Of a stretch of DNA of 64,000 bases, positions 1 to 64,000 are shown in pieces. The stretch comes from Macrostomum lignano (Eukaryota), in assembly GCA_002269645.1 (NCBI GenBank), contig NIVC01000362.1, forward strand, positions 588,883 through 652,882, given 5' to 3'. The notes beneath the pieces were generated by a model. It was given only the letters and a program-made list of their open reading frames with translations. It ran no database searches and was not told the origin of the DNA. The position numbers and the translations under genes are program-made. Numbering within the stretch: position 1 is the stretch's first letter; each line of letters opens with the position of its first letter.

Positions 1-30
1 TAATTCCCTCAACACCTCCTCGATCTTTAG

Positions 31-440
31 GTGTCGGTCACCTGGTGGCAGCCAGTCGCGTTGCACTCCGTCCTGACTGCCTGGCAGCTGGTCGTTGCCT
101 CCGGCTGCCTCGCCGCCGCCTGGGCCGCCCGTCGAGCGGCTGACGCCCTGCCAGCCCTGGCCGAATCAGCCGGTCTCCTGACGGCCGTGGCTGGCTGGCT
201 GGCATCTGCTGGCCTGCTGGCTCCATGGGCGCTGGTGCTGTATCAACGCCAGCAGCTGGGAGCAGACTGGCGCGTTGGATTGATGGAGCAGCTTGCGTTG
301 CAGCTGCCGCTGCTCATCAGCCTGCTGGCTACTCAGGGCCTGCGAGCGGTGGCCTATTTGAAGTCACCGGCTGAGCACAACCAGGCCCGGTGCAGACGGC
401 CTTTGAACAGCAGCCCGGAGACTGCCGTGGGTCGCGACCG
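31..440 (+). CDS. Internal exon of a divergent class C GPCR (GABA-B receptor / GPR156-like), TM5-TM7 region; gene starts upstream of the window
   Basis: Acceptor TTTAG ends at 30; donor GTAGGT starts at 441. Three hydrophobic segments; SGCLAAAWAARR...LPALAES resembles the GABA-B TM5-ICL3 motif GCFLAWETR...IPALNDS. Family call is from motif recognition only. Confidence 0.65.
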
Positions 441-450
441 GTAGGTTTCA

Positions 451-690
451 GTGAGCTCTGGGAGGCTGCCCAGCAACTGGGGATTTGGGAGGCTGGCCCA
501 GCAACTAGGGATTTGGGATGGCCCAGCAACTGGGGATTTAGGAGGCTGGCCCAGCAACTGGGGATTTGGGAGGCTGGCCCAGCAACTGACACTCTGGGAG
601 GCTGGCCCAGCAACTGACACTCTGGGAGGCTGGCCCAGCAACTGACACTCTGGGAGGCTTGCTCAGCAACTGAGGATCTAGGAGGCTGGC
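451..690. repeat. About 28-bp minisatellite (GGAGGCTGGCCCAGCAACTG core) filling the GPCR intron
   Basis: About 8 tandem copies between donor 441 and acceptor 741; same family as 8297-9237 and 18700-19450. Confidence 0.95.
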
Positions 691-741
691 TGACGATCGC
701 AGACTGAAATTTATCACTGAATCTGTCCCTCAATCTCGCAG

Positions 742-1354
742 GGGTGGCGCCTCCACTTGGCTTGTCCAAGGCCAACATCAGCAGCCGCCGCAGCAGCAAG
801 ATTCCTCACCTTCGGGCTCTTCAACAGCCACGGCAGCAACATCCGCATCGCCGACCCCACCGACCGTGCCGCCGACATCGTCGCGAGCCTCCAGCAGCCA
901 GCAGCAGCTGCTGCGCCAGAACCGCCAGCTCCGACGCCAGCTGGAGGAGCTTCGTCGACAGCTCAACCGACAGGACCAAGAAGTCGCCGACTGCGACGAG
1001 CAGCAGGACGACACGGCCAGGAGCATCGTGGACATCTACCAGCTGGATGACACCTGGGAGACTCGCTCCTACCTGAGCTGCCAGCTGCAGCAGAATCTGC
1101 GCCAGCTGCCTAGCGACCGACTCTACCCGGATTCGGTGACGGTTGACAGCAGGCCGATGAAGTTGCCAGCTGGCAGTCGGGTTTGTGAGGCTGGCACTCC
1201 GATGAAGAGAGCTGCTGCCCCATCACGCGCAGCAGCGATGCACAGCAGGAGGAAAGCTACCAGACGAGGATCTCGGTTGGCAACAAAACAACAAAGGACA
1301 ACCGACATTGACAATCAGCTGGCCAGTGCTGCCTGTACTTATTTTATGGTGTAG
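742..1354 (+). CDS. Terminal exon of the GPCR-like gene: low-complexity cytoplasmic tail with a coiled coil
   Basis: Acceptor CTCGCAG ends at 741. The phase-2 intron 441-741 joins CG|G (Arg) in frame with the 866..1354 ORF, which is open from 743. QQQLLRQNRQLRRQLEELRRQL is heptad-like; stop TAG at 1352-1354. Confidence 0.7.
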
Positions 1355-1443
1355 ATTGTGCTAAATGGCTCTGTACATGTATAAACTCTAGAGCTGGATC
1401 AGAACTTTAATGCCCAACTGCACTTTTTGTTCCTTGTATCCTG

Positions 1444-1909
1444 GAAATGGGCTCCACTGACTCACTACTCAAAACAGAAATGGGCACTCCACTGACTCAC
1501 TACACAAAACAGAAATGGGCACTCCACTGACTCACTACACAAAACAGAAATGGGCACTCCACTGAATCACTACTCAAAACAGAAATGGGCACTCCACTGA
1601 CTCACTACTCAAAACAGAAATGGGCACTCCACTGACTCACTACTCAAAACAGAAATGGGCACTCCACTGACTCACTACTCAAAACAGAAATGGGCACTCC
1701 ACTGACTCACTACACAAAACAGAAATGGGCACTCCACTCACTCACTACTCAAAACAGAAATGGGCACTCCACTGACTCACTACACAAAACAGAAATGGGC
1801 ACTCCACTGACTCACTACTCAAAACAGAAATGGGCACTCCACTGACTCACTACTCAAAACAGAAATGGGCACTCCACTGACTCACTACACAAAACAGAAA
1901 TGGGCACTC
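1444..1909. repeat. 35-bp minisatellite (ACTCCACTGACTCACTACWCAAAACAGAAATGGGC), left arm
   Basis: About 13 near-identical copies, interrupted mid-monomer at 1909. Confidence 0.97.
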
Positions 1910-4900
1910 CCCACGTAACCAAGAATCTCGCCAAAGGCTTGCGTCCCCATCGCGTGGCAATATTAGGCGATATCTCGCCTGGCGATATCTAAGCAATATC
2001 TAAGCGATATCGATCGGCGATAAATCAATACGATAGGAAATTGCCTCTAAAGTCCTATATATATGTCTAAAAGACACTAAAACGAAGTTCAAACCTATAT
2101 TGGCCCATCTTGCGCGCATTCTTGCGAAATCGCCAAAACCTTGAGTTTCGATGCCTTGGCGATAATTGCACTATCGCCGAGCGATAGAACAACGTTGGGA
2201 ATGCGATCCATGCTTAATTCACATGTATTTTAGCCCACTCACATGTATTATTCGCAATTTAAGGTCACTTCGTGAATGGTGAGTTGCAAGCGAGTGATGC
2301 TCTTCTGTTTTAGCATTATCTTCTTGGTCTATCGTACCGTACATATAAACAAGTTCGTGCATCGCGGCGCGATATTTTAGCGGTTGGCTGGCGCTGTTTT
2401 TAAGTTCATCTTGAAACTTTGATGCCAATAAGATGTATATCAAGGTAAATTTGCAGTTTTGATATATGAAAATAAAAAATATGTTCTTTTGTCGTCTTGT
2501 CCTGCTTTGTGTTTCTGACTGCAAAATTCATTTATTAATTTGATAAAATACGCGTTAAATGTATGCTCTTTTAAAAATGACGCTGCACAACTAGTCAGAG
2601 GTCTTCATCGAATTAAGACAGATCATCAGATCGCATGTTCCCTTTTTACATATGTTATACATGTCTTACGCTCAAGATTATTTGTGAAACAAAAAACTGT
2701 GGTAAATAGTGGTAGATAGTAACAGTAGTCCAGTGCTCAGAGTTTTATTTTGTCAAACTGTGTTTTTAGCACTTCATTTTTAGATTTCTTTTGCACATCC
2801 AGATGCCAATTTTGCACCTCGAAATGTTGGTAGACGCATACTTTTAATTACATTTCTAGAATTCAAATGCATTTTGGCTCTTTTAGAGAAATTATAACTA
2901 TTACTGAACTTAGATCAGTGCCAACTGCCAATGTAGTTGATTAGGGCCTAGGCCTAACTTAAATTTCCTTCATTGTTCATTTCAATTTCAACCTGATCTA
3001 GCATTGATTAGGTTTTGGAAAATTCTAAATAGCTAAACTAGCTCCAGCCTATATTCTACAAGTAGAAGATAGCTTTTGTGGACTTCTTAAGGATCAGATG
3101 TATAAAATACTTGCTGATGTCCAAATCTTAAACTGCTTTTGTCAAATGTCAATACTATTACTAATGTAAAATTTAGGATTTTGGAGGATTTTTGACAAGT
3201 GGAAATTTTTATACCTAGCTATTAATGGTGATATTGATCTTCTTGAATAGAACAATAGGCCTTTCCAACCATAACCCATAGGCCATATTCCCCATGGTCC
3301 AAGTATTAAGGTTAACTTATTTTAGACTTTGACTTCTTGTTAAATGCTAACTAGAAACTTATTTTATAGAATATAATGGCCATTGATCTTGAAATTAGAT
3401 AGAACAGTGAGTCTCTATTAAAGATCAATTACAATATAGGCCTAGTAGTCTATACTATATGTGGCTATAGTTTATTGTCATTTTTCCATATCTATATTTT
3501 TTGACTTAGCCATTTTCTTATGCCATGGTTTTTGGTGTTTAGGTTAGCTACCCTAGGGCTAGGCCTAGTCATTTCAAATTGACTAGATCTCAATTTTTAA
3601 TATATTTTATAGTAGCTATTTATCTTAAATAGAAAAGTGGGCTTCTTTTAAAGATTAGGCTAGGCCTAATACTATATTAATACTATATTATATTATACTT
3701 CTACCTACCCTAATACCTTGTTCCCTATACAGGTTATAGCTATGGTACTTAGCATTGATATTAGGATTATCCTAGTTATTTTTTGTAGTAAAAATGGATG
3801 CATTATTTGAACTCTCCATACCAAAAGACCTCTATTTAGACTATAGCTACAAATTTATGAACTGATATAAAATGGAACTATCCTAGTTATTTTATCATTT
3901 GGACCAAAAATGCTAGTTTTACTGGTTTAATAAAATTTGTTCACATCTTTTTTATGCAAGCAATTATATCCTTTCTTTCAGCTGTTCTACAATCTCAATT
4001 TTGGGGGCCAGTTTGTCAAGTATGCTCCCGAAGCATGAATTATCAGCCTACCAACATGCCAATGGCCTTGAGTGAGCAATGAATGACTGAAGGTCCTCAG
4101 AAGCAAAGGTTCAATTCCGGAGACTGACTGGGAGGCCCATTCCTGTACCATCCTGTCAAAGTGTGGTAAATACTTTAAAGTTCTAGACTTCCTTTGAATT
4201 ACTTATTTGGTGACTAACTGAACTGCATACTTCTGATGTGGGTGATATTCTGCACAAGCATGATAAGTCAAAGTAACTGGAATTTTACTTTGTTACATTT
4301 AATTTTTCCATTGTGAAGTAACCGATATTTACTGTCGAATTGCTTGTTAAAGAAGTCGGAAATATTTAATATTTTGTTTTTTTTAGTCATCTGGGTTTTT
4401 CACCTTAGACTTCAAGTCATGTAATGACATGACCGTCATTCTATTAGCATGACCAAATTGAGACAGGTTCATGCCAGCCTGGTATTATCAAGAAATTTTA
4501 TTGTTATGGGTGTCATTTTGACTTGGCTTAGGTTTTGTAAAGGGCAAAAATTTATTAAGTTACGAATTTTGAGTCATTTAAAGATTCGAGGAGTCTGACA
4601 AGAATGCATCATACTTGTCAAATGTATGTTTTTTCTTATTGCCAACCAGCCCAGCATTTGTCTTCAATATTTGTCAAATGAAAGTAGTGCTCAAGTCTAA
4701 CTATTGCTATTTTTCTCCTATATTATATTTTTCTCTCCCTGCCTGCTGCATATTTATAGCTGAATTTTCACCATACATGCTGCTGTAAGTAGCATCATTA
4801 GAAGTAAAATATATATTCAAAAATCGGGAGGCATTAATAAGAACTTGTGGAGTTTTCGTCTCCAGCGACTTGAAGGAAAGCTATAGGCTATCTGATGGAA

Positions 4901-5160
4901 TAATAAATTTGCAGTATTGAGCTGTGTCTGTTGATTCTTTCAATCATTTTTAATGCTATCATTTAAACAAGAATTATAACTGTATCGTCAATTCATCGCC
5001 AATTGCTCGCCAAACGATATCGCCGGGCGATACGGGACGATATCGCCCCTGCGGACAGCCGCGATATTTCGGCGAGATGAGGGCGATCGCTCGGCGATGT
5101 TTAGACGAATCGCCGGGCGGTATCGCCCCGATGTGGAGGCGAGGTTTTTGGTTATGTGGG
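1910..5160. mobile_element. Non-autonomous cut-and-paste DNA transposon (CMC/EnSpm-like termini), 3251 bp
   Basis: Left end CCCACGTAACCAAGAATCTCGCC versus reverse complement of right end CCCACATAACCAAAAACCTCGCC (20/23 match). TC is duplicated at 1908-1909 and 5161-5162. GC-rich subterminal GGCGATATC-type motifs at both ends; AT-rich interior with no transposase ORF. Confidence 0.85.
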
Positions 5161-6545
5161 TCCACTCACTCACTACTCAAAACAGAAATGGGCACTCCAC
5201 TGACTCACTACTCAAAACAGAAATAGGCACTCCACTGACTCACTACTCAAAACAGAAATGGGCACTCCACTGGCTCACTACACAAAACAGAAATGGGCAC
5301 TCCACTGACTCACTACACAAAACAGAAATGGGCACTCCACTGACTCACTACTCAAAACAGAAATGGGCACTCCACTGACTCACTACACAAAACAGAAATG
5401 GGCACTCCACTCACTCACTACTCAAAACAGAAATGGGCACTCCACTGACTAACTACACAAAACAGAAATGGGCACTCCACTGACTCACTACACAAAACAG
5501 AAATGGGCACTCCACTGACTCACTACACAAAACAGAAATGGGCACTCCACTGACTCACTACACAAAACAGAAATGGGCACTCCACTGACTCACTACACAA
5601 AACAGAAATGGGCACTCCACTGACTCACTACACAAAACAGAAATGGGCACTCCACTGACTCACTACACAAAACAGAAATGGGCACTCCACTGACTCACTA
5701 CTCAAAACAGAAATGGGCACTCCACTGACTCACTACACAAAACAGAAATGGGCACTCCACTGACTCACTACACAAAACAGAAATGGGCACTCCACTGACT
5801 CACTACACAAAACAGAAATGGGCACTCCACTGACTCACTACACAAAACAGAAATGGGCACTCCACTGACTCACTACACAACAGAAATGGGCACTCCACTG
5901 ACTCACTACACAAAACAGAAATGGGCACTTCACTGACTCACTACACAAAACAGAAATGGGCACTCCACTGACTCACTACACAAAACAGAAATGGGCACTC
6001 CACTGACTCACTACACAACAGAAATGGGCACTCCACTGACTCACTACACAAAACAGAAATGGGCACTCCACTGACTCACTACACAACAGAAATGGGCACT
6101 CCACTGACTCACTACACAAAACAGAAATGGGCACTCCACTGACTCACTACACAAAACAGAAATGGGCACTCCACTGACTCACTACACAACAGAAATGGGC
6201 ACTCCACTGACTCACTACACAAAACAGAAATGGGCACTCCACTGACTCACTACACAAAACAGAAATGGGCACTCTACTGACTCACTACACAAAACAGAAA
6301 TGGGCACTCCACTGACTCACCACTCAAAACAGAAATGGGCACTCCACTGACTCACCACTCAAAACAGAAATGGGCACTCCACTGACTCACTACACAAAAC
6401 AGAAATGGGCACTCCACTGACTCACTACTCAAAACAGAAATGGGCACTCCACTGACTCACTACACAAAACAGAAATGGGCACTCCACTGACTCACCACTC
6501 AAAACAGAAATGGGCACTCCACTGACTCACCACCCCACAGAAATG
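5161..6545. repeat. 35-bp minisatellite, right arm
   Basis: About 39 copies resuming in register after the transposon; a few 33-bp variants (ACACAACAG). Confidence 0.97.
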
Positions 6546-6959
6546 TCTTCTTTTACTGAACTTCAGTTCCGTCATATAGAATAGCTTACACAGACGACTG
6601 TAAATAAGTTTTTAACACACAGAATCAACAGCCACATTGAGTTCTTTAGTCCCGTAGTAAATATGTATATACTACGCGCGTAAATACAATATTTTTGTTT
6701 TGTAAAATTATAATAAAAGGAAAATATATTATAGCTTCTCTAACCTTAATAAATAAAAACAGAAGTTCCCAAGCAATGCAAGCCCAGCCAGGTGTTTTTT
6801 TTCGGTTCGCTTTGTTTTCATTTCGCGTGGCAGCGATTTTCGTGGAATTCTGTTGTCCATTTACGCATCCAGGGGTGAGTCCGAGCTCCCGCCCGCCAAG
6901 CCTCTCCGTCCGGGTCCTTAAAACTTCTCAATAGCAATCCGGCCCGCTCAAGGTATGTC

Positions 6960-7322
6960 TATTCTCAGCTCTCTCCTCTCTTCTTTTATCTCTTCCTCTC
7001 TCTCTGCTCTCCTCTCTCTTCTCTTTCCCTCTCTTTGCTCTCACCTCTTCTCTCCTCTCATCTCTTCTCTATCCCTCTTTCTGCTCTGCTCTCTTCTCTT
7101 ATCTCTCCCTCTCTCTGCTCTGCTCTCTTCTCTTATCTCTCCCTCTGCTCTGCTCTGCTCTCTTCTCTTATCTCTCCCTCTCTCTGCTCTGCTCTCACTT
7201 CTTCTCTCTCCCTCTCTCTGCTCTGCCCTCTTCTCTTATCTCTCCCTCTCTCTACTCTCCTCTCTCCCCTCTCTTCCCTCCTTTCTTCTCTTAACTCACC
7301 TCTCCTCTCCTCTCTCTCTCCT
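6960..7322. repeat. CT-rich low-complexity / degenerate (TCTC)n tract
   Basis: About 360 bp almost entirely C/T. Confidence 0.9.
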
Positions 7323-8296
7323 GACATGCAGTCATATGCCAGATTCTTGATCTGGCCCTTGAGGTAAAAATGTTAACCAAACCCTTGGTAAGTGTGCCTC
7401 AGCAAAAGCCACATAATCAGACTAAAATTGGGTGTGTGCTTGAGTCACTGACGTACTCCTGGCGACATATTTGTTAGTCAGTCTAGTTTTCTATGATAGA
7501 TATGCATGGGAATTTGAGAGTACAATAAGCAATAAATAGCGACTGAAGTCTCCGCCTTAAACACCAACCCTGTCAGCTGCGAACAAAGGAACAAAACTAG
7601 TTCCCACGCGCTGGCTCATTCCCCAATCCCCACACGTTGCGCTTCCAGATCTCTTCGTTCCAGGCTTCCCCCGTGTTCCCTCCCTCGTTGCTTCATTTTT
7701 ATCTCATGATCATTTATTTACCTGCCCTGCTCTCCCATCCTTTGCTTTGCAGTTAGAATCAAGTGTTGAGAATTCAGTGTTCTACTCGTAGCTTTTCTCA
7801 CTGTCATCCCTCTCTCCTCACTGTTCTCTCTCTCTCTCTCTCTCCCCCTCTCTCCTTCTTTAGCATTCCCTCTCTCTCCTGTCCTAGTCCTAGACAAGAA
7901 ACCACAAGCAATAAAAAGTTTCTTAGCAGGAATTATTTGTTGGAAAACTGTTTTCCAAATAGCGCAGCTGACTTGCACTCGCATGAGTTTCTCCAAGCCA
8001 GGTGTTGTTCAGGGTTTTTTGTGTATTTATTTGCCAATTTAAAACAACAACAAAATAACATAAGTGAGCGTATTGCACTAAAAAAACTTAAAAAATTGCA
8101 CATATATAGCAAGTGTGCTAGGAATTAGTTGAAGCTGAAAATGAATAGCGTAGACTTCAATTGAGACGGTTTCAGAGCTGAGCATGTATATTGCATTTCA
8201 GTAATTAAATATTGAATATTTTACCCGCAACTGAAAGCAAAGCGGCAGATAGCTCGTACAAGACAAAGATGAAACTGAATTCCTGATGTTGTTCGT

Positions 8297-9237
8297 AACT
8301 GAGGATCTGGGAGGCTGGGCCAGCAACTGAGGATCTGGGAGGCTGGGCCAGCAACTGAGGATCTGGGAGGCTGGGCCAGCAACTGAGGATCTGGGAGGCT
8401 GGGCCAGCAACTGAGGATCTGGGAGGCTGGGCCAGCAACTGAGGATCTGGGAGGCTGGGCCAGCAACTGAGGATCTGGGAGGCTGGGCCAGCAACTGAGG
8501 ATCTGGGAGGCTGGGCCAGCAACTGAGGATCTGGGAGGCTGGGCCAGCAACTGAGGATCTGGGAGGCTGGGCCAGCAACTGAGGATCTGGGAGGCTGGGC
8601 CAGCAACTGAGGATCTGGGAGGCTGGGCCAGCAACTGAGGATCTGGGAGGCTGGGCCAGCAACTGAGGATCTGGGAGGCTGGGCCAGCAACTGAGGATCT
8701 GGGAGGCTGGGCCAGCAACTGAGGATCTGGGAGGCTGGGCCAGCAACTGAGGATCTGGGAGGCTGGGCCAGCAACTGAGGATCTGGGAGGCTGGGCCAGC
8801 AACTGAGGATCTGGGAGGCTGGGCCAGCAACTGAGGATCTGGGAGGCTGGGCCAGCAACTGAGGATCTGGGAGGCTGGGCCAGCAACTGAGGATCTGGGA
8901 GGCTGGGCCAGCAACTGAGGATCTGGGAGGCTGGGCCAGCAACTGAGGATCTGGGAGGCTGGGCCAGCAACTGAGGATCTGGGAGGCTGGGCTAGCAACT
9001 GAGGATCTGGGAGGCTGGGCCAGCAACTGAGGATCTGGGAGGCTGGGCCAGCAACTGAGGATCTGGGAGGCTGGGCCAGCAACTGAGGATCTGGGAGGCT
9101 GGGCCAGCAACTGAGGATCTGGGAGGCTGGGCCAGCAACTGAGGATCTGGGAGGCTGGGCCAGCAACTGAGGATCTGGGAGGCTGGCCTAGCAACTGACA
9201 CTCTGGGAGGCTGGCCCAGCAACTGAGGCTCTGGGGA
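8297..9237. repeat. 28-bp minisatellite (AACTGAGGATCTGGGAGGCTGGGCCAGC), highly homogeneous
   Basis: About 33 copies, nearly all identical; source of the spurious ORFs 8198-9255. Confidence 0.97.
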
Positions 9238-9769
9238 GCTTGGTTTTCCGCTCAAGTGATCCAGGTAATTCAGTTAAAGGCTTCTGATTTTGAAAAGCCT
9301 TTATAATATTTTTAGCACGCTTTTAAACAACAAAGACCCATGAATTAAGAAGAATCATCATTTTATAATTAGGAGATTATAAGCTAAAAATATAATTGAG
9401 ATTATAACACTGATAAAAAGATTGCATGTTATGCATTGATAAAGGAAGTGCAGAGCAAGCACCCACATACCCACTAGAGCGTACTAGCAGTAGCGAGTGC
9501 AATAAAATACTGCGTGACCATATCGCGAGGCCAAATGCAGGGCTGATATTGCAACCAACAGATGAAAGAGTGTACAGAAGCAGAATAGCACAGATTTTTA
9601 TTGGACAAATCGACACCAAAAATATCAATTTGAAAATGAAATCTTCGATTGATAAAGCGATTAAAATTAACTGACTTATAAACTGTAGGATAGGGACTTG
9701 CGCATGTACATGTGGAACACAGAAGACTATGCGCTCAAGTGAATTGAGCGAGGTCATAGACAATGCGTT

Positions 9770-10398
9770 TGGGTGTACACAGACCCAGCACAACAGGTGT
9801 TTGGGTGTACACAGACCCCAGTACAGCAAGTGTTTGAGTGTACACAGACCCAAGTACAACAGGTTCTTGGGTGTACAACACAGACCCCAGTACAACAGGT
9901 GTTTGGGTGTACACAGCCCCAGTACAACAGGTGTTTGGGTGTACACAGACCCCAGTACAACAGGTGTTTGGGTGTACACAGACCCTAGTACAACAGGTGT
10001 TTGGGTGTACACAGACCCTAGTACAACAGGTGTTTGGGTGTACACAGACCCCAGTACAACAGGTGCTTGGGTGTACAACACAGACCCCAGTACAACAGGT
10101 GCTTGGGTGTACACAGACCCCAGTACAACAGGTGTTTGGGTGTACACAGACCCCAGTACAACAGGTGTTTGGGTGTACACAGACCCCAGTACAACAGGTG
10201 TTTGGGTGTACACAGACCCAAGTACAACAGGTGTTTGGGTGTACACAGACCCCAGTACAACAGGTGTTTGGGTGTACACAGCCCCAGTACAACAGGTGTT
10301 TGGGTGTTCACAGCCCCAGTACAACAGGTGTTTGGGTGTTCACAGCCCCAGTACAACAGGTGTTTGGGTGTACACAGACCCCAGTACAACAGGTGTTT
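9770..10398. repeat. 33-bp minisatellite (CACAGACCCCAGTACAACAGGTGTTTGGGTGTA)
   Basis: About 19 copies with 32/35-bp variants. Confidence 0.95.
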
Positions 10399-10499
10399 TG
10401 TAGGCACACTATACTCGTAAAGTGATAAAATTTTAGTCAAATCATTCAAACAAGCACCAGTATAGTTAATCATGGTTTCAGTTCGGAATCAACGCACTT

Positions 10500-10643
10500 C
10501 TAGAGGACGCACTGATTGAATGGAACGGACATCTTCTGTTCCACATCTAGGCCTTCCATTGCTTCTAAAAATTCTTTGTTCGTGATGCGATTATGCTTGT
10601 CTTTGTCCACCTCGGACAGGGCGCGGCAGGCGATTGATTGCAC
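10500..10643 (-). CDS. CHP1: Calcineurin B homologous protein (CHP-like), exon 2 (last)
   Basis: Acceptor CCGCAG|GTG. VQSIACRALSEVDKDKHNRITNKEFLEAMEGLDVEQKMSVPF matches the CHP C-terminus (EF4 plus DVEQKMS). Stop TAG at 10500-10502. Confidence 0.85.
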   Translation of the reverse strand: MQSIACRALSEVDKDKHNRITNKEFLEAMEGLDVEQKMSVPFNQCVL

Positions 10644-10696
10644 CTGCGGGATGCGGATTAGTTGGCGGATTGGCGAGGCTTCTCTAGGATTAACTC

Positions 10697-11160
10697 TGGG
10701 GAGTGGGGTTGGAGGGATAGGGAGTGGGGTTGAAGGCATGGGGAGTGGGGTTGAAGGGATGGGGAGTGGGGTTGAAGGGATGGGGAGTGGGGTTGAAGGC
10801 ATGGGGAGTGGGGTTGAAGGGATGGGGAGTGGGGTTGAAGGCATGGGAGTGGGGTTGAAGGGATGGGGAGTGGGGTTGAAGGCATGGGGAGTGGGGTTGA
10901 AGGCATGGGGAGTGGGGTTGAAGGGATGGGGAGTGGGGTTGAAGGCATGGGGAGTGGGGTTGAAGGGATGGGGAGTGGGGTTGAAGGGATGGGGAGTGGG
11001 GTTGAAGGCATGGGGAGTGGGGTTGAAGGCATGGGGAGTGGGGTTGAAGGGATGGGGAGTGGGGTTGAAGGCATGGGGAGTGGGGTTGAAGGCATGGGGA
11101 GTGGGGTTGAAGGCATGGGGAGTGGGGTTGAAGGCATGGGGAGTGGGGTTGAAGGCATGG
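10697..11160. repeat. 21-bp G-rich minisatellite (GGGGAGTGGGGTTGAAGGSAT) filling the CHP intron
   Basis: About 22 copies; occupies about 460 of 529 intron bases. Confidence 0.95.
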
Positions 11161-11172
11161 AAAGTGTTTTAC

Positions 11173-11634
11173 CTGTTCCAAAGGCAGACGATTGCCAACC
11201 AGCATCTGCAGCAGTGAGCAGAGCTCAAAGGCTGTTAAAAACTCATTGCCCTCAATAGCCAGCATTCGATAGACGAATTGCACTTTAGCCAGCCGGCTGT
11301 CGGAGTCCGTAGCCGGCCGAAATACGGCCACAGCTGAGCAGAACTCCGGAAAGGTGAGCGTGTCAGCCGAGCCGGGGAACATGGCGGCAACGATGCGCTC
11401 AGCAAGAGGATTCGAGCTGAGCTCGGGATCGCTCAGCAGCTGACGGCGGGACAGAAGTTTCGGCGCGTCGGCTGGCGGTGCGGCAGCTGAAGGCCGACCG
11501 TCGCAGGTGCGCAGGCAGAGCTGACAGTAGCGCTGGTGCAGCTGGCGGACATTGGAGGCAGACAGGCCTGTGCTGGACACGATCGAGGCCACGTCGTATT
11601 GGGCCAGCGGGGAATGAGAGTAGGAGCCGCCCAT
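11173..11634 (-). CDS. CHP1: CHP-like protein, exon 1 (154 codons; spliced protein 201 aa)
   Basis: MGGSYS N-myristoylation-like start; PELSSNPLAERIV, LTFPEFCSAVAVFRP and AKVQFVYRM are CHP/calcineurin-B-type segments. Donor CAG|GTAAAA, phase 0. Confidence 0.85.
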
Positions 11635-11765
11635 GGCGCCGCTGCGGGGGGAGCGATTAATACTACTGAGTTAGCTGCGATTGGGCAGTAGTGTGATAAA
11701 TAGTCTGCGGTAGCTATGATCCAGTAGCTTGATAATGCGATAGGCTGATTTAATGAAGGGTATAG

Positions 11766-12069
<304 letters not shown>

Positions 12070-12384
12070 CCAGTCCATTTTATCCGCAAATATAGAAAAC
12101 CAGGAAGTAAAAAATTAAATTAAAAAGCCAGGAATGACACATGAATTCATCATTTACTGTATTGCATTTAAATGAAAAAAAATATTGCAATTCCTACGTC
12201 AATATGATGTAAGGCAAAGGTGCTAGCACCTGAGACAAACTATTTATAATACTAAATTAATTTGCAAATATGATTTTTAATTAAAATATGGTACATAATT
12301 ATTGTGATATTTTAAACAATTTACTAACAGTGCTCATGCTCACAATCTCACCATTCCTTGTGTCTTATACACAAAATTCACTAT

Positions 12385-13275
12385 TCCTAGAATCTCCTGC
12401 TCAAAATATCACCATTCCAAGAATCTCCTGCTCAAAACCTCACCATTCCAAGAATCTCCTGCTCAAAATCTCACCATTCCAAGAATCTCCTGCTCAAAAT
12501 CCCACCATTCCTAGAATCTCCGGCTCAAAATCTCACCATTCCAAGAATCTCCTGCTCAAAATCTCACCATTCCAAGAATCTCCTGCTCAAAATCCCACCA
12601 TTCCTAGAATCTCATTCTTAAAATCTCACCATTCCAAGAATCTCCTGCTCAAAATCTCACCATTCCAAGAATCTCCTGCTCAAAATCCCACCATTCCTAG
12701 AATCTCATGCTCAAAATCTCACCATTCCAAGAATCTCCTGCTCAAAATCTCACCATTCCAAGAATCTCCGGCTCAAAATCTCACCATTCCTAGAATCTCC
12801 TGCTCAAAATCTAACCATTCCAAGAATCTCCGGCTCAAAATCTCACCATTCCTAGAATCTCCTGCTCAAAATCTAACCATTCCTAGAATCTCCTGCTCAA
12901 AATCTCACCATTCCTAGAATCTCATGCTTAAAATCACACCATTCTTAGAGCCTCATGCTTAAAATCTCACCATTCCTAGAATCTCCTGCATAAAATCCCA
13001 CCATTCTTAGAGCCTCATGGTCAAAATCTCACTATTCCAAGAATCTCATGCTCAAAATCTCACTATTCCTAGAATCTCCTGCATAAAATCCCACCATTCT
13101 TAGAGCCTCATGGTCAAAATCTCATGCTCAAAATCTCACTATTCCTAGAATCTCCTGCTCAAAATCTCACCATTCCTAGAATCTCCTGCTCAAAATCCCA
13201 CCATTCTTAGAACCTCATGGTCAAAATCTCACTATTCCAAGAATCTCATGCTCAAAATCTCACTATTCCTAGTCT
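12385..13275. repeat. 31-bp minisatellite (CTCAAAATCTCACCATTCCAAGAATCTCCTG)
   Basis: About 28 copies between the DERA stop and the CHP 5' end. Confidence 0.95.
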
Positions 13276-13371
13276 CAGGCAAAAAATCGGCAAAAATCTC
13301 ACAACTATTAGAGTCAAAACGCTAAAAAGTTCAGCGTACTTAGCTACTCAAACTCATAACCAACTCAACTA

Positions 13372-13659
13372 TCAAGCCATCGGCAAATCCCCAGCAGTGG
13401 CGTCCCGGCCAATCAGCAAGCGAAACGCGGATTTCTCAATTTCGCCCAGCAGACTGCTGGCTCCGATCCTGAGCAGGTTTGGCTGCAGCCAGTCAGGCCC
13501 CAGAGCGAACTGCACCAGGTGCAAATAGTCCAGCGCGTCCGCCGCAGTCCGGATGCCGCCTGCCGGCTTGAACCCGACTCGCCGGCCGGTGCGAGCGTGA
13601 AATTCGCTGATGGCTCGGAGCATCACCAGCGACAGGGGCAGGGTGGCGTTCACCGACTC
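13372..13659 (-). CDS. DERA: Deoxyribose-phosphate aldolase, exon 3 (last)
   Basis: Acceptor CCCCAG|GAG; ESVNATLP...VGFKPAGGIR...LRIGASSLL...DLPMA, then stop. Confidence 0.95.
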   Translation of the reverse strand, partial: ESVNATLPLSLVMLRAISEFHARTGRRVGFKPAGGIRTAADALDYLHLVQFALGPDWLQPNLLRIGASSLLGEIEKSAFRLLIGRDATAGDLPMA

Positions 13660-13709
13660 CTGGGGTGCGAGGGGCGTTGGGTCATTTGGTAGCTGATTAT
13701 TTGTCATTT

Positions 13710-16210
13710 GATAGCTTATGACCAGTTACTATTGGTAGCTTATGACCTGTCATTTGGTAGCTTAAGACCAGTTACTTTTGGTAGCTTATGATCTGTCATT
13801 TGTTAGCTTATGACCTGTCATTTGGTAGCTTATGACCAGTTACTATTGGTAGCTTATGACCTGTCATTTGGTAGCTTATGACCAGTTACTATTGGTAGCT
13901 TATGATCTGTCATTTGGTAGCTTATGACCAGTTACTATTGGTAGCTTATGATCTGTCATTTGGTAGCTTATGACCTGTCATTTGGTAGCTTATGACCTGT
14001 CATTTGGTAGCTTATGACCTGTCATTTGGTAGCTTATGACCTGTCATTTGCTAGCTTATGACCAGTTACTATTGGTAGCTTATGATCTGTCATTTGGTAG
14101 CTTATGACCTGTCATTTGGTAGCTTATGACCTGTCATTTGGTAGCTTATGACCTGTCATTTGGTAGCTTATGACCTGTCATTTGGTAGCTTATGACCTGT
14201 CATTTGGTAGCTTATGACCAGTTACTATTGGTAGCTTATGATCTGTAATCTGGTAGCTTAAGACCTGTCATTTGGTAGCTTATGACCAGTTACTATTGGT
14301 AGCTTATGATCTGTCATTTGGTAGCATATGACCTGTCATTTGGTAGCTTATGATCTGTCATTTCGTAGCTTATGACCAGTTACTATTGGTAGCTTATGAT
14401 TATGACCTGTCATTTGGTAGCTTAAGACCAGTTACTATTGGTAGCTTATGATCTGTCATCTGGTAGCATATGACCAGTTACTATTGGTAGCTTATGATCT
14501 GTCATCTGGTAGCTTATGACCAGTTACTATTGGTAGCTTATGACCTGTCATTTGGTAGCTTAAGACCAGTTACTATTGGTAGCTTATGATCTGTCATCTG
14601 GTAGCATATGACCAGTTACTATTGGTAGCTTATGATCTGTCATCTGGTAGCTTATGACCTGTCATCTGGTAGCTTATGACCTGTCATCTGGTAGCTTATG
14701 ACCAGTTACTATTGGTAGCTTATGATCTGTCATTTGGTAGCATATGACCAGTTACTATTGGTAGCTTATGACCTGTCATTTGGTAGCTTAAGACCAGTTA
14801 CTATTGGTAGCTTATGATCTGTCATCTGGTAGCATATGACCAGTTACTATTGGTAGCTTATGATCTGTCATCTGGTAGCTTATGACCAGTTACTATTGGT
14901 AGCTTATGACCTGTCATTTGGTAGCTTAAGACCAGTTACTATTGGTAGCTTATGATCTGTCATCTGGTAGCATATGACCAGTTACTATTGGTAGCTTATG
15001 ATCTGTCATCTGGTAGCTTATGACCTGTCATCTGGTAGCTTATGACCTGTCATCTGGTAGCTTATGACCAGTTACTATTGGTAGCTTATGATCTGTCATT
15101 TGGTAGCATATGACCAGTTACTATTGGTAGCTTATGATCTGTCATTTCGTAGCTTATGACCAGTTACTATTGGTAGCTTATGATTATGACCTGTCATTTG
15201 GTAGCTTAAGACCAGTTACTATTGGTAGCTTATGATCTGTCATCTGGTAGCATATGACCAGTTACTATTGGTAGCTTATGATCTGTCATCTGGTAGCTTA
15301 TGACCAGTTACTATTGGTAGCTTATGACCTGTCATTTGGTAGCTTAAGACCAGTTACTATTGGTAGCTTATGATCTGTCATCTGGTAGCATATGACCAGT
15401 TACTATTGGTAGCTTATGATCTGTCATCTGGTAGCTTATGACCTGTCATCTGGTAGCTTATGACCTGTCATCTGGTAGCTTATGACCAGTTACTATTGGT
15501 AGCTTATGATCTGTCATTTGGTAGCATATGACCAGTTACTATTGGTAGCTTATGATCTGTCATTTGGTAGCATATGACCAGTTACTATTGGTAGCTTATG
15601 ATCTGTCATCTGGTAGCATATGACCAGTTACTATTGGTAGCTTATGATCTGTCATCTGGTAGCATATGACCAGTTACTATTGGTAGCTTATGATCTGTCA
15701 TTTGGTAGCATATGACCAGTTACTATTGGTAGCTTATGATCTGTCATTTGGTAGCATATGACCAGTTACTATTGGTAGCTTATGATCTGTCATCTGGTAG
15801 CATATGACCAGTTACTATTGGTAGCTTATGATCTGTCATCTGGTAGCTTATGACCTGTCATCTGGTAGCTTATGACCAGTTACTATTGGTAGCTTATGAT
15901 CTGTCATCTGGTAGCTTATGACCTGTCATTTGGTAGCTTAAGACCAGTTACTATTGGTAGCTTATGATCTGTCATCTGGTAGCTTATGACCTGTCATTTG
16001 GTAGCTTAAGACCAGTTACTATTGGTAGCTATGATCTGTCATTTGGTAGCTTATGACCAGTTACTATTGGTAGCTTATGATCTGTCATTTCGTAGCTTAT
16101 GACCAGTTACTATTGGTAGCTTATGATCTGTCATTTCGTAGCTTATGACCAGTTACTACTGGTAGCTTATGATCTGTCATTTGGTAGCTTATTATCTGTC
16201 ATTTGGTAGC
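13710..16210. repeat. Composite 22-bp / 24-bp minisatellite filling DERA intron 2
   Basis: Interspersed GGTAGCTTATGACCTGTCATTT (22 bp) and GGTAGCTTATGACCAGTTACTATT (24 bp) monomers over about 2.5 kb. Confidence 0.95.
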
Positions 16211-16353
16211 TCTTGAGAGGTATCTATCTCTCGCCTGTCATTGGGTATTTTTCTGACACTCAATGAGTCAATTGAGTACTTTCTGACACTATGTTAGCTG
16301 GAGCTTAAGAATCAACTGAGAATTGAAAATAAAGCCAATAGAACCAAACAAAC

Positions 16354-16530
16354 CTTTCCCGTGCTGGTCTTAATAAAATCGGCCCCAGCGTACATGCAGA
16401 CCAAGCTGGCCTTGTACACAGTCTCGTAGGCGGCCAGCTCCCCAACGCCCAGTATAGTTTTTAGGCAGACAGAGGGTCCGCAGGCCTCTCGCATCGCGCG
16501 CACCTCCTCGTAGACATCTGACCAGCGACC
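16354..16530 (-). CDS. DERA: DERA exon 2 (59 codons)
   Basis: Acceptor TAATAG|GGT, donor AAG|GTTTGT. GRWSDVYEEV...LKTIL...AGADFIKTSTGK contains the Schiff-base lysine motif. Confidence 0.95.
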
Positions 16531-16789
16531 CTATTACAGGTAGGAGTAATTTGATTGTACAAATCATATTTTATACTGCAGTTAATTATCGTGAAAAATA
16601 TTTGCCAGCCAGCTTACTTTTTAAATTAAGTAGCAAGCAAAGAAAACAGCAGCTATTTTACAAGAGAAAAGTCGATGTAAATAAAAGTACAAGCGGTGCA
16701 GACTTCAAATTTCCCCAAAGACGACTTCAGAACAATTAAAATTTGTGTGCGATTCTCAAAACTTAATATTCATCAGATTTCATAGCTCC

Positions 16790-17350
16790 CGATTTTCATA
16801 TCCCCTTAACTTCACATTTCCCAATCTTTACATTCCCTGTCACATTCCCCAATCTTCCTCAATCTTCACATTTCTTAATCTTTACATTCTCCAATCCTCA
16901 AATTCCCCAATTTTCACATTCCCTAATCTTGACATTCCCCAATCTTGACATTCCCCAATCTGCATATTGCCTAAGCTTCACATTCCCTAACCTTGACATT
17001 CCCCAATCTTTACATTCTCCAATCTGCGCATTCTCTAACTGTCACATTCCCCAATCTTCATCAATCTTCCTCAATCTTCACATTTCTTAATCTTTACATT
17101 CTCCAATCCTCAACTTCTCCAATTTTCACATTCCCTAATCTTGACATTCCCCAATCTGCATATTGCCTAATCTTCACATTCCCGAATCTTGACATTCCCC
17201 AATCTGCATATTGCCTAATCTTCACATTCCCTAATCTTGACTTTCCCCAATCTTTACATTCTCCAATCTGCACATTCCCTAACTGTCAAATTTCCCAATC
17301 TTCATCAATCTTCCCCAATCTTGACATTCCCCAATCCTTACATTCCTCAA
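16790..17350. repeat. Degenerate pyrimidine-rich minisatellite (ACATTCCCCAATCTT core) in DERA intron 1
   Basis: Recurrent TTCACATTCCC / AATCTT units. Confidence 0.85.
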
Positions 17351-17359
17351 TCTGCTCAC

Positions 17360-17896
17360 CTGCAGGGCCAGTGTCCGATTAATCACAATATCAACCTCAT
17401 TAGCGCCCTGCTCAACAGCCCACCGGATCTCGGCCAGGCGACTCTCCAAGCCGTACTGGCCGCTAGGAAAGCCGGTAGCAACGCAGGCCAGCCGAATTCG
17501 GTTGGAGGCGCCGATCTGATCCAGTGCAGACTTGGCCGCGGCAAGCTGGTAAGGATACAGGCACACAGCCGCAGTGTGCAGCTCATCTTTATCGATGCCG
17601 TGCTCAAACTCTAACTTGTCCAGCACAGCGAATGCGAAAGGTCGGCGAGCCTTGTGACACAGACGGACAACATTGCTGGGACAGTCGTCCCCGGCCAGTG
17701 TGGTCAAGTCTATTAAACTGGCCGCTTTCAATAGCCAGCCAAGGCGATATAGTTTACCATCGTTACTACTGTTAGCGGTTTCACTGTCCAGTCGATAGCG
17801 CCTGGTACCCCAGCGACAGTGCTCAGCGAGACTGTTGGCGCTGATGCACACGCCGTCAAGCAGATGAGTAGGCAACGGTAGAGCCGTGTGCTTCGC
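17360..17896 (-). CDS. DERA: DERA exon 1 (no genomic in-frame ATG; begins at an AG acceptor)
   Basis: WLLKAASLIDLTTLAGDD, AAVCLYP, VATGFPSGQ and EVDIVINR motifs. Donor CAG|GTGAGC. Frame is open from AAAAAG|GCG at 17896; an in-frame stop lies upstream with no ATG. Confidence 0.9.
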
Positions 17897-18699
17897 CTTT
17901 TTGTTTGAAAAAATTAAAAAATGTTGTACATTTCGTTATTAAACTACTGACATGACAATGAAAGTAGCATGATGCAGATATTCAATTTAGATTTTTTTAC
18001 TGCTAGCTTTTCTATATTGTTACTGTCAGTAGAGTAGACTGAAAATGACCAGTTAAAAATAATTAACTACTTCAGCTACAGACTGCACTACTGGGTTGAC
18101 ACTGTTGAGTAGCATGGTGCAAATATATGACATTTATTGAGGTTACCTATACCATCCCTATTATGCTATTTTTTAAGGTATTGAATTGTAAAGCGAAGCC
18201 AAATCTCACAAAGTCTATAGGATGTGGTAGGTAATTAGCAGATCTACAACCGTGTTCATAAAGATAAATGTTCTGGCAAAGTAATCAGACTTTTTTATTA
18301 CACGGAAGCAAGAAATGAAGAAATGACACGCAAGTTATACTGATAATTATCAAAACTTTACAACTGACTCTCGTACTGGATCGCATTTAATAGGAGAATT
18401 GAAAGACTCAACGTCAGTAGTATGCATCGGTTTTTATTGCTACAGAATAGTGTGCGTGTGTTGTGTGTGTGTGAAAAATGCAAACAATTAACAGTTCAAT
18501 TTCCACAAGAAATAAGCGGTAGGTCTTCAGTAATTTATATTGGCATCGTCAATCGCATACAACAGATATAATACTAGGCTGAAGTTACGCGTGCAAGAAT
18601 AAAGTTTTTATTGACAAAAAGTTATTAAAAATATAAAAAATCATTGTGAAGCACTGCTTGCTTTAACACCTGTGGTAGAGGGAAGTGGGAAGGCGGCGA

Positions 18700-19450
18700 T
18701 GGCCCAGCAACTGAGGATATGGGAGGCTGGTAAAGCAACTGAAGATCTGGGAGGCTGGCCCAGCAACTGACACTCTGGGAGGCTGGCCCAGTAACTGAGG
18801 ATCTGGGAGGCTGGCCCAGCAACTGAGGATCTGGGAGGCTGGCCCAGCAACTGAGAATCTGGGAGGCTGGCCCAGCAACTGAGAATCTGGGAGGCTGGCC
18901 CAGCAACTGAGAATCTAGGAGGCTGGCCCAGCAACTGAGGATCTGGGAGGCTGGCCCAGCAACTGAGAATCTGGGAGGCTGGCCCAGCAACTGAGAATCT
19001 GGGAGGCTGGCCCAGCAGCAACTGAGATCTGGGAGGCTGGCTGGCCCAGCAACTGAGGATCTGGGAGGCTGGTAAAGCAACTGAGAATCTGGGAGGCTGG
19101 CCCAGCAACTGAGGATCTGGGAGGCTGGCCCAGTAACTGAGGATCTGGGAGGCTGGCCCAGCAACTGAGGATCTGGGAGGCTGGCCCAACAACTGGGGAT
19201 CTGGGAGGCTGGCCCAGCAACTGACACTCTGGGAGGCTGGCCCAGCAACTGACACTCTGGGAGGCTGGCCCAGCAACTGAGGATCTGGGAGGCTGGCCCA
19301 ACTGGGGATCTGGGAGGCTGGCCCAGCAACTGACACTCTGGGAGGCTGGCCCAGCAACTGACACTCTGGGAGGCTGGCCCAGCAACTGACACTCTGGGAG
19401 GCTGGCCCAGCAACTGAGGATCTGGGAGACTGGCCCAGCAACTGACACTC
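18700..19450. repeat. 28-bp minisatellite (GGAGGCTGGCCCAGCAACTG family), heterogeneous copy
   Basis: About 27 copies immediately downstream of the ZDHHC16 stop. Confidence 0.95.
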
Positions 19451-19480
19451 TGTTAGGCTGGCTCAGCCGCGACAACACTA

Positions 19481-20623
19481 CTATACAACAGAAATGTCTT
19501 CAATAACATCGTCAACTGACATCAGCGTAGTCGGATAGGATAGTCCATCGCTGACTGGCGGACAAGTGGACGGCAGCAAGACGTGTCTCCAGAACGACCT
19601 CCCAGGTGCATCGATGCACAAGGCTTGTCTAAGATTTTTACGCCAGCCTAAATCGTACGGATTACGATAAGTCAATCCTTTAGCTAGCATAGATTTGGCC
19701 ATACGCCGATTAATATGAGTCTCAATGCAGGTCTCATTGCGGCTGGCCAGAAACACGTGATAGGCTGTCAAACAGCCCAATACCAGAGCTACAGCCGAGG
19801 TGAGAACAATCTCATAATAGACCATGTGGTGCACAGTGGCATACTGGAATAGCCAATCCAGTGCCGGTCTCTCCGCAGCCATAAAGGTCGAAGCATCAAT
19901 GGAAGCTGCATCAACATCATCGTCCCGATCCCAGCTGTAAAAGTGGTCATTATAAACCGGAGCAGCCACCAGCGCAACGTACACACAGCCGGCTAGCATG
20001 TACACGCAGAACAGTACAAAATGCTTATAATTGTACAATCCAACGCAAGAGTTAATCCACGGACAGTGATGATCCATGCGTAGGACGCATCGTTTGCATA
20101 CGGCGCAATGATGCGCCCGAGGCGGCTTAGGGGCGACGCATCGCCGACAGACGCCAACAACTGGAAAAGTGCAACCGGCTGGCGGGGACCCGGGGTCGGA
20201 GAAGGCGGCGCAGTAGTAATGAAACACAATGTTCACCAGCAGCCAGTGGCCGAACAGCAGGTGCCATAGACAGCGCAGCCGGCTCTCAAAGTACACGGCC
20301 GGCAATAGGCAAGTGTAGAATACGAATACTACTGAGGCGGTGAGTAGTATAACCAGGCAGACAAGTAGGGCGCCGAGTCTTTGAGCAACGGATTCGCCGA
20401 TGCGAACCAGCGGCCAAATGGCTGTCTCTATGCTGTAGTAGAAATCCGCGTGATGATTGTAGCAGAAGGCGCCGCAGAAGACTGCCAATTGGCGGCGGAG
20501 TTGGCGCCACAGGCGGTGCCTGCGGATCCGGCGGCAGCAGCGGCCGATCAGCAGCGCTGGCACTCGGCGTGTGCAGCGCTGAGGTGAGCGGAGGCGACGA
20601 GGCAAAACATTATTGGAGATCAT
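19481..20623 (-). CDS. ZDHHC16: Palmitoyltransferase ZDHHC16-like, intronless CDS, 380 aa
   Basis: DHHC-CRD PKPPRAHHCAVCKRCVLRMDHHCPWINSCVGLYNYKHF; four TM segments; HLLFGHWLLVNIVFHYY, ETCIETHIN and NPYDLG are typical of the ZDHHC16 clade. Confidence 0.9.
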   Translation of the reverse strand: MISNNVLPRRLRSPQRCTRRVPALLIGRCCRRIRRHRLWRQLRRQLAVFCGAFCYNHHADFYYSIETAIWPLVRIGESVAQRLGALLVCLVILLTASVVFVFYTCLLPAVYFESRLRCLWHLLFGHWLLVNIVFHYYCAAFSDPGSPPAGCTFPVVGVCRRCVAPKPPRAHHCAVCKRCVLRMDHHCPWINSCVGLYNYKHFVLFCVYMLAGCVYVALVAAPVYNDHFYSWDRDDDVDAASIDASTFMAAERPALDWLFQYATVHHMVYYEIVLTSAVALVLGCLTAYHVFLASRNETCIETHINRRMAKSMLAKGLTYRNPYDLGWRKNLRQALCIDAPGRSFWRHVLLPSTCPPVSDGLSYPTTLMSVDDVIEDISVV

Positions 20624-20669
20624 GCGCAGTAAGGATGTCGGAAAAACATGTCTATTTCTAAAAGCACAT

Positions 20670-21375
20670 GTGCCATTTCTGAATATTGAGATGCCATTTC
20701 TGAATATTGAGATGCCATTCCTGAATATTGAGATGCCATTTCTAAATATTGAGATGCCATTTCTAAATATTGAGATGCCAATTCTAATATTGAGATGCCA
20801 TTTCTGAATATTGGGTTGTCATTTCTGAATATTGAGATGCCATTTCTGAATATTGAGATGCCATTCCTGAATATTGAGATGCCATTTCTGAATATTGAGA
20901 TGCCATTTCTAAATATTGAGATGCCAATTCTATATATTGAGATGCCATTTCTGAATATTGGGTTGTCATTTCTGAATATTGAGATGCCATTTCTGAATAT
21001 TGAGATGCCATTCCTGAATATTGAGATGCCATTTCTGAATATTGAGATGCCATTTCTAAATATTGAGATGCCAATTCTATATATTGAGATGCCATTTCTG
21101 AATATTGGGTTGTCATTTCTGAATATTGAGATGCCATTTCTGAATATTGAGATGCCATTCCTGAATATTGAGATGCCATTTCTGAATATTGAGATGCCAT
21201 TTCTAAATATTGAGATGCCATTTCTACATATTGGGTTGTCATTTCTGAATATTGAGATGCCATTTCTGAATATTGGGTTGTCATTTCTGAATATTGAGAT
21301 GCCATTTCTGAATATTGAGATGCCATTTCTGAATATTGAGATGCCATTTCTGAATATTGAGATGCCATTTCTAAA
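20670..21375. repeat. 21-bp minisatellite (CTGAATATTGAGATGCCATTT) with 147-bp higher-order period
   Basis: About 33 monomers; the GGGTTGTC variant recurs at 20813, 20960 and 21107. Confidence 0.95.
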
Positions 21376-21984
21376 GACTTTTCTCTACTAATGCCATTTC
21401 TAAAACTCGATTTCGATTAAAATAAAAAGAAATAATACAACTAATTTCTGAAGGTGTAATTACCAGTTGAAATAAAATTGATAGATTCTTTCAGTTGCAT
21501 TAACCAGAAGAAGGCTAATAAGTGGTGTACAAAAATAAAAAAATGTATTAAAAACAGAAATATTAAAACAGGGATTGCAAATAAAAAACTGTACCTGAAA
21601 TGACAAAGTGAATGATAATTTACAAAGCTTGAAAGATAATTATAGAGAAAAATGGCAAATGGCAAAAAAGTTTTTAATAATACAGTACCGGTTTGTAGGA
21701 ACTATTTTACAGTTGGATTCGTTCTGTATAGTATGATAGTATGAAATAAAATGTAAGATGAATAAAACTATCAATATGAATAGTTCGGGAACTTATAATA
21801 AAACACGTATGAGCGGAAAAATTGTTATTAACAGCAAATGGATAATTAAGGGTTAGGAATTTCTTGCTGCACCCCAATAAAGTAACGCAGGCACATGAAA
21901 GGTGTTTATAATTTTTATTGATTTTTTATACTTAGATTCTGCTAATTGCTAATTTAATAATACGGAGTCTCTATTGACTTTGGA

Positions 21985-22440
21985 GAACTTCTAGAAGGAT
22001 ACCGAAGGTCTTTGTAGCTCTCTAAATGACATCTCTAGAAGGATACTGATGGTCTTTGTAGCTCTCTAAATGACATCTCTAGAAGGACACTGATGGTCTT
22101 TGTAGCTCTCTAAATGACATCTCTAGAAGGATACTGATGGTCTTTGTAGCTCTCTAAATGACATCTCTAGAAGGATACCGATGGTCTTTGTAGCTCTCTA
22201 AATAACCTTTGTAGAAGGACACTGATGGTCTTTGTAGCTCTCTAAATAACATTTCTAGAAGGATACTGATGGTCTTTGTAGCTCTCTAAATGACATCTCT
22301 AGAAGGATACCGATGGTCTTTGTAGCTCTCTAAATAACATTTCTAGAAGGATACCGATGGTCTTTGTAGCTCTCTAAATGACATTTCTAAAAGGATACCG
22401 ATGGTCTTTGTATAGCTCCCTAAATTTTACCTCTAAAAGC
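21985..22440. repeat. 44-bp minisatellite (GGTCTTTGTAGCTCTCTAAA core), downstream of NUPR1
   Basis: About 10 copies. Confidence 0.93.
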
Positions 22441-22617
22441 AGTCAATAGTCTTTGTTTAGCTCTTAAGTGCCGGCGACTCTCCCGTTGTCAGGAGTAGCA
22501 GCAAAAAATTACGTAACTCTACATCAGTGCAAATAGTCCTCACACCTATTAATAATATCAGTCAGTTGTCAATCACCAAAACCACCTGTAGTTAGCTCGA
22601 AGATCAATCGAGTTGAA

Positions 22618-22911
22618 TCAGATTTTATCAACGTCGATATCTTCTTCGGCAGCATTATTGCCGTCATTATTATTAGTAGCCGAAGACTTTCTGCGCACAG
22701 CATCGGCCACAGTTTTCGGTCCGGGGTGCAAATTTTTGGCCATGCTGTTCAGTCGATTGTTGCGCAATTTCTCAACAGCGATTCGATCCTGACGGTTGCC
22801 GTTGCTAGGCACCAGTTTGTGCTCCGCGGCGGCCCGTTTTGAGCGACCTTTGCCGCCTTTGCCGCCGAGATAGCGCTCAGCGTCGTAGTTGTACTCATCG
22901 TAGGCGGACAT
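22618..22911 (-). CDS. NUPR1: Nuclear protein 1 (p8/NUPR1 family), 97 aa
   Basis: MSAYDEYNYDAERYLGGKGGKGRSKRAAAEH...RQDRIAVEKLRN matches the invertebrate p8 pattern (DEYxxYNxD, GxxRSKxEAxEH, RKxxxKLxN). ATG at 22911 follows a CAGCAG acceptor; another in-frame ATG exists at 22929. Confidence 0.8.
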   Translation of the reverse strand: MSAYDEYNYDAERYLGGKGGKGRSKRAAAEHKLVPSNGNRQDRIAVEKLRNNRLNSMAKNLHPGPKTVADAVRRKSSATNNNDGNNAAEEDIDVDKI

Positions 22912-23029
22912 GTCGACTGCTGCATGCAATAAATAAAGCGCATGTGACTACTTTTAGTGGTTGATAACGCAACTTTTGATTGAATTTGAAACAAAAAATC
23001 TAACTAAAAGCTTGTATTATTTATTGGAA

Positions 23030-23445
23030 GTGGTCTTTGTAGATCTCTAAAAATTATCTCTAGAAGACTATTATGGTCTTTGTAGCTCTCTAAACTAAAT
23101 CTCGCCTCTAGAAGAGGGGTTGTGGTCTTTGTAGCTGTCCAGATACCGTCTCTAGAACAATGGTTTCGTCTGTGTAGCTCTCTAAATGCCGTCTCTTGAA
23201 CAATGTCTATGGTCTTTGTAGCTGTCTAAATTCAGTCTCTTGAACAATGTCTATGGTCTCTGTAGCTGTCTAAATGCTTTCTCTGGAACAATGTCTATGG
23301 TCTTTGTAGCTCTCTAAATGCCGTCTCTGGAACAATGTCTATGGGCTTTGTAGCTCTCTAAATTCCGTTTCTGGAACAATGTCTATGGGCTTTGTAGCTC
23401 TCTAAATTCCGTTTCTAGAACAATGTCTGTGGTCTTTGTAGCCCT
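23030..23445. repeat. 44-bp minisatellite (same GGTCTTTGTAGCT core), upstream of NUPR1
   Basis: About 9 diverged copies. Confidence 0.9.
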
Positions 23446-24159
23446 TGAAAAAAGCCGTTTTTAACAAATAAAAAAACAAGAGCAAACTGAGACTATCAGA
23501 AAACAAAAGTTAGGCTTGACTACTACGCTAGCAAGCGAGCATTCATAATCAGGTGAAAAGTAGTACAAAATGATTAGAGAACTATAGAGCAATCAGCAAA
23601 TTACTCATGAAAAATATAGCGACAATATGATAATAGTAAAATAAATATAGTGGGAAAGCTGGAAGCATTAGGGTTAGAAAAAAAGACAAAGCTAACAACA
23701 ACAATATCCGAACTGCTTTTTTGGACAAAGACTACATATATATAACAATCGGCACGATAAATATATGCAAGAAATTAGAGTTAAAGCATTTGGTAGCTAT
23801 TAGTCAAGTTGAGGTGAAAATGCAGCATATGCTTAGATTTATTATATATAAGAATTAGATAAAATAGCTATAGAAGCTAAGCCAGGCAAAGCCAAAACGA
23901 TATATAAGCGACTATAATGTTAAAGCTTAATAAGGCAACGAGTGTTTGATGCACAACAAGCGCGTTATCAGCATAAAACAACACAGTTTTCTTAGTTTGA
24001 TTTGCAGGCATTCTGATTAAACTGCAGTGCGGTTATCATTTAGAATAATCGGCGCTATGGGTTAGCAAAAATATTACCAAATATTTACGAATATTGTCGA
24101 TATTGCAGACATTTTGAGTTAATTTCTACAGTTAGCAGATATTCATCCTTCAGGTTCAG

Positions 24160-24275
24160 CTACCCTCCCTGATCCTTCAGTGGGTCCAGCTACCCCTCCC
24201 TGATCCTTCCGTGGGTCCAGCTACCCTCCCTGATCCTTCAGTGGGTCGCCGCTACTCCCTCCCTGATCCTTCAGG
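24160..24275. repeat. 30-bp minisatellite (CTACCCTCCCTGATCCTTCAGTGGGTCCAG)
   Basis: About 4 copies; related to 27697-28200. Confidence 0.85.
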
Positions 24276-24732
24276 GAGGCACTCACTCGAAGATACAATA
24301 TCGTACCCTTATAACATAACTAGAAGTACGATTTTGCAAACTTCTTTAAGAAAACGGAACAGAAAAGTGGCGTCAAAAGAAACGTTCCGTCCTATTAAAG
24401 AACCGTCAAGTTTTAAATCAACTTTATGCAAAACAATATAGTTACTAGCTAACTGTTATTGCACTAATTAAAAATCACGCAAATAAATATAGTTTTATTG
24501 TTCGTCTGATTGTTATAATGCTGCAAGTTGATTTTTAGTTCTATTTGACAGCGCGGAAACCGCTGTCATTTTCAAACTCGTACGTTGACCAATCCCCTTC
24601 ATCGTTGCTGCCGCTTATTGGCGCACAATACATCATAGACTGTTATTATTGAAGACTGCATGGCCATAGACAAATCAGCTTCAACGCTTGCATAGATAAA
24701 GACTGTGGAGGAGGACAGTGGAAAGCATGAAC

Positions 24733-25280
24733 GACCATAGACTATTTTAACTAAACTCCCTCCTTTGCCTTCGCCTCTCTCGCGGTTCTTTCTCTCTTCG
24801 ACCATAGACTATTTTAACTAAACTCCCTCCTTTGCCTTCGCCTCTCTCGCAGTTCTTTCTCTCTTCGACCATAGACTATTTTAACTAAACTCCCTCCTTT
24901 GCCTTCGCCTCTCTCGCAGTTCTTTCTCTCTTCGACCATAGACTATTTTAACTAAACTCCCTCTTTTGCCTTCGCCTCTCTCGCGGTTCTTTCTCTCTTC
25001 GACCATAGACTATTTTAACTAAACTCCCTCCTTTGCCTTTGCCTCTCTCGCAGTTCTTTCTCTCTTCGACCATAGACTATTTTAACTAAACTCCCTCCTT
25101 TGCCTTCGCCTCTCTCGCAGTTCTTTCTCTCTTCGACCATAGACTATTTTAACTGCACTGACTCTTTTTTGCCCCCCTCCTCTCTCGCGGTGAACATAGA
25201 CTATTTCAACTACACTGACTATCCTCCCTCTCGGTTCTTCCTCTCTTCGACCATAGACTATTTTAACTACACTCTATCTC
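24733..25280. repeat. 67-bp minisatellite (GACCATAGACTATTTTAACTAAACTCCC...)
   Basis: Six near-perfect copies (24733, 24800, ...) plus two decayed copies. Confidence 0.93.
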
Positions 25281-25554
25281 TCTATGCTATCCAAAAACAA
25301 GTGTAACAACAGGAACGAAGAACGTATAATGAAGCTCATGCGTAAAAAAAACGATAGAAGAAGTGCAACAGAGGGCAGATGACAAGTTGGAAGAGTATTT
25401 TTGTTTTTTAATTACTTTTGATTTGAAGAAGGCGTAGAGGCTTACTTGTTAAAAGTTTGGCCATAGACAAATTTCAACTTAAATCAAACAGCAGTGCAGC
25501 ACAAGGAAATCAAATGACTAAACTAGTAAGCTATGAAAATCTTATTTAAATAAT

Positions 25555-26088
25555 TTACAAATCGAAGTCTTCACTAGGCGCTAATTGAGCTTTCTCTTTC
25601 GGCGACCGCCTCGGCGCAGGCACAGGAGGTGAAGAAAGATTAGGCTGCTGTTGTTGCTGCTTTTGCTTCTGCTGTTCGCGCATGTCTTTCATCTGTTGCC
25701 TGAGAGCTCGCTGCTTTCTATCGGCAATCATCTGTTCCAGACCTTCGCCGCTTCCGCCAGCGAGTTCGCCACGGTCGCTGTCGCCGCAGCTTGACCCATA
25801 GTCGTCCAGTTCCGAGTCGGAGTCCGAGCTGGCTAATCTGTCGTCTTCGCGTTGAAAATCGAAAGTTCGATTCATGGCCGCGATTAGGCCGCCAACGTCG
25901 CTCACTCCACCGCCAGTGTCGCCGGCGTCGTCGGCCAAGCAATCGACGGAGGCGGCGGATTCGTCGCTGATTCCGCAGGAGGCGCCGCCGCTGCCGCTGG
26001 CGCCGGCACTGGCGCCTTCAGCGGTTGAAGCGGTTCGTTTGGCGCCAGCTCGAGGCGCCGGCACTGGCGGCTGTCTGACGGTGGACAT
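25555..26088 (-). CDS. Uncharacterised 177-aa protein: acidic/Ser-rich, short coiled coil, two PPVPAPR motifs
   Basis: Non-repetitive GC-rich ORF in AT-rich/repeat surroundings; ACAATG start with upstream CAG acceptors; no recognised family. Confidence 0.6.
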   Translation of the reverse strand: MSTVRQPPVPAPRAGAKRTASTAEGASAGASGSGGASCGISDESAASVDCLADDAGDTGGGVSDVGGLIAAMNRTFDFQREDDRLASSDSDSELDDYGSSCGDSDRGELAGGSGEGLEQMIADRKQRALRQQMKDMREQQKQKQQQQQPNLSSPPVPAPRRSPKEKAQLAPSEDFDL

Positions 26089-26214
26089 TGTGAATTGCTG
26101 TCTCTCTCTTGCAAACTGCAGATGAGCATCAAGATGGTTGCGTAGGCTTCAAGACATTGGCTTTTCCAATCGAAAATAAATCCAGGTAGATAGTAGAAGA
26201 CAGGCAGACAGAGT

Positions 26215-27122
26215 GATAGATGATCTACCTGCTCAGTGATCTACTTGCTCAGTGATCTACCTGCTCAGTGATCTACCTGCTCAGTGATCTACTTGCTCAG
26301 TGATCTACCTGCTCAGTGATCTACTTGCTCAGTGATCTACCTGCTTAGTGATCTACATGCTCAGTGATCTACCTGCTCAGTGATCTACCTGCTCAGTGAT
26401 TTACTTGCTCAGTGATTTACTTGCTCAGTGATCTACCTGCTCAGTGATCTACCTGCTCAGTGATCTACCTGGTCAGTGATCTACCCGACTAGTGATCTAC
26501 CTGCTTAGTGATCTACCTGCTCAGTGATCTACCTGCCTAGTGATCTACCTGCCTTGTGATCTACCTGCCTTGTGATCTACCTGCTTAGTGATCTACCTGC
26601 TCAGTGATCTACCTGCTTAGTGATCTACCTGCTCAGTGATCTACCTGCTCAGTGATCTACTTGCTCAGTGATCTACCTGCTCAGTGATCTACCCGACTAG
26701 TGATCTACGTGCTTAGTGATCTACCTGCTCAGTGATCTACCTGCTCAGTGATCTACCCGACTAGTGATCTACCTGCTTAGTGATCTACCTGCTCAGTGAT
26801 CTACCTGCCTAGTGATCTACCTGCTTAGTGATCTACCTGCTCAGTGATCTACCTGCTCAGTGATCTACCTGCTCAGTGATCTACCTGCTCAGTGATCTAC
26901 CTGCTTAGTGATCTACCTGCTCAGTGATCTACCTGCTTAGTGATCTACGTGCTTAGTGATCTACCTGCTCAGTGATCTACCTGCTTAGTGATCTACGTGC
27001 TTAGTGATCTACCTGCTCAGTGATCTACCTGCTCAGTGATCTACCTGCTCAGTGATCTACCTGCTTAGTGATCTACCTGCTCAGTGATCTACCTGCTTAG
27101 TGATCTACCTGCTTAGTGATCT
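26215..27122. repeat. 16-bp minisatellite (AGTGATCTACCTGCTC)
   Basis: About 56 copies; same family as 30035-30500. Confidence 0.95.
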
Positions 27123-27381
27123 ATTCTACATTTGGTATTTTATAAAAATGATAATGAAAACCAACAACACGGATTCAATATGATAATTAGCGCATACATA
27201 AGTTACCAATAAAGTTGAAATGCAAATTAACAGCAAGCATATATACCGTATTATCGCGTTTATTTAAAAATATTTGCAAACATGATAGCATTGAGAGTCG
27301 CAGAAAATATAAGTATATAATAAACAGTTACATTTATTAAACGCAGAAAATCATTTATACTCGTAGTTTACCAAATAAGCG

Positions 27382-27630
27382 TCAACCTTTAACAGCCGGA
27401 GCAGACGAATAATCCCTAGTAACGTCTTCTTTGGCTTTGCCTGTCTGTTTGGGCATTTTTCTGGTCTCCGCCTCGATGTCTTTAGCCTTGTAGTAGTGCG
27501 GCGCCACCTCCAGCAGCCAGCGCGGATCGATCTCGACGACCTGACGCATGAACTCCTTAGTGGTGAACACTAGCTCGAAGTAGATCACCCAGGGCGGTCG
27601 GTCTTCTACTACGGACGAGTTCGGGTGCAC
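27382..27630 (-). CDS. DHX16: DHX16/Prp2 DEAH-box splicing helicase, exon 6 (last)
   Basis: Acceptor CCGCAG|GTG; VHPNSS...[37 protein letters not shown] (OB-fold C-terminus). Confidence 0.95.
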
Positions 27631-27696
27631 CTGCGGTTTTTAAGATTAGCGGCGGTAGGTAGATTTACCGCTCAATCAAGTTTAGAAAAACGGCTC

Positions 27697-28200
27697 CTCC
27701 CTGATCCTTCAGTGGGTGCCGCTAACCCTCCCCGTTCCTTCAGTGGGTGCCGCTAACCCTCCCCGATCCTTCAGTGGGTGCCGCTAACCCTCCCTGATCC
27801 TTCAGTGGGTGCCGCTAACCCTCCCCGTTCCTTCAGTGGGTGCCGCTAACCCTCCCCGATCCTTCAGTGGGTGCCGCTAACCCTCCCCGTTCCTTCAGTG
27901 GGTGCCGCTAACCCTCCCTGATCCTTCAGTGGGTGCCGCTAACCCTCCCCGATCCTTCAGTGGGTGCCGCTAACCCTCCCTGATCATTCAGTGGGTGCCG
28001 CTAACCCTCCCCGATCCTTCAGTGGGTGTCGCTAACCCTCCCCGATCATTCAGTGGGTGCCGCTAACCCTCCCCGATCCTTCAGTGGGTGCCGCTAACCC
28101 TCCCCGATCATTCAGTGGGTGCCGCTAACCCTCCCCGATCCTTCAGTGGGTGCCGCTAACCCTCCCTGATCATTCAGTGGGTGCCGCTACCCTCTCCCTG
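27697..28200. repeat. 31-bp minisatellite (CTAACCCTCCCCGATCCTTCAGTGGGTGCCG) in DHX16 intron 5
   Basis: About 16 copies. Confidence 0.95.
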
Positions 28201-29160
28201 ATACTTGAGCAGGTTCAGAGGTTCAGATACCCTCTCTAAAGCTTGAGCAGGCTCAGATACCCCTCTCTAAAGCTTGAGCAGGCTCAGATATCCCTCTCTA
28301 AAGCTTGAGCAGGCTCAGATATCCCTCTCTAAAGCTTGAGCAGGCTCAGATATCCCTCTCTAAAGCTTGAGCAGGCTCAGATATCCCTCTCTAAAGCTTG
28401 AGCAGGCTCAGATACCCCTCTCTAAAGCTTGACCAGGCTCAGATACCCTCTCTAAAGCTTGAGCAGGCTCAGATATCCCTCTCTAAAGCTTGAGCAGGTT
28501 CAGATATCCCTCTCTAAAGCTTGAGCAGGCTCAGATATCCCTCTCTAAAGCTTGAGCAGGCTCAGATACCCCTCTCTAAAGCTTGAGCAGGCTCAGATGC
28601 CCCTAAAGCTTGAGCAGGCTCAGATACCCCTCTCTAAAGCTTGAGCAGGCTCAGATACCCCTCTCTAAAGCTTGAGCAGGCTCAGATATCCCTCTCTAAA
28701 GCTTGAGCAGGCTCAGATATCCCTCTCTAAAGCTTGAGCAGGCTCAGATATCCCTCTCTAAAGCTTGAGCAGGCTCAGATATCCCTCTCTAAAGCTTGAG
28801 CAGGCTCAGATACCCCTCTCTAAAGCTTGACCAGGCTCAGATACCCTCTCTAAAGCTTGAGCAGGCTCAGATATCCCTCTCTAAAGCTTGAGCAGGTTCA
28901 GATATCCCTCTCTAAAGCTTGAGCAGGCTCAGATATCCCTCTCTAAAGCTTGAGCAGGCTCAGATACCCCTCTCTAAAGCTTGACCAGGCTCAGATACCC
29001 TCTCTAAAGCTTGAGCAGGCTCAGATATCCCTCTCTAAAGCTTGAGCAGGTTCAGATATCCCTCTCTAAAGCTTGAGCAGGCTCAGACACCCTCTCTAAA
29101 ACTTGAGCACGCTCAGATACCCCTCTCTAAAGCTTGAGCAGGCTCAGATACCCCTCTCTT
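28201..29160. repeat. 31-bp minisatellite (GCAGGCTCAGATATCCCTCTCTAAAGCTTGA) in DHX16 intron 5
   Basis: About 31 copies abutting the previous array and running to about 15 bp from the donor. Confidence 0.95.
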
Positions 29161-29175
29161 GAGCACAGCACGCAC

Positions 29176-29994
29176 CTGCACAGTGTGCTGATGCTTCACA
29201 GTCCGGTAGCCGTCCCTGCTAAACTTGGCAGTGTGATAAAAGAATCCAGCAGTAATAGCCTTGCGAATAGGCACCGAGTCGCTATTGCAGGAGACTAAAT
29301 CAACTTCAACGCGTTCCAACAGGCCTTCAAATTGATCTCGAATATCTCTGGCCCGTTTCATCGATCGGTGCTGAATAAAATTTTCGTAGCACCATTGAAC
29401 GGAATAGTTAGCCAATTTCCACTGGTTGAACACGTTCAACAGAGTGAGATGGTCGCCGCCTGGTCTGTAGAAACTCTTCCTAGCCGTGTCGGCATGTATT
29501 GCCTTGTCCTTAGGCCGATAGAATATCGCATTATTAACTGACAGCATTGCCGCTATGGTGATAATCTCGTCAGAGCATTTGTACTTCTCCGATGCCAGAA
29601 TCATTTTCGATAGCATGGGATCGCACGGCAACTCGGCCATTCGCCTACCCAGTTTAGTCAGCTCGCCTTTGTGATTGAGCGCGCCCAGCGCGTATAGCTG
29701 CTCCAGCGCCATCACCAGAGTGTCATTCGGCGGCGGGTCCATGAAATCAAAGTGCAATAAATCATTGATGCCAAGAGACTTCAATAATAGGACAACGTTG
29801 CCTAGATTAGTCCGCTGGATCTCCGGGACTGGCTGGCTCTCCAGCTCGTGCTTGTAGGTCCAGGCCGTGTACAAGCGGAAACATTTGCCGTCCCTGACTC
29901 GGCCGGCCCGGCCGGCGCGCTGGTCTGCGCCAGCCTTGGATATTGGCTGCACTAGCAGCGACTCCATGCCCGTGCGGGCGTTGTACGACTTCAC
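29176..29994 (-). CDS. DHX16: DHX16 exon 5 (273 codons; motif VI and HA2)
   Basis: [25 protein letters not shown]; acceptor CCCAG|GTG, donor CAG|GTGCGT. Confidence 0.97.
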
Positions 29995-30034
29995 CTGGGT
30001 TGGCGGGGTGGGGCAATGGTGTGTATCGTGACCT

Positions 30035-30500
30035 ACCTAGTGATCTGCCTAGTGATCTGCTTAGTGATCTACCTGCCTTGTGATCTACCTGCCTTGTGAT
30101 CTACCTGCCTAGTGATCTACCTGCCTTGTGATCTACCTGCCTTGTGATCTACCTGCCTTGTGATCTACCTGCCTTGTGATCTACCTGCCTTGTGATCTAC
30201 CTGCCTAGTGATCTACCTGCCTAGTGATCTACTTGCCTAGTGATCTACCGGCCTAGTGATCTACCTGCCTTGTGATCTACCTGCCTTGTGATCTACTTGC
30301 CTAGTGATCTACTTGCCTAGTGATCTACCTGCCTTGTGATCTACCTGCCTTGTGATCTACCTGCCTAGTGATCTACCTGCCTAGTGATCTACCTGCCTAG
30401 TGGTCTACCTGTCTAGTGATCTACCTGCCTAGTGATCTACCTGCCTAGTGGTCTACCTGCCTAGTGATCTGCCTGCCTAGTGATCTACCTGCCTAGTGAT
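30035..30500. repeat. 16-bp minisatellite (GTGATCTACCTGCCTW) in DHX16 intron 4
   Basis: About 29 copies, followed by a degenerate ATCT-rich tract to about 30690. Confidence 0.95.
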
Positions 30501-30770
30501 CAATCGGTAGATAGATCCGTCCATTTACAGATTCGTTCATCTATCTACCGATTCATCAATCTATCTACCAATTCATCCATCTATATACTGATTCATCAAT
30601 CTATCTACCGATTCATCTATTCATCTACCAATTAATCCATCCACTGATTAATCTAATCAATAAATCTACCGATAGATCTGAACATAATTACTAATTGAGT
30701 GTCTATAAAGAATACAGCTAGCTCATATCTACCATAGCGCAGACGCAAAAGTCAAAAAATCAATAATCAC

Positions 30771-31613
30771 CTTGCTATATCCAGTATCGATGACGTACAC
30801 AATGCCGTCAATAGTAAGCGAAGTCTCGGCAATATTAGTACCAATAACAACCTTCCTAGCGTTAGGCGGAGTCGGCTCAAATATTTTGCCTTGCATATCC
30901 GAGGGCAGAGTGGAATAGATTGGCGTTATGATCAGTTCGCGCATTTTCGAACCCAATCGTCGAGTTTTCTCTTTGAGAATCTCTTCGGCAGTTTCAATCT
31001 CTTCTTGGCCAGTGAGGAATACTAGAATATCGCCAGGCAGAGGCTGGGTGAGATGAATTTGCAGCACCGACACTACAGCGGCGTCAACGTAATCAGCCTC
31101 GGGCGCTTTCGTATAGTAGATATCGACATTGTACCGCCGGCCAGGTATGCGAAAGATATTCGCGTCGTCAAAGAATGTAGAGAATTTATCGGCATCCAAA
31201 GTGGCCGAACTAATCAATAGCTTGAGCTCGGGACGGAATCTGGCAATGTCTTTTACTAAACCGAAAAGTACATCAGTGTGCAGAGTCCGCTCGTGCGCCT
31301 CGTCAATAATCATAACGCTATAGGAGCCCAGATCCGGCTCGGTTAGGAATTCGCGCAGCAGCATGCCGTCTGTCATGTACTTGACCACGGTTCGATCGCT
31401 GGTGCAGTCCTCGAATCGGATGCTGTAGCCAACCTCGTTGCCTAGCTTCACGCCCATCTCTTGGGCTACGCGAGCGGCTACTGACATGGCGGCTACGCGG
31501 CGAGGCTGGGTGCAGCCAATCTTTTTACCGTCGCGACAATAGCCGGCCTCGTATAGGTACTGCGGTATCTGCGTGGACTTGCCGCTGCCCGTCTCGCCCT
31601 CGATAATTAGCAC
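30771..31613 (-). CDS. DHX16: DHX16 exon 4 (281 codons; motifs I-V)
   Basis: [49 protein letters not shown]; acceptor GCGCAG|GTG, donor AAG|GTGATT. Confidence 0.98.
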
Positions 31614-31627
31614 CTGCGCGTGGCAGA

Positions 31628-32100
31628 GGGGGGCGATTTTGGGGCGATTATCAGGGCGATTGTTGGGGCGATTATCAGGGCGATTGTTGGGGCGATTATC
31701 AAGGCGATTGTTGGGGCGATTATCAGGGCGATTGTTGGGGCGATTATCAGGGCGATTGTTGGGGCGATTATCAGGGCGATTGTTGGGGCGATTATCAGGG
31801 CGATTGTTGGGGCGATTATCAGGGCGATTGTTGGGCAATTGTTGGGGCGATTATCGGGGCGATTATCGGGGCGATTATTGGGGCGATTATCGTGATTGTT
31901 GGGGCGATTATCAGGGCGATTGTTGAGGCGATTATCGGGGCGATTGTTGGGGCGATTATCGTGGTGATTGTTGGGGCGATTATCAGGGCGATTATCGGGG
32001 CGATTGTTGGGGCGATTATCGGGGCGATTGTTGGGGTTGTTGGGGCGATTATCGGGACGATTGTGGGAGCGATTGTCGTGGTGATTTTGGGGCGATTATC
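31628..32100. repeat. 12/24-bp minisatellite (GGGGCGATTATCAGGGCGATTGTT) in DHX16 intron 3
   Basis: Fills about 470 of 534 intron bases. Confidence 0.95.
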
Positions 32101-32147
32101 GAAGTGAATTTGAAAATTAGAGGTTCTTCTAATTTCCCACTGCAAAC

Positions 32148-32504
32148 CTGGTTAGTCTCGATCGCTTTTAACAGATCGTCGCGAAACGGATACACCGGCA
32201 GGCTCTGCCGCGTCTCCTGCAGCGTCAGCCGCCGCTTCTGCGCCTCGGTCAGTTGAGACTTGCCTCCCTCACTGTCCTCATCCTGTTGATCCTGACTGCC
32301 GCGCATAGTAACCGCTCGAACAAAATCGATCTCGTCGTCCAGCAGATAGCCGCCATATTCGTCGTCGTCTTTGGCTTTGGCGACTTTTCTGGCGTCGCGA
32401 GCACCGACGGAGAAGGTGGCAGCGGCCAGGTGCTCGGTCTCCCAGCGTTTCTGCTCGCCATGGGGACCTTTCTCATGCTCGTCCTCCAGGTAGCGGTCTT
32501 CAAT
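32148..32504 (-). CDS. DHX16: DHX16 exon 3 (119 codons)
   Basis: GEQKRWE...FSVGARDA, YLLDDEIDFV, RQSLPVYPFRDDLLKAI; acceptor GCTCAG|ATT, donor CAG|GTTTGC. Confidence 0.95.
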
Positions 32505-32559
32505 CTGAGCGGTTTGAGACAATTGGAGCAAATACTTGAGTTGTACGAATTTTGTAATA

Positions 32560-33295
32560 GAGATTATTCAAGTCTGGAATCCCATCATGGGGATTATTCA
32601 AGTCTGGAATCCCATCATGGGGATTATTCAAGTCTGGAATCCCATCATGGGGATTATTCAAGTCTGGAATCCCATCATGGGGATTATTCAAGTCTGGAAT
32701 CCCATCATGGGGATTATTCCTGTTCGGATTCCCATCATGGGGATTATTCCTGTTCGGATTCCCATCATGGGGATTATTCCTGTTCGGAGTCTCATAATGG
32801 GGATTATTCAAGTTTGAAATCCCTATCATGGGGATTATTCGAGTTCGGAATCTTATCATGGGGATTATTCCTGTTCGGATTCCCATCATGGGGATTATTC
32901 CTGTTCGGATTCCCATCATGGGGATTATTCCTGTTCGGAGTCTCATAATGGGGATTATTCAAGTTTGAAATCCCTATCATGGGGATTATTCGAGTTCGGA
33001 ATCTTATCATGGGGATTATTCCTGTTCGGATTCCCATCATGGGGATTGTTCCTGTTCGGATTCCCATCATGGGGATTATTCCTGTTCGGAGTCTCATAAT
33101 GGGGATTATTCAAGTTTGAAATCCCTATCATGGGGATTATTCGAGTTCGGAATCTCATCATGGGATTATACCAGTTTGGATTCCCATTATGAGGATTATA
33201 ACAGTTTGGATTCCCATTATGGATATTATTCCTGTTCGGAATCCCACTATGGGATTATTTTAAGTTTGGAATCCCATCATGAGGATTATTCAACC
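32560..33295. repeat. 30-bp palindromic minisatellite (CCCATCATGGGGATTATTCCTGTTCGGATT) with 151-bp higher-order period, DHX16 intron 2
   Basis: About 24 monomers; the CTCATAATGG variant recurs at 32791, 32942 and 33093. Confidence 0.93.
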
Positions 33296-33367
33296 ATCAA
33301 GGCCATTCATGGTAAGGGAGACAATTAAAAAGCAAGTGTACAAAAAATGGGAAAACACGACAATTAC

Positions 33368-33532
33368 CTGACGATCCTTGGATGGAATAAAGTACTTATC
33401 GACCTTCTGCTCTTCACCAGCGGCAACGTGGGCTTTGGCCACCTGCAGAATCTGCTGCTTGGATCGCTTCTGATGCCGCTCGCGCTCAGTCAGCTCCTCC
33501 TCGTCGAATAGGGCGTCCTCGTCGAGCACCTC
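33368..33532 (-). CDS. DHX16: DHX16 exon 2 (55 codons)
   Basis: EVLDEDALFDEEELTERER...; acceptor TACCAG|GAG, donor CAG|GTAATT. Confidence 0.92.
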
Positions 33533-33616
33533 CTGGTAAATTAAAAAATGCGATTAAATATTACATTAACACGCGACAGAATAGAAGTAAATTAGAACTC
33601 ATATGCTAAAAAGTGG

Positions 33617-34350
33617 TCACTCTAGCACTCCAAGCGTCACTCTAGCACTCTGAACGTCACTCTAGCACTCCAAGCGTCACATTAGCACTCCAAGCGTCAC
33701 CCTAGCACTCCAAGCGTCACCCTAGCACTCTGAGCGTCACTCTAGCACTCAAAGCGTCACATTAGCACTCTGAGCGTCACTCTAGCACTCAAAGCGTCAC
33801 ATTAGCACTCCAAGCGTCACCCTAGCACTCCAAGCGTCACTCTAGCACTCCAAGCGTCACATTAGCACTCCAAGCGTCACATTAGCACTCCAAGCGTCAC
33901 CCTTGCACTCCAAGCATCACTCTAGCACTTCAAGCATCACTCTAGCACTCCAAGCGTCACATTAGCACTCTGAGCGTCACATTAGCAATCTGAGCGTCAC
34001 ATTAGCACTCTGAGCGTCACTCTAGCACTCTGAGCGTCACTCTAGCACTCCAAGCGTCACCCTAGCACTCCAAGCGTCACTCTAGCACTCAAAGCGTCAC
34101 ATTAGCACTCCAAGCGTCACATTAGCACTCCAAGCGTCACCCTTGCACTCCAAGCATCACTCTAGCACTTCAAGCATCACTCTAGCACTCCAAGCGTCAC
34201 ATTAGCACTCTGAGCGTCACATTAGCACTCTGAGCGTCACATTAGCACTCTGAGCGTCACATTAGCACTCTGAGCGTCACATTAGCACTCTGAGCGTCAC
34301 ATTAGCACTCTGAGCGTCACTCTGGCACTCTAAGCGTCAATCTAGCACTC
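33617..34350. repeat. 20-bp minisatellite (TCTAGCACTCCAAGCGTCAC) in DHX16 intron 1
   Basis: About 36 copies. Confidence 0.95.
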
Positions 34351-34439
34351 AAATAGTACTCTAGAACCCAGAGTCACTCTAGAAAGGTCACTCCAAAACT
34401 AATAAATCGTCTCTATATGCACACTCAAAGCGGACCAAC

Positions 34440-34925
34440 CTGTTCTAAATCCTGCAGCTTATCGTATTTGCGCTTATTCAAATATTCCCTACGCGATTTG
34501 GTTCGCAACTCGCGCAGTTGAGCATTTTTATCAAAGTCTGACAAAGCAGCCGAAGAGGCCGCACGTCGATCAGCGGCCGCCGCGGCGGCGGCCCTGGCTG
34601 AACGGGACTCGCCAACTCGCCTGGTGCGATCGCGTTCTCTTTCGAGCACGCGCTTAGAAAATGCGTCGCGTTCGCGCAGGTCGGCCTGACGAAGCTGCTC
34701 CTCTCGTTCAAAAGCGTCTTCGCCGTCGTCGTCGTTGTCGGCAACGACCTTCTTTGTCTTTTTCGCAATCGAGGTCGCCGGCTTCTTCAACGACGGTCGG
34801 ACGTCATCGCCGTCTGAGCTGTCGTTTGACACGTCAGTGTCGGCGTCGTTGCCGCCACAACGGCCGCCTGTTGGTCGACGAAATTGTCGACCACCACCGC
34901 CGCCACCGTGAAAGGATGACGACAT
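34440..34925 (-). CDS. DHX16: DHX16 exon 1 (162 codons; spliced total about 972 aa)
   Basis: DLRERDAFSKRVLERERDRTR and LRTKSRREYLNKRKYDKL match the Prp2/DHX16 N-terminal segment; donor CAG|GTTGGT; in-frame TGA upstream of the ATG. Confidence 0.88.
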
Positions 34926-35029
34926 AGTTGAGTGAACAGTCAGCTGAGAACTTCACCTAGAGGCTTTCTATTCATAAAAGGTACAAATACAGTTCTCGTT
35001 GATGTTCCATTTTAAAAGATTATTGAACT

Positions 35030-35607
35030 AAGGACCTGTCACTGCCCTAGAGGGGTATCTGGAATTAGGGACTGTCACTGCCCTAGAGGGGTTTGTAATG
35101 GGGGACTGTCACTGCCCTAGCGGGGTTCGTAATTGGGGACTGTCACTGCCCTAGAGAGGTTTGTAATTGGGGACTGTCACTGCCCTAGAGGGGTTTGTAA
35201 TTGGGGACTGTCACTGCCCTAGAGGGGTATCTGGAATTGGGGACTGTCACTGCCCTAGAGGGATATCTGGAATGGGGGACTGTCACTGCCCTAGAGGGAT
35301 ATCTGGAATGGGGGACTGTCACTGCCCTAGAGGGGTATCTGGAATGGGGGACTGTCACTGCCCTAGAGGGATATCTGGAATGGGGGACTGTCACTGCCCT
35401 AGAGGGATATCTGGAATGGGGGACTGTCACTGCCCTAGAGGGGTTTGGAATGGGGGACTGTCACTGCCCTAGAGGGATATCTGGAATGGGGGACTGTCAC
35501 TGCCCTAGAGGGGTATCTGGAATGGGGGACTGTCACTGCCCTAGAGGGATATCTGGAATGGGGGACTGTCACTGCCCTAGAGGGATATCTGGAATGGGCG
35601 ACTGTCA
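35030..35607. repeat. 36-bp minisatellite (GGGGACTGTCACTGCCCTAGAGGGATATCTGGAATG; 34-bp variants)
   Basis: About 16 copies immediately upstream of DHX16. Confidence 0.95.
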
Positions 35608-35939
35608 TCCTGTCGAGAATGTCTATAAGGAAGCTCAGTCTCTGCCCCATAGGCGTCTCACTAAAATAGAGTCAATAAATCAATCAAGTTTTATTTTACT
35701 AATAGTTCTATTTCATAAACTGCTAACAGTTTTCTTACTAGCTAATAAATTGAACTTAAAGAACGACTCGATCAGCTTAAAGCGCAAAAAATCGATAGAG
35801 TCAAAATGCAGGCCGAACACTCAAAGAGAAGCCGTACACTATGACATAAAAAGCGAACAAAAGTACATTTATCCCACAGTTATTACATGAACAAGCAAAA
35901 ACTTTAACAATGGAACAAACTGTGAATTGTGAAAGGAAC

Positions 35940-36645
35940 CACAAAATAGCCATCATGACGTGGTAGATCTACTCATCAAAGCACGATGAAAATGGCCATC
36001 ATGAGGTGGTAGATCTACTCATCAAAGCACGATGAAAATGGCCATCATGAGGTGGTAGATCTACTTATCAAAGCACAATACAAAATGGCCATCATGAGGT
36101 GGTAGATCTACTCATCAAAGCACAATACAAAATGGCCATCATGAGGTGGTAGATCTACTTATCAAAGCACAATACAAAATGGCCATCATGAGGTGGTAGA
36201 TCGACTCATCAAAGCACAATACAAAATGGCCATCATGAGGTGGTAGATCTACTTATCAAAGCACAATACAAAATGGCCATCATGAGGTGGTAGATCTACT
36301 CATCAAAGCACAATACAAAATGGCCATCATGAGGTGGTAGATCGACTCATCAAAGCACAATACAAAATGGCCATCATGAGGTGGTAGATCTACTCATCAA
36401 AGCACAATACAAAATGGCCATCATGAGGTGGTAGATCTACTTATCAAAGCACAATACAAAATGGCCATCATGAGGTGGTAGATCGACTCATCAAAGCACA
36501 ATACAAAATGGCCATCATGAGGTGGTAGATCGACTCATCAAAGCACAATACAAAATGGCCATCATGAGTTGGTAGATCTACTCATCAAAGCACAATACAA
36601 AATAGCCATCATGAGGTGGTAGATCTACTCATCAAAGCACGATGA
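35940..36645. repeat. 47-bp satellite array (CAAAATGGCCATCATGAGGTGGTAGATCTACTCATCAAAGCACAATA), about 15 copies
   Basis: Direct tandem copies, period 47. Confidence 0.95.
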
Positions 36646-39600
36646 AAATGGAGCCAAAAGCCGGCCGACAACTCAAACAGAGAACGCCGACAGTGACATA
36701 AAATGCTCAAACTTGATGCTAACTTCCGAGAGGCCACACACACATATAAGAGTTGCCACCAACTCTGATATAAAGAGAACAAAAAGTACTTTTAACCCAC
36801 AATAATTATACTTGCAATATTAACAGAACTGAACTGCAACAAAAAGGGAGGAACCTTTGCTGCTGCGCCTCCCATCCCATCTGCAAAGCAGCCTAGCACA
36901 GGATGAGAAGCACAGAATGGTCATCATAAAGTCGTGAGCAGGCTGATCAAAGCACAATAAATCAATAAAGTCAATTTGGTGGCAGAGTGCTGAATGGCGT
37001 CAGAGACATCAATTGCAGCAACAGCCCGTGTTACTGCCGTGAGCACACTATGTGAGAAAGCTGTCGCATCAAAGCACAGTGATAGATCCCACTTGGATAT
37101 CCCACAAATTCTCACCGAAAACAGTGAGACAAAGAAAGAATTTTGTTCAACAGCAATGACTGAGGTGGATAAGATGCAAAACTAAAACATATTACACACG
37201 GTTTCAGATTGGAGTTTGAATGAGAGTTGAAGAACTCAGGCAGCTTCACCGTACTCCAACACCGCAGTGAAGGCAGCAGAGAAAGGACACTTGCAAGTAG
37301 TAGCCAGGCTGTGCAACTGTGCAACAGGTGTTAGCGAGGCGGCACACATCAAAGACATGCCGCCGACTCTGACATGAAAAACTTTACAAAGTACGCTTAA
37401 AGAGAAACTGTACACTCTGACATAAAAAAGTGAACAAAAGTACATTTATCCCACAGTGATTAATGAAAAATCAAAACAGTTTAAATGGATCAAATTGTGA
37501 CGAGAATCACAAAATGGCCATCATGAGGTGGTAGATCTACTCATCAAAGCACAATAAAAATGGAGTCAAAATGCCGGCCATAGCCTCAAAGAAAGGCCGC
37601 CGACAGGGACATCAAAAGCTCAAACTTGATGCTACTTCTGTTAATCAGAATGGGTTGAGAAGCCGAACGTCTCAAAGCACAGTAAGTTTGGTCTGACAAA
37701 AATGAAAAAGCATGACCAGTTCGGTAAAATCATGTTTACAATCAGAGGTTTTTCCTAAAGATTTTTATAATTGTCTTTGGATGACATTTTCGTAGCTTAT
37801 TCTGAATGTTGTTATACGTTTCATTTTACAGTTTGCTACTTACATGTATGACCTCAGTAGTGAGTAGCGAGTTCAGTACCTTGACCTAAAATGGTTGAAT
37901 AGTGAAACTTTAACAAAGTGGCAGTTTTATACCACTAAAAACCAGTTCCGTTCACAAGAGGTCTTCGCTGTTTAAAAGTCCTGAGCTCGATTCCGCTCAC
38001 AGCCAGCCGCTGAGCTGTGGCTTCAATCACAGCGCTGAGACGGCTGTGACTCACTCATAAAAGCAAAATTTGGTGATTTAAATGAATACTTTTTCAATCA
38101 GTAAATTTACTAATTTAACCGGCAATCTGCGTTTTAATGGCATTAAAAGGCTGAGCATCCTAAGAACAGCTCATCAATATTAAGAGTTAAGCACAGGACT
38201 GGGGTCTCGCACAGGCACAATGGCACTGTGAACAGTGTCTGTATCTGATAACAGCTTAAATTTAAGTCAAACTTGGACTCTACGATATTTTGGTATACCA
38301 AAGGTATATAAGTGAATAGCCAAACTTAAAATCTACCTTAAAACTACATTGCAGACAGAGAGAAGCATGAGGGCAAATAAGTATGGAAAATAAGAAGCTT
38401 ATTTTAATATCATTATTGTTATTTTGTCATATTTACTGTTGCTTATTTATTTACTTCAAGAATCCTATACACAAGCAGTATTTAGCGCAATGAAAGCTAC
38501 ACAACACTGCTAAAGGTGTCAGCAAGACGGCACACATCAAAGATGCCACAGATTCTTCCATAACAAGTGAAGTACTTTTACCCCACACTTAAAACTACAA
38601 AATCATTTCAAAAAACATTTCACTTCAAAGAACGAAAATGAAAAAATGGTGACAAAAATCACAAAATGGCCATCATGTGGTAGATCTACTCATCAAAGCA
38701 CGATAAAAATGGAGCCAAAAGCCGGCCGACAACTCAAACAGAGAACGCCGACAGTGACATAAAATGCTCAGACTTGATGCTAACTTCCGAGAGGCCACAC
38801 ACATAAAAGAGTTGCCACCAACTCTGATATAAAGAGAACAAAAAGTACTTTTAACCCACAATAATTATACTTGCAATATTAACAGAACTGAACTGCAACA
38901 AAAAGGCAGGAACCTTTGCTGCTGCGCCTTCCATCCCATCTGCAAAGCAGCCTAGCACAGGATGAGAAGCACAGAATGGTCATCATAAAGTCGTGAGCAG
39001 GCTGATCAAAGCACAATAAATCAATAAAGTCAATTTGGTGGCAGAGTGCTGAATGGCGTCAGAGACATCAATTGCAGCAACAGCCCGTGTTACTGCCGTG
39101 AGCACACTATGTGAGAAAGTTGTCGCATCAAAGCACAGTGATAGATCTCACTTGGATATCCCACAAATTCTCACCGAAAACAGTGAGACAAAGAAAGAAT
39201 TTCGTTCAACAGCAATGACTGAGGTGGATAAGATGCAAAAGCAAAATATATTACACACGGTTTCAGATTGGAGTTTGAATGAGAGTTGAAGAACTCAGGC
39301 AGCTTCACCGTACTCCAACACCGCAGTGAAGGCAGCACAGAAAGGGCACTTGCAAGTTGTAGCCAGGCTGTGCAACTGTGCAACAGGTGTCAGCGAGACG
39401 GCACACATCAAAGATGCCGTTGACAGACAAAAAAGTAAAAGTACATTTATCCCACAGTATTCATAACAAATTTAATTACAACAGAAACTTTTCGCTTGAA
39501 AATACTAAAAGGGCAAACTGTGACAAGAATCACAAAATGGCCATCATGAGGTGGTAGATCGACTCATCAAAGCACGATGAAAATGGAGTCAAAATGCCGG

Positions 39601-40529
39601 CCAACACCTCAGAGAGGCCGCCGACAGGGACATCAAGAGCTCAAATGCGATGCTACTTCTGCTAACAGAATGAGTTGAGAAGCTGTCGCTTCCCAGCATA
39701 TAGTGGATCATGTTCACCATGAGAACCGCATAAATTATTATCTAGTGAAGTCACAGAATGCAACAGGTGCGCAACAGAAAACCGCACTGCAGGTGAAAAT
39801 ATTAAATCCCACACAATGGTCATTACATCCATTTCTTATCTAATTGTAGCTGTTAAAAAGAAGTGAAGCAGTTTACACGTTTCAAAACTAAAAAGTTCAA
39901 AAAACAAAAAAAAACAGGAACTCGGCACCTTTTAGCTGCTGCCATACCGCAGTGAAGGCAGCAGAGAAAGGACACTTGCAAGTTGTAGCCAGACTGTACA
40001 ACTGTGCAACAGGTGTCAGCGAAGCGGCACACATCAAAGAGATGCCGCCGACTTTCAACATAAAGTGTGAAAAATACTTTTATCCCACACTACTCATGAT
40101 TTATGACTGGAAAAGTGCTTATATCGAAGCGAAAAACAACGGCCTCCTTTCATTTTGACTGGGGCTATCCAGGCAGACCAGCTCTAGACTAAAGGACAAA
40201 TAACAAAGCTGAGGTTTGAAGGCCAAGCCAGCAGCCTGCGAACGCGTGACACAGAAGACTCGCAGTAACTGCTTTGGAGGGGGAGGATGCTTTGTGGTTG
40301 GCTATAAAATACACTGCCTTGAAAACTTTCCGGTACAGCGAATTCTGAGACGCGAGCCTTACACTAATAATAGGGTCTTTGGAGGCCAGCGCGTTTTAAA
40401 TTCTTTGTATCTTGTAAGCAGAAGATAACAGGAAAAAACCTGTTCTTTACAATATAAGTTAGAATGACAGTTTTCCCAAAAATATTGGGATTAGGCCAAG
40501 TTGTCAAGAATTACAAAATATCCTCATCA

Positions 40530-41265
40530 TAAAGCGGTGAAGCTACTCATCAAAGCACAATACAAAATGGCCATCATGAGGTGGTAGATCTACTCATCAA
40601 AGCACAATACAAAATGGCCATCATGAGGTGGTAGATCTACTCATCAAAGCACAATACAAAATGGCCATCATGAGGTGGTAGATCTACTCATCAAAGCACA
40701 ATACAAAATGGCCATCATGAGGTGGTAGATCTACTCATCAAAGCACAATACAAAATGGCCATTATGAGGTGGTAGATCTACTCATCAAAGCATAATACAA
40801 AATGGCCATCATGAGGTGGTAGATCGACTCATCAAAGCACAATACAAAATGGCCATCATGAGGTGGTAGATCTACTCATCAAAGCACAATACAAAATGGC
40901 CATCATGAGGTGGTAGATCTACTCATCAAAGCACAATACAAAATGGCCATCATGAGGTGGTAGATCTACTCATCAAAGCACAATACAAAATGGCCATCAT
41001 GAGGTGGTAGATCTACTCATCAAAGCACAATACAAAATGGCCATCATGAGGTGGTAGATCGACTCATCAAAGCACAATACAAAATGGCCATCATGAGGTG
41101 GTAGATCGACTCATCAAAGCACAATACAAAATGGCCATCATGAGGTGGTAGATCTACTCATCAAAGCACAATACAAAATGGCCATCATGAGGTGGTAGAT
41201 CGACTCATCAAAGCACAATACAAAATGGCCATCATGAGGTGGTAGATCGACTCATCAAAGCACGA
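40530..41265. repeat. 47-bp satellite array, about 16 copies
   Basis: Same monomer. Confidence 0.95.
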
Positions 41266-42077
41266 TGAAAATGGAGCCAAAAGCCGGCCGACAACTCAAA
41301 CAGAGAACGCCGACAGTGACATAAAGAGCTCAAACTTGATGCTAACTTCCGAGAGCCCACACATATAAAAGAGGTGCCACCAACTCTGATATAAAGAGAA
41401 CAAAAAGTACTTTTAACCCACAATAATTATACTTGCAATATTAACAGAACTTAACGGCAACAAAAAGGCAGGAACCTTTGCTGCTGCGCCTCCTATCCCA
41501 TCTGCAAAGCAGCCTAGCACAGGATGAGAAGCACAGAATGGTCATCATAAAGTCGTGAGCAGGCTGATTAAAGCACAATAAACCAATAAAGTCAATTTGG
41601 TGGCAGAGTGTTGAATGGCATCAGAGACATCAATTGCAGCAACAGCCCGTGTTACTGCCGTGAGCACACCACGTGAGAAAGTTGTCGCATCAAAGCACAG
41701 TGACAGATCCCACTTGGATGTCCCACGAATTCTCACTGAGAACAGTGAGACAAACAAATAATTTTGTTCAACAGCCATGATTGAGTTGGATAAGATGCAA
41801 AACTAAAACATTACACACGGTTTCAAATTTGAGTTTGAATGAGAGCTGACGAACTCAGCAGCTTCTCCATGCCCCGACACCGCAGTGAAGGCAGCACAGA
41901 ATGGGCACTTGCAAGTTGTAGCCAGGCTGTGCAACTGTGCAACAGGTGTCAGCGAGACGGCACACATCAAAGAGAAGCTGTACACTCTGACGTAAAAAGT
42001 GAACAAAAGTACATTTATCCCACAGTGATTAATGAAAAATCAAAACAGATTTAAATGGATCAAATTGTGACGAGAAT

Positions 42078-42455
42078 CACAAAATGGCCATCATGAGGTG
42101 GTAGATCTACTCATCAAAGCACAATACAAAATGGCCATCATGAGGTGGTAGATCTACTCATCAAAGCACAATACAAAATGGCCATCATGAGGTGGTAGAT
42201 CTACTTATCAAAGCACAATACAAAATGGCCATCATGAGGTGGTAGATCGACTCATCAAAGCACAATACAAAATGGCCATCATGAGGTGGTAGATCTACTC
42301 ATCAAAGCACAATACAAAATGGCCATCATGAGGTGGTAGATCTACTCATCAAAGCACGATACAAAATGGTCATCATGAGGTGGTAGATCGACTCATCAAA
42401 GCACAATACAAAATGGCCATCATGAGGTGGTAGATCTACTTATCAAAGCACGATA
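42078..42455. repeat. 47-bp satellite array, about 8 copies
   Basis: Same monomer. Confidence 0.93.
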
Positions 42456-44159
42456 AAAAATGGAGTCAAAATGCCGGCCATAACCTCAGAGAGGCCGCCG
42501 ACAGGGACATCAAAAGCTCAAACTTGATGCTACTCTGTAAATCAGAATGGGTTGAGAAGCCAAAACGTCTCAACGCAAAGTAAGTTTGGTCTGACAAAAA
42601 CGATAAAGCATGACCAGTTCGGTAAAATATGTTTACAATCAGAGGCTGTTCCTAAAATATATTTATAATTGTTGCTAAACTAAACTTTCCAACTGATAAT
42701 TGTATCGCTTAGAAGTTGGCTAAAATTGTTTGAACTGAATACTTTTAAACCAATAAAAGAATTTCCGTTCACACGAGGTCTTCGCTGCTCAAAGGTCCTG
42801 AGCTCGATCCCGCTTACAGTGAGCCGTAGAGCTGTGGCTTCAATCACAGCGCAGAGACACCGTGCATCATGAAAGCATGATTTGGAGATTCAAATGAAAA
42901 CTTTGTCAATCAGGAAAATTTACTAATTTATCTGGCCGTCTGCATTTCAGTAGCTTTAGAGGGCTGAGCATTCTGAGGGGAGCTCATCCAGATTGAGAGT
43001 TAGTCACAGGACTGGCACACAGGCACACTGGTACAGTGAAGTGTATGGATCTGATAGCATATCTTAAATTTAAGTACAACAATAAAGTCTGCAATACGAG
43101 TATTTGATATTCCTAGGGTACTAAAGTGAGAAACTAAACCTAAATCTACCTTTAAAACTACATTGCAGACAAAGAAGCGTTAAGGCGAAAAGTACAAGTA
43201 AAGCAAATAGGAAGCTTATTTTAATATTATTGTTATTTTGTCATACAAATAGTCGTTTATTAAATTTATCTAGTTCAAAAGTCCTAACAAGCATTCAGCA
43301 CCATAGAAGCTACAAAACTGTGCAACAGGTGTTGGAGAGACGGTACACATCAAAGAGGTACCGCCCACTCTGGCATAACAAGTTAACAAAGTACTTTTAT
43401 CCCACGCTATTTACGAGTTATTAAATATTAAATACAATACTAATCAGAACAACTTTTAACATCAAAAATTGAAATGAAACAAATTGTGACAAGAAATTCT
43501 CAGTGAATATTACAGATACTCACGCGTAAAAAATCACAACCAAGAATGTCGTTTAGAAAAATATTACACAGCTTCAGATTTGAGTTTGAATAAGAGCTGA
43601 CGAACTCAAGCAGCTTCTGCGTGCTCCCACACACCGCAGTGAAGGCAGCACAGAAAGGACACTTGCAAGTTGTAGCCAGGCTGTGCAACTGTGCAGCAGG
43701 TAACAGCAAGGCGGCACACATCAAAGACACCGCCGACTCTGACATGAAAAACTTAACAAAGTACGCTCAAAGAGAAACTGTACACTGTGACAAAAAAGTG
43801 AACAAAAGTACATTCATCCCACAGTGATTAATGAAAAAGCAACAGTTTTAAATGGATCAAATTGTGACAAGATTCACAAAATGGCCATCATGAGTTGGTA
43901 GATCTACTCAATAATGAACGATAAAAATGGAGCCAAAAGCCGGCCGACAACTCAAACAGAGAACGCCGACAGTGACATAAAATGCTCAAACTTGATGCTA
44001 ACTTCCGAGAGCCCACACGCACATATAAGAGTTGCCACAAACTCTGATATAAAGAGAACAAAAAAGTACTTCTATTCCACACTAATTATAAGTACAATAC
44101 TAATAAGAATAAGAACTTTTCTCCTCAGAAAACAGAAATGGCACAAATTGTGACAAGAA

Positions 44160-44910
44160 TCACAAAATGGCCATCATGAGGTGGTAGATCTACTCATCAA
44201 AGCACAATACAAAATGGCCATCATGAGGTGGTAGATCTACTTATCAAAGCACAATACAAAATGGCCATCATGAGGTGGTAGATCTACTCATCAAAGCACA
44301 ATACAAAATGGCCATCATGAGGTGGTAGATCTACTCATCAAAGCACAATACAAAATGGCCATCATGAGGTGGTAGATCTACTCATCAAAGCACAATACAA
44401 AATGGCCATCATGAGGTGGTAGATCTACTCATCAAAGCACAATACAAAATGGCCATCATGAGGTGGTAGATCTACTCATCAAAGCACAATACAAAATGGC
44501 CATCATGAGGTGGTAGATCTACTTATCAAAGCACAATACAAAATGGCCATCATGAGGTGGTAGATCTACTCATCAAAGCACAATACAAAATGGCCATCAT
44601 GAGGTGGTAGATCTACTCATCAAAGCACAATACAAAATCGCCATCATGAGGTGGTAGATCGACTCATCAAAACACAATACAAAATGGCCATCATGAGGTG
44701 GTAGATCGACTCATCAAAGCACAATACAAAATAGCCATCATGAGGTGGTAGATCGACTCATCAAAGCACAATACAAAATAGCCATCATGAGGTGGTAGAT
44801 CGACTCATCAAAGCACAATACAAAATGGCCATCATGAGGTGGTAGATCTACTCATCAAAGCACAATACAAAATGGCCATCATGAGGTGGTAGATCGACTC
44901 ATCAAATCAC
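44160..44910. repeat. 47-bp satellite array, about 16 copies
   Basis: Same monomer. Confidence 0.95.
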
Positions 44911-45714
44911 GATGAAAATGGAGCCAAAAGCCGGCCGACAACTCAAACAGAGAACGCCGACAGTGACATAAAATGCTCAAACTTGATGCTAACTTCCGAG
45001 AGCCCACACATATAAAAGAGGTGCCACCAACTTTGATATAAAGAGAACAAAAAGTACTTTTAACCCACAATAATTATACTTGCAATATCAACAGAACTTA
45101 ACGGCAACAAAAAGGGAGAAACCTTTGCTGCTGCGCCTCCCATCCCATCTGCAAAGCAGCCTAGCACAGGATGAGAAGCACAGAATGGTCATCATAAAGT
45201 CGTGAGCAGGCTGATCAAAGCACAATAAATCAATAAAGTCAATTTGGTGGCTGGTGGCAGGGTGCTGAATGGCGTCAGAGACATCAATTGCAGCAACAGC
45301 CCGTGTTACTGCCGTGAGCACACCACGTGAGAAAGTTGTCGCATCAAAGCACAGTGACAGATCCCACTTGGATGTCCCACGAATTGAAATAATTTTGTTC
45401 AACAGCCATGATTGAGTTGGATAAGATGCAAAACTAAAACATATTACACACGGTTTCAAATTTGAGTTTGAATGAGAGCTGACGAACTCAAGCAGCTTCT
45501 CCATGCCCCGACACCGCAGTGAAGGCAGCACAGAATGGGCACTTGCAAGTAGTAGCCAGGCTGTGCAACTGTGAAACAGGTGTCAGCGAGACGGCACACA
45601 TCAAAGAGAAGCTGTACACTCTGACGTAAAAAGTGAACAAAAGTACATTTATCCCACAGTGATTAATGAAAAATCAAAACAGATTTAAATGGATCAAATT
45701 GTGACGAGAATCAC

Positions 45715-45995
45715 AAAATGGCCATCATGAGGTGCTAGATCTACTCATCAAAGCACAATACAAAATGGCCATCATGAGGTGGTAGATCGACTCATCAAAG
45801 CACAATACAAAATGGCCATCATGAGGTGGTAGATCTACTTATCAAGGCACGATACAAAATGGCCATCATGAGGTGGTAGATCTACTTATCAAAGCACAAT
45901 ACAAAATGGCCATCATGAGGTGGTAGATCGACTCATCAAAGCACAATACAAAATGGCCATCATGAGGTGGTAGATCTACTTATTAAAGCACAATA
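45715..45995. repeat. 47-bp satellite array, about 6 copies
   Basis: Same monomer. Confidence 0.93.
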
Positions 45996-48372
45996 AAAAT
46001 GGAGCCAAAATGCCGGCCATAGCCTCAGAGAGGCCACCGACAGGGACATCAAAAGCTTAAACTTGATGCTACTCTGTAAATCAGAATGGGTTGAGAAGCC
46101 AAAACGTCTTAACGCAAAGTAAGTTTGGTCTGACAAAAACGATAAAGCATGACCAGTTCGGTAAAATATGTTTACAATCAGAGGCTGTTCCTAAAGTATA
46201 TTTATAATTGTTGCTAAACTAAACTTTCCAACTGATAATTGTATCACTTAGAAGTTGGCTAAAATTGTTTGAACTGAATACTACTCATTAGGTCAGTAGT
46301 GAGAAGCGAGTTGAGCACATTGAGCTAAAATGGTTAGGTGATCAAACTTTAAAAAATTGAGTTTTAAACCACTAAAAAGAAATATCCGACCACAGGTCTT
46401 TACTGCTCAAAGTTCCCAAGCTCGATCCCACCTTGATGAGATCCGGAGGCCCTTTGAGGTTTAGGTAGAGGCTGCAATTCGAGACCTGCTGAAGCACGCT
46501 TTAAACAGAGAAGCCGCCAAGGTGAAGCGCCGCCGTACGGTAGGACTTAAGGTGACTGCGCATCTGCAAACAGATTTTCTACAGCACGCTTTTGCTTCGT
46601 TGAGCGACTGCTTTAAATTGTACTGTAGCTCACAGCTCACAGTAGACCGTGACTTCAAGCACAGCGCTGAGACGGCCGCGACTCATAAAAGCATGATTTG
46701 GGTATTGAAATGAAAGCTTTGTCAATCAGTAAAATTAAATTAATCACTGACAGATTGAATGAAAGAAAGCAATTTAACTGGTCGTCTGAATTTCTGTGGC
46801 ATTGGAGGGCTGATCATCTTAAAGCCTCGCACTGGCACTGTGAAGTGTCTGAATCTGATCTACCTTAAAACTGCATTGCTGCCCCAGAAGCATGAGGGCA
46901 AATAAGTATGGCAAATAAAAAAGCATATTTAAATAACTTTGTTACTTTGAAAAATTAACTGATGTTTCTTTATTTAGTTCAAAAGTGCTGAATAAAAACA
47001 GCCTTTGGCTCCATTGAAGCTGCACAACTGTGCAACAGGTGTGAGAGAGACGGCACACATTAAAGAGATGCACTAATTCTGACAAAGAGAACAAGGTACA
47101 CTTATCCCACACTTTAAAATTACAAAATTATTTTTAAACTTTTTAATAAAAAGACAGAAATGGCACAAATTGTGACAAGAATCACAAAATGGCCATCATG
47201 AGGTGGTAGATCTACTCATCAAAGCACAATAAAAATCGAGTCAAAATGCCGGCCATAACCTCAGAGAGGTCTCCAACAGGGACATCAAGAGCTCAAATGC
47301 GATGCTACTTCTGCTAACAGAATGAGTTGAGAAGCTGCCGCTTCCCAGCATGCAGTGGATCATGTCCACCATAAAATCACAAATGTTATTCTTTAATTGC
47401 ATACAGTTGCAGCTGACAGAAGAACAAGTGTTTTACTACTGACAGACATACGACGTGTTCTTTAAGACGCTAAAAGTGCAAAAATATCACATGAACTCAG
47501 CAGCTTCTCCATGCCCCGACACCGCAGTGAAGGCAGCAGAGAAAGGGCACTTGCAAGTAGTGGCCAGGCTGTGCAACTGTGCAACAGGTGTCAGCGAGGC
47601 GACACACATCAAAGACATGCCGCCGACTCTGACATAAAAAGTGAGCAAAGTACTTTTATCCCACACAATAAATAAATACAATACTAATTAGAACAAGAAC
47701 TTTTAATTTCAGAAACTGAAATTATAAATTGTGACAAGAAATTCTCAGTGAGTACAGATACTCAGGCGTAGAAAAAATTCACGACAAAAATGTAGCTAAA
47801 AAACACGGTAAACTCAATCAGAACTGCATAGAATGCCATCATATTTGCGAATGGTGAGCGCTCATATTCGTTCTATGTAGCCTATAGGAATTTCCGTTCC
47901 CACTCGTATGCTCCTCAGTGTTTTAAATAAAACGAACAGACAGTGGAGGCGCTCGCTTCACTCTTTTCTCTCGCCCGCCTCTGCAGGCCCAAAGGCATGG
48001 CCACTGCCTCGGCTGGGCTGTAGAACCGTGAAATACCGCGCTTTGAATTCAATTCTTTGCTATCCGATGTAAGCAGAAGGTGCAGGCAGTACGCAAAATC
48101 CTACCTGTTACAGTATGATTTTGAATGAGAGCTGACAAACTCAAGCAGCTTCTCCATACTCCCACACCGCAGTGAAGGCAGCAGAGAAAGGACACTTGCA
48201 AGTTGTAGCCAGACTGTGCAACCGAAGCGGCACAAATCAAAGACATGCCGCCGACTATGACATTAAAATGTAAACAAAGTACTTTTATCCCACAGAATTT
48301 ATAAATACAATACTAATTAAAACAGGAACTTTACTTTAGGAGCTAAAAATGGCACAAATTGTGACAAGAATC

Positions 48373-48565
48373 ACAAAATGGCCATCATGAGGTGGTAGAT
48401 CGACTCATCAAAGCACAATACAAAATGGCCATCATGAGGTGGTAGATCGACTCATCAAAGCACAATACAAAATGGCCATCATGAGGTGGTAGATCTACTC
48501 ATCAAAGCACAATACAAAATGGCCATCATGAGGTGGTAGATCGACTCATCAAAGCACAATACAAA
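48373..48565. repeat. 47-bp satellite array, about 4 copies
   Basis: Same monomer. Confidence 0.9.
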
Positions 48566-50234
48566 ATGGAGCCAAAAGCCGGCCGACAACTCAAACAGAG
48601 AACGCCGACAGTGACATAAAATGCTCAAACTTGATGCTAACTTCCGAGAGCCCACACATATAAAAGAGGTGCCACCAACTCTGATATAAAGAGAACAAAA
48701 AGTACTTTTAACCCACAATAATTATACTTGCAATATTAACAGAACTTAACGGCAACAAAAAGGGAGGAACCTTTGCTGCTGCGCCTCCCATCCCATCTGC
48801 AAAGCAGCCTAGCACAGGATGAGAAGCACAGAATGGTCAGCATAAAGTCGTGAGCAGGCTGATCAAAGCACAATAAATCAATAAAGTCAATTTGGTGGCA
48901 GAGTGCTGAATGGCGTCAGAGACATCAATTGCAGCAACAGCCCGTGTTACTGCCGTGAGCACACCACGTGAGAAAGTTGTCGCATCAAAGCACAGTGACA
49001 GATCCCACTTGGATGTCCCACGAATTCTCACTGAGAACAGTGAGACAAACAAATAATTTTGTTCAACAGCCATGATTGAGTTGGATAAGATGCAAAACTA
49101 AAACATTACACACGGTTTCAAATTTGAGTTTGAATGAGAGCTAACGAACTCAAGCAGCTTCTCCATGCCCCGACACCGCAGTGAAGGCAGCACAGAATGG
49201 GCACTTGCAAGTAGTAGCCAGGCTGTGCAACTGTGAAACAGGTGTCAGCGAGACGGCACACATCAAAGAGAAGCTGTACACTCTGACGTAAAAAGTGAAC
49301 AAAAGTACATTTATCCCACAGTGATTAATGAAAAATCAAAACAGATTTAAATGGATCAAATTGTGACGAGAATCACAAAATGGCCATCATGAGGTGCTAG
49401 ATCTACTCATCAAAGCACAATACAAAATGGAGCCAAAAGCCGGCCGACAACTCAAACAGAGAACGCCGACAGTGACATAAAATGCTCAAACTTGATGCTA
49501 ACTTCCGAGAGCCCACACATATAAAAGAGGTGCCACCAACTCTGATATAAAGAGAACAAAAAGTACTTTTAACCCACAATAATTATACTTGCAATATTAA
49601 CAGAACTTAACGGCAACAAAAAGGCAGGAACCTTTGCTGCTGCGCCTCCCATCCCATCTGCAAAGCAGCCTAGCACAGGATGAGAAGCACAGAATGGTCA
49701 TCATAAAGTCGTGAGCAGGCTGATTAAAGCACAATAAACCAATAAAGTCAATTTGGTGGCAGAGTGTTGAATGGCATCAGAGACATCAATTGCAGCAACA
49801 GCCCGTGTTACTGCCGTGAGCACACCACGTGAGAAAGTTGTCGCATCAAAGCACAGTGACAGATCCCACTTGGATGTCCCACGAATTCTCACTGAGAACA
49901 GTGAGACAAACAAATAATTTTGTTCAACAGCCATGATTGAGTTGGATAAGATGCAAAACTAAAACATTACACACGGTTTCAAATTTGAGTTTGAATGAGA
50001 GCTGACGAACTCAGCAGCTTCTCCATGCCCCGACACCGCAGTGAAGGCAGCACAGAATGGGCACTTGCAAGTTGTAGCCAGGCTGTGCAACTGTGCAACA
50101 GGTGTCAGCGAGACGGCACACATCAAAGAGAAGCTGTACACTCTGACGTAAAAAGTGAACAAAAGTACATTTATCCCACAGTGATTAATGAAAAATCAAA
50201 ACAGATTTAAATGGATCAAATTGTGACGAGAATC

Positions 50235-50705
50235 ACAAAATGGCCATCATGAGGTGCTAGATCTACTCATCAAAGCACAATACAAAATGGCCATCATGAG
50301 GTGGTAGATCTACTCATCAAAGCACGATACAAAATGGTCATCATGAGGTGGTAGATCTACTCATCAAAGCACAATACAAAATGGCCATCATGAGGTGGTA
50401 GATCTACTCATCAAAGCACAATACAAAATGGCCATCATGAGGTGGTAGATCTACTTATCAAAGCACAATACAAAATGGCCATCATGAGGTGGTAGATCGA
50501 CTCATCAAAGCACAATACAAAATGGCCATCATGAGGTGGTAGATCTACTCATCAAAGCACAATACAAAATGGCCATCATGAGGTGGTAGATCTACTCATC
50601 AAAGCACGATACAAAATGGTCATCATGAGGTGGTAGATCGACTCATCAAAGCACAATACAAAATGGCCATCATGAGGTGGTAGATCTACTTATCAAAGCA
50701 CGATA
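50235..50705. repeat. 47-bp satellite array, about 10 copies
   Basis: Same monomer. Confidence 0.93.
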
Positions 50706-53693
50706 AAAAATGGAGTCAAAATGCCGGCCATAACCTCAGAGAGGCCGCCGACAGGGACATCAAAAGCTCAAACTTGATGCTACTCTGTAAATCAGAATGG
50801 GTTGAGAAGCCAAAACGTCTCAACGCAAAGTAAGTTTGGTCTGACAAAAACGATAAAGCATGACCAGTTCGGTAAAATATGTTTACAATCAGAGGCTTTT
50901 CCTAAAATATATTTATAATTGTTGCTAAACTAAACTTTCCAACTGATAATTGTATCGCTTAGAAGTTGGCTAAAATTGTTTGAACTGAATACTTTTAAAC
51001 CAATAAAAGAATTTCCGTTCACACGAGGTCTTCGCTGCTCAAAGGTCCTGAGCTCGATCCCGCTTACAGTGAGCCGTAGAGCTGTGGCTTCAATCACAGC
51101 GCAGAGACACCGTGCATCATGAAAGCATGATTTGGAGATTCAAATGAAAACTTTGTCAATCAGGAAAATTTACTAATTTATCTGGCCGTCTGCATTTCAG
51201 TAGCTTTAGAGGGCTGAGCATTCTGAGGGGAGCTCATCCAGATTGAGAGTTAGTCACAGGACTGGCACACAGGCACACTGGTACAGTGAAGTGTATGGAT
51301 CTGATAGCATATCTTAAATTTAAGTACAACAATAAAGTCTGCAATACGAGTATTTGATATTCCTAGGGTACTAAAGTGAGAAACTAAACCTAAATCTACC
51401 TTTAAAACTACATTGCAGACAAAGAAGCGTTAAGGCGAAAAGTACAAGTAAAGCAAATAGGAAGCTTATTTTAATATTATTGTTATTTTGTCATACAAAT
51501 AGTCGTTTATTAAATTTATCTAGTTCAAAAGTCCTAACAAGCATTCAGCACCATAGAAGCTACAAAACTGTGCAACAGGTGTTGGAGAGACGGTACACAT
51601 CAAAGAGGTACCGCCCACTCTGACATAACAAGTTAACAAAGTACTTTTATCCCACGCTATTTACGAGTTATTAAATATTAAATACAATACTAATCAGAAC
51701 AACTTTTAACATCAAAAATTGAAATGAAACAAATTGTGACAAGAAATTCTCAGTGAATATTACAGATACTCACGCGTAAAAAATCACAACCAAGAATGTC
51801 GTTTAGAAAAATATTACACAGCTTCAGATTTGAGTTTGAATGAGAGCTGTCGAACTCAAGCAGCTTCTGCGTGCTCCCACACACCGCAGTGAAGGCAGCA
51901 CAGAAAGGACACTTGCAAGTTGTAGCCAGGCTGTACAACTGTGCAGCAGGTAACAGCAAGGCGGCACACATCAAAGACACCGCCGACTCTGACATGAAAA
52001 ACTTAACAAAGTACGCTCAAAAAGAAACTGTACACTGTGACAAAAAAGTGAACAAAAGTACATTCATCCCACAGTGATTAATGAAAAATCAACAGTTTTA
52101 AATGGATCAAATTGTGACAAGATTCACAAAATGGCCATCATGAGTTGGTAGCTCTACTCAATAATGAACGATAAAAATGGAGCCAAAAGCCGGCCGACAA
52201 CTCAAACAGAGAACGCCGACAGTGACATAAAATGCTCAAACTTGATGCTAACTTCCGAGAGCCCACACGCACATATAAGAGTTGCCACCAACTCTGATAT
52301 AAAGACAACAAAAAAGTACTTTTATTCCACACTATTTATAAGTACAATACTAATAAGAATAAGAACTTTTCTCCTCAGAAAACAGAAATGGCACAAATTG
52401 TGACAAGAATCACAAAATGGCCATCATGAGGTGGTAGATCTACTCATCAAAGCACAATAAAAATCGAGTCAAAATGCCGGCCATAACCTCAAAGAGGCCG
52501 CCGACAGGGACATCAAGAGCCCAAAATTGATGCTACTTCTGCTAACAGAATAAGTTGAGAAGCTGCCGCTTCCCAGCATACAGTGGATCATGTCCACCAT
52601 AAGATCCCCACAGCACATTATCAAATGCTAGAGATAGCAAAACCATAAGAACCACACGGATGCATAACAAATCGTACTCCGCAAAATTATAATAAAACTC
52701 CAAAACATCTTTAAACTTCTTATAAAATGGCGCTGACAAAAGTACGACAAGAGTATTACAACTGACACAAAGTACACGGGTGTTTCAAGACGCTAAAAGT
52801 GCAAAAACGTCACATGAACTCTGCTGCTTCTCCATGCCCCGACACCGCAGTGAAGGCAGCACAGAAAGGGCACTTGCAAGTAGTGGCCAGGCTATGCAAC
52901 TGTGAAACAGGTGTCAGAGCCGGCACACATCAAAGACATGCCGCCGACTCTGACATAAAAAGTGAGCAAAGTACTTTTATCCCACACAATAAATAAATAC
53001 AATACTAATTAGAACAAGAACTTTTAATTTCAGAAACTGAAATTATAAATTGTGACAAGAAATTCTCAGTGAGTACAGATACTCAGGCGTAGAAAAAATT
53101 CACGACAAAAATGTAGCTAAAAAACACGGTAAACTCAATCAGAACTGCATAGAATGCCATCATATTTGCGAATGGTGAGCGCTCATATTCGTTCTATGTA
53201 GCCTATAGGAATTTCCGTTCCCACTCGTATGCTCCTCAGTGTTTTAAATAAAACGAACAGACAGTGGAGGCGCTCGCTTCACTCTTTTCTCTCGCCCGCC
53301 TCTGCAGGCCCAAAGGCATGGCCACTGCCTCGGCTGGGCTGTAGAACCGTGAAATACTGCGCTTTGAATTCAATTCTTTGCTATCCGATGTAAGCAGAAG
53401 GTGCAGGCAGTACGCAAAATCCTACCTGTTACAGTATGATTTTGAATGAGAGCTGACAAACTCAAGCAGCTTCTCCATACTCCCACACCGCAGTGAAGGC
53501 AGCAGAGAAAGGACACTTGCAAGTTGTAGCCAGACTGTGCAACCGAAGCGGCACAAATCAAAGACATGCCGCCGACTATGACATTAAAATGTAAACAAAG
53601 TACTTTTATCCCACAGAATTTATAAATACAATACTAATTAAAACAGGAACTTTACTTTAGGAGCTAAAAATGGCACAAATTGTGACAAGAATC

Positions 53694-53933
53694 ACAAAAT
53701 GGCCATTATGAGGTGGTAGATCGACTCATCAAAGCACAATACAAAATAGCCATCATGAGGTGGTAGATCGACTCATCAAAGCACAATACAAAATGGCCAT
53801 CATGAGGTGGTAGATCGACTCATCAAAGCACAATACAAAATGGCCATCATGAGGTGGTAGATCTACTCATCAAAGCACAATACAAAATGGCCATCATGAG
53901 GTGGTAGATCGACTCATCAAAGCACAATACAAA
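53694..53933. repeat. 47-bp satellite array, about 5 copies
   Basis: Same monomer; duplicate of the 48373 array with one extra unit. Confidence 0.9.
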
Positions 53934-55602
53934 ATGGAGCCAAAAGCCGGCCGACAACTCAAACAGAGAACGCCGACAGTGACATAAAATGCTCAAACTT
54001 GATGCTAACTTCCGAGAGCCCACACATATAAAAGAGGTGCCACCAACTCTGATATAAAGAGAACAAAAAGTACTTTTAACCCACAATAATTATACTTGCA
54101 ATATTAACAGAACTTAACGGCAACAAAAAGGGAGGAACCTTTGCTGCTGCGCCTCCCATCCCATCTGCAAAGCAGCCTAGCACAGGATGAGAAGCACAGA
54201 ATGGTCAGCATAAAGTCGTGAGCAGGCTGATCAAAGCACAATAAATCAATAAAGTCAATTTGGTGGCAGAGTGCTGAATGGCGTCAGAGACATCAATTGC
54301 AGCAACAGCCCGTGTTACTGCCGTGAGCACACCACGTGAGAAAGTTGTCGCATCAAAGCACAGTGACAGATCCCACTTGGATGTCCCACGAATTCTCACT
54401 GAGAACAGTTAGACAAACAAATAATTTTGTTCAACAGCCATGATTGAGTTGGATAAGATGCAAAACTAAAACATTACACACGGTTTCAAATTTGAGTTTG
54501 AATGAGAGCTAACGAACTCAAGCAGCTTCTCCATGCCCCGACACCGCAGTGAAGGCAGCACAGAATGGGCACTTGCAAGTAGTAGCCAGGCTGTGCAACT
54601 GTGAAACAGGTGTCAGCGAGACGGCACACATCAAAGAGAAGCTGTACACTCTGACGTAAAAAGTGAACAAAAGTACATTTATCCCACAGTGATTAATGAA
54701 AAATCAAAACAGATTTAAATGGATCAAATTGTGACGAGAATCACAAAATGGCCATCATGAGGTGCTAGATCTACTCATCAAAGCACAATACAAAATGGAG
54801 CCAAAAGCCGGCCGACAACTCAAACAGAGAACGCCGACAGTGACATAAAATGCTCAAACTTGATGCTAACTTCCGAGAGCCCACACATATAAAAGAGGTG
54901 CCACCAACTCTGATATAAAGAGAACAAAAAGTACTTTTAACCCACAATAATTATACTTGCAATATTAACAGAACTTAACGGCAACAAAAAGGCAGGAACC
55001 TTTGCTGCTGCGCCTCCCATCCCATCTGCAAAGCAGCCTAGCACAGGATGAGAAGCACAGAATGGTCATCATAAAGTCGTGAGCAGGCTGATTAAAGCAC
55101 AATAAACCAATAAAGTCAATTTGGTGGCAGAGTGTTGAATGGCATCAGAGACATCAATTGCAGCAACAGCCCGTGTTACTGCCGTGAGCACACCACGTGA
55201 GAAAGTTGTCGCATCAAAGCACAGTGACAGATCCCACTTGGATGTCCCACGAATTCTCACTGAGAACAGTGAGACAAACAAATAATTTTGTTCAACAGCC
55301 ATGATTGAGTTGGATAAGATGCAAAACTAAAACATTACACACGGTTTCAAATTTGAGTTTGAATGAGAGCTGACGAACTCAGCAGCTTCTCCATGCCCCG
55401 ACACCGCAGTGAAGGCAGCACAGAATGGGCACTTGCAAGTTGTAGCCAGGCTGTGCAACTGTGCAACAGGTGTCAGCGAGACGGCACACATCAAAGAGAA
55501 GCTGTACACTCTGACGTAAAAAGTGAACAAAAGTACATTTATCCCACAGTGATTAATGAAAAATCAAAACAGATTTAAATGGATCAAATTGTGACGAGAA
55601 TC

Positions 55603-56073
55603 ACAAAATGGCCATCATGAGGTGCTAGATCTACTCATCAAAGCACAATACAAAATGGCCATCATGAGGTGGTAGATCTACTCATCAAAGCACGATACAA
55701 AATGGTCATCATGAGGTGGTAGATCTACTCATCAAAGCACAATACAAAATGGCCATCATGAGGTGGTAGATCTACTCATCAAAGCACAATACAAAATGGC
55801 CATCATGAGGTGGTAGATCTACTTATCAAAGCACAATACAAAATGGCCATCATGAGGTGGTAGATCGACTCATCAAAGCACAATACAAAATGGCCATCAT
55901 GAGGTGGTAGATCTACTCATCAAAGCACAATACAAAATGGCCATCATGAGGTGGTAGATCTACTCATCAAAGCACGATACAAAATGGTCATCATGAGGTG
56001 GTAGATCGACTCATCAAAGCACAATACAAAATGGCCATCATGAGGTGGTAGATCTACTTATCAAAGCACGATA
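55603..56073. repeat. 47-bp satellite array, about 10 copies
   Basis: Duplicate of the 50235 array. Confidence 0.93.
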
Positions 56074-59059
56074 AAAAATGGAGTCAAAATGCCGGCCATA
56101 ACCTCAGAGAGGCCGCCGACAGGGACATCAAAAGCTCAAACTTGATGCTACTCTGTAAATCAGAATGGGTTGAGAAGCCAAAACGTCTCAACGCAAAGTA
56201 AGTTTGGTCTGACAAAAACGATAAAGCATGACCAGTTCGGTAAAATATGTTTACAATCAGAGGCTTTTCCTAAAATATATTTATAATTGTTGCTAAACTA
56301 AACTTTCCAACTGATAATTGTATCGCTTAGAAGTTGGCTAAAATTGTTTGAACTGAATACTTTTAAACCAATAAAAGAATTTCCGTTCACACGAGGTCTT
56401 CGCTGCTCAAAGGTCCTGAGCTCGATCCCGCTTACAGTGAGCCGTAGAGCTGTGGCTTCAATCACAGCGCAGAGACACCGTGCATCATGAAAGCATGATT
56501 TGGAGATTCAAATGAAAACTTTGTCAATCAGGAAAATTTACTAATTTATCTGGCCGTCTGCATTTCAGTAGCTTTAGAGGGCTGAGCATTCTGAGGGGAG
56601 CTCATCCAGATTGAGAGTTAGTCACAGGACTGGCACACAGGCACACTGGTACAGTGAAGTGTATGGATCTGATAGCATATCTTAAATTTAAGTACAACAA
56701 TAAAGTCTGCAATACGAGTATTTGATATTCCTAGGGTACTAAAGTGAGAAACTAAACCTAAATCTACCTTTAAAACTACATTGCAGACAAAGAAGCGTTA
56801 AGGCGAAAAGTACAAGTAAAGCAAATAGGAAGCTTATTTTAATATTATTGTTATTTTGTCATACAAATAGTCGTTTATTAAATTTATCTAGTTCAAAAGT
56901 CCTAACAAGCATTCAGCACCATAGAAGCTACAAAACTGTGCAACAGGTGTTGGAGAGACGGTACACATCAAAGAGGTACCGCCCACTCTGACATAACAAG
57001 TTAACAAAGTACTTTTATCCCACGCTATTTACGAGTTATTAAATATTAAATACAATACTAATCAGAACAACTTTTAACATCAAAAATTGAAATGAAACAA
57101 ATTGTGACAAGAAATTCTCAGTGAATATTACAGATACTCACGCGTAAAAAATCACAACCAAGAATGTCGTTTAGAAAAATATTACACAGCTTCAGATTTG
57201 AGTTTGAATGAGAGCTGTCGAACTCAAGCAGCTTCTGCGTGCTCCCACACACCGCAGTGAAGGCAGCACAGAAAGGACACTTGCAAGTTGTAGCCAGGCT
57301 GTACAACTGTGCAGCAGGTAACAGCAAGGCGGCACACATCAAAGACACCGCCGACTCTGACATGAAAAACTTAACAAAGTACGCTCAAAAAGAAACTGTA
57401 CACTGTGACAAAAAAGTGAACAAAAGTACATTCATCCCACAGTGATTAATGAAAAATCAACAGTTTTAAATGGATCAAATTGTGACAAGATTCACAAAAT
57501 GGCCATCATGAGTTGGTAGCTCTACTCAATAATGAACGATAAAAATGGAGCCAAAAGCCGGCCGACAACTCAAACAGAGAACGCCGACAGTGACATAAAA
57601 TGCTCAAACTTGATGCTAACTTCCGAGAGCCCACACGCACATATAAGAGTTGCCACCAACTCTGATATAAAGACAACAAAAAAGTACTTTTATTCCACAC
57701 TATTTATAAGTACAATACTAATAAGAATAAGAACTTTTCTCCTCAGAAAACAGAAATGGCACAAATTGTGACAAGAATCACAAAATGGCCATCATGAGGT
57801 GGTAGATCTACTCATCAAAGCACAATAAAAATCGAGTCAAAATGCCGGCCATAACCTCAAAGAGGCCGCCGACAGGGACATCAAGAGCCCAAAATTGATG
57901 CTACTTCTGCTAACAGAATAAGTTGAGAAGCTGCCGCTTCCCAGCATACAGTGGATCATGTCCACCATAAGATCCCCACAGCACATTATCAAATGCTAGA
58001 GATAGCAAAACCATAAGAACCACACGGATGCATAACAAATCGTACTCCGCAAAATTATAATAAAACTCCAAAACATCTTTAAACTTCTTATAAAATGGCG
58101 CTGACAAAAGTACGACAAGAGTATTACAACTGACACAAAGTACACGGGTGTTTCAAGACGCTAAAAGTGCAAAAACGTCACATGAACTCTGCTGCTTCTC
58201 CATGCCCCGACACCGCAGTGAAGGCAGCACAGAAAGGGCACTTGCAAGTAGTGGCCAGGCTATGCAACTGTGAAACAGGTGTCAGAGCCGGCACACATCA
58301 AAGACATGCCGCCGACTCTGACATAAAAAGTGAGCAAAGTACTTTTATCCCACACAATAAATAAATACAATACTAATTAGAACAAGAACTTTTAATTTCA
58401 GAAACTGAAATTATAAATTGTGACAAGAAATTCTCAGTGAGTACAGATACTCAGGCGTAGAAAAAATTCACGACAAAAATGTAGCTAAAAAACACGGTAA
58501 ACTCAATCAGAACTGCATAGAATGCCATCATATTTGCGAATGGTGAGCGCTCATATTCGTTCTATGTAGCCTATAGGAATTTCCGTTCCCACTCGTATGC
58601 TCCTCAGTGTTTTAAATAAAACGAACAGACAGTGGAGGCGCTCGCTTCACTCTTTTCTCTCGCCCGCCTCTGCAGGCCCAAAGGCATGGCCACTGCCTCG
58701 GCTGGGCTGTAGAACCGTGAAATACTGCGCTTTGAATTCAATTCTTTGCTATCCGATGTAAGCAGAAGGTGCAGGCAGTACGCAAAATCCTACCTGTTAC
58801 AGTATGATTTTGAATGAGAGCTGACAAACTCAAGCAGCTTCTCCATACTCCACACCGCAGTGAAGGCAGCAGAGAAAGGACACTTGCAAGTTGTAGCCAG
58901 ACTGTGCAACCGAAGCGGCACAAATCAAAGACATGCCGCCGACTATGACATTAAAATGTAAACAAAGTACTTTTATCCCACAGAATTTATAAATACAATA
59001 CTAATTAAAACAGGAACTTTACTTTAGGAGCTAAAAATGGCAAAAATTGTGAAAAGAAT

Positions 59060-60423
59060 CACAAAATGGCCATTATGAGGTGGTAGATCGACTCATCAAA
59101 GCACAATACAAAATGGCCATCATGAGGTGGTAGATCGACTCATCAAAGCACAATACAAAATGGCCATCATGAGGTGGTAGATCTACTCATCAAAGCACAA
59201 TACAAAATGGCCATCATGAGGTGGTAGATCTACTTATCAAAGCACAATACAAAATGGCCATCATGAGGTGGTAGATCTACTCATCAAAGCACAATACAAA
59301 ATGGCCATCATGAGGTGGTAGATCGACTCATCAAAGCACAATACAAAATGGCCATCATGAGGTGGTAGATCGACTCATCAAAGCACAATACAAAATGGCC
59401 ATCATGAGGTGGTAGATCGACTCATCAAAGCACAATACAAAATGGCCATCATGAGGTGGTAGATCGACTCATCAAAGCACAATACAAAATGGCCATCATG
59501 AGGTGGTAGATCTACTTATCAAAGCACAATACAAAATGGCCATCATGAGGTGGTAGATCGACTCATCAAAGCACAATACAAAATGGCCATCATGAGGTGG
59601 TAGATTTACTCATCAAAGCACAATACAAAATGGCCATCATGAGGTGGTAGATCGACTCATCAAAGCACAATACAAAATGGCCATCATGAGGTGGTAGATC
59701 TACTCATCAAAGCACAATACAAAATGGCCATCATGAGGTGGTAGATCGACTCATCAAAGCACAATACAAAATGGCCATCATGAGGTGGTAGATCTACTCA
59801 TCAAAGCACAATACAAAATGGCCATCATGAGGTGGTAGATCGACTCATCAAAGCACAATACAAAATGGCCATCATGAGGTGGTAGATCGACTCATCAAAG
59901 CACAATACAAAATGGCCATCATGAGGTGGTAGATCTACTTATCAAAGCACAATACAAAATGGCCATCATGAGGTGGTAGATCGACTCATCAAAGCACAAT
60001 ACAAAATGGCCATCATGAGGTGGTAGATCGACTCATCAAAGCACAATACAAAATGGCCATCATGAGGTGGTAGATCGACTCATCAAAGCACAATACAAAA
60101 TGGCCATCATGAGGTGGTAGATCGACTCATCAAAGCACAATACAAAATGGCCATCATGAGGTGGTAGATCTACTTATCAAAGCACAATACAAAATGGCCA
60201 TCATGAGGTGGTAGATCGACTCATCAAAGCACAATACAAAATGGCCATCATGAGGTGGTAGATCTACTCATCAAAGCACAATACAAAATGGCCATCATGA
60301 GGTGGTAGATCGACTCATCAAAGCACAATACAAAATGGCCATCATGAGGTGGTAGATCTACTTATCAAAGCACAATACAAAATGGCCATCATGAGGTGGT
60401 AGATCTACTTATCAAAGCACAAT
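59060..60423. repeat. 47-bp satellite array, about 29 copies (longest)
   Basis: Same monomer. Confidence 0.95.
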
Positions 60424-63159
60424 AAAAATGGAGCCAAAATGCCGGCCATAGCCTCAGAGAGGCCACCGACAGGGACATCAAAAGCTTAAACTTGATGCTA
60501 CTCTGTAAATCAGAATGGGTTGAGAAGCCAAAACGTCTCAACGCAAAGTAAGTTTGGTCTGACAAAAACGATAAAGCATGACCAGTTCGGTAAAATATGT
60601 TTACAATCAGAGGCTGTTCCTAAAGTATATTTATAATTGTTGCTAAACTAAACTTTCCAACTGATAATTGTATTACTTAGAAGTTGGCTAAAATTGTTTG
60701 AACTGAATACTACTCATTAGGTCAGTAGTGAGAAGCGAGTTGAGCACATTGAGCTAAAATGGTTAGGTGATCAAACTTTAAAAAATTGAGTTTTAAACCA
60801 CTAAAAAGAATTATCCGACCACAGGTCTTTACTGCTCAAAGTTCCCAAGCTCGATCCCACCTTGATGAGATCCGGAGGCCCTTTGAGGTTTAGGTAGAGG
60901 CTGCAATTCGAGACCTGCTGAAGCACGCTTTAAACAGAGAAGCCGCCAAGGTGAAGCGCCGCCGTACGGTAGGACTTGAGGTGACTGCGCATCTGCAAAC
61001 AGATTTTCTACAGCACGCTTTTGCTTCGTTGAGCGACTGCTTTAAATTGTACTGTAGCTCACAGCTCACAGTAGACCGTGACTTCAAGCACAGCGCTGAG
61101 ACGGCCGCGACTCATAAAAGCATGATTTGGGTATTGAAATGAAAACTTTGTCAATCAGTAAAATTAAATAAATCACTGACAGATTGAATGAAAGAAAGCA
61201 ATTTAACTGGTCGTCTGAATTTCTGTGGCATTGGGGGGCTGATCATCCTAAAGCCTCGCACTGGCACTGTGAACAGTGTCTGAATCTGATCTACCTTAAA
61301 ACTGCATTGCTGCCCAGAAGCATGAGGGCAAATAAGTATGGCAAATAAAAAAGCATATTTAAATAACTTTGTTACTTTGAAAAATTAACTGATGTTTCTT
61401 TATTTAGTTCAAAAGTGCTGAATAAAAACAGCCTTTGGCTCCATTGAAGCTGCACAACTGTGCAACAGGTGTGAGAGAGACGGCACACATCAAAGAGATG
61501 CACTAATTCTGACAAAGAGAACAAGGTACACTTATCCCACACTTTAAAATTACAAAATTATTTTTAAACGTTTCAATTAAGAAATGGAATGGCACAAACT
61601 GCGACAAGAATTACAAAATGGCCAACATGAGGTGGTAGATCTACTCATCAAAGCACAATAAAAATCGAGCCAAAATGCCGGCCATAAGCTCAAAGAGAGG
61701 CCGCCGACAGGGACAGCAAGAGCTCAAAAGTTGCAGCTGACAGAAGAACAAGTGTTTTACTACTGACAGACATACGACGTGTTCTTTAAGACGCTAAAAG
61801 TGCAAAAATATCACATGAACTCAGCAGCTTCTCCATGCCCCGACACCGCAGTGAAGGCAGCACAGAAAGGGCACTTGCAAGTAGTGGCCAGGCTGTGCAA
61901 CTGTGCAACAGATGTCAGCGAGGCGACACACATCAAAGACATGCCGCCGACTCTGACATAAAAAGTGAGCAAAGTACTTTTATTCCACACTATTTATACA
62001 TACAATACTAATTAGAACAAGAACTTTTAATTTCAGAAACTGAAAAAAAGCCTAAATTGTTGCAAGAATTACAAAATGGCCATCATGAGGTGGTAGATCT
62101 ACTCATCAAAGCACGATAAAAATGTGCAACAGGTGCCAAAGCCGATACACAACTTAGATTGCCGTTGAGTCTGACACAAAGAACAAAGTAGTTTTATCCC
62201 ACACCATTTATATTTGATACACTGCAGCAGGACAACAAATCCAGAATAGAAGCCTATGAGAACAGACAAGATCATTGACACCTGCAGCCGGCGTCATCAC
62301 AACTGATGCAGCTGGAGATGCACAAACGCCTCTTATGGCTGCAAATTAGGAAGAAAAACGACGTGAACAAAACAGGCGGCAACGGGCGAGGCTCGCCACA
62401 ATGAGTCAGAAGTCCAGACTCAGCAACGGCAGGAATAGGACAATCAGAGGCAAATCAGATCAAAGAAATGCCGCTGACTAGCATAAAGAGAGAACGAAAT
62501 ACTTTTATCCCACATTATTTATTACAGTATTATTCTAAAAACTCTTCTCCTCAGAAAGCAGAAATGGCACAAACTGTGACAAGAATCACAAAATGGCCAT
62601 CATGAGGTGGTAGATCTACTCATCAAAGCACAATAAAAATCGAGTCAAAATGCCGGCCATAACCTCAGAGAGGTCTCCAACAGGGACATCAAGAGCTCAA
62701 ATGCGATGCTACTTCTGCTAACAGAATGAGTTGAGAAGCTGCCGCTTCCCAGCCTGCAGTGGATCATGTCCACCATGAGAATGCCACAGCACATTATCAA
62801 ATGTTGGACTACACAGATGCATAATGACAAAATCGTACTCCAAAAACTCATAATAAAAATTACAAAAAATGTTTGAATTTCTGATAAAATTGTAGCGCAA
62901 GAGTTTTATAGACTCAAAACACACGGGTGTTTCAAGACTCAAGCAGTTTCTTCATGCTCCCACACCGCAGTGCAGCATAGAAAGGACACTTGCAAGTTGT
63001 AGCCAGGCTGTGCAAATGTGCAACAGGTACCACAGAATCGGTACACATCAAAGAGATATCGACATAAAAATGAACAATAGTACTTTTATCCCACACTATT
63101 TATAACTATAATAGTAATTAGAGCATTTAAATGATTCCAAAGAAAAGCGTATTCGGTCG

Positions 63160-64000
63160 TACAGAGACCAGACCGCAGAGGCACACCGCAATGAAACGGC
63201 CATTCAGACACAGCAACTGCAGGAATGGAACAGAGACCAGACCGCAGAGGCACACCGCAATGAAACGGCCATTCAGACACAGCAACTGCAGGAATGGAAC
63301 AGAGACCAGACCGCAGAGGCACACCGCAATGAAACGGCCATTCAGACACAGCAACTGCAGGAATGGAACAGAGACCAGACCGCAGAGGCACACCGCAATG
63401 AAACGGCCATTCAGACTCAGCAACGGCAGGAATGGAACAGAGACCAGACCGCAGAGGCACACCGCCAATTGAAACGGCCATTCAGACTCAGCAACGGCAG
63501 GAATGGAACAGAGACCAGACCGCAGAGCACACCGCAATTGAAACGGCCATTCAGACACAGCAACTCAGAATGGAACAGAGACCAGACCGCAGAGGCACAC
63601 CGCAATGAAACGGCCATTCAGACACAGCAACTGCAGGAATGGAACAGAGACCAGACCGCAGAGGCACACCGCAAAAACGCCATTCAACTCAGCAACGGCA
63701 GGAATGGAACAGAGACCAGACCGCAGAGGCACACCGCAATGAAACGCCATTCAGACTCAGCAACGGCAGAATGGAACAGCAGACCAGACCGCAGAGGCAC
63801 ACCGCAATGAAACGCATTCAGACTCAGCAACGGCAGGAAATGAACAAGAGACCAGACCGCAGAGGCACCCCAATGAAACGGCCATTCAGACTAGCAACGC
63901 AGAATGGAACAGAGACCAGACCGCAGAGGCACACCGCAATGAAACGGCCATTCAGACACAGCAACTGCAGGAATGGAACAGAGACCAGACCGCAGAGGCA
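63160..64000. repeat. 69-bp minisatellite (GAATGGAACAGAGACCAGACCGCAGAGGCACACCGCAATGAAACGGCCATTCAGACACAGCAACTGCAG), runs off the window
   Basis: About 12 copies; small indels increase distally. Confidence 0.93.

What the first reader, a model, noticed from the sequence alone, without database searches (positions are those of the whole stretch)
35845..63125. A roughly 70-nt intron-like unit repeated about 40 times in register with the ankyrin fragments (one repeat per exon)
Seen: the most conserved motif in the mosaic, GTAC(T/A)TTTATCCCAC, occurs about 40 times. It always follows an 'ADxDIK'-type fragment and precedes an AT-rich stretch. Several copies are complete canonical introns: 47641-47712 (GTGAGC...TACTAAT...TTTTAATTTCAG, 72 nt) and 48270-48339 (GTAAAC...TACTAAT...TTTACTTTAG, 70 nt); the unit ending at 44128 has CTTTTCTCCTCAG. 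The next bases read (x)NRNGT or (x)AKNGT, the loop that starts the next ankyrin repeat. Established: many ankyrin genes have an intron at an equivalent position in each repeat. Inference: the ancestor had one ankyrin repeat per exon, a layout that allows combinatorial exon use. Retention of the internal TTTATCCCAC box even where GT or AG has decayed hints at a separate role (splicing enhancer, recombination signal or small-RNA promoter element).
Basis: partly seen in the sequence, partly recalled or inferred. Interest (0 to 1): 0.7.

Follow-up and report, generated by a model that had tools for sequence, protein, structure and literature searches.

The report
Decayed ankyrin gene array with intron relics
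In the flatworm Macrostomum lignano, a 27-kb stretch is the non-coding wreck of an ankyrin-repeat gene that recent duplications have copied many times, so one old intron start is now present 40 times; it is mostly ordinary, apart from a 15-base piece of that intron that has changed less than its surroundings.

Summary
The box GTAC[A/T]TTTATCCCAC is real: 40 copies (up to 2 mismatches), all on the + strand, 35863-63094, against 0.17 expected by chance. But the 40 copies are only about 15 lineages. The region is built from very recent direct duplications (5.6 kb at 99.8%, 2.1 kb x3 at 99.3%), and their alignment ends fall mostly in ten arrays of a 47-nt minisatellite that itself derives from the neighbouring ankyrin-like exon.

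The window is Macrostomum lignano. Ankyrin origin is supported, though weakly. An intron origin is plausible: the box lies at +10 to +24 after a GTGAGC donor that fits the species consensus. Only 7 of 40 copies (two lineages) keep donor, TACTAAT and acceptor together.

"One repeat per exon" holds at one 214-nt unit only; no box spacing is near 170 nt. No frame is open: 20 of 23 exon-B copies have stops in all three frames, and most share the same TGA. Amplification therefore probably happened in DNA that was already non-coding.

The box is an island of low change (about 3-4 times fewer changes than most flanks). It is not the most conserved block (the 47-mer is), not a breakpoint hot spot, does not fold and matches no Rfam family. 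A separate role is neither shown nor excluded. Interest is low to moderate.

The parts
35750..63160 (+). Whole mosaic: one-strand, A-rich, non-coding array of ankyrin-like exon remnants, intron relics and 47-nt minisatellite arrays
   Evidence: All repeats are direct and none inverted. AT skew is +0.15 to +0.41. The longest stop-free + strand stretch is 99 aa. No Rfam or tRNA hit.
35863..63094 (+). The 40 box copies (15 nt each). Starts: 35863, 36786, 37440, 38572, 38845, 39441, 40074, 41407, 42009, 43391, 43808, 44066, 45054, 45643, 47096, 47650, 48279, 48702, 49305, 49563, 50165, 51641, 52058, 52316, 52971, 53600, 54070, 54673, 54931, 55533, 57009, 57426, 57684, 58339, 58967, 61526, 61974, 62188, 62499, 63080
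   Evidence: Found. They form about 15-17 lineages at 90% identity.
47641..47712 (+). Complete intron-like unit, 72 nt: GTGAGC, box at +10, TACTAAT, TTTCAG
   Evidence: The donor fits the M. lignano GT[G/A]AG consensus (PMC8629364). Removing the unit does not open a frame.
52962..53033 (+). Copy of the 72-nt unit
   Evidence: Same lineage as 47641.
58330..58401 (+). Copy of the 72-nt unit
   Evidence: Lies in the 99.8% identical 5.6-kb duplicate.
61965..62036 (+). Copy of the 72-nt unit; its box reads GTACTTTTATTCCAC
48270..48339 (+). Complete intron-like unit, 70 nt: GTAAAC, box, TACTAAT, TTTAG
53591..53660 (+). Copy of the 70-nt unit
58958..59027 (+). Copy of the 70-nt unit
44066..44128 (+). 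Unit with box, TACTAAT and CTTTTCTCCTCAG but no upstream GT (donor zone reads GAGAAC); copies at 52316-52378 and 57684-57746
62499..62554 (+). Old single-copy unit: ATAC variant of the box and a CTCTTCTCCTCAG acceptor
61974..62188 (+). The shortest box-to-box unit (214 nt): one ankyrin-like repeat (KKPKLLQELQNGHHEVVDLLIKAR...) between two boxes
   Evidence: It is the only place that fits 'one repeat per exon'.
52766..52993 (+). Stop-free 76-aa 'exon A' fragment (…DTAVKAAQKGHLQVVARLCNCETGVRAGTHQRHAADSDIK…) running into the box
   Evidence: phmmer gives 34 hits with E<=1e-3, best 2.8e-9; 7 of the 8 best are ankyrin proteins. It aligns in 33-aa register. Pfam itself is silent on it.
35941..36651 (+). 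47-nt minisatellite array (unit ACAAAATGGCCATCATGAGGTGGTAGATCTACTCATCAAAGCACAAT, read as NGHHEVVDLLIKAQ)
   Evidence: Pfam Ank E=0.002, 18.9 bits, below the 21.1 cut-off.
40543..41274 (+). 47-nt array
42079..42463 (+). 47-nt array
44162..44921 (+). 47-nt array
45713..46002 (+). 47-nt array
48373..48569 (+). 47-nt array
50235..50713 (+). 47-nt array
53694..53937 (+). 47-nt array
55603..56081 (+). 47-nt array
59061..60431 (+). 47-nt array, the longest (29 copies)
48369..59304 (+). Youngest tandem duplication: 48369-53937 and 53738-59304, 99.8% identical over 5.6 kb, both ends in 47-nt arrays

Best explanation
The region is the non-coding remnant of an ankyrin-repeat gene of Macrostomum lignano. 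It lies head to head with DHX16.

The box is the 5' part (positions +10 to +24) of a short GT-AG intron, about 60-72 nt long, that sat between two ankyrin-like exons. Part of the downstream exon (the helix read as NGHHEVVDLLIKAQ) expanded into a 47-nt minisatellite. Unequal crossing-over between these arrays then duplicated multi-kb blocks again and again. Each block carried the exon-intron-exon junction, so one or two ancestral junctions became 40.

*Shown:*
- the copy number, single orientation and nested duplication structure;
- alignment ends concentrated in the 47-mer arrays;
- ankyrin similarity;
- intron-type signals in a minority of copies;
- absence of any open frame.

*Inferred:*
- the intron origin;
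- that amplification came after loss of coding capacity;
- that the lower rate of change in the box is a leftover of a splicing role next to a weak donor (for example a U-rich/C-rich intronic enhancer helping U1 binding), made more visible because the box is flanked by slippage-prone A/T-rich runs.

No present function of the box is shown.
For: **Organism.** The zDHHC16 ORF is 316/316 identical to M. lignano A0A1I8F879 outside one 24-aa gap. Published figures for this genome are 15% simple and tandem repeats, about 5 introns per gene and introns of 1.1-1.4 kb on average (PMC5730564). The window's DHX16 and DERA introns, filled with minisatellites, agree with this.

**Duplication structure.**
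- 5.6 kb at 99.8%, 2.1 kb x3 at 99.3%, and further blocks at 93-98%. All are direct.
- 38 of 59 alignment ends lie in or next to 47-mer arrays, which cover 21% of the region.

**Ankyrin origin.** See; weaker support.

**Intron signals.**
- GTGAGC fits the species donor consensus GT[G/A]AG, and the acceptor is CAG (PMC8629364).
- TACTAAT lies about 25-30 nt before the pyrimidine-AG.

**Common descent.** Both flanks are homologous in nearly all copies.

**Non-coding state.**
- 20 of 23 exon-B copies have stops in all three frames.
- 21 share a stop just upstream of NGHHEVV in that frame. The 3'-most old copies 61597 and 62055 lack it.
- Removing either complete intron-like unit still runs into stops within 2-19 codons.

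**Low change in the box.**
- 0.87 parsimony changes per site against about 3 in the flanks.
- pi 0.093 against 0.2-0.47 among 15 lineages.
- Column permutation P<5e-5; 5-column block permutation P=0.024.
Against: - If the lineages diverged after coding capacity was lost, as the shared TGA suggests, a past splicing constraint cannot explain why the box changed less during that divergence. Rate heterogeneity, chance or a present function would be needed.
- Only two lineages keep a full set of intron signals.
- Pfam ankyrin models stay below threshold (18.9 bits against 21.1) or silent.
- No close parent gene was found.
- Reading frames cannot be reconstructed consistently: 'ADSDIK' is out of frame with GHLQVV in most copies.
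- Alignment ends inside tandem arrays are partly a BLAST ambiguity.
- No transcript data were available.
Confidence: 0.6

Rival explanations
1. The box is a cis-element that is still under selection in a non-coding array. It could be a protein-binding site in every unit of a higher-order repeat (as the CENP-B box is in alpha satellite), or a processing signal in a long non-coding transcript.
For: - The box is kept with at most 2 mismatches at every junction found by box-independent probes.
- It shows 3-4 times fewer changes than most flanks, although the lineages seem to have diverged after frame-breaking lesions.
- The T variant contains a perfect 10-nt palindrome, AAAGTACTTT (read directly from the sequence).
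Against: - Significance is only borderline when short-range autocorrelation is kept (P=0.024).
- In recent duplicates the box changes at 3/105 sites against 82/1206 in the flanks, which is not significant.
- Among lineages with exon B the box ranks third in a continuum of window diversities: 0.02, 0.02, 0.10, 0.11, 0.14, 0.19....
- Box variants do exist (T5A, T10A, C11T, G1A).
- No binding or expression data are available.
Confidence: 0.15
2. The unit is not intron-derived. It is simply part of a composite satellite, and its resemblance to an intron and to ankyrin repeats is partly coincidental.
For: - Only 7 of 40 copies have GT, a branch-site motif and an acceptor together.
- Pfam ankyrin matches are below threshold or absent.
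- A pseudo-protein query found no homologue.
- This genome is full of minisatellites of all periods (PMC5730564).
Against: - phmmer hits ankyrin proteins at E down to 2.8e-9, with several matched stretches and a 33-residue register.
- A second ankyrin helix (NGHHEVVDLLIKA) lies on the other side of the unit.
- The donor matches the species consensus, and the branch motif sits at the canonical distance from a CAG acceptor (PMC8629364).
Confidence: 0.1
3. The copy number is inflated, or the order scrambled, by misassembly of a highly repetitive region.
For: - Blocks of 5.6 kb at 99.8% and 2.1 kb x3 at 99.3% are flanked by minisatellite arrays.
- The M. lignano assemblies are known to be hard to build and to carry redundancy (PMC5730564).
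Against: - The duplicates differ at scattered positions and show graded identities (88-99.8%), as real nested duplications do.
- Older single-copy lineages exist.
Confidence: 0.1
4. The box is a recombination signal that drives the duplications.
For: A 52-nt internal tandem duplication ends exactly at AAAGTAC upstream of boxes 37440, 43808, 52058 and 57426.
Against: - Only 4 of 59 alignment ends lie within 30 nt of a box, where about 5 are expected from coverage.
- 38 of 59 lie in the 47-mer arrays.
Confidence: 0.03
5. The unit encodes or promotes a small RNA: a mirtron-type hairpin, or an snRNA-type promoter element.
For: The unit has the length of a mirtron (about 70 nt).
Against: - Folding energies are -1.9 to -5.9 kcal/mol, with z-scores from +0.9 to -1.4.
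- No Rfam family reaches its gathering score anywhere in the window, and there is no tRNA.
- The sequence downstream of the box is the least conserved part.
Confidence: 0.02

Closest known systems
Unprocessed (duplicated) pseudogene arrays and gene-derived tandem repeats
   Same: - Homology to a protein family and retained intron remnants.
- Stops and frameshifts in every frame.
- Tandem direct copies at graded identity.
   Different: - No intact parent gene could be identified here.
- One exon segment has itself become a 47-nt minisatellite, and these arrays appear to drive further block duplication.
Ankyrin genes with one or two 33-residue repeats per exon (human ANK1 type; from my own knowledge, not tested here)
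   Same: An intron-like unit lies near a boundary between ankyrin-like repeats. One 214-nt unit has a single repeat between two such units.
   Different: - Most box-to-box intervals are 258-2559 nt and hold several repeat-equivalents, arrays or unrelated sequence.
- The repeats do not keep a 33-residue period across junctions.
- The locus is non-coding.
Higher-order repeat satellites with a conserved short protein-binding box (CENP-B box in alpha satellite)
   Same: A 15-20 nt block is kept in every unit of a multi-kb higher-order tandem structure whose other parts vary.
   Different: - No evidence of centromeric location or of a binding protein.
- Units are irregular, not a fixed monomer.
- The box is less conserved than the adjacent 47-mer.
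Intronic splicing enhancers just downstream of weak donors (U-rich TIA-1/Nam8-type sites; from my own knowledge)
   Same: Position is +10 to +24 from the donor. A U-rich core (CUUUUAU) is followed by a C-rich CCCAC. The donors are mostly weak (GTGAAC, GTAAAC, GTTAAC).
   Different: - No splicing is demonstrated.
- The motif is longer and more specific than known U-rich enhancers.
- It is absent from the genuine DHX16 introns in the window.

Membership tests
U2-type GT-AG spliceosomal intron (relic) | 5' GT in the species' donor context (GT[G/A]AG in M. lignano, PMC8629364) | tested here: inconclusive
   GTGAGC occurs in 4 copies. Another 19 have GT with a non-consensus +5 base, and 17 have no GT within 16 nt upstream of the box.
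U2-type GT-AG spliceosomal intron (relic) | Branch-site motif and pyrimidine tract followed by AG at the 3' end | tested here: inconclusive
   TACTAAY in 13 of 40 copies, pyrimidine-AG in 14 of 40, and all three signals in 7 of 40.
U2-type GT-AG spliceosomal intron (relic) | Removal joins two exons into an open reading frame | tested here: not met
   After either complete unit, every frame meets a stop within 2-19 codons. 20 of 23 exon-B copies have stops in all three frames.
U2-type GT-AG spliceosomal intron (relic) | Spliced junction reads | not testable with these tools
   No RNA-seq access.
U12-type intron | Donor /RTATCCTT and branch site TCCTTAAC near the 3' end | tested here: not met
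   The box has TTATCCCAC, with T where R is required in all 40 copies. The branch motif present is TACTAAT.
Ankyrin repeat (Pfam PF00023 / PF12796) | Match to the Pfam models at or above the gathering score | tested here: not met
   Best Ank score is 18.9 bits against 21.1, E=0.002. Stop-free exon-A fragments give no hit.
Ankyrin repeat (Pfam PF00023 / PF12796) | Significant similarity to known ankyrin proteins, with a 33-residue period | tested here: met
   34 hits with E<=1e-3, best 2.8e-9, with 4-15 matched stretches each. 7 of the 8 best are ankyrin proteins by Pfam. RHMN...TGVR lie 33 residues apart, aligned to ADVN...ADVN of P0245.
Mirtron / pre-miRNA hairpin | Stable hairpin spanning the short intron | tested here: not met
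   Minimum free energy -1.9 to -5.9 kcal/mol; z from +0.9 to -1.4.
Transposable element (MITE, SINE, Helitron) | Terminal inverted repeats, a tRNA-like head, or copies in both orientations | tested here: not met
   No inverted matches in 35-64 kb. All boxes are on the + strand. No tRNA or Rfam hit.
Higher-order satellite with a protein-binding box | Tandem higher-order structure with a short block kept in each unit | tested here: met
Higher-order satellite with a protein-binding box | Bound by a specific protein; chromosomal location such as a centromere | not testable with these tools
   No binding or cytogenetic data.
Unprocessed pseudogene | Family homology plus disabling lesions plus retained intron sequence | tested here: met
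   The parent gene was not identified.

The most novel reading that the evidence does not exclude
The 15-20 nt block AAAGTAC[T/A]TTTATCCCACA is kept by present-day selection in every unit of a non-coding array derived from exons and an intron. It would be a sequence-specific binding site (DNA or RNA) that gives the array a function, analogous to the CENP-B box in alpha satellite, and it would have been recruited from the 5' end of a dead intron.
Probability: 0.12. Interest if true: 0.6.

Novelty: new member of a known kind. Interest (0 to 1): 0.3.

Why it matters
- It is a clear example of how a repeat-rich genome turns a gene into satellite-like DNA. An exon segment becomes a minisatellite, and the arrays then act as substrates for unequal exchange that multiplies whole exon-intron blocks.
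- For annotation of M. lignano, it warns that ankyrin-like, intron-like signals here are not a gene.
- The one open point is the island of low change inside a dead intron. If it proved to be under selection, it would show a functional motif being retained or recruited inside a decaying array.

Tried and rejected
- **U12-type intron:** rejected. The donor base is wrong in all copies and the branch motif is U2-type.
- **Mirtron or structured RNA:** rejected.
- **Rfam families and tRNA/SINE heads:** nothing found.
- **Inverted repeats or TIRs:** none.
- **Recombination signal at the box:** rejected.
- **Search for a parent gene:**
  - a frame-mended pseudo-protein found no candidates;
  - the stop-free fragment found only generic ankyrin proteins at 36-51% identity over short stretches.
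- **Synteny through DHX16 homologues:** L001 (34% GC, unrelated organism) and L002 (Paragonimus) carry no box.
- **Exact look-ups of four window ORFs and of the M. lignano zDHHC16 protein:** no contig found, so no second copy of the locus or paralogue introns could be read.
- **Collection scans:**
  - the 47-mer core has no match in metagenome contigs;
  - the 19-nt box has 4 matches in prokaryote genomes, about what I estimate from the collection size.
- **Pfam on ten stop-free stretches of both strands, including the 164-aa minus-strand frame at 45091-45582:** nothing.
- **Homology of the 69-nt satellite to exon B:** not significant; 124 of 500 shuffles score as well.
- **Literature:** nothing on ankyrin pseudogene arrays or this box in Macrostomum.


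Full report
**Observation.** The pattern GTACWTTTATCCCAC with up to two mismatches occurs 40 times. All copies are on the + strand, between 35863 and 63094, where shuffles give 0.17.

The box was found by searching for itself, so I looked for junctions with two probes that do not contain it.
- A profile of the upstream 70 nt gives 44 hits, all in this region and on this strand. Forty are followed by the box 11-19 nt later, and four by a 52-nt internal tandem duplication and then the box.
- All 23 starts of the downstream 'exon B' have a box 52-81 nt upstream.

So no junction has lost the box.

**How many independent copies.** The 40 copies collapse to 31 distinct sequences and about 15-17 lineages at 90% identity.
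- The region is a nest of direct duplications: 48369-53937 against 53738-59304 (99.8% over 5.6 kb), 42079-44215 in three copies (99.3%), and further blocks at 88-98%. There are no inverted matches.
- Ten arrays of a 47-nt minisatellite, about 120 units in all, lie between the blocks.
- Of 59 distinct alignment ends, 38 lie in or next to these arrays, which cover 21% of the region. Only 4 lie within 30 nt of a box.
- The copy number is therefore explained by unequal exchange between 47-mer arrays, not by 40 introns of one gene.

**Organism and setting.** The zDHHC16-like ORF at 19481-20623 (-) is identical at all 316 aligned residues to Macrostomum lignano A0A1I8F879. The next best hit is 41% identical.
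- The left 35 kb carries genes on the minus strand only: a CHP-like EF-hand protein, DERA, zDHHC16, an unknown ORF and DHX16. Their GT-AG introns are 0.5-3.5 kb long and filled with minisatellites.
- This fits the published picture of 15% simple and tandem repeats, about five introns per gene and introns averaging 1.1-1.4 kb (PMC5730564).
- The mosaic starts about 0.8 kb upstream of the DHX16 start codon, on the other strand, and is A-rich throughout.

**Is it ankyrin?**
- Pfam is weak: Ank scores 18.9 bits against a cut-off of 21.1 for the NGHHEVVDLLIKA helix, and nothing for stop-free exon-A pieces.
- A search of 1.8 billion representatives with the stop-free 76-aa piece 52766-52993 gave 34 hits at E<=1e-3, the best at 2.8e-9. 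Each has 4-15 matched stretches, and seven of the eight best are ankyrin proteins by Pfam.
- The alignment to P0245 puts RHMN...TAVKAAQKGHLQVVARL...TGVR on ADVN...TALQAAAEKGHLAMVERLL...ADVN, that is, in 33-residue register.
- Ankyrin descent is therefore supported, but no close parent gene was found.
- The 'ADSDIK' reading is in frame with that helix in only 6 of 40 copies. 'AKNGT' is in another frame than NGHHEVV.

**Is it an intron?**
- In M. lignano the donor consensus is GT[G/A]AG and the acceptor CAG (PMC8629364).
- The best-kept lineage has GTGAGC, the box at +10 to +24, TACTAAT about 25-30 nt before TTTCAG, and a length of 72 nt. A second lineage has GTAAAC...TACTAAT...TTTAG, 70 nt.
- These two lineages make up the 7 copies that have all three signals.
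- Across the 40 copies, 23 have an upstream GT, 13 a TACTAAY and 14 a good acceptor.
- The simplest reading is that the ancestor of all copies was a short GT-AG intron whose 3' half has since decayed by substitutions and indels.

**Coding state.**
- No frame is open. The longest + strand stop-free stretch in the mosaic is 99 aa.
- Removal of either complete unit leads to stops within 2-19 codons.
- 20 of 23 exon-B copies have stops in all three frames.
- 21 share a stop just upstream of NGHHEVV in that frame. The two old copies at 61597 and 62055 lack it.
- This suggests the amplified lineages diverged after coding capacity was lost.

**One repeat per exon?** Box spacing ranges from 214 to 2559 nt, with recurrent values of 258, 417, about 600, 629 and 655 nt, and never about 170. 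Only 61974->62188 (214 nt) holds one ankyrin-like repeat between two boxes. The interval 61526->61974 holds both helix types in one frame with three stops, which amounts to several repeat-equivalents. The inference is not supported as stated.

**Conservation of the box.**
- On a tree of the 40 copies the box has 0.87 parsimony changes per site, against about 3 in the exon-like flanks, 3.7 in the donor zone and 2.9 in the rest of the intron.
- Among 15 lineages its diversity is 0.093, against 0.20-0.47 for other non-overlapping 15-nt windows.
- Permuting columns gives P<5e-5; permuting 5-column blocks gives P=0.024.
- Three qualifications apply:
  - Among the lineages that carry exon B, the 47-mer-homologous segment is much more conserved (0.022-0.024) than the box (0.104). 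The windows form a continuum.
  - Within recent duplicates the box changes at 3/105 sites against 82/1206 in the flanks, which is not significant.
  - The box is bracketed by A-runs and AT-rich sequence that are prone to slippage, which inflates apparent change around it.
- The box is a real but modest island, and its cause is unresolved.

**Other readings tested.**
- U12-type donor: no.
- Hairpin or mirtron: no.
- Known RNA family or tRNA: no.
- Mobile element: no inverted copies or terminal repeats.
- Recombination signal: no.

**What could not be done.**
- Scans of the metagenome and prokaryote collections were uninformative.
- Relatives' DHX16 loci carry no box.
- So introns of intact paralogues, orthologous arrays and RNA-seq junctions remain untested.

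**Verdict.** The region is a decayed ankyrin-gene array in M. lignano, amplified through minisatellites, and the 40 boxes are copies of the 5' part of one or two dead introns. A separate role for the box is possible but unproven.

Noticed in passing
window 19844-19915 (-): The UniProt model of M. lignano zDHHC16 (A0A1I8F879) lacks 24 residues. These correspond to a 72-nt GT...CAG segment that is open and in frame in the window. It is either a retained-or-spliced 'exitron' or an annotation artefact.
   Followed up: partly
window 10500-34925 (-): Five genes lie on the minus strand only: CHP-like EF-hand, DERA, zDHHC16, the unknown ORF 25555-26088 and DHX16. Their introns consist almost entirely of minisatellites. 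This may be an SL trans-spliced cluster or operon, as described for this species (PMC8629364).
   Followed up: no
window 457-690, 8297-9235, 18700-19467; 1444-1910, 5161-6530; 26221-27123, 30057-30501; 24153-24274, 27696-28206: The same minisatellite families (units of 28, 35, 16 and 31 nt) recur at separate places, several of them inside different introns.
   Followed up: no
window 63161-64000 (+): A 69-nt satellite (12+ copies, runs off the window) begins 66 nt after the last box, where the 47-mer array sits in other units. It is open in several frames. Similarity to exon B is not significant.
   Followed up: partly
box (T variant, e.g. 47647-47656) and 47-mer (e.g. 48393-48402): Two of the most conserved blocks, the box and the 47-mer, each contain a perfect 10-nt palindrome: AAAGTACTTT and GTAGATCTAC.
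   Followed up: no
window 37375-37440, 43745-43808, 51995-52058, 57363-57426 (+): A tandem duplication of about 52 nt, covering the exon end and the donor zone, ends exactly at AAAGTAC. It leaves half a box followed by a full one.
   Followed up: partly
e.g. window 47579-47594 (+): An 8-nt tandem duplication TGTGCAAC|TGTGCAAC in exon A is shared by nearly all lineages. Removing it would put GHLQVVARL in frame with AADSDIK.
   Followed up: partly
window 45091-45582 (-): The longest stop-free stretch inside the mosaic is on the opposite strand (164 aa). It has no Pfam match and is probably chance in T-rich antisense sequence.
   Followed up: partly
window 46000-47100 and 60500-61400 (+): A roughly 1-kb segment without ankyrin-like or box sequence is present in two copies at 97% identity. 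It contains an 82-aa open stretch with no family match. Its origin is unknown.
   Followed up: partly

What the first reader, a model, noticed from the sequence alone, without database searches (positions are those of the whole stretch)
35800..63120. 27-kb cryptic ankyrin-cassette mosaic: satellite-like DNA built from shuffled ankyrin-repeat pieces, all on one strand
Seen: the region looks like junk repeat, but its plus strand repeatedly spells ankyrin sub-motifs. Examples are AAEKGHLQVVARL or AAQNGHLQVVARL (20 copies, e.g. 37270-37310, 39958, 41890, 62985), AQNGHHKVVSRLIKA (8 copies, e.g. 36910), SQNGHHEVVDLLIKA, HLDVPRILTEN (41711), FTVL..HTAV, DENGA, LKLDAN, KRGATNSDIK and ADSDIK. They are joined out of frame through short deletions and insertions and arranged in recurring modules in varying order. 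Established: the ankyrin consensus is GxTPLHxAAxxGHxEVVxLLLxxGADVN; other organisms diversify repeat proteins by copying from silent partial cassettes (lamprey VLR LRR cassettes, Borrelia vlsE silent cassettes). Inference: the region is (a) a deletion-ridden graveyard of tandem ankyrin paralogues turned macrosatellite, (b) a silent donor library for gene conversion into expressed ankyrin genes, or (c) a small-RNA (piRNA/endo-siRNA) source against an ankyrin family. The plain graveyard explanation is the most parsimonious, and I cannot distinguish these from sequence alone.
Basis: partly seen in the sequence, partly recalled or inferred. Interest (0 to 1): 0.85.

Follow-up and report, generated by a model that had tools for sequence, protein, structure and literature searches.

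The report
Ankyrin-pseudogene-derived satellite in a flatworm
A 27-kb block of tandemly repeated junk DNA in a Macrostomum flatworm genome was most likely seeded by a dead ankyrin-repeat gene and then amplified. It is a tidy example of how satellites arise, not a hidden diversification system.

Summary
From 35,817 to 63,095 the window is a head-to-tail mosaic repeat, all on one strand. Its plus strand repeatedly spells ankyrin helix-turn-helix fragments: 128 monomers of a 47-bp minisatellite reading QNGHHEVVDLLIKAQ, 20 copies of GHLQVVARL and 8 of QNGHHKVVSRLIKA. None occur on the minus strand.

A consensus ankyrin query gives 96 plus-strand hits and 0 minus-strand hits. With the arrays removed it gives 45 and 0, against about 1 per strand in shuffles. 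There are only four or five cassette types, covering about 30% of the region. There is no TPLH or GADVN motif, and no single cassette reaches Pfam significance.

The cassette types differ mainly at third codon positions (P about 5e-4), so they diverged while still coding. Copies of a type decay neutrally: 41 of 48 indels break the frame, the 47-bp period breaks the frame, and stops are everywhere.

The host is Macrostomum, a genus with very tandem-repeat-rich genomes. The block lies upstream of a DEAH-helicase gene.

The best reading is a pseudogenised ankyrin gene fragment turned into a composite macrosatellite with a nested minisatellite. A donor-cassette role is disfavoured. A small-RNA role is untestable here. 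Interest is low.

The parts
35817..63095 (+). Whole composite tandem repeat (macrosatellite), all units head-to-tail on one strand. A-rich plus strand: A 36.6%, T 22.4%.
   Evidence: Self-BLAST and mapping to the reference unit; composition.
48369..53737 (+). Reference long unit of 5,369 bp: 47-bp array, two 861-bp K-D-L-E subunits, 47-bp array, 1.2-kb spacer, then cassettes L2-E2-E3-L3-L4.
53738..59104 (+). Second copy of the long unit, 99.8% identical: a very recent tandem duplication.
35941..36651 (+). 47-bp minisatellite array, about 15 copies.
   Evidence: TRF; monomer census.
40543..41274 (+). 47-bp array, 15.6 copies.
42079..42463 (+). 47-bp array, 8.2 copies.
44162..44921 (+). 47-bp array, 16.2 copies. 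It sits where other units carry a single E3 cassette.
45713..46002 (+). 47-bp array, 6.2 copies.
48373..48569 (+). 47-bp array, 4.2 copies.
50235..50713 (+). 47-bp array, 10.2 copies. The homologous site at 49,375-49,421 carries a single E cassette.
53694..53937 (+). 47-bp array, 5.2 copies.
55603..56081 (+). 47-bp array, 10.2 copies.
59061..60431 (+). 47-bp array, 29.2 copies, the longest.
49383..50243 (+). One 861-bp subunit carrying cassettes K, D, L and E. Gly-codon spacings are 168, 195 and 183 bases.
49687..49734 (+). K cassette, AQNGHHKVVSRLIKAQ followed by TAA. 8 copies in the region.
49858..49899 (+). D cassette, DRSHLDVPRILTEN. 7 copies.
50038..50085 (+). L cassette, AVKAAQNGHLQVVARL. 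20 copies in 13 sequence variants.
50233..50280 (+). E cassette, SQNGHHEVLDLLIKAQ, the seed of the 47-bp minisatellite. With its upstream W-x-K-L it matches 22-27 residues of real ankyrin repeats.
51847..52074 (+). Longest stop-free ankyrin-like piece: L2, 76 codons.
   Evidence: HMMER search.
50714..51846 (+). Spacer S1, about 1.1 kb. No Pfam domain in any of the six frames and no inverted repeats. It contains a decayed L-type tail (QNCATGVGETVHIKE).
46003..47183 (+). Spacer S2, a diverged relative of S1. A second copy lies at 60,432-61,612 with 97% identity. No Pfam domain in six frames.

Best explanation
The block is non-coding satellite DNA. It is a composite macrosatellite with long units of about 5.4 kb and subunits of 861 bp, and a 47-bp minisatellite nested inside it.

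The seed was a fragment of an ankyrin-repeat gene that held several already-diverged repeats (cassette types K, D, L and E). That gene lost its reading frame. The dead fragment was then amplified head-to-tail by unequal crossing-over. The E cassette was separately expanded by slippage or unequal exchange into 47-bp arrays of 4 to 29 copies at several homologous sites.

Shown: the tandem single-strand architecture, recent duplications, nested arrays of variable size, ankyrin-like motifs confined to one strand, a coding-type substitution pattern between cassette types, and frame-blind decay among copies.

Inferred: that the ancestor was a functional ankyrin gene, that amplification went by unequal exchange and slippage, and that the block has no present function.
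For: - Architecture: only same-strand self-matches. A 5,369-bp unit is duplicated at 99.8% identity, and older copies are 76-97% identical.
- Ten 47-bp arrays differ in length and variant order. Single E cassettes sit at homologous sites in other units.
- Ankyrin signal on the plus strand only: Pfam Ank/Ank_2 hits in 3 of 3 plus frames and 0 of 3 minus frames.
- Consensus-ankyrin tblastn gives 96 plus and 0 minus HSPs, 45 and 0 without the arrays, against about 1 per strand in shuffles.
- All 20 database hits to a stitched cassette peptide are ankyrin proteins. They carry near-identical motifs: QNGHHEVVKILLQSQ, AAQNGHLQVVKFL, WTALMMASQNGHCEVVERLLAAQ.
- Past coding constraint: K, E and L differ at codon positions 1/2/3 by 6/4/12 minimum changes (P = 5e-4). 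K versus E has 6 synonymous and 4 non-synonymous codon differences in the ankyrin frame, against 1 and 9 in either shifted frame (simulation P = 0.003).
- The upstream stops of K and E lie at different codons. Read against the other cassette types, each looks like a single-base change: TGA in K where E has CGA, TGA in E where K has GGA. I infer that they arose independently.
- Present lack of constraint: 41 of 48 indels between copies are not multiples of three. The commonest 47-mer variant is a second-position Leu-to-Arg change in the helix core. The 47-bp period gives two stops per 141 bases.
- No other Pfam domain, including any transposon protein, appears in the units or spacers.
- Host context: the window is from Macrostomum. 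In the M. lignano assembly, simple and tandem repeats make up 15% of the genome (PMC5730564). The left half of this window is itself packed with minisatellites.
Against: - Each cassette matches only 13-27 residues of the 33-residue repeat. TPLH and GADVN are absent.
- Single cassettes give no Pfam hit, so the Pfam significance comes from summing array copies.
- Per-cassette tblastn scores (22-23 bits) are only a little above the shuffle maximum of 19.6. An unrelated 35-bp minisatellite at 5.8-6.4 kb gives a spurious 23.9-bit gapped hit.
- Repeat-rich targets inflate E-values. The top HMMER hit to the L2 piece (E = 2.4e-11) is an immunoglobulin-repeat protein.
- Cassette spacings of 168-226 bases are not multiples of 99.
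- K and E share the TAA straight after LIKAQ. That fits a coding ancestor only if it was the true stop codon of a terminal repeat.
- The third-position test rests on 12-16 codons, and the frame was chosen after the fact.
- No parent gene was found.
- Lack of function is inferred, not shown.
Confidence: 0.7

Rival explanations
1. Chance resemblance. The block is an ordinary satellite whose monomer happens to translate into an ankyrin-like 13-15-mer in one frame. The other cassettes are simply diverged DNA copies of the same segment.
For: Single cassettes do not reach Pfam significance. An unrelated 35-bp minisatellite in the same window gives a comparable spurious hit. A non-ankyrin Ig-repeat protein tops the HMMER list. 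There are no TPLH or GADVN motifs. About 70% of the region has no coding similarity.
Against: Differences between cassette types are concentrated at third positions of exactly the ankyrin frame (P = 5e-4; 6 synonymous to 4 non-synonymous against 1 to 9 in other frames). The residues kept across K, E, L and D are the ankyrin signature positions (A10, G13, H14, V17, V18, L21). The E cassette extends to a 22-27-residue match at 48-59% identity. All 20 hits are ankyrin proteins.
Confidence: 0.15
2. Small-RNA or long non-coding RNA locus. The single-strand array is transcribed as one precursor and processed into piRNAs or siRNAs that target an ankyrin family or the repeat itself. This is compatible with a pseudogene origin.
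For: All units share one orientation over 27 kb, as in uni-strand piRNA clusters. The block lies in an intergenic position upstream of the DEAH-helicase gene's first exon.
Against: One orientation follows automatically from tandem duplication. There are no inverted copies to form double-stranded RNA and no transposon remnants. No close target gene is known. No expression data are available.
Confidence: 0.08
3. Silent donor library. Partial ankyrin cassettes are copied by gene conversion into an expressed ankyrin gene to diversify it, as in lamprey VLR or Borrelia vlsE.
For: Many partial cassettes of a repeat-protein motif are clustered at one locus.
Against: Cassette diversity is tiny: four or five types, and the L peptide core GHLQVVARL is invariant in all 13 variants. 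That is the opposite of a diversity library. No cassette is a full in-frame repeat, and stops flank the cores. The 47-bp period and 41 of 48 frame-breaking indels show no frame maintenance. No incomplete acceptor gene lies in the 64-kb window. No protein more than 37% identical exists among 5.8 billion.
Confidence: 0.02
4. A live multi-exon ankyrin gene or gene cluster, in which the cassettes are exons and the rest is intron.
For: The stop-free L-type pieces reach 50-76 codons.
Against: K and E cores are bounded by in-frame stops 2-4 codons upstream and immediately downstream in every copy. There is no 33-residue periodicity and no complete repeat. No gene with these products is on record. The 47-bp arrays would lie inside the 'exons'.
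Confidence: 0.01

Closest known systems
Composite macrosatellites and higher-order tandem repeats with nested minisatellites (satellite DNA in the broad sense)
   Same: Head-to-tail units above 500 bp with composite internal structure. Recent homogenisation or duplication (99.8%) sits beside older diverged copies. Array length varies, and there is no open reading frame. Reviews note that tandem repeats can arise from virtually any sequence (PMC12692304).
   Different: Only one 27-kb locus was seen, so genome-wide abundance and chromosomal location are unknown. The seed appears to be protein-coding sequence rather than the more usual transposon or other repeat.
Gene-containing or gene-derived macrosatellites, such as human D4Z4 (DUX4) and the USP17 (RS447) repeat (from my own knowledge, not checked here)
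   Same: Kilobase-sized tandem units that trace back to a protein-coding gene.
   Different: Those units keep an intact or nearly intact open reading frame. Here only 13-27-residue fragments remain, and a 47-bp piece has become a minisatellite of its own.
Ankyrin repeat proteins (Pfam PF00023 / PF12796) of the 'TAL..AAQNGHLQVVKFL' type
   Same: The cassettes reproduce the end of helix 1, the turn and helix 2 (AAxxGHxxVVxxL[LI]), with exact words such as QNGHHEVV and AAQNGHLQVV found in real proteins.
   Different: There is no TPLH beta-turn, no GADVN loop, no 33-residue period and no open frame. The best database identity is 37% or less over the stitched peptide.
Silent-cassette diversification systems (lamprey VLR, Borrelia vlsE, chicken pseudo-V genes)
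   Same: Clustered partial copies of a repeat or variable module lacking their own expression signals.
   Different: Those cassettes are diverse and usable in frame, and they accompany an expression site. Here the cassettes are nearly monomorphic, broken by stops and frameshifts, with no acceptor in view.

Membership tests
Satellite / macrosatellite DNA | Units arranged head-to-tail in tandem on one strand | tested here: met
   Only direct self-matches. A 5,369-bp unit is repeated at offset 5,369, and 861-bp and 47-bp periods are nested inside it.
Satellite / macrosatellite DNA | High identity between neighbouring copies (recent amplification or homogenisation) with variable copy number | tested here: met
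   Long units are 99.8% identical, many modules 94-99%, and 47-bp arrays hold 4 to 29 copies with 94-98% matches.
Satellite / macrosatellite DNA | No protein-coding constraint on the copies | tested here: met
   About 94 stops per frame in the 5.4-kb unit. 41 of 48 indels are not multiples of three. Array variants are not biased to third positions.
Satellite / macrosatellite DNA | Abundance across the genome or a heterochromatic location | not testable with these tools
   No Macrostomum genome or read set can be searched here.
Ankyrin repeat (Pfam PF00023 / PF12796), as sequence ancestry | Significant match to the Ank profile on the sense strand only | tested here: inconclusive
   Ank_2 scores 4.7e-8 and Ank 4.5e-6 in plus frames, with none in minus frames. 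The match covers only model positions 11-23 and depends on summed array copies. Single cassettes give nothing.
Ankyrin repeat (Pfam PF00023 / PF12796), as sequence ancestry | Signature of past selection in the ankyrin reading frame | tested here: met
   Third-position excess of 6/4/12 (P = 5e-4). 6 synonymous to 4 non-synonymous differences against 1 to 9 in shifted frames.
Ankyrin repeat protein, as a present-day gene | Consecutive complete 33-residue repeats with TPLH and GADVN-type loops in an open frame | tested here: not met
   TPLH and GA[DN][VIP]N counts are zero. Spacings are 168-226 bases. Stops occur throughout.
Silent donor cassettes for gene conversion (VLR / vlsE type) | Diverse cassettes that can be copied in frame | tested here: not met
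   There are four or five types. The L core peptide is invariant in 13 variants. Stops and frameshifts flank the cores.
Silent donor cassettes for gene conversion (VLR / vlsE type) | An expressed or incomplete acceptor gene sharing patches with the cassettes | tested here: not met
   None lies in the 64-kb window. No protein is more than 37% identical among 5.8 billion, a set that includes M. lignano entries. Limited by what the database holds.
piRNA / endo-siRNA cluster | Small RNAs mapping to the locus | not testable with these tools
   No small-RNA data are available.
piRNA / endo-siRNA cluster | Transposon remnants, or inverted copies able to form double-stranded RNA | tested here: not met
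   No Pfam transposon domain. No inverted self-matches.

The most novel reading that the evidence does not exclude
The single-strand array is a transcribed regulatory locus: a uni-strand piRNA or long non-coding precursor born from an ankyrin pseudogene, whose small RNAs act on an ankyrin family or on the repeat itself. A remoter possibility is a gene-conversion donor for an unannotated ankyrin gene.
Probability: 0.06. Interest if true: 0.6.

Novelty: new member of a known kind. Interest (0 to 1): 0.2.

Why it matters
It is a clear, datable example of satellite birth from protein-coding sequence. The order of events can be read directly: repeats diverged under selection, the gene died, the unit was amplified, and one 47-bp piece then took off as a minisatellite at several homologous sites. 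That is useful for repeat annotation in Macrostomum genomes, where such blocks hamper assembly and can trigger false ankyrin gene calls. It also illustrates how repeat-on-repeat matches inflate database statistics. It does not open a new biological question.

Tried and rejected
- Pfam scans by DNA reference failed because of stop codons. I repeated them with X-masked translations.
- Rfam over the whole window found nothing.
- Exact-product look-ups for three window ORFs found no record, so no related locus could be fetched.
- I looked for a parent gene two ways: a 423-residue stitched cassette peptide against 5.8 billion proteins, and the 76-residue L2 piece by HMMER against 1.84 billion representatives. 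Both returned only generic ankyrin proteins, and in the second case spurious repeat proteins as well.
- I considered a transposon-borne gene capture. There is no transposon protein domain in the units or spacers and no terminal inverted repeats in spacer S1.
- I considered micro-exons or micro-introns at cassette borders. I rejected this on reading the borders: the stops lie 2-4 codons from the cores, and I saw no GT immediately after the K and E cores, only candidate GT sites inside the cassettes that would leave exons of about 23 bases.
- I tested for present constraint on cassette cores among 861-bp copies. The result was weak and not significant: 0.08 against 0.13 changes per site, third-position counts 3/4/9.
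- I checked whether the flanking 69-bp minisatellite is related to the block. No significant match.
- Literature searches found no description of this repeat.
Full report
**What the window is.** The left 35 kb carries real genes, all on the minus strand.
- A ZDHHC16-type palmitoyltransferase ORF at 19,481-20,623 is 93% identical to a Macrostomum lignano protein. The next best hit, from a nemertean, is 41%.
- DEAH-box helicase exons with DEAD, Helicase_C and HA2 domains, and a DeoC-type aldolase exon, are confirmed by Pfam.
- The gaps between these exons are filled almost entirely by different minisatellites.

So the window comes from a Macrostomum flatworm. In the M. lignano assembly, simple and tandem repeats make up 15% of the genome (PMC5730564). 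M. lignano subgenomes differ by only about 2% (PMC10733133). The 93% protein identity therefore suggests a sibling species or an imperfect gene model. I did not resolve this.

**The observation.** From 35,817 to 63,095 the sequence is a mosaic tandem repeat.
- Self-BLAST gives only same-strand matches.
- Everything maps onto a 5,369-bp reference unit at 48,369-53,737. That unit is repeated at 53,738-59,104 with 99.8% identity. Other modules are 76-99% identical and occur in varying order.
- Inside the unit there is an 861-bp subunit and a 47-bp minisatellite, which forms ten arrays of 4 to 29 copies: 128 monomers, 22% of the block.
- The plus strand is A-rich: 36.6% A against 22.4% T.

There are 20 GHLQVVARL copies, 8 QNGHHKVVSRLIKA copies and 5 HLDVPRILTEN copies, among others. 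All are on the plus strand, in all three frames, with none on the minus strand and none in the left half. One quoted motif, FTVL, is not strand-specific and is noise.

**Is it ankyrin, and is it more than chance?** An unbiased consensus ankyrin peptide searched by tblastn gives:

| Sequence searched | Plus-strand HSPs | Minus-strand HSPs |
|---|---|---|
| Whole block | 96 | 0 |
| Block with 47-bp arrays deleted | 45 | 0 |
| 20 dinucleotide shuffles (mean) | about 1 | about 1 |

Pfam Ank/Ank_2 hits all three plus frames of the reference unit and no minus frame. A stitched cassette peptide finds 20 proteins among 5.8 billion, every one an ankyrin protein. Some carry the very words QNGHHEVV and AAQNGHLQVV. 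With its upstream W-x-K-L, the E cassette matches 22-27 residues of a real repeat at 48-59% identity.

The signal is thinner than it looks, for these reasons.
- There are only four or five cassette types (K, D, L, E and variants).
- Each covers Ank model positions 11-23 of 33. TPLH and GADVN are absent.
- Single cassettes give no Pfam hit at all, and spacers give none either. The Pfam significance therefore comes from adding up array copies.
- Per-cassette scores of 22-23 bits are only modestly above the shuffle maximum of 19.6.
- An unrelated 35-bp minisatellite at 5.8-6.4 kb yields a spurious 23.9-bit hit.
- The best HMMER hit to a 76-residue cassette piece (E = 2.4e-11) is an immunoglobulin-repeat protein. 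That shows how repeat-on-repeat matching inflates E-values.

**The test that separates descent from chance.** The cassette types are homologous at the DNA level but differ mostly at third codon positions of the ankyrin frame.
- Across 12 codons, K, E and L show 6, 4 and 12 minimum changes at positions 1, 2 and 3 (P = 5e-4, or about 1.5e-3 after allowing for the choice of frame).
- K versus E has 6 synonymous and 4 non-synonymous codon differences in that frame, against 1 and 9 in either shifted frame (simulation P = 0.003).
- The residues held constant are the ankyrin signature positions.
- The stops just upstream of K and E sit at different codons. Read against the other cassette types, each looks like a single-base change: TGA in K where E has CGA, TGA in E where K has GGA. 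I infer that they arose independently.

I conclude, with about 75-80% confidence, that the types diverged while they were repeats of a working ankyrin gene. One oddity remains. K and E share a TAA directly after LIKAQ, overlapping an AATAAA. This fits if the ancestor was a terminal repeat followed by the true stop codon, but that is only an inference.

**What happened afterwards.** Copies of the same type evolve without regard to frame.
- 41 of 48 indels between copies are not multiples of three.
- The commonest 47-mer variant is a second-position Leu-to-Arg change in the helix core, and array variation shows no third-position bias.
- The 47-bp period puts two stops into every 141 bases.
- A check for residual constraint on cassette cores among 861-bp copies was weak and not significant.
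- Single E cassettes occupy sites that are expanded into arrays in sister units. The minisatellite therefore grew locally, more than once or with large size changes.

**Mechanism.** The best-supported account is this. A multi-repeat ankyrin coding fragment lost function. It was duplicated in tandem by unequal exchange into a composite macrosatellite, with slippage or unequal exchange blowing up one 47-bp cassette. The block sits in intergenic DNA upstream of the helicase gene's first exon, between a 36-bp and a 69-bp minisatellite. The architecture and substitution patterns are shown. The mode of amplification and the lack of present function are inferred.

**Rivals.**
- Pure chance resemblance (about 0.15) is weakened mainly by the codon-position result.
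- A donor library for gene conversion (about 0.02) is contradicted on four counts. The cassettes are nearly monomorphic, with the L peptide core invariant in 13 variants. They are broken by stops and frameshifts. They lack any acceptor gene in the window. They have no close relative among known proteins.
- A small-RNA or non-coding RNA locus (about 0.08) cannot be tested here. Single orientation follows automatically from tandem duplication. There are no inverted copies or transposon remnants.
- A live multi-exon gene (about 0.01) is excluded by the stops hugging the cores.

**Comparison with the known, and verdict.** This works like, and qualifies as, a composite macrosatellite with nested minisatellite. 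Its unusual aspect is a protein-coding seed. That is known in principle, since satellites can arise from virtually any sequence (PMC12692304). It is not a member of the ankyrin protein family in any functional sense, nor of the silent-cassette systems. I rate it a new member of a known kind, with low interest (0.2). The most novel reading not excluded is a pseudogene-born small-RNA locus, at about 6%.

Noticed in passing
window 10,690-34,925 (minus strand): Four or more real genes, all on the minus strand: a DEAH/HA2 helicase (exons at 29,113-29,994, 30,729-31,838, 32,049-32,531 and 34,425-34,925), ZDHHC16 (19,481-20,623), a DeoC aldolase (17,279-17,875 and 13,372-13,707), and an ORF starting MGGSYS at 10,690-11,634. 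The gaps between exons consist almost wholly of minisatellite arrays, and ORF calls run from exons into translated repeats.
   Followed up: partly
window 457-690, 8,297-9,235, 18,700-19,467; 1,444-1,910 and 5,161-6,530; 24,153-24,274 and 27,696-28,206; 26,221-27,123 and 30,057-30,501: The same minisatellite families (28-bp, 35-bp, 31-bp and 16-bp units) recur at separate places in and between different genes. This suggests dispersed minisatellite families rather than purely local slippage.
   Followed up: no
window 5,834-6,445: The unrelated 35-bp minisatellite translates to NRNGHSTDSLH... It gives a spurious gapped ankyrin hit of 23.9 bits, about as high as a single real cassette. This is a warning about repeat-driven false positives.
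   Followed up: yes
protein P0141 (HMMER hit to window 51,847-52,074): The top hit of the 1.84-billion-protein search (E = 2.4e-11) is an immunoglobulin-domain repeat protein with seven identical matching stretches. The match is not homologous. E-values against internally repetitive targets are unreliable.
   Followed up: yes
window 19,481-20,623: The ZDHHC16 ORF is 93% identical to the M. lignano UniRef protein. Published subgenome divergence in M. lignano is about 2%. The window may come from a sibling Macrostomum species, or the reference protein model may differ.
   Followed up: partly
window 63,161-64,000: A 69-bp minisatellite (12 or more copies) abuts the right end of the block and runs off the window. 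It has the strongest A-over-T skew in the window (0.41) but no significant similarity to the ankyrin-like unit.
   Followed up: partly
window 49,729-49,745 and e.g. 52,455-52,470: K and E cassettes end in ...AAAGCACAATAAA. An in-frame TAA directly after LIKAQ overlaps an AATAAA hexamer. This may be the ancestral stop codon and polyadenylation signal of the dead gene.
   Followed up: no
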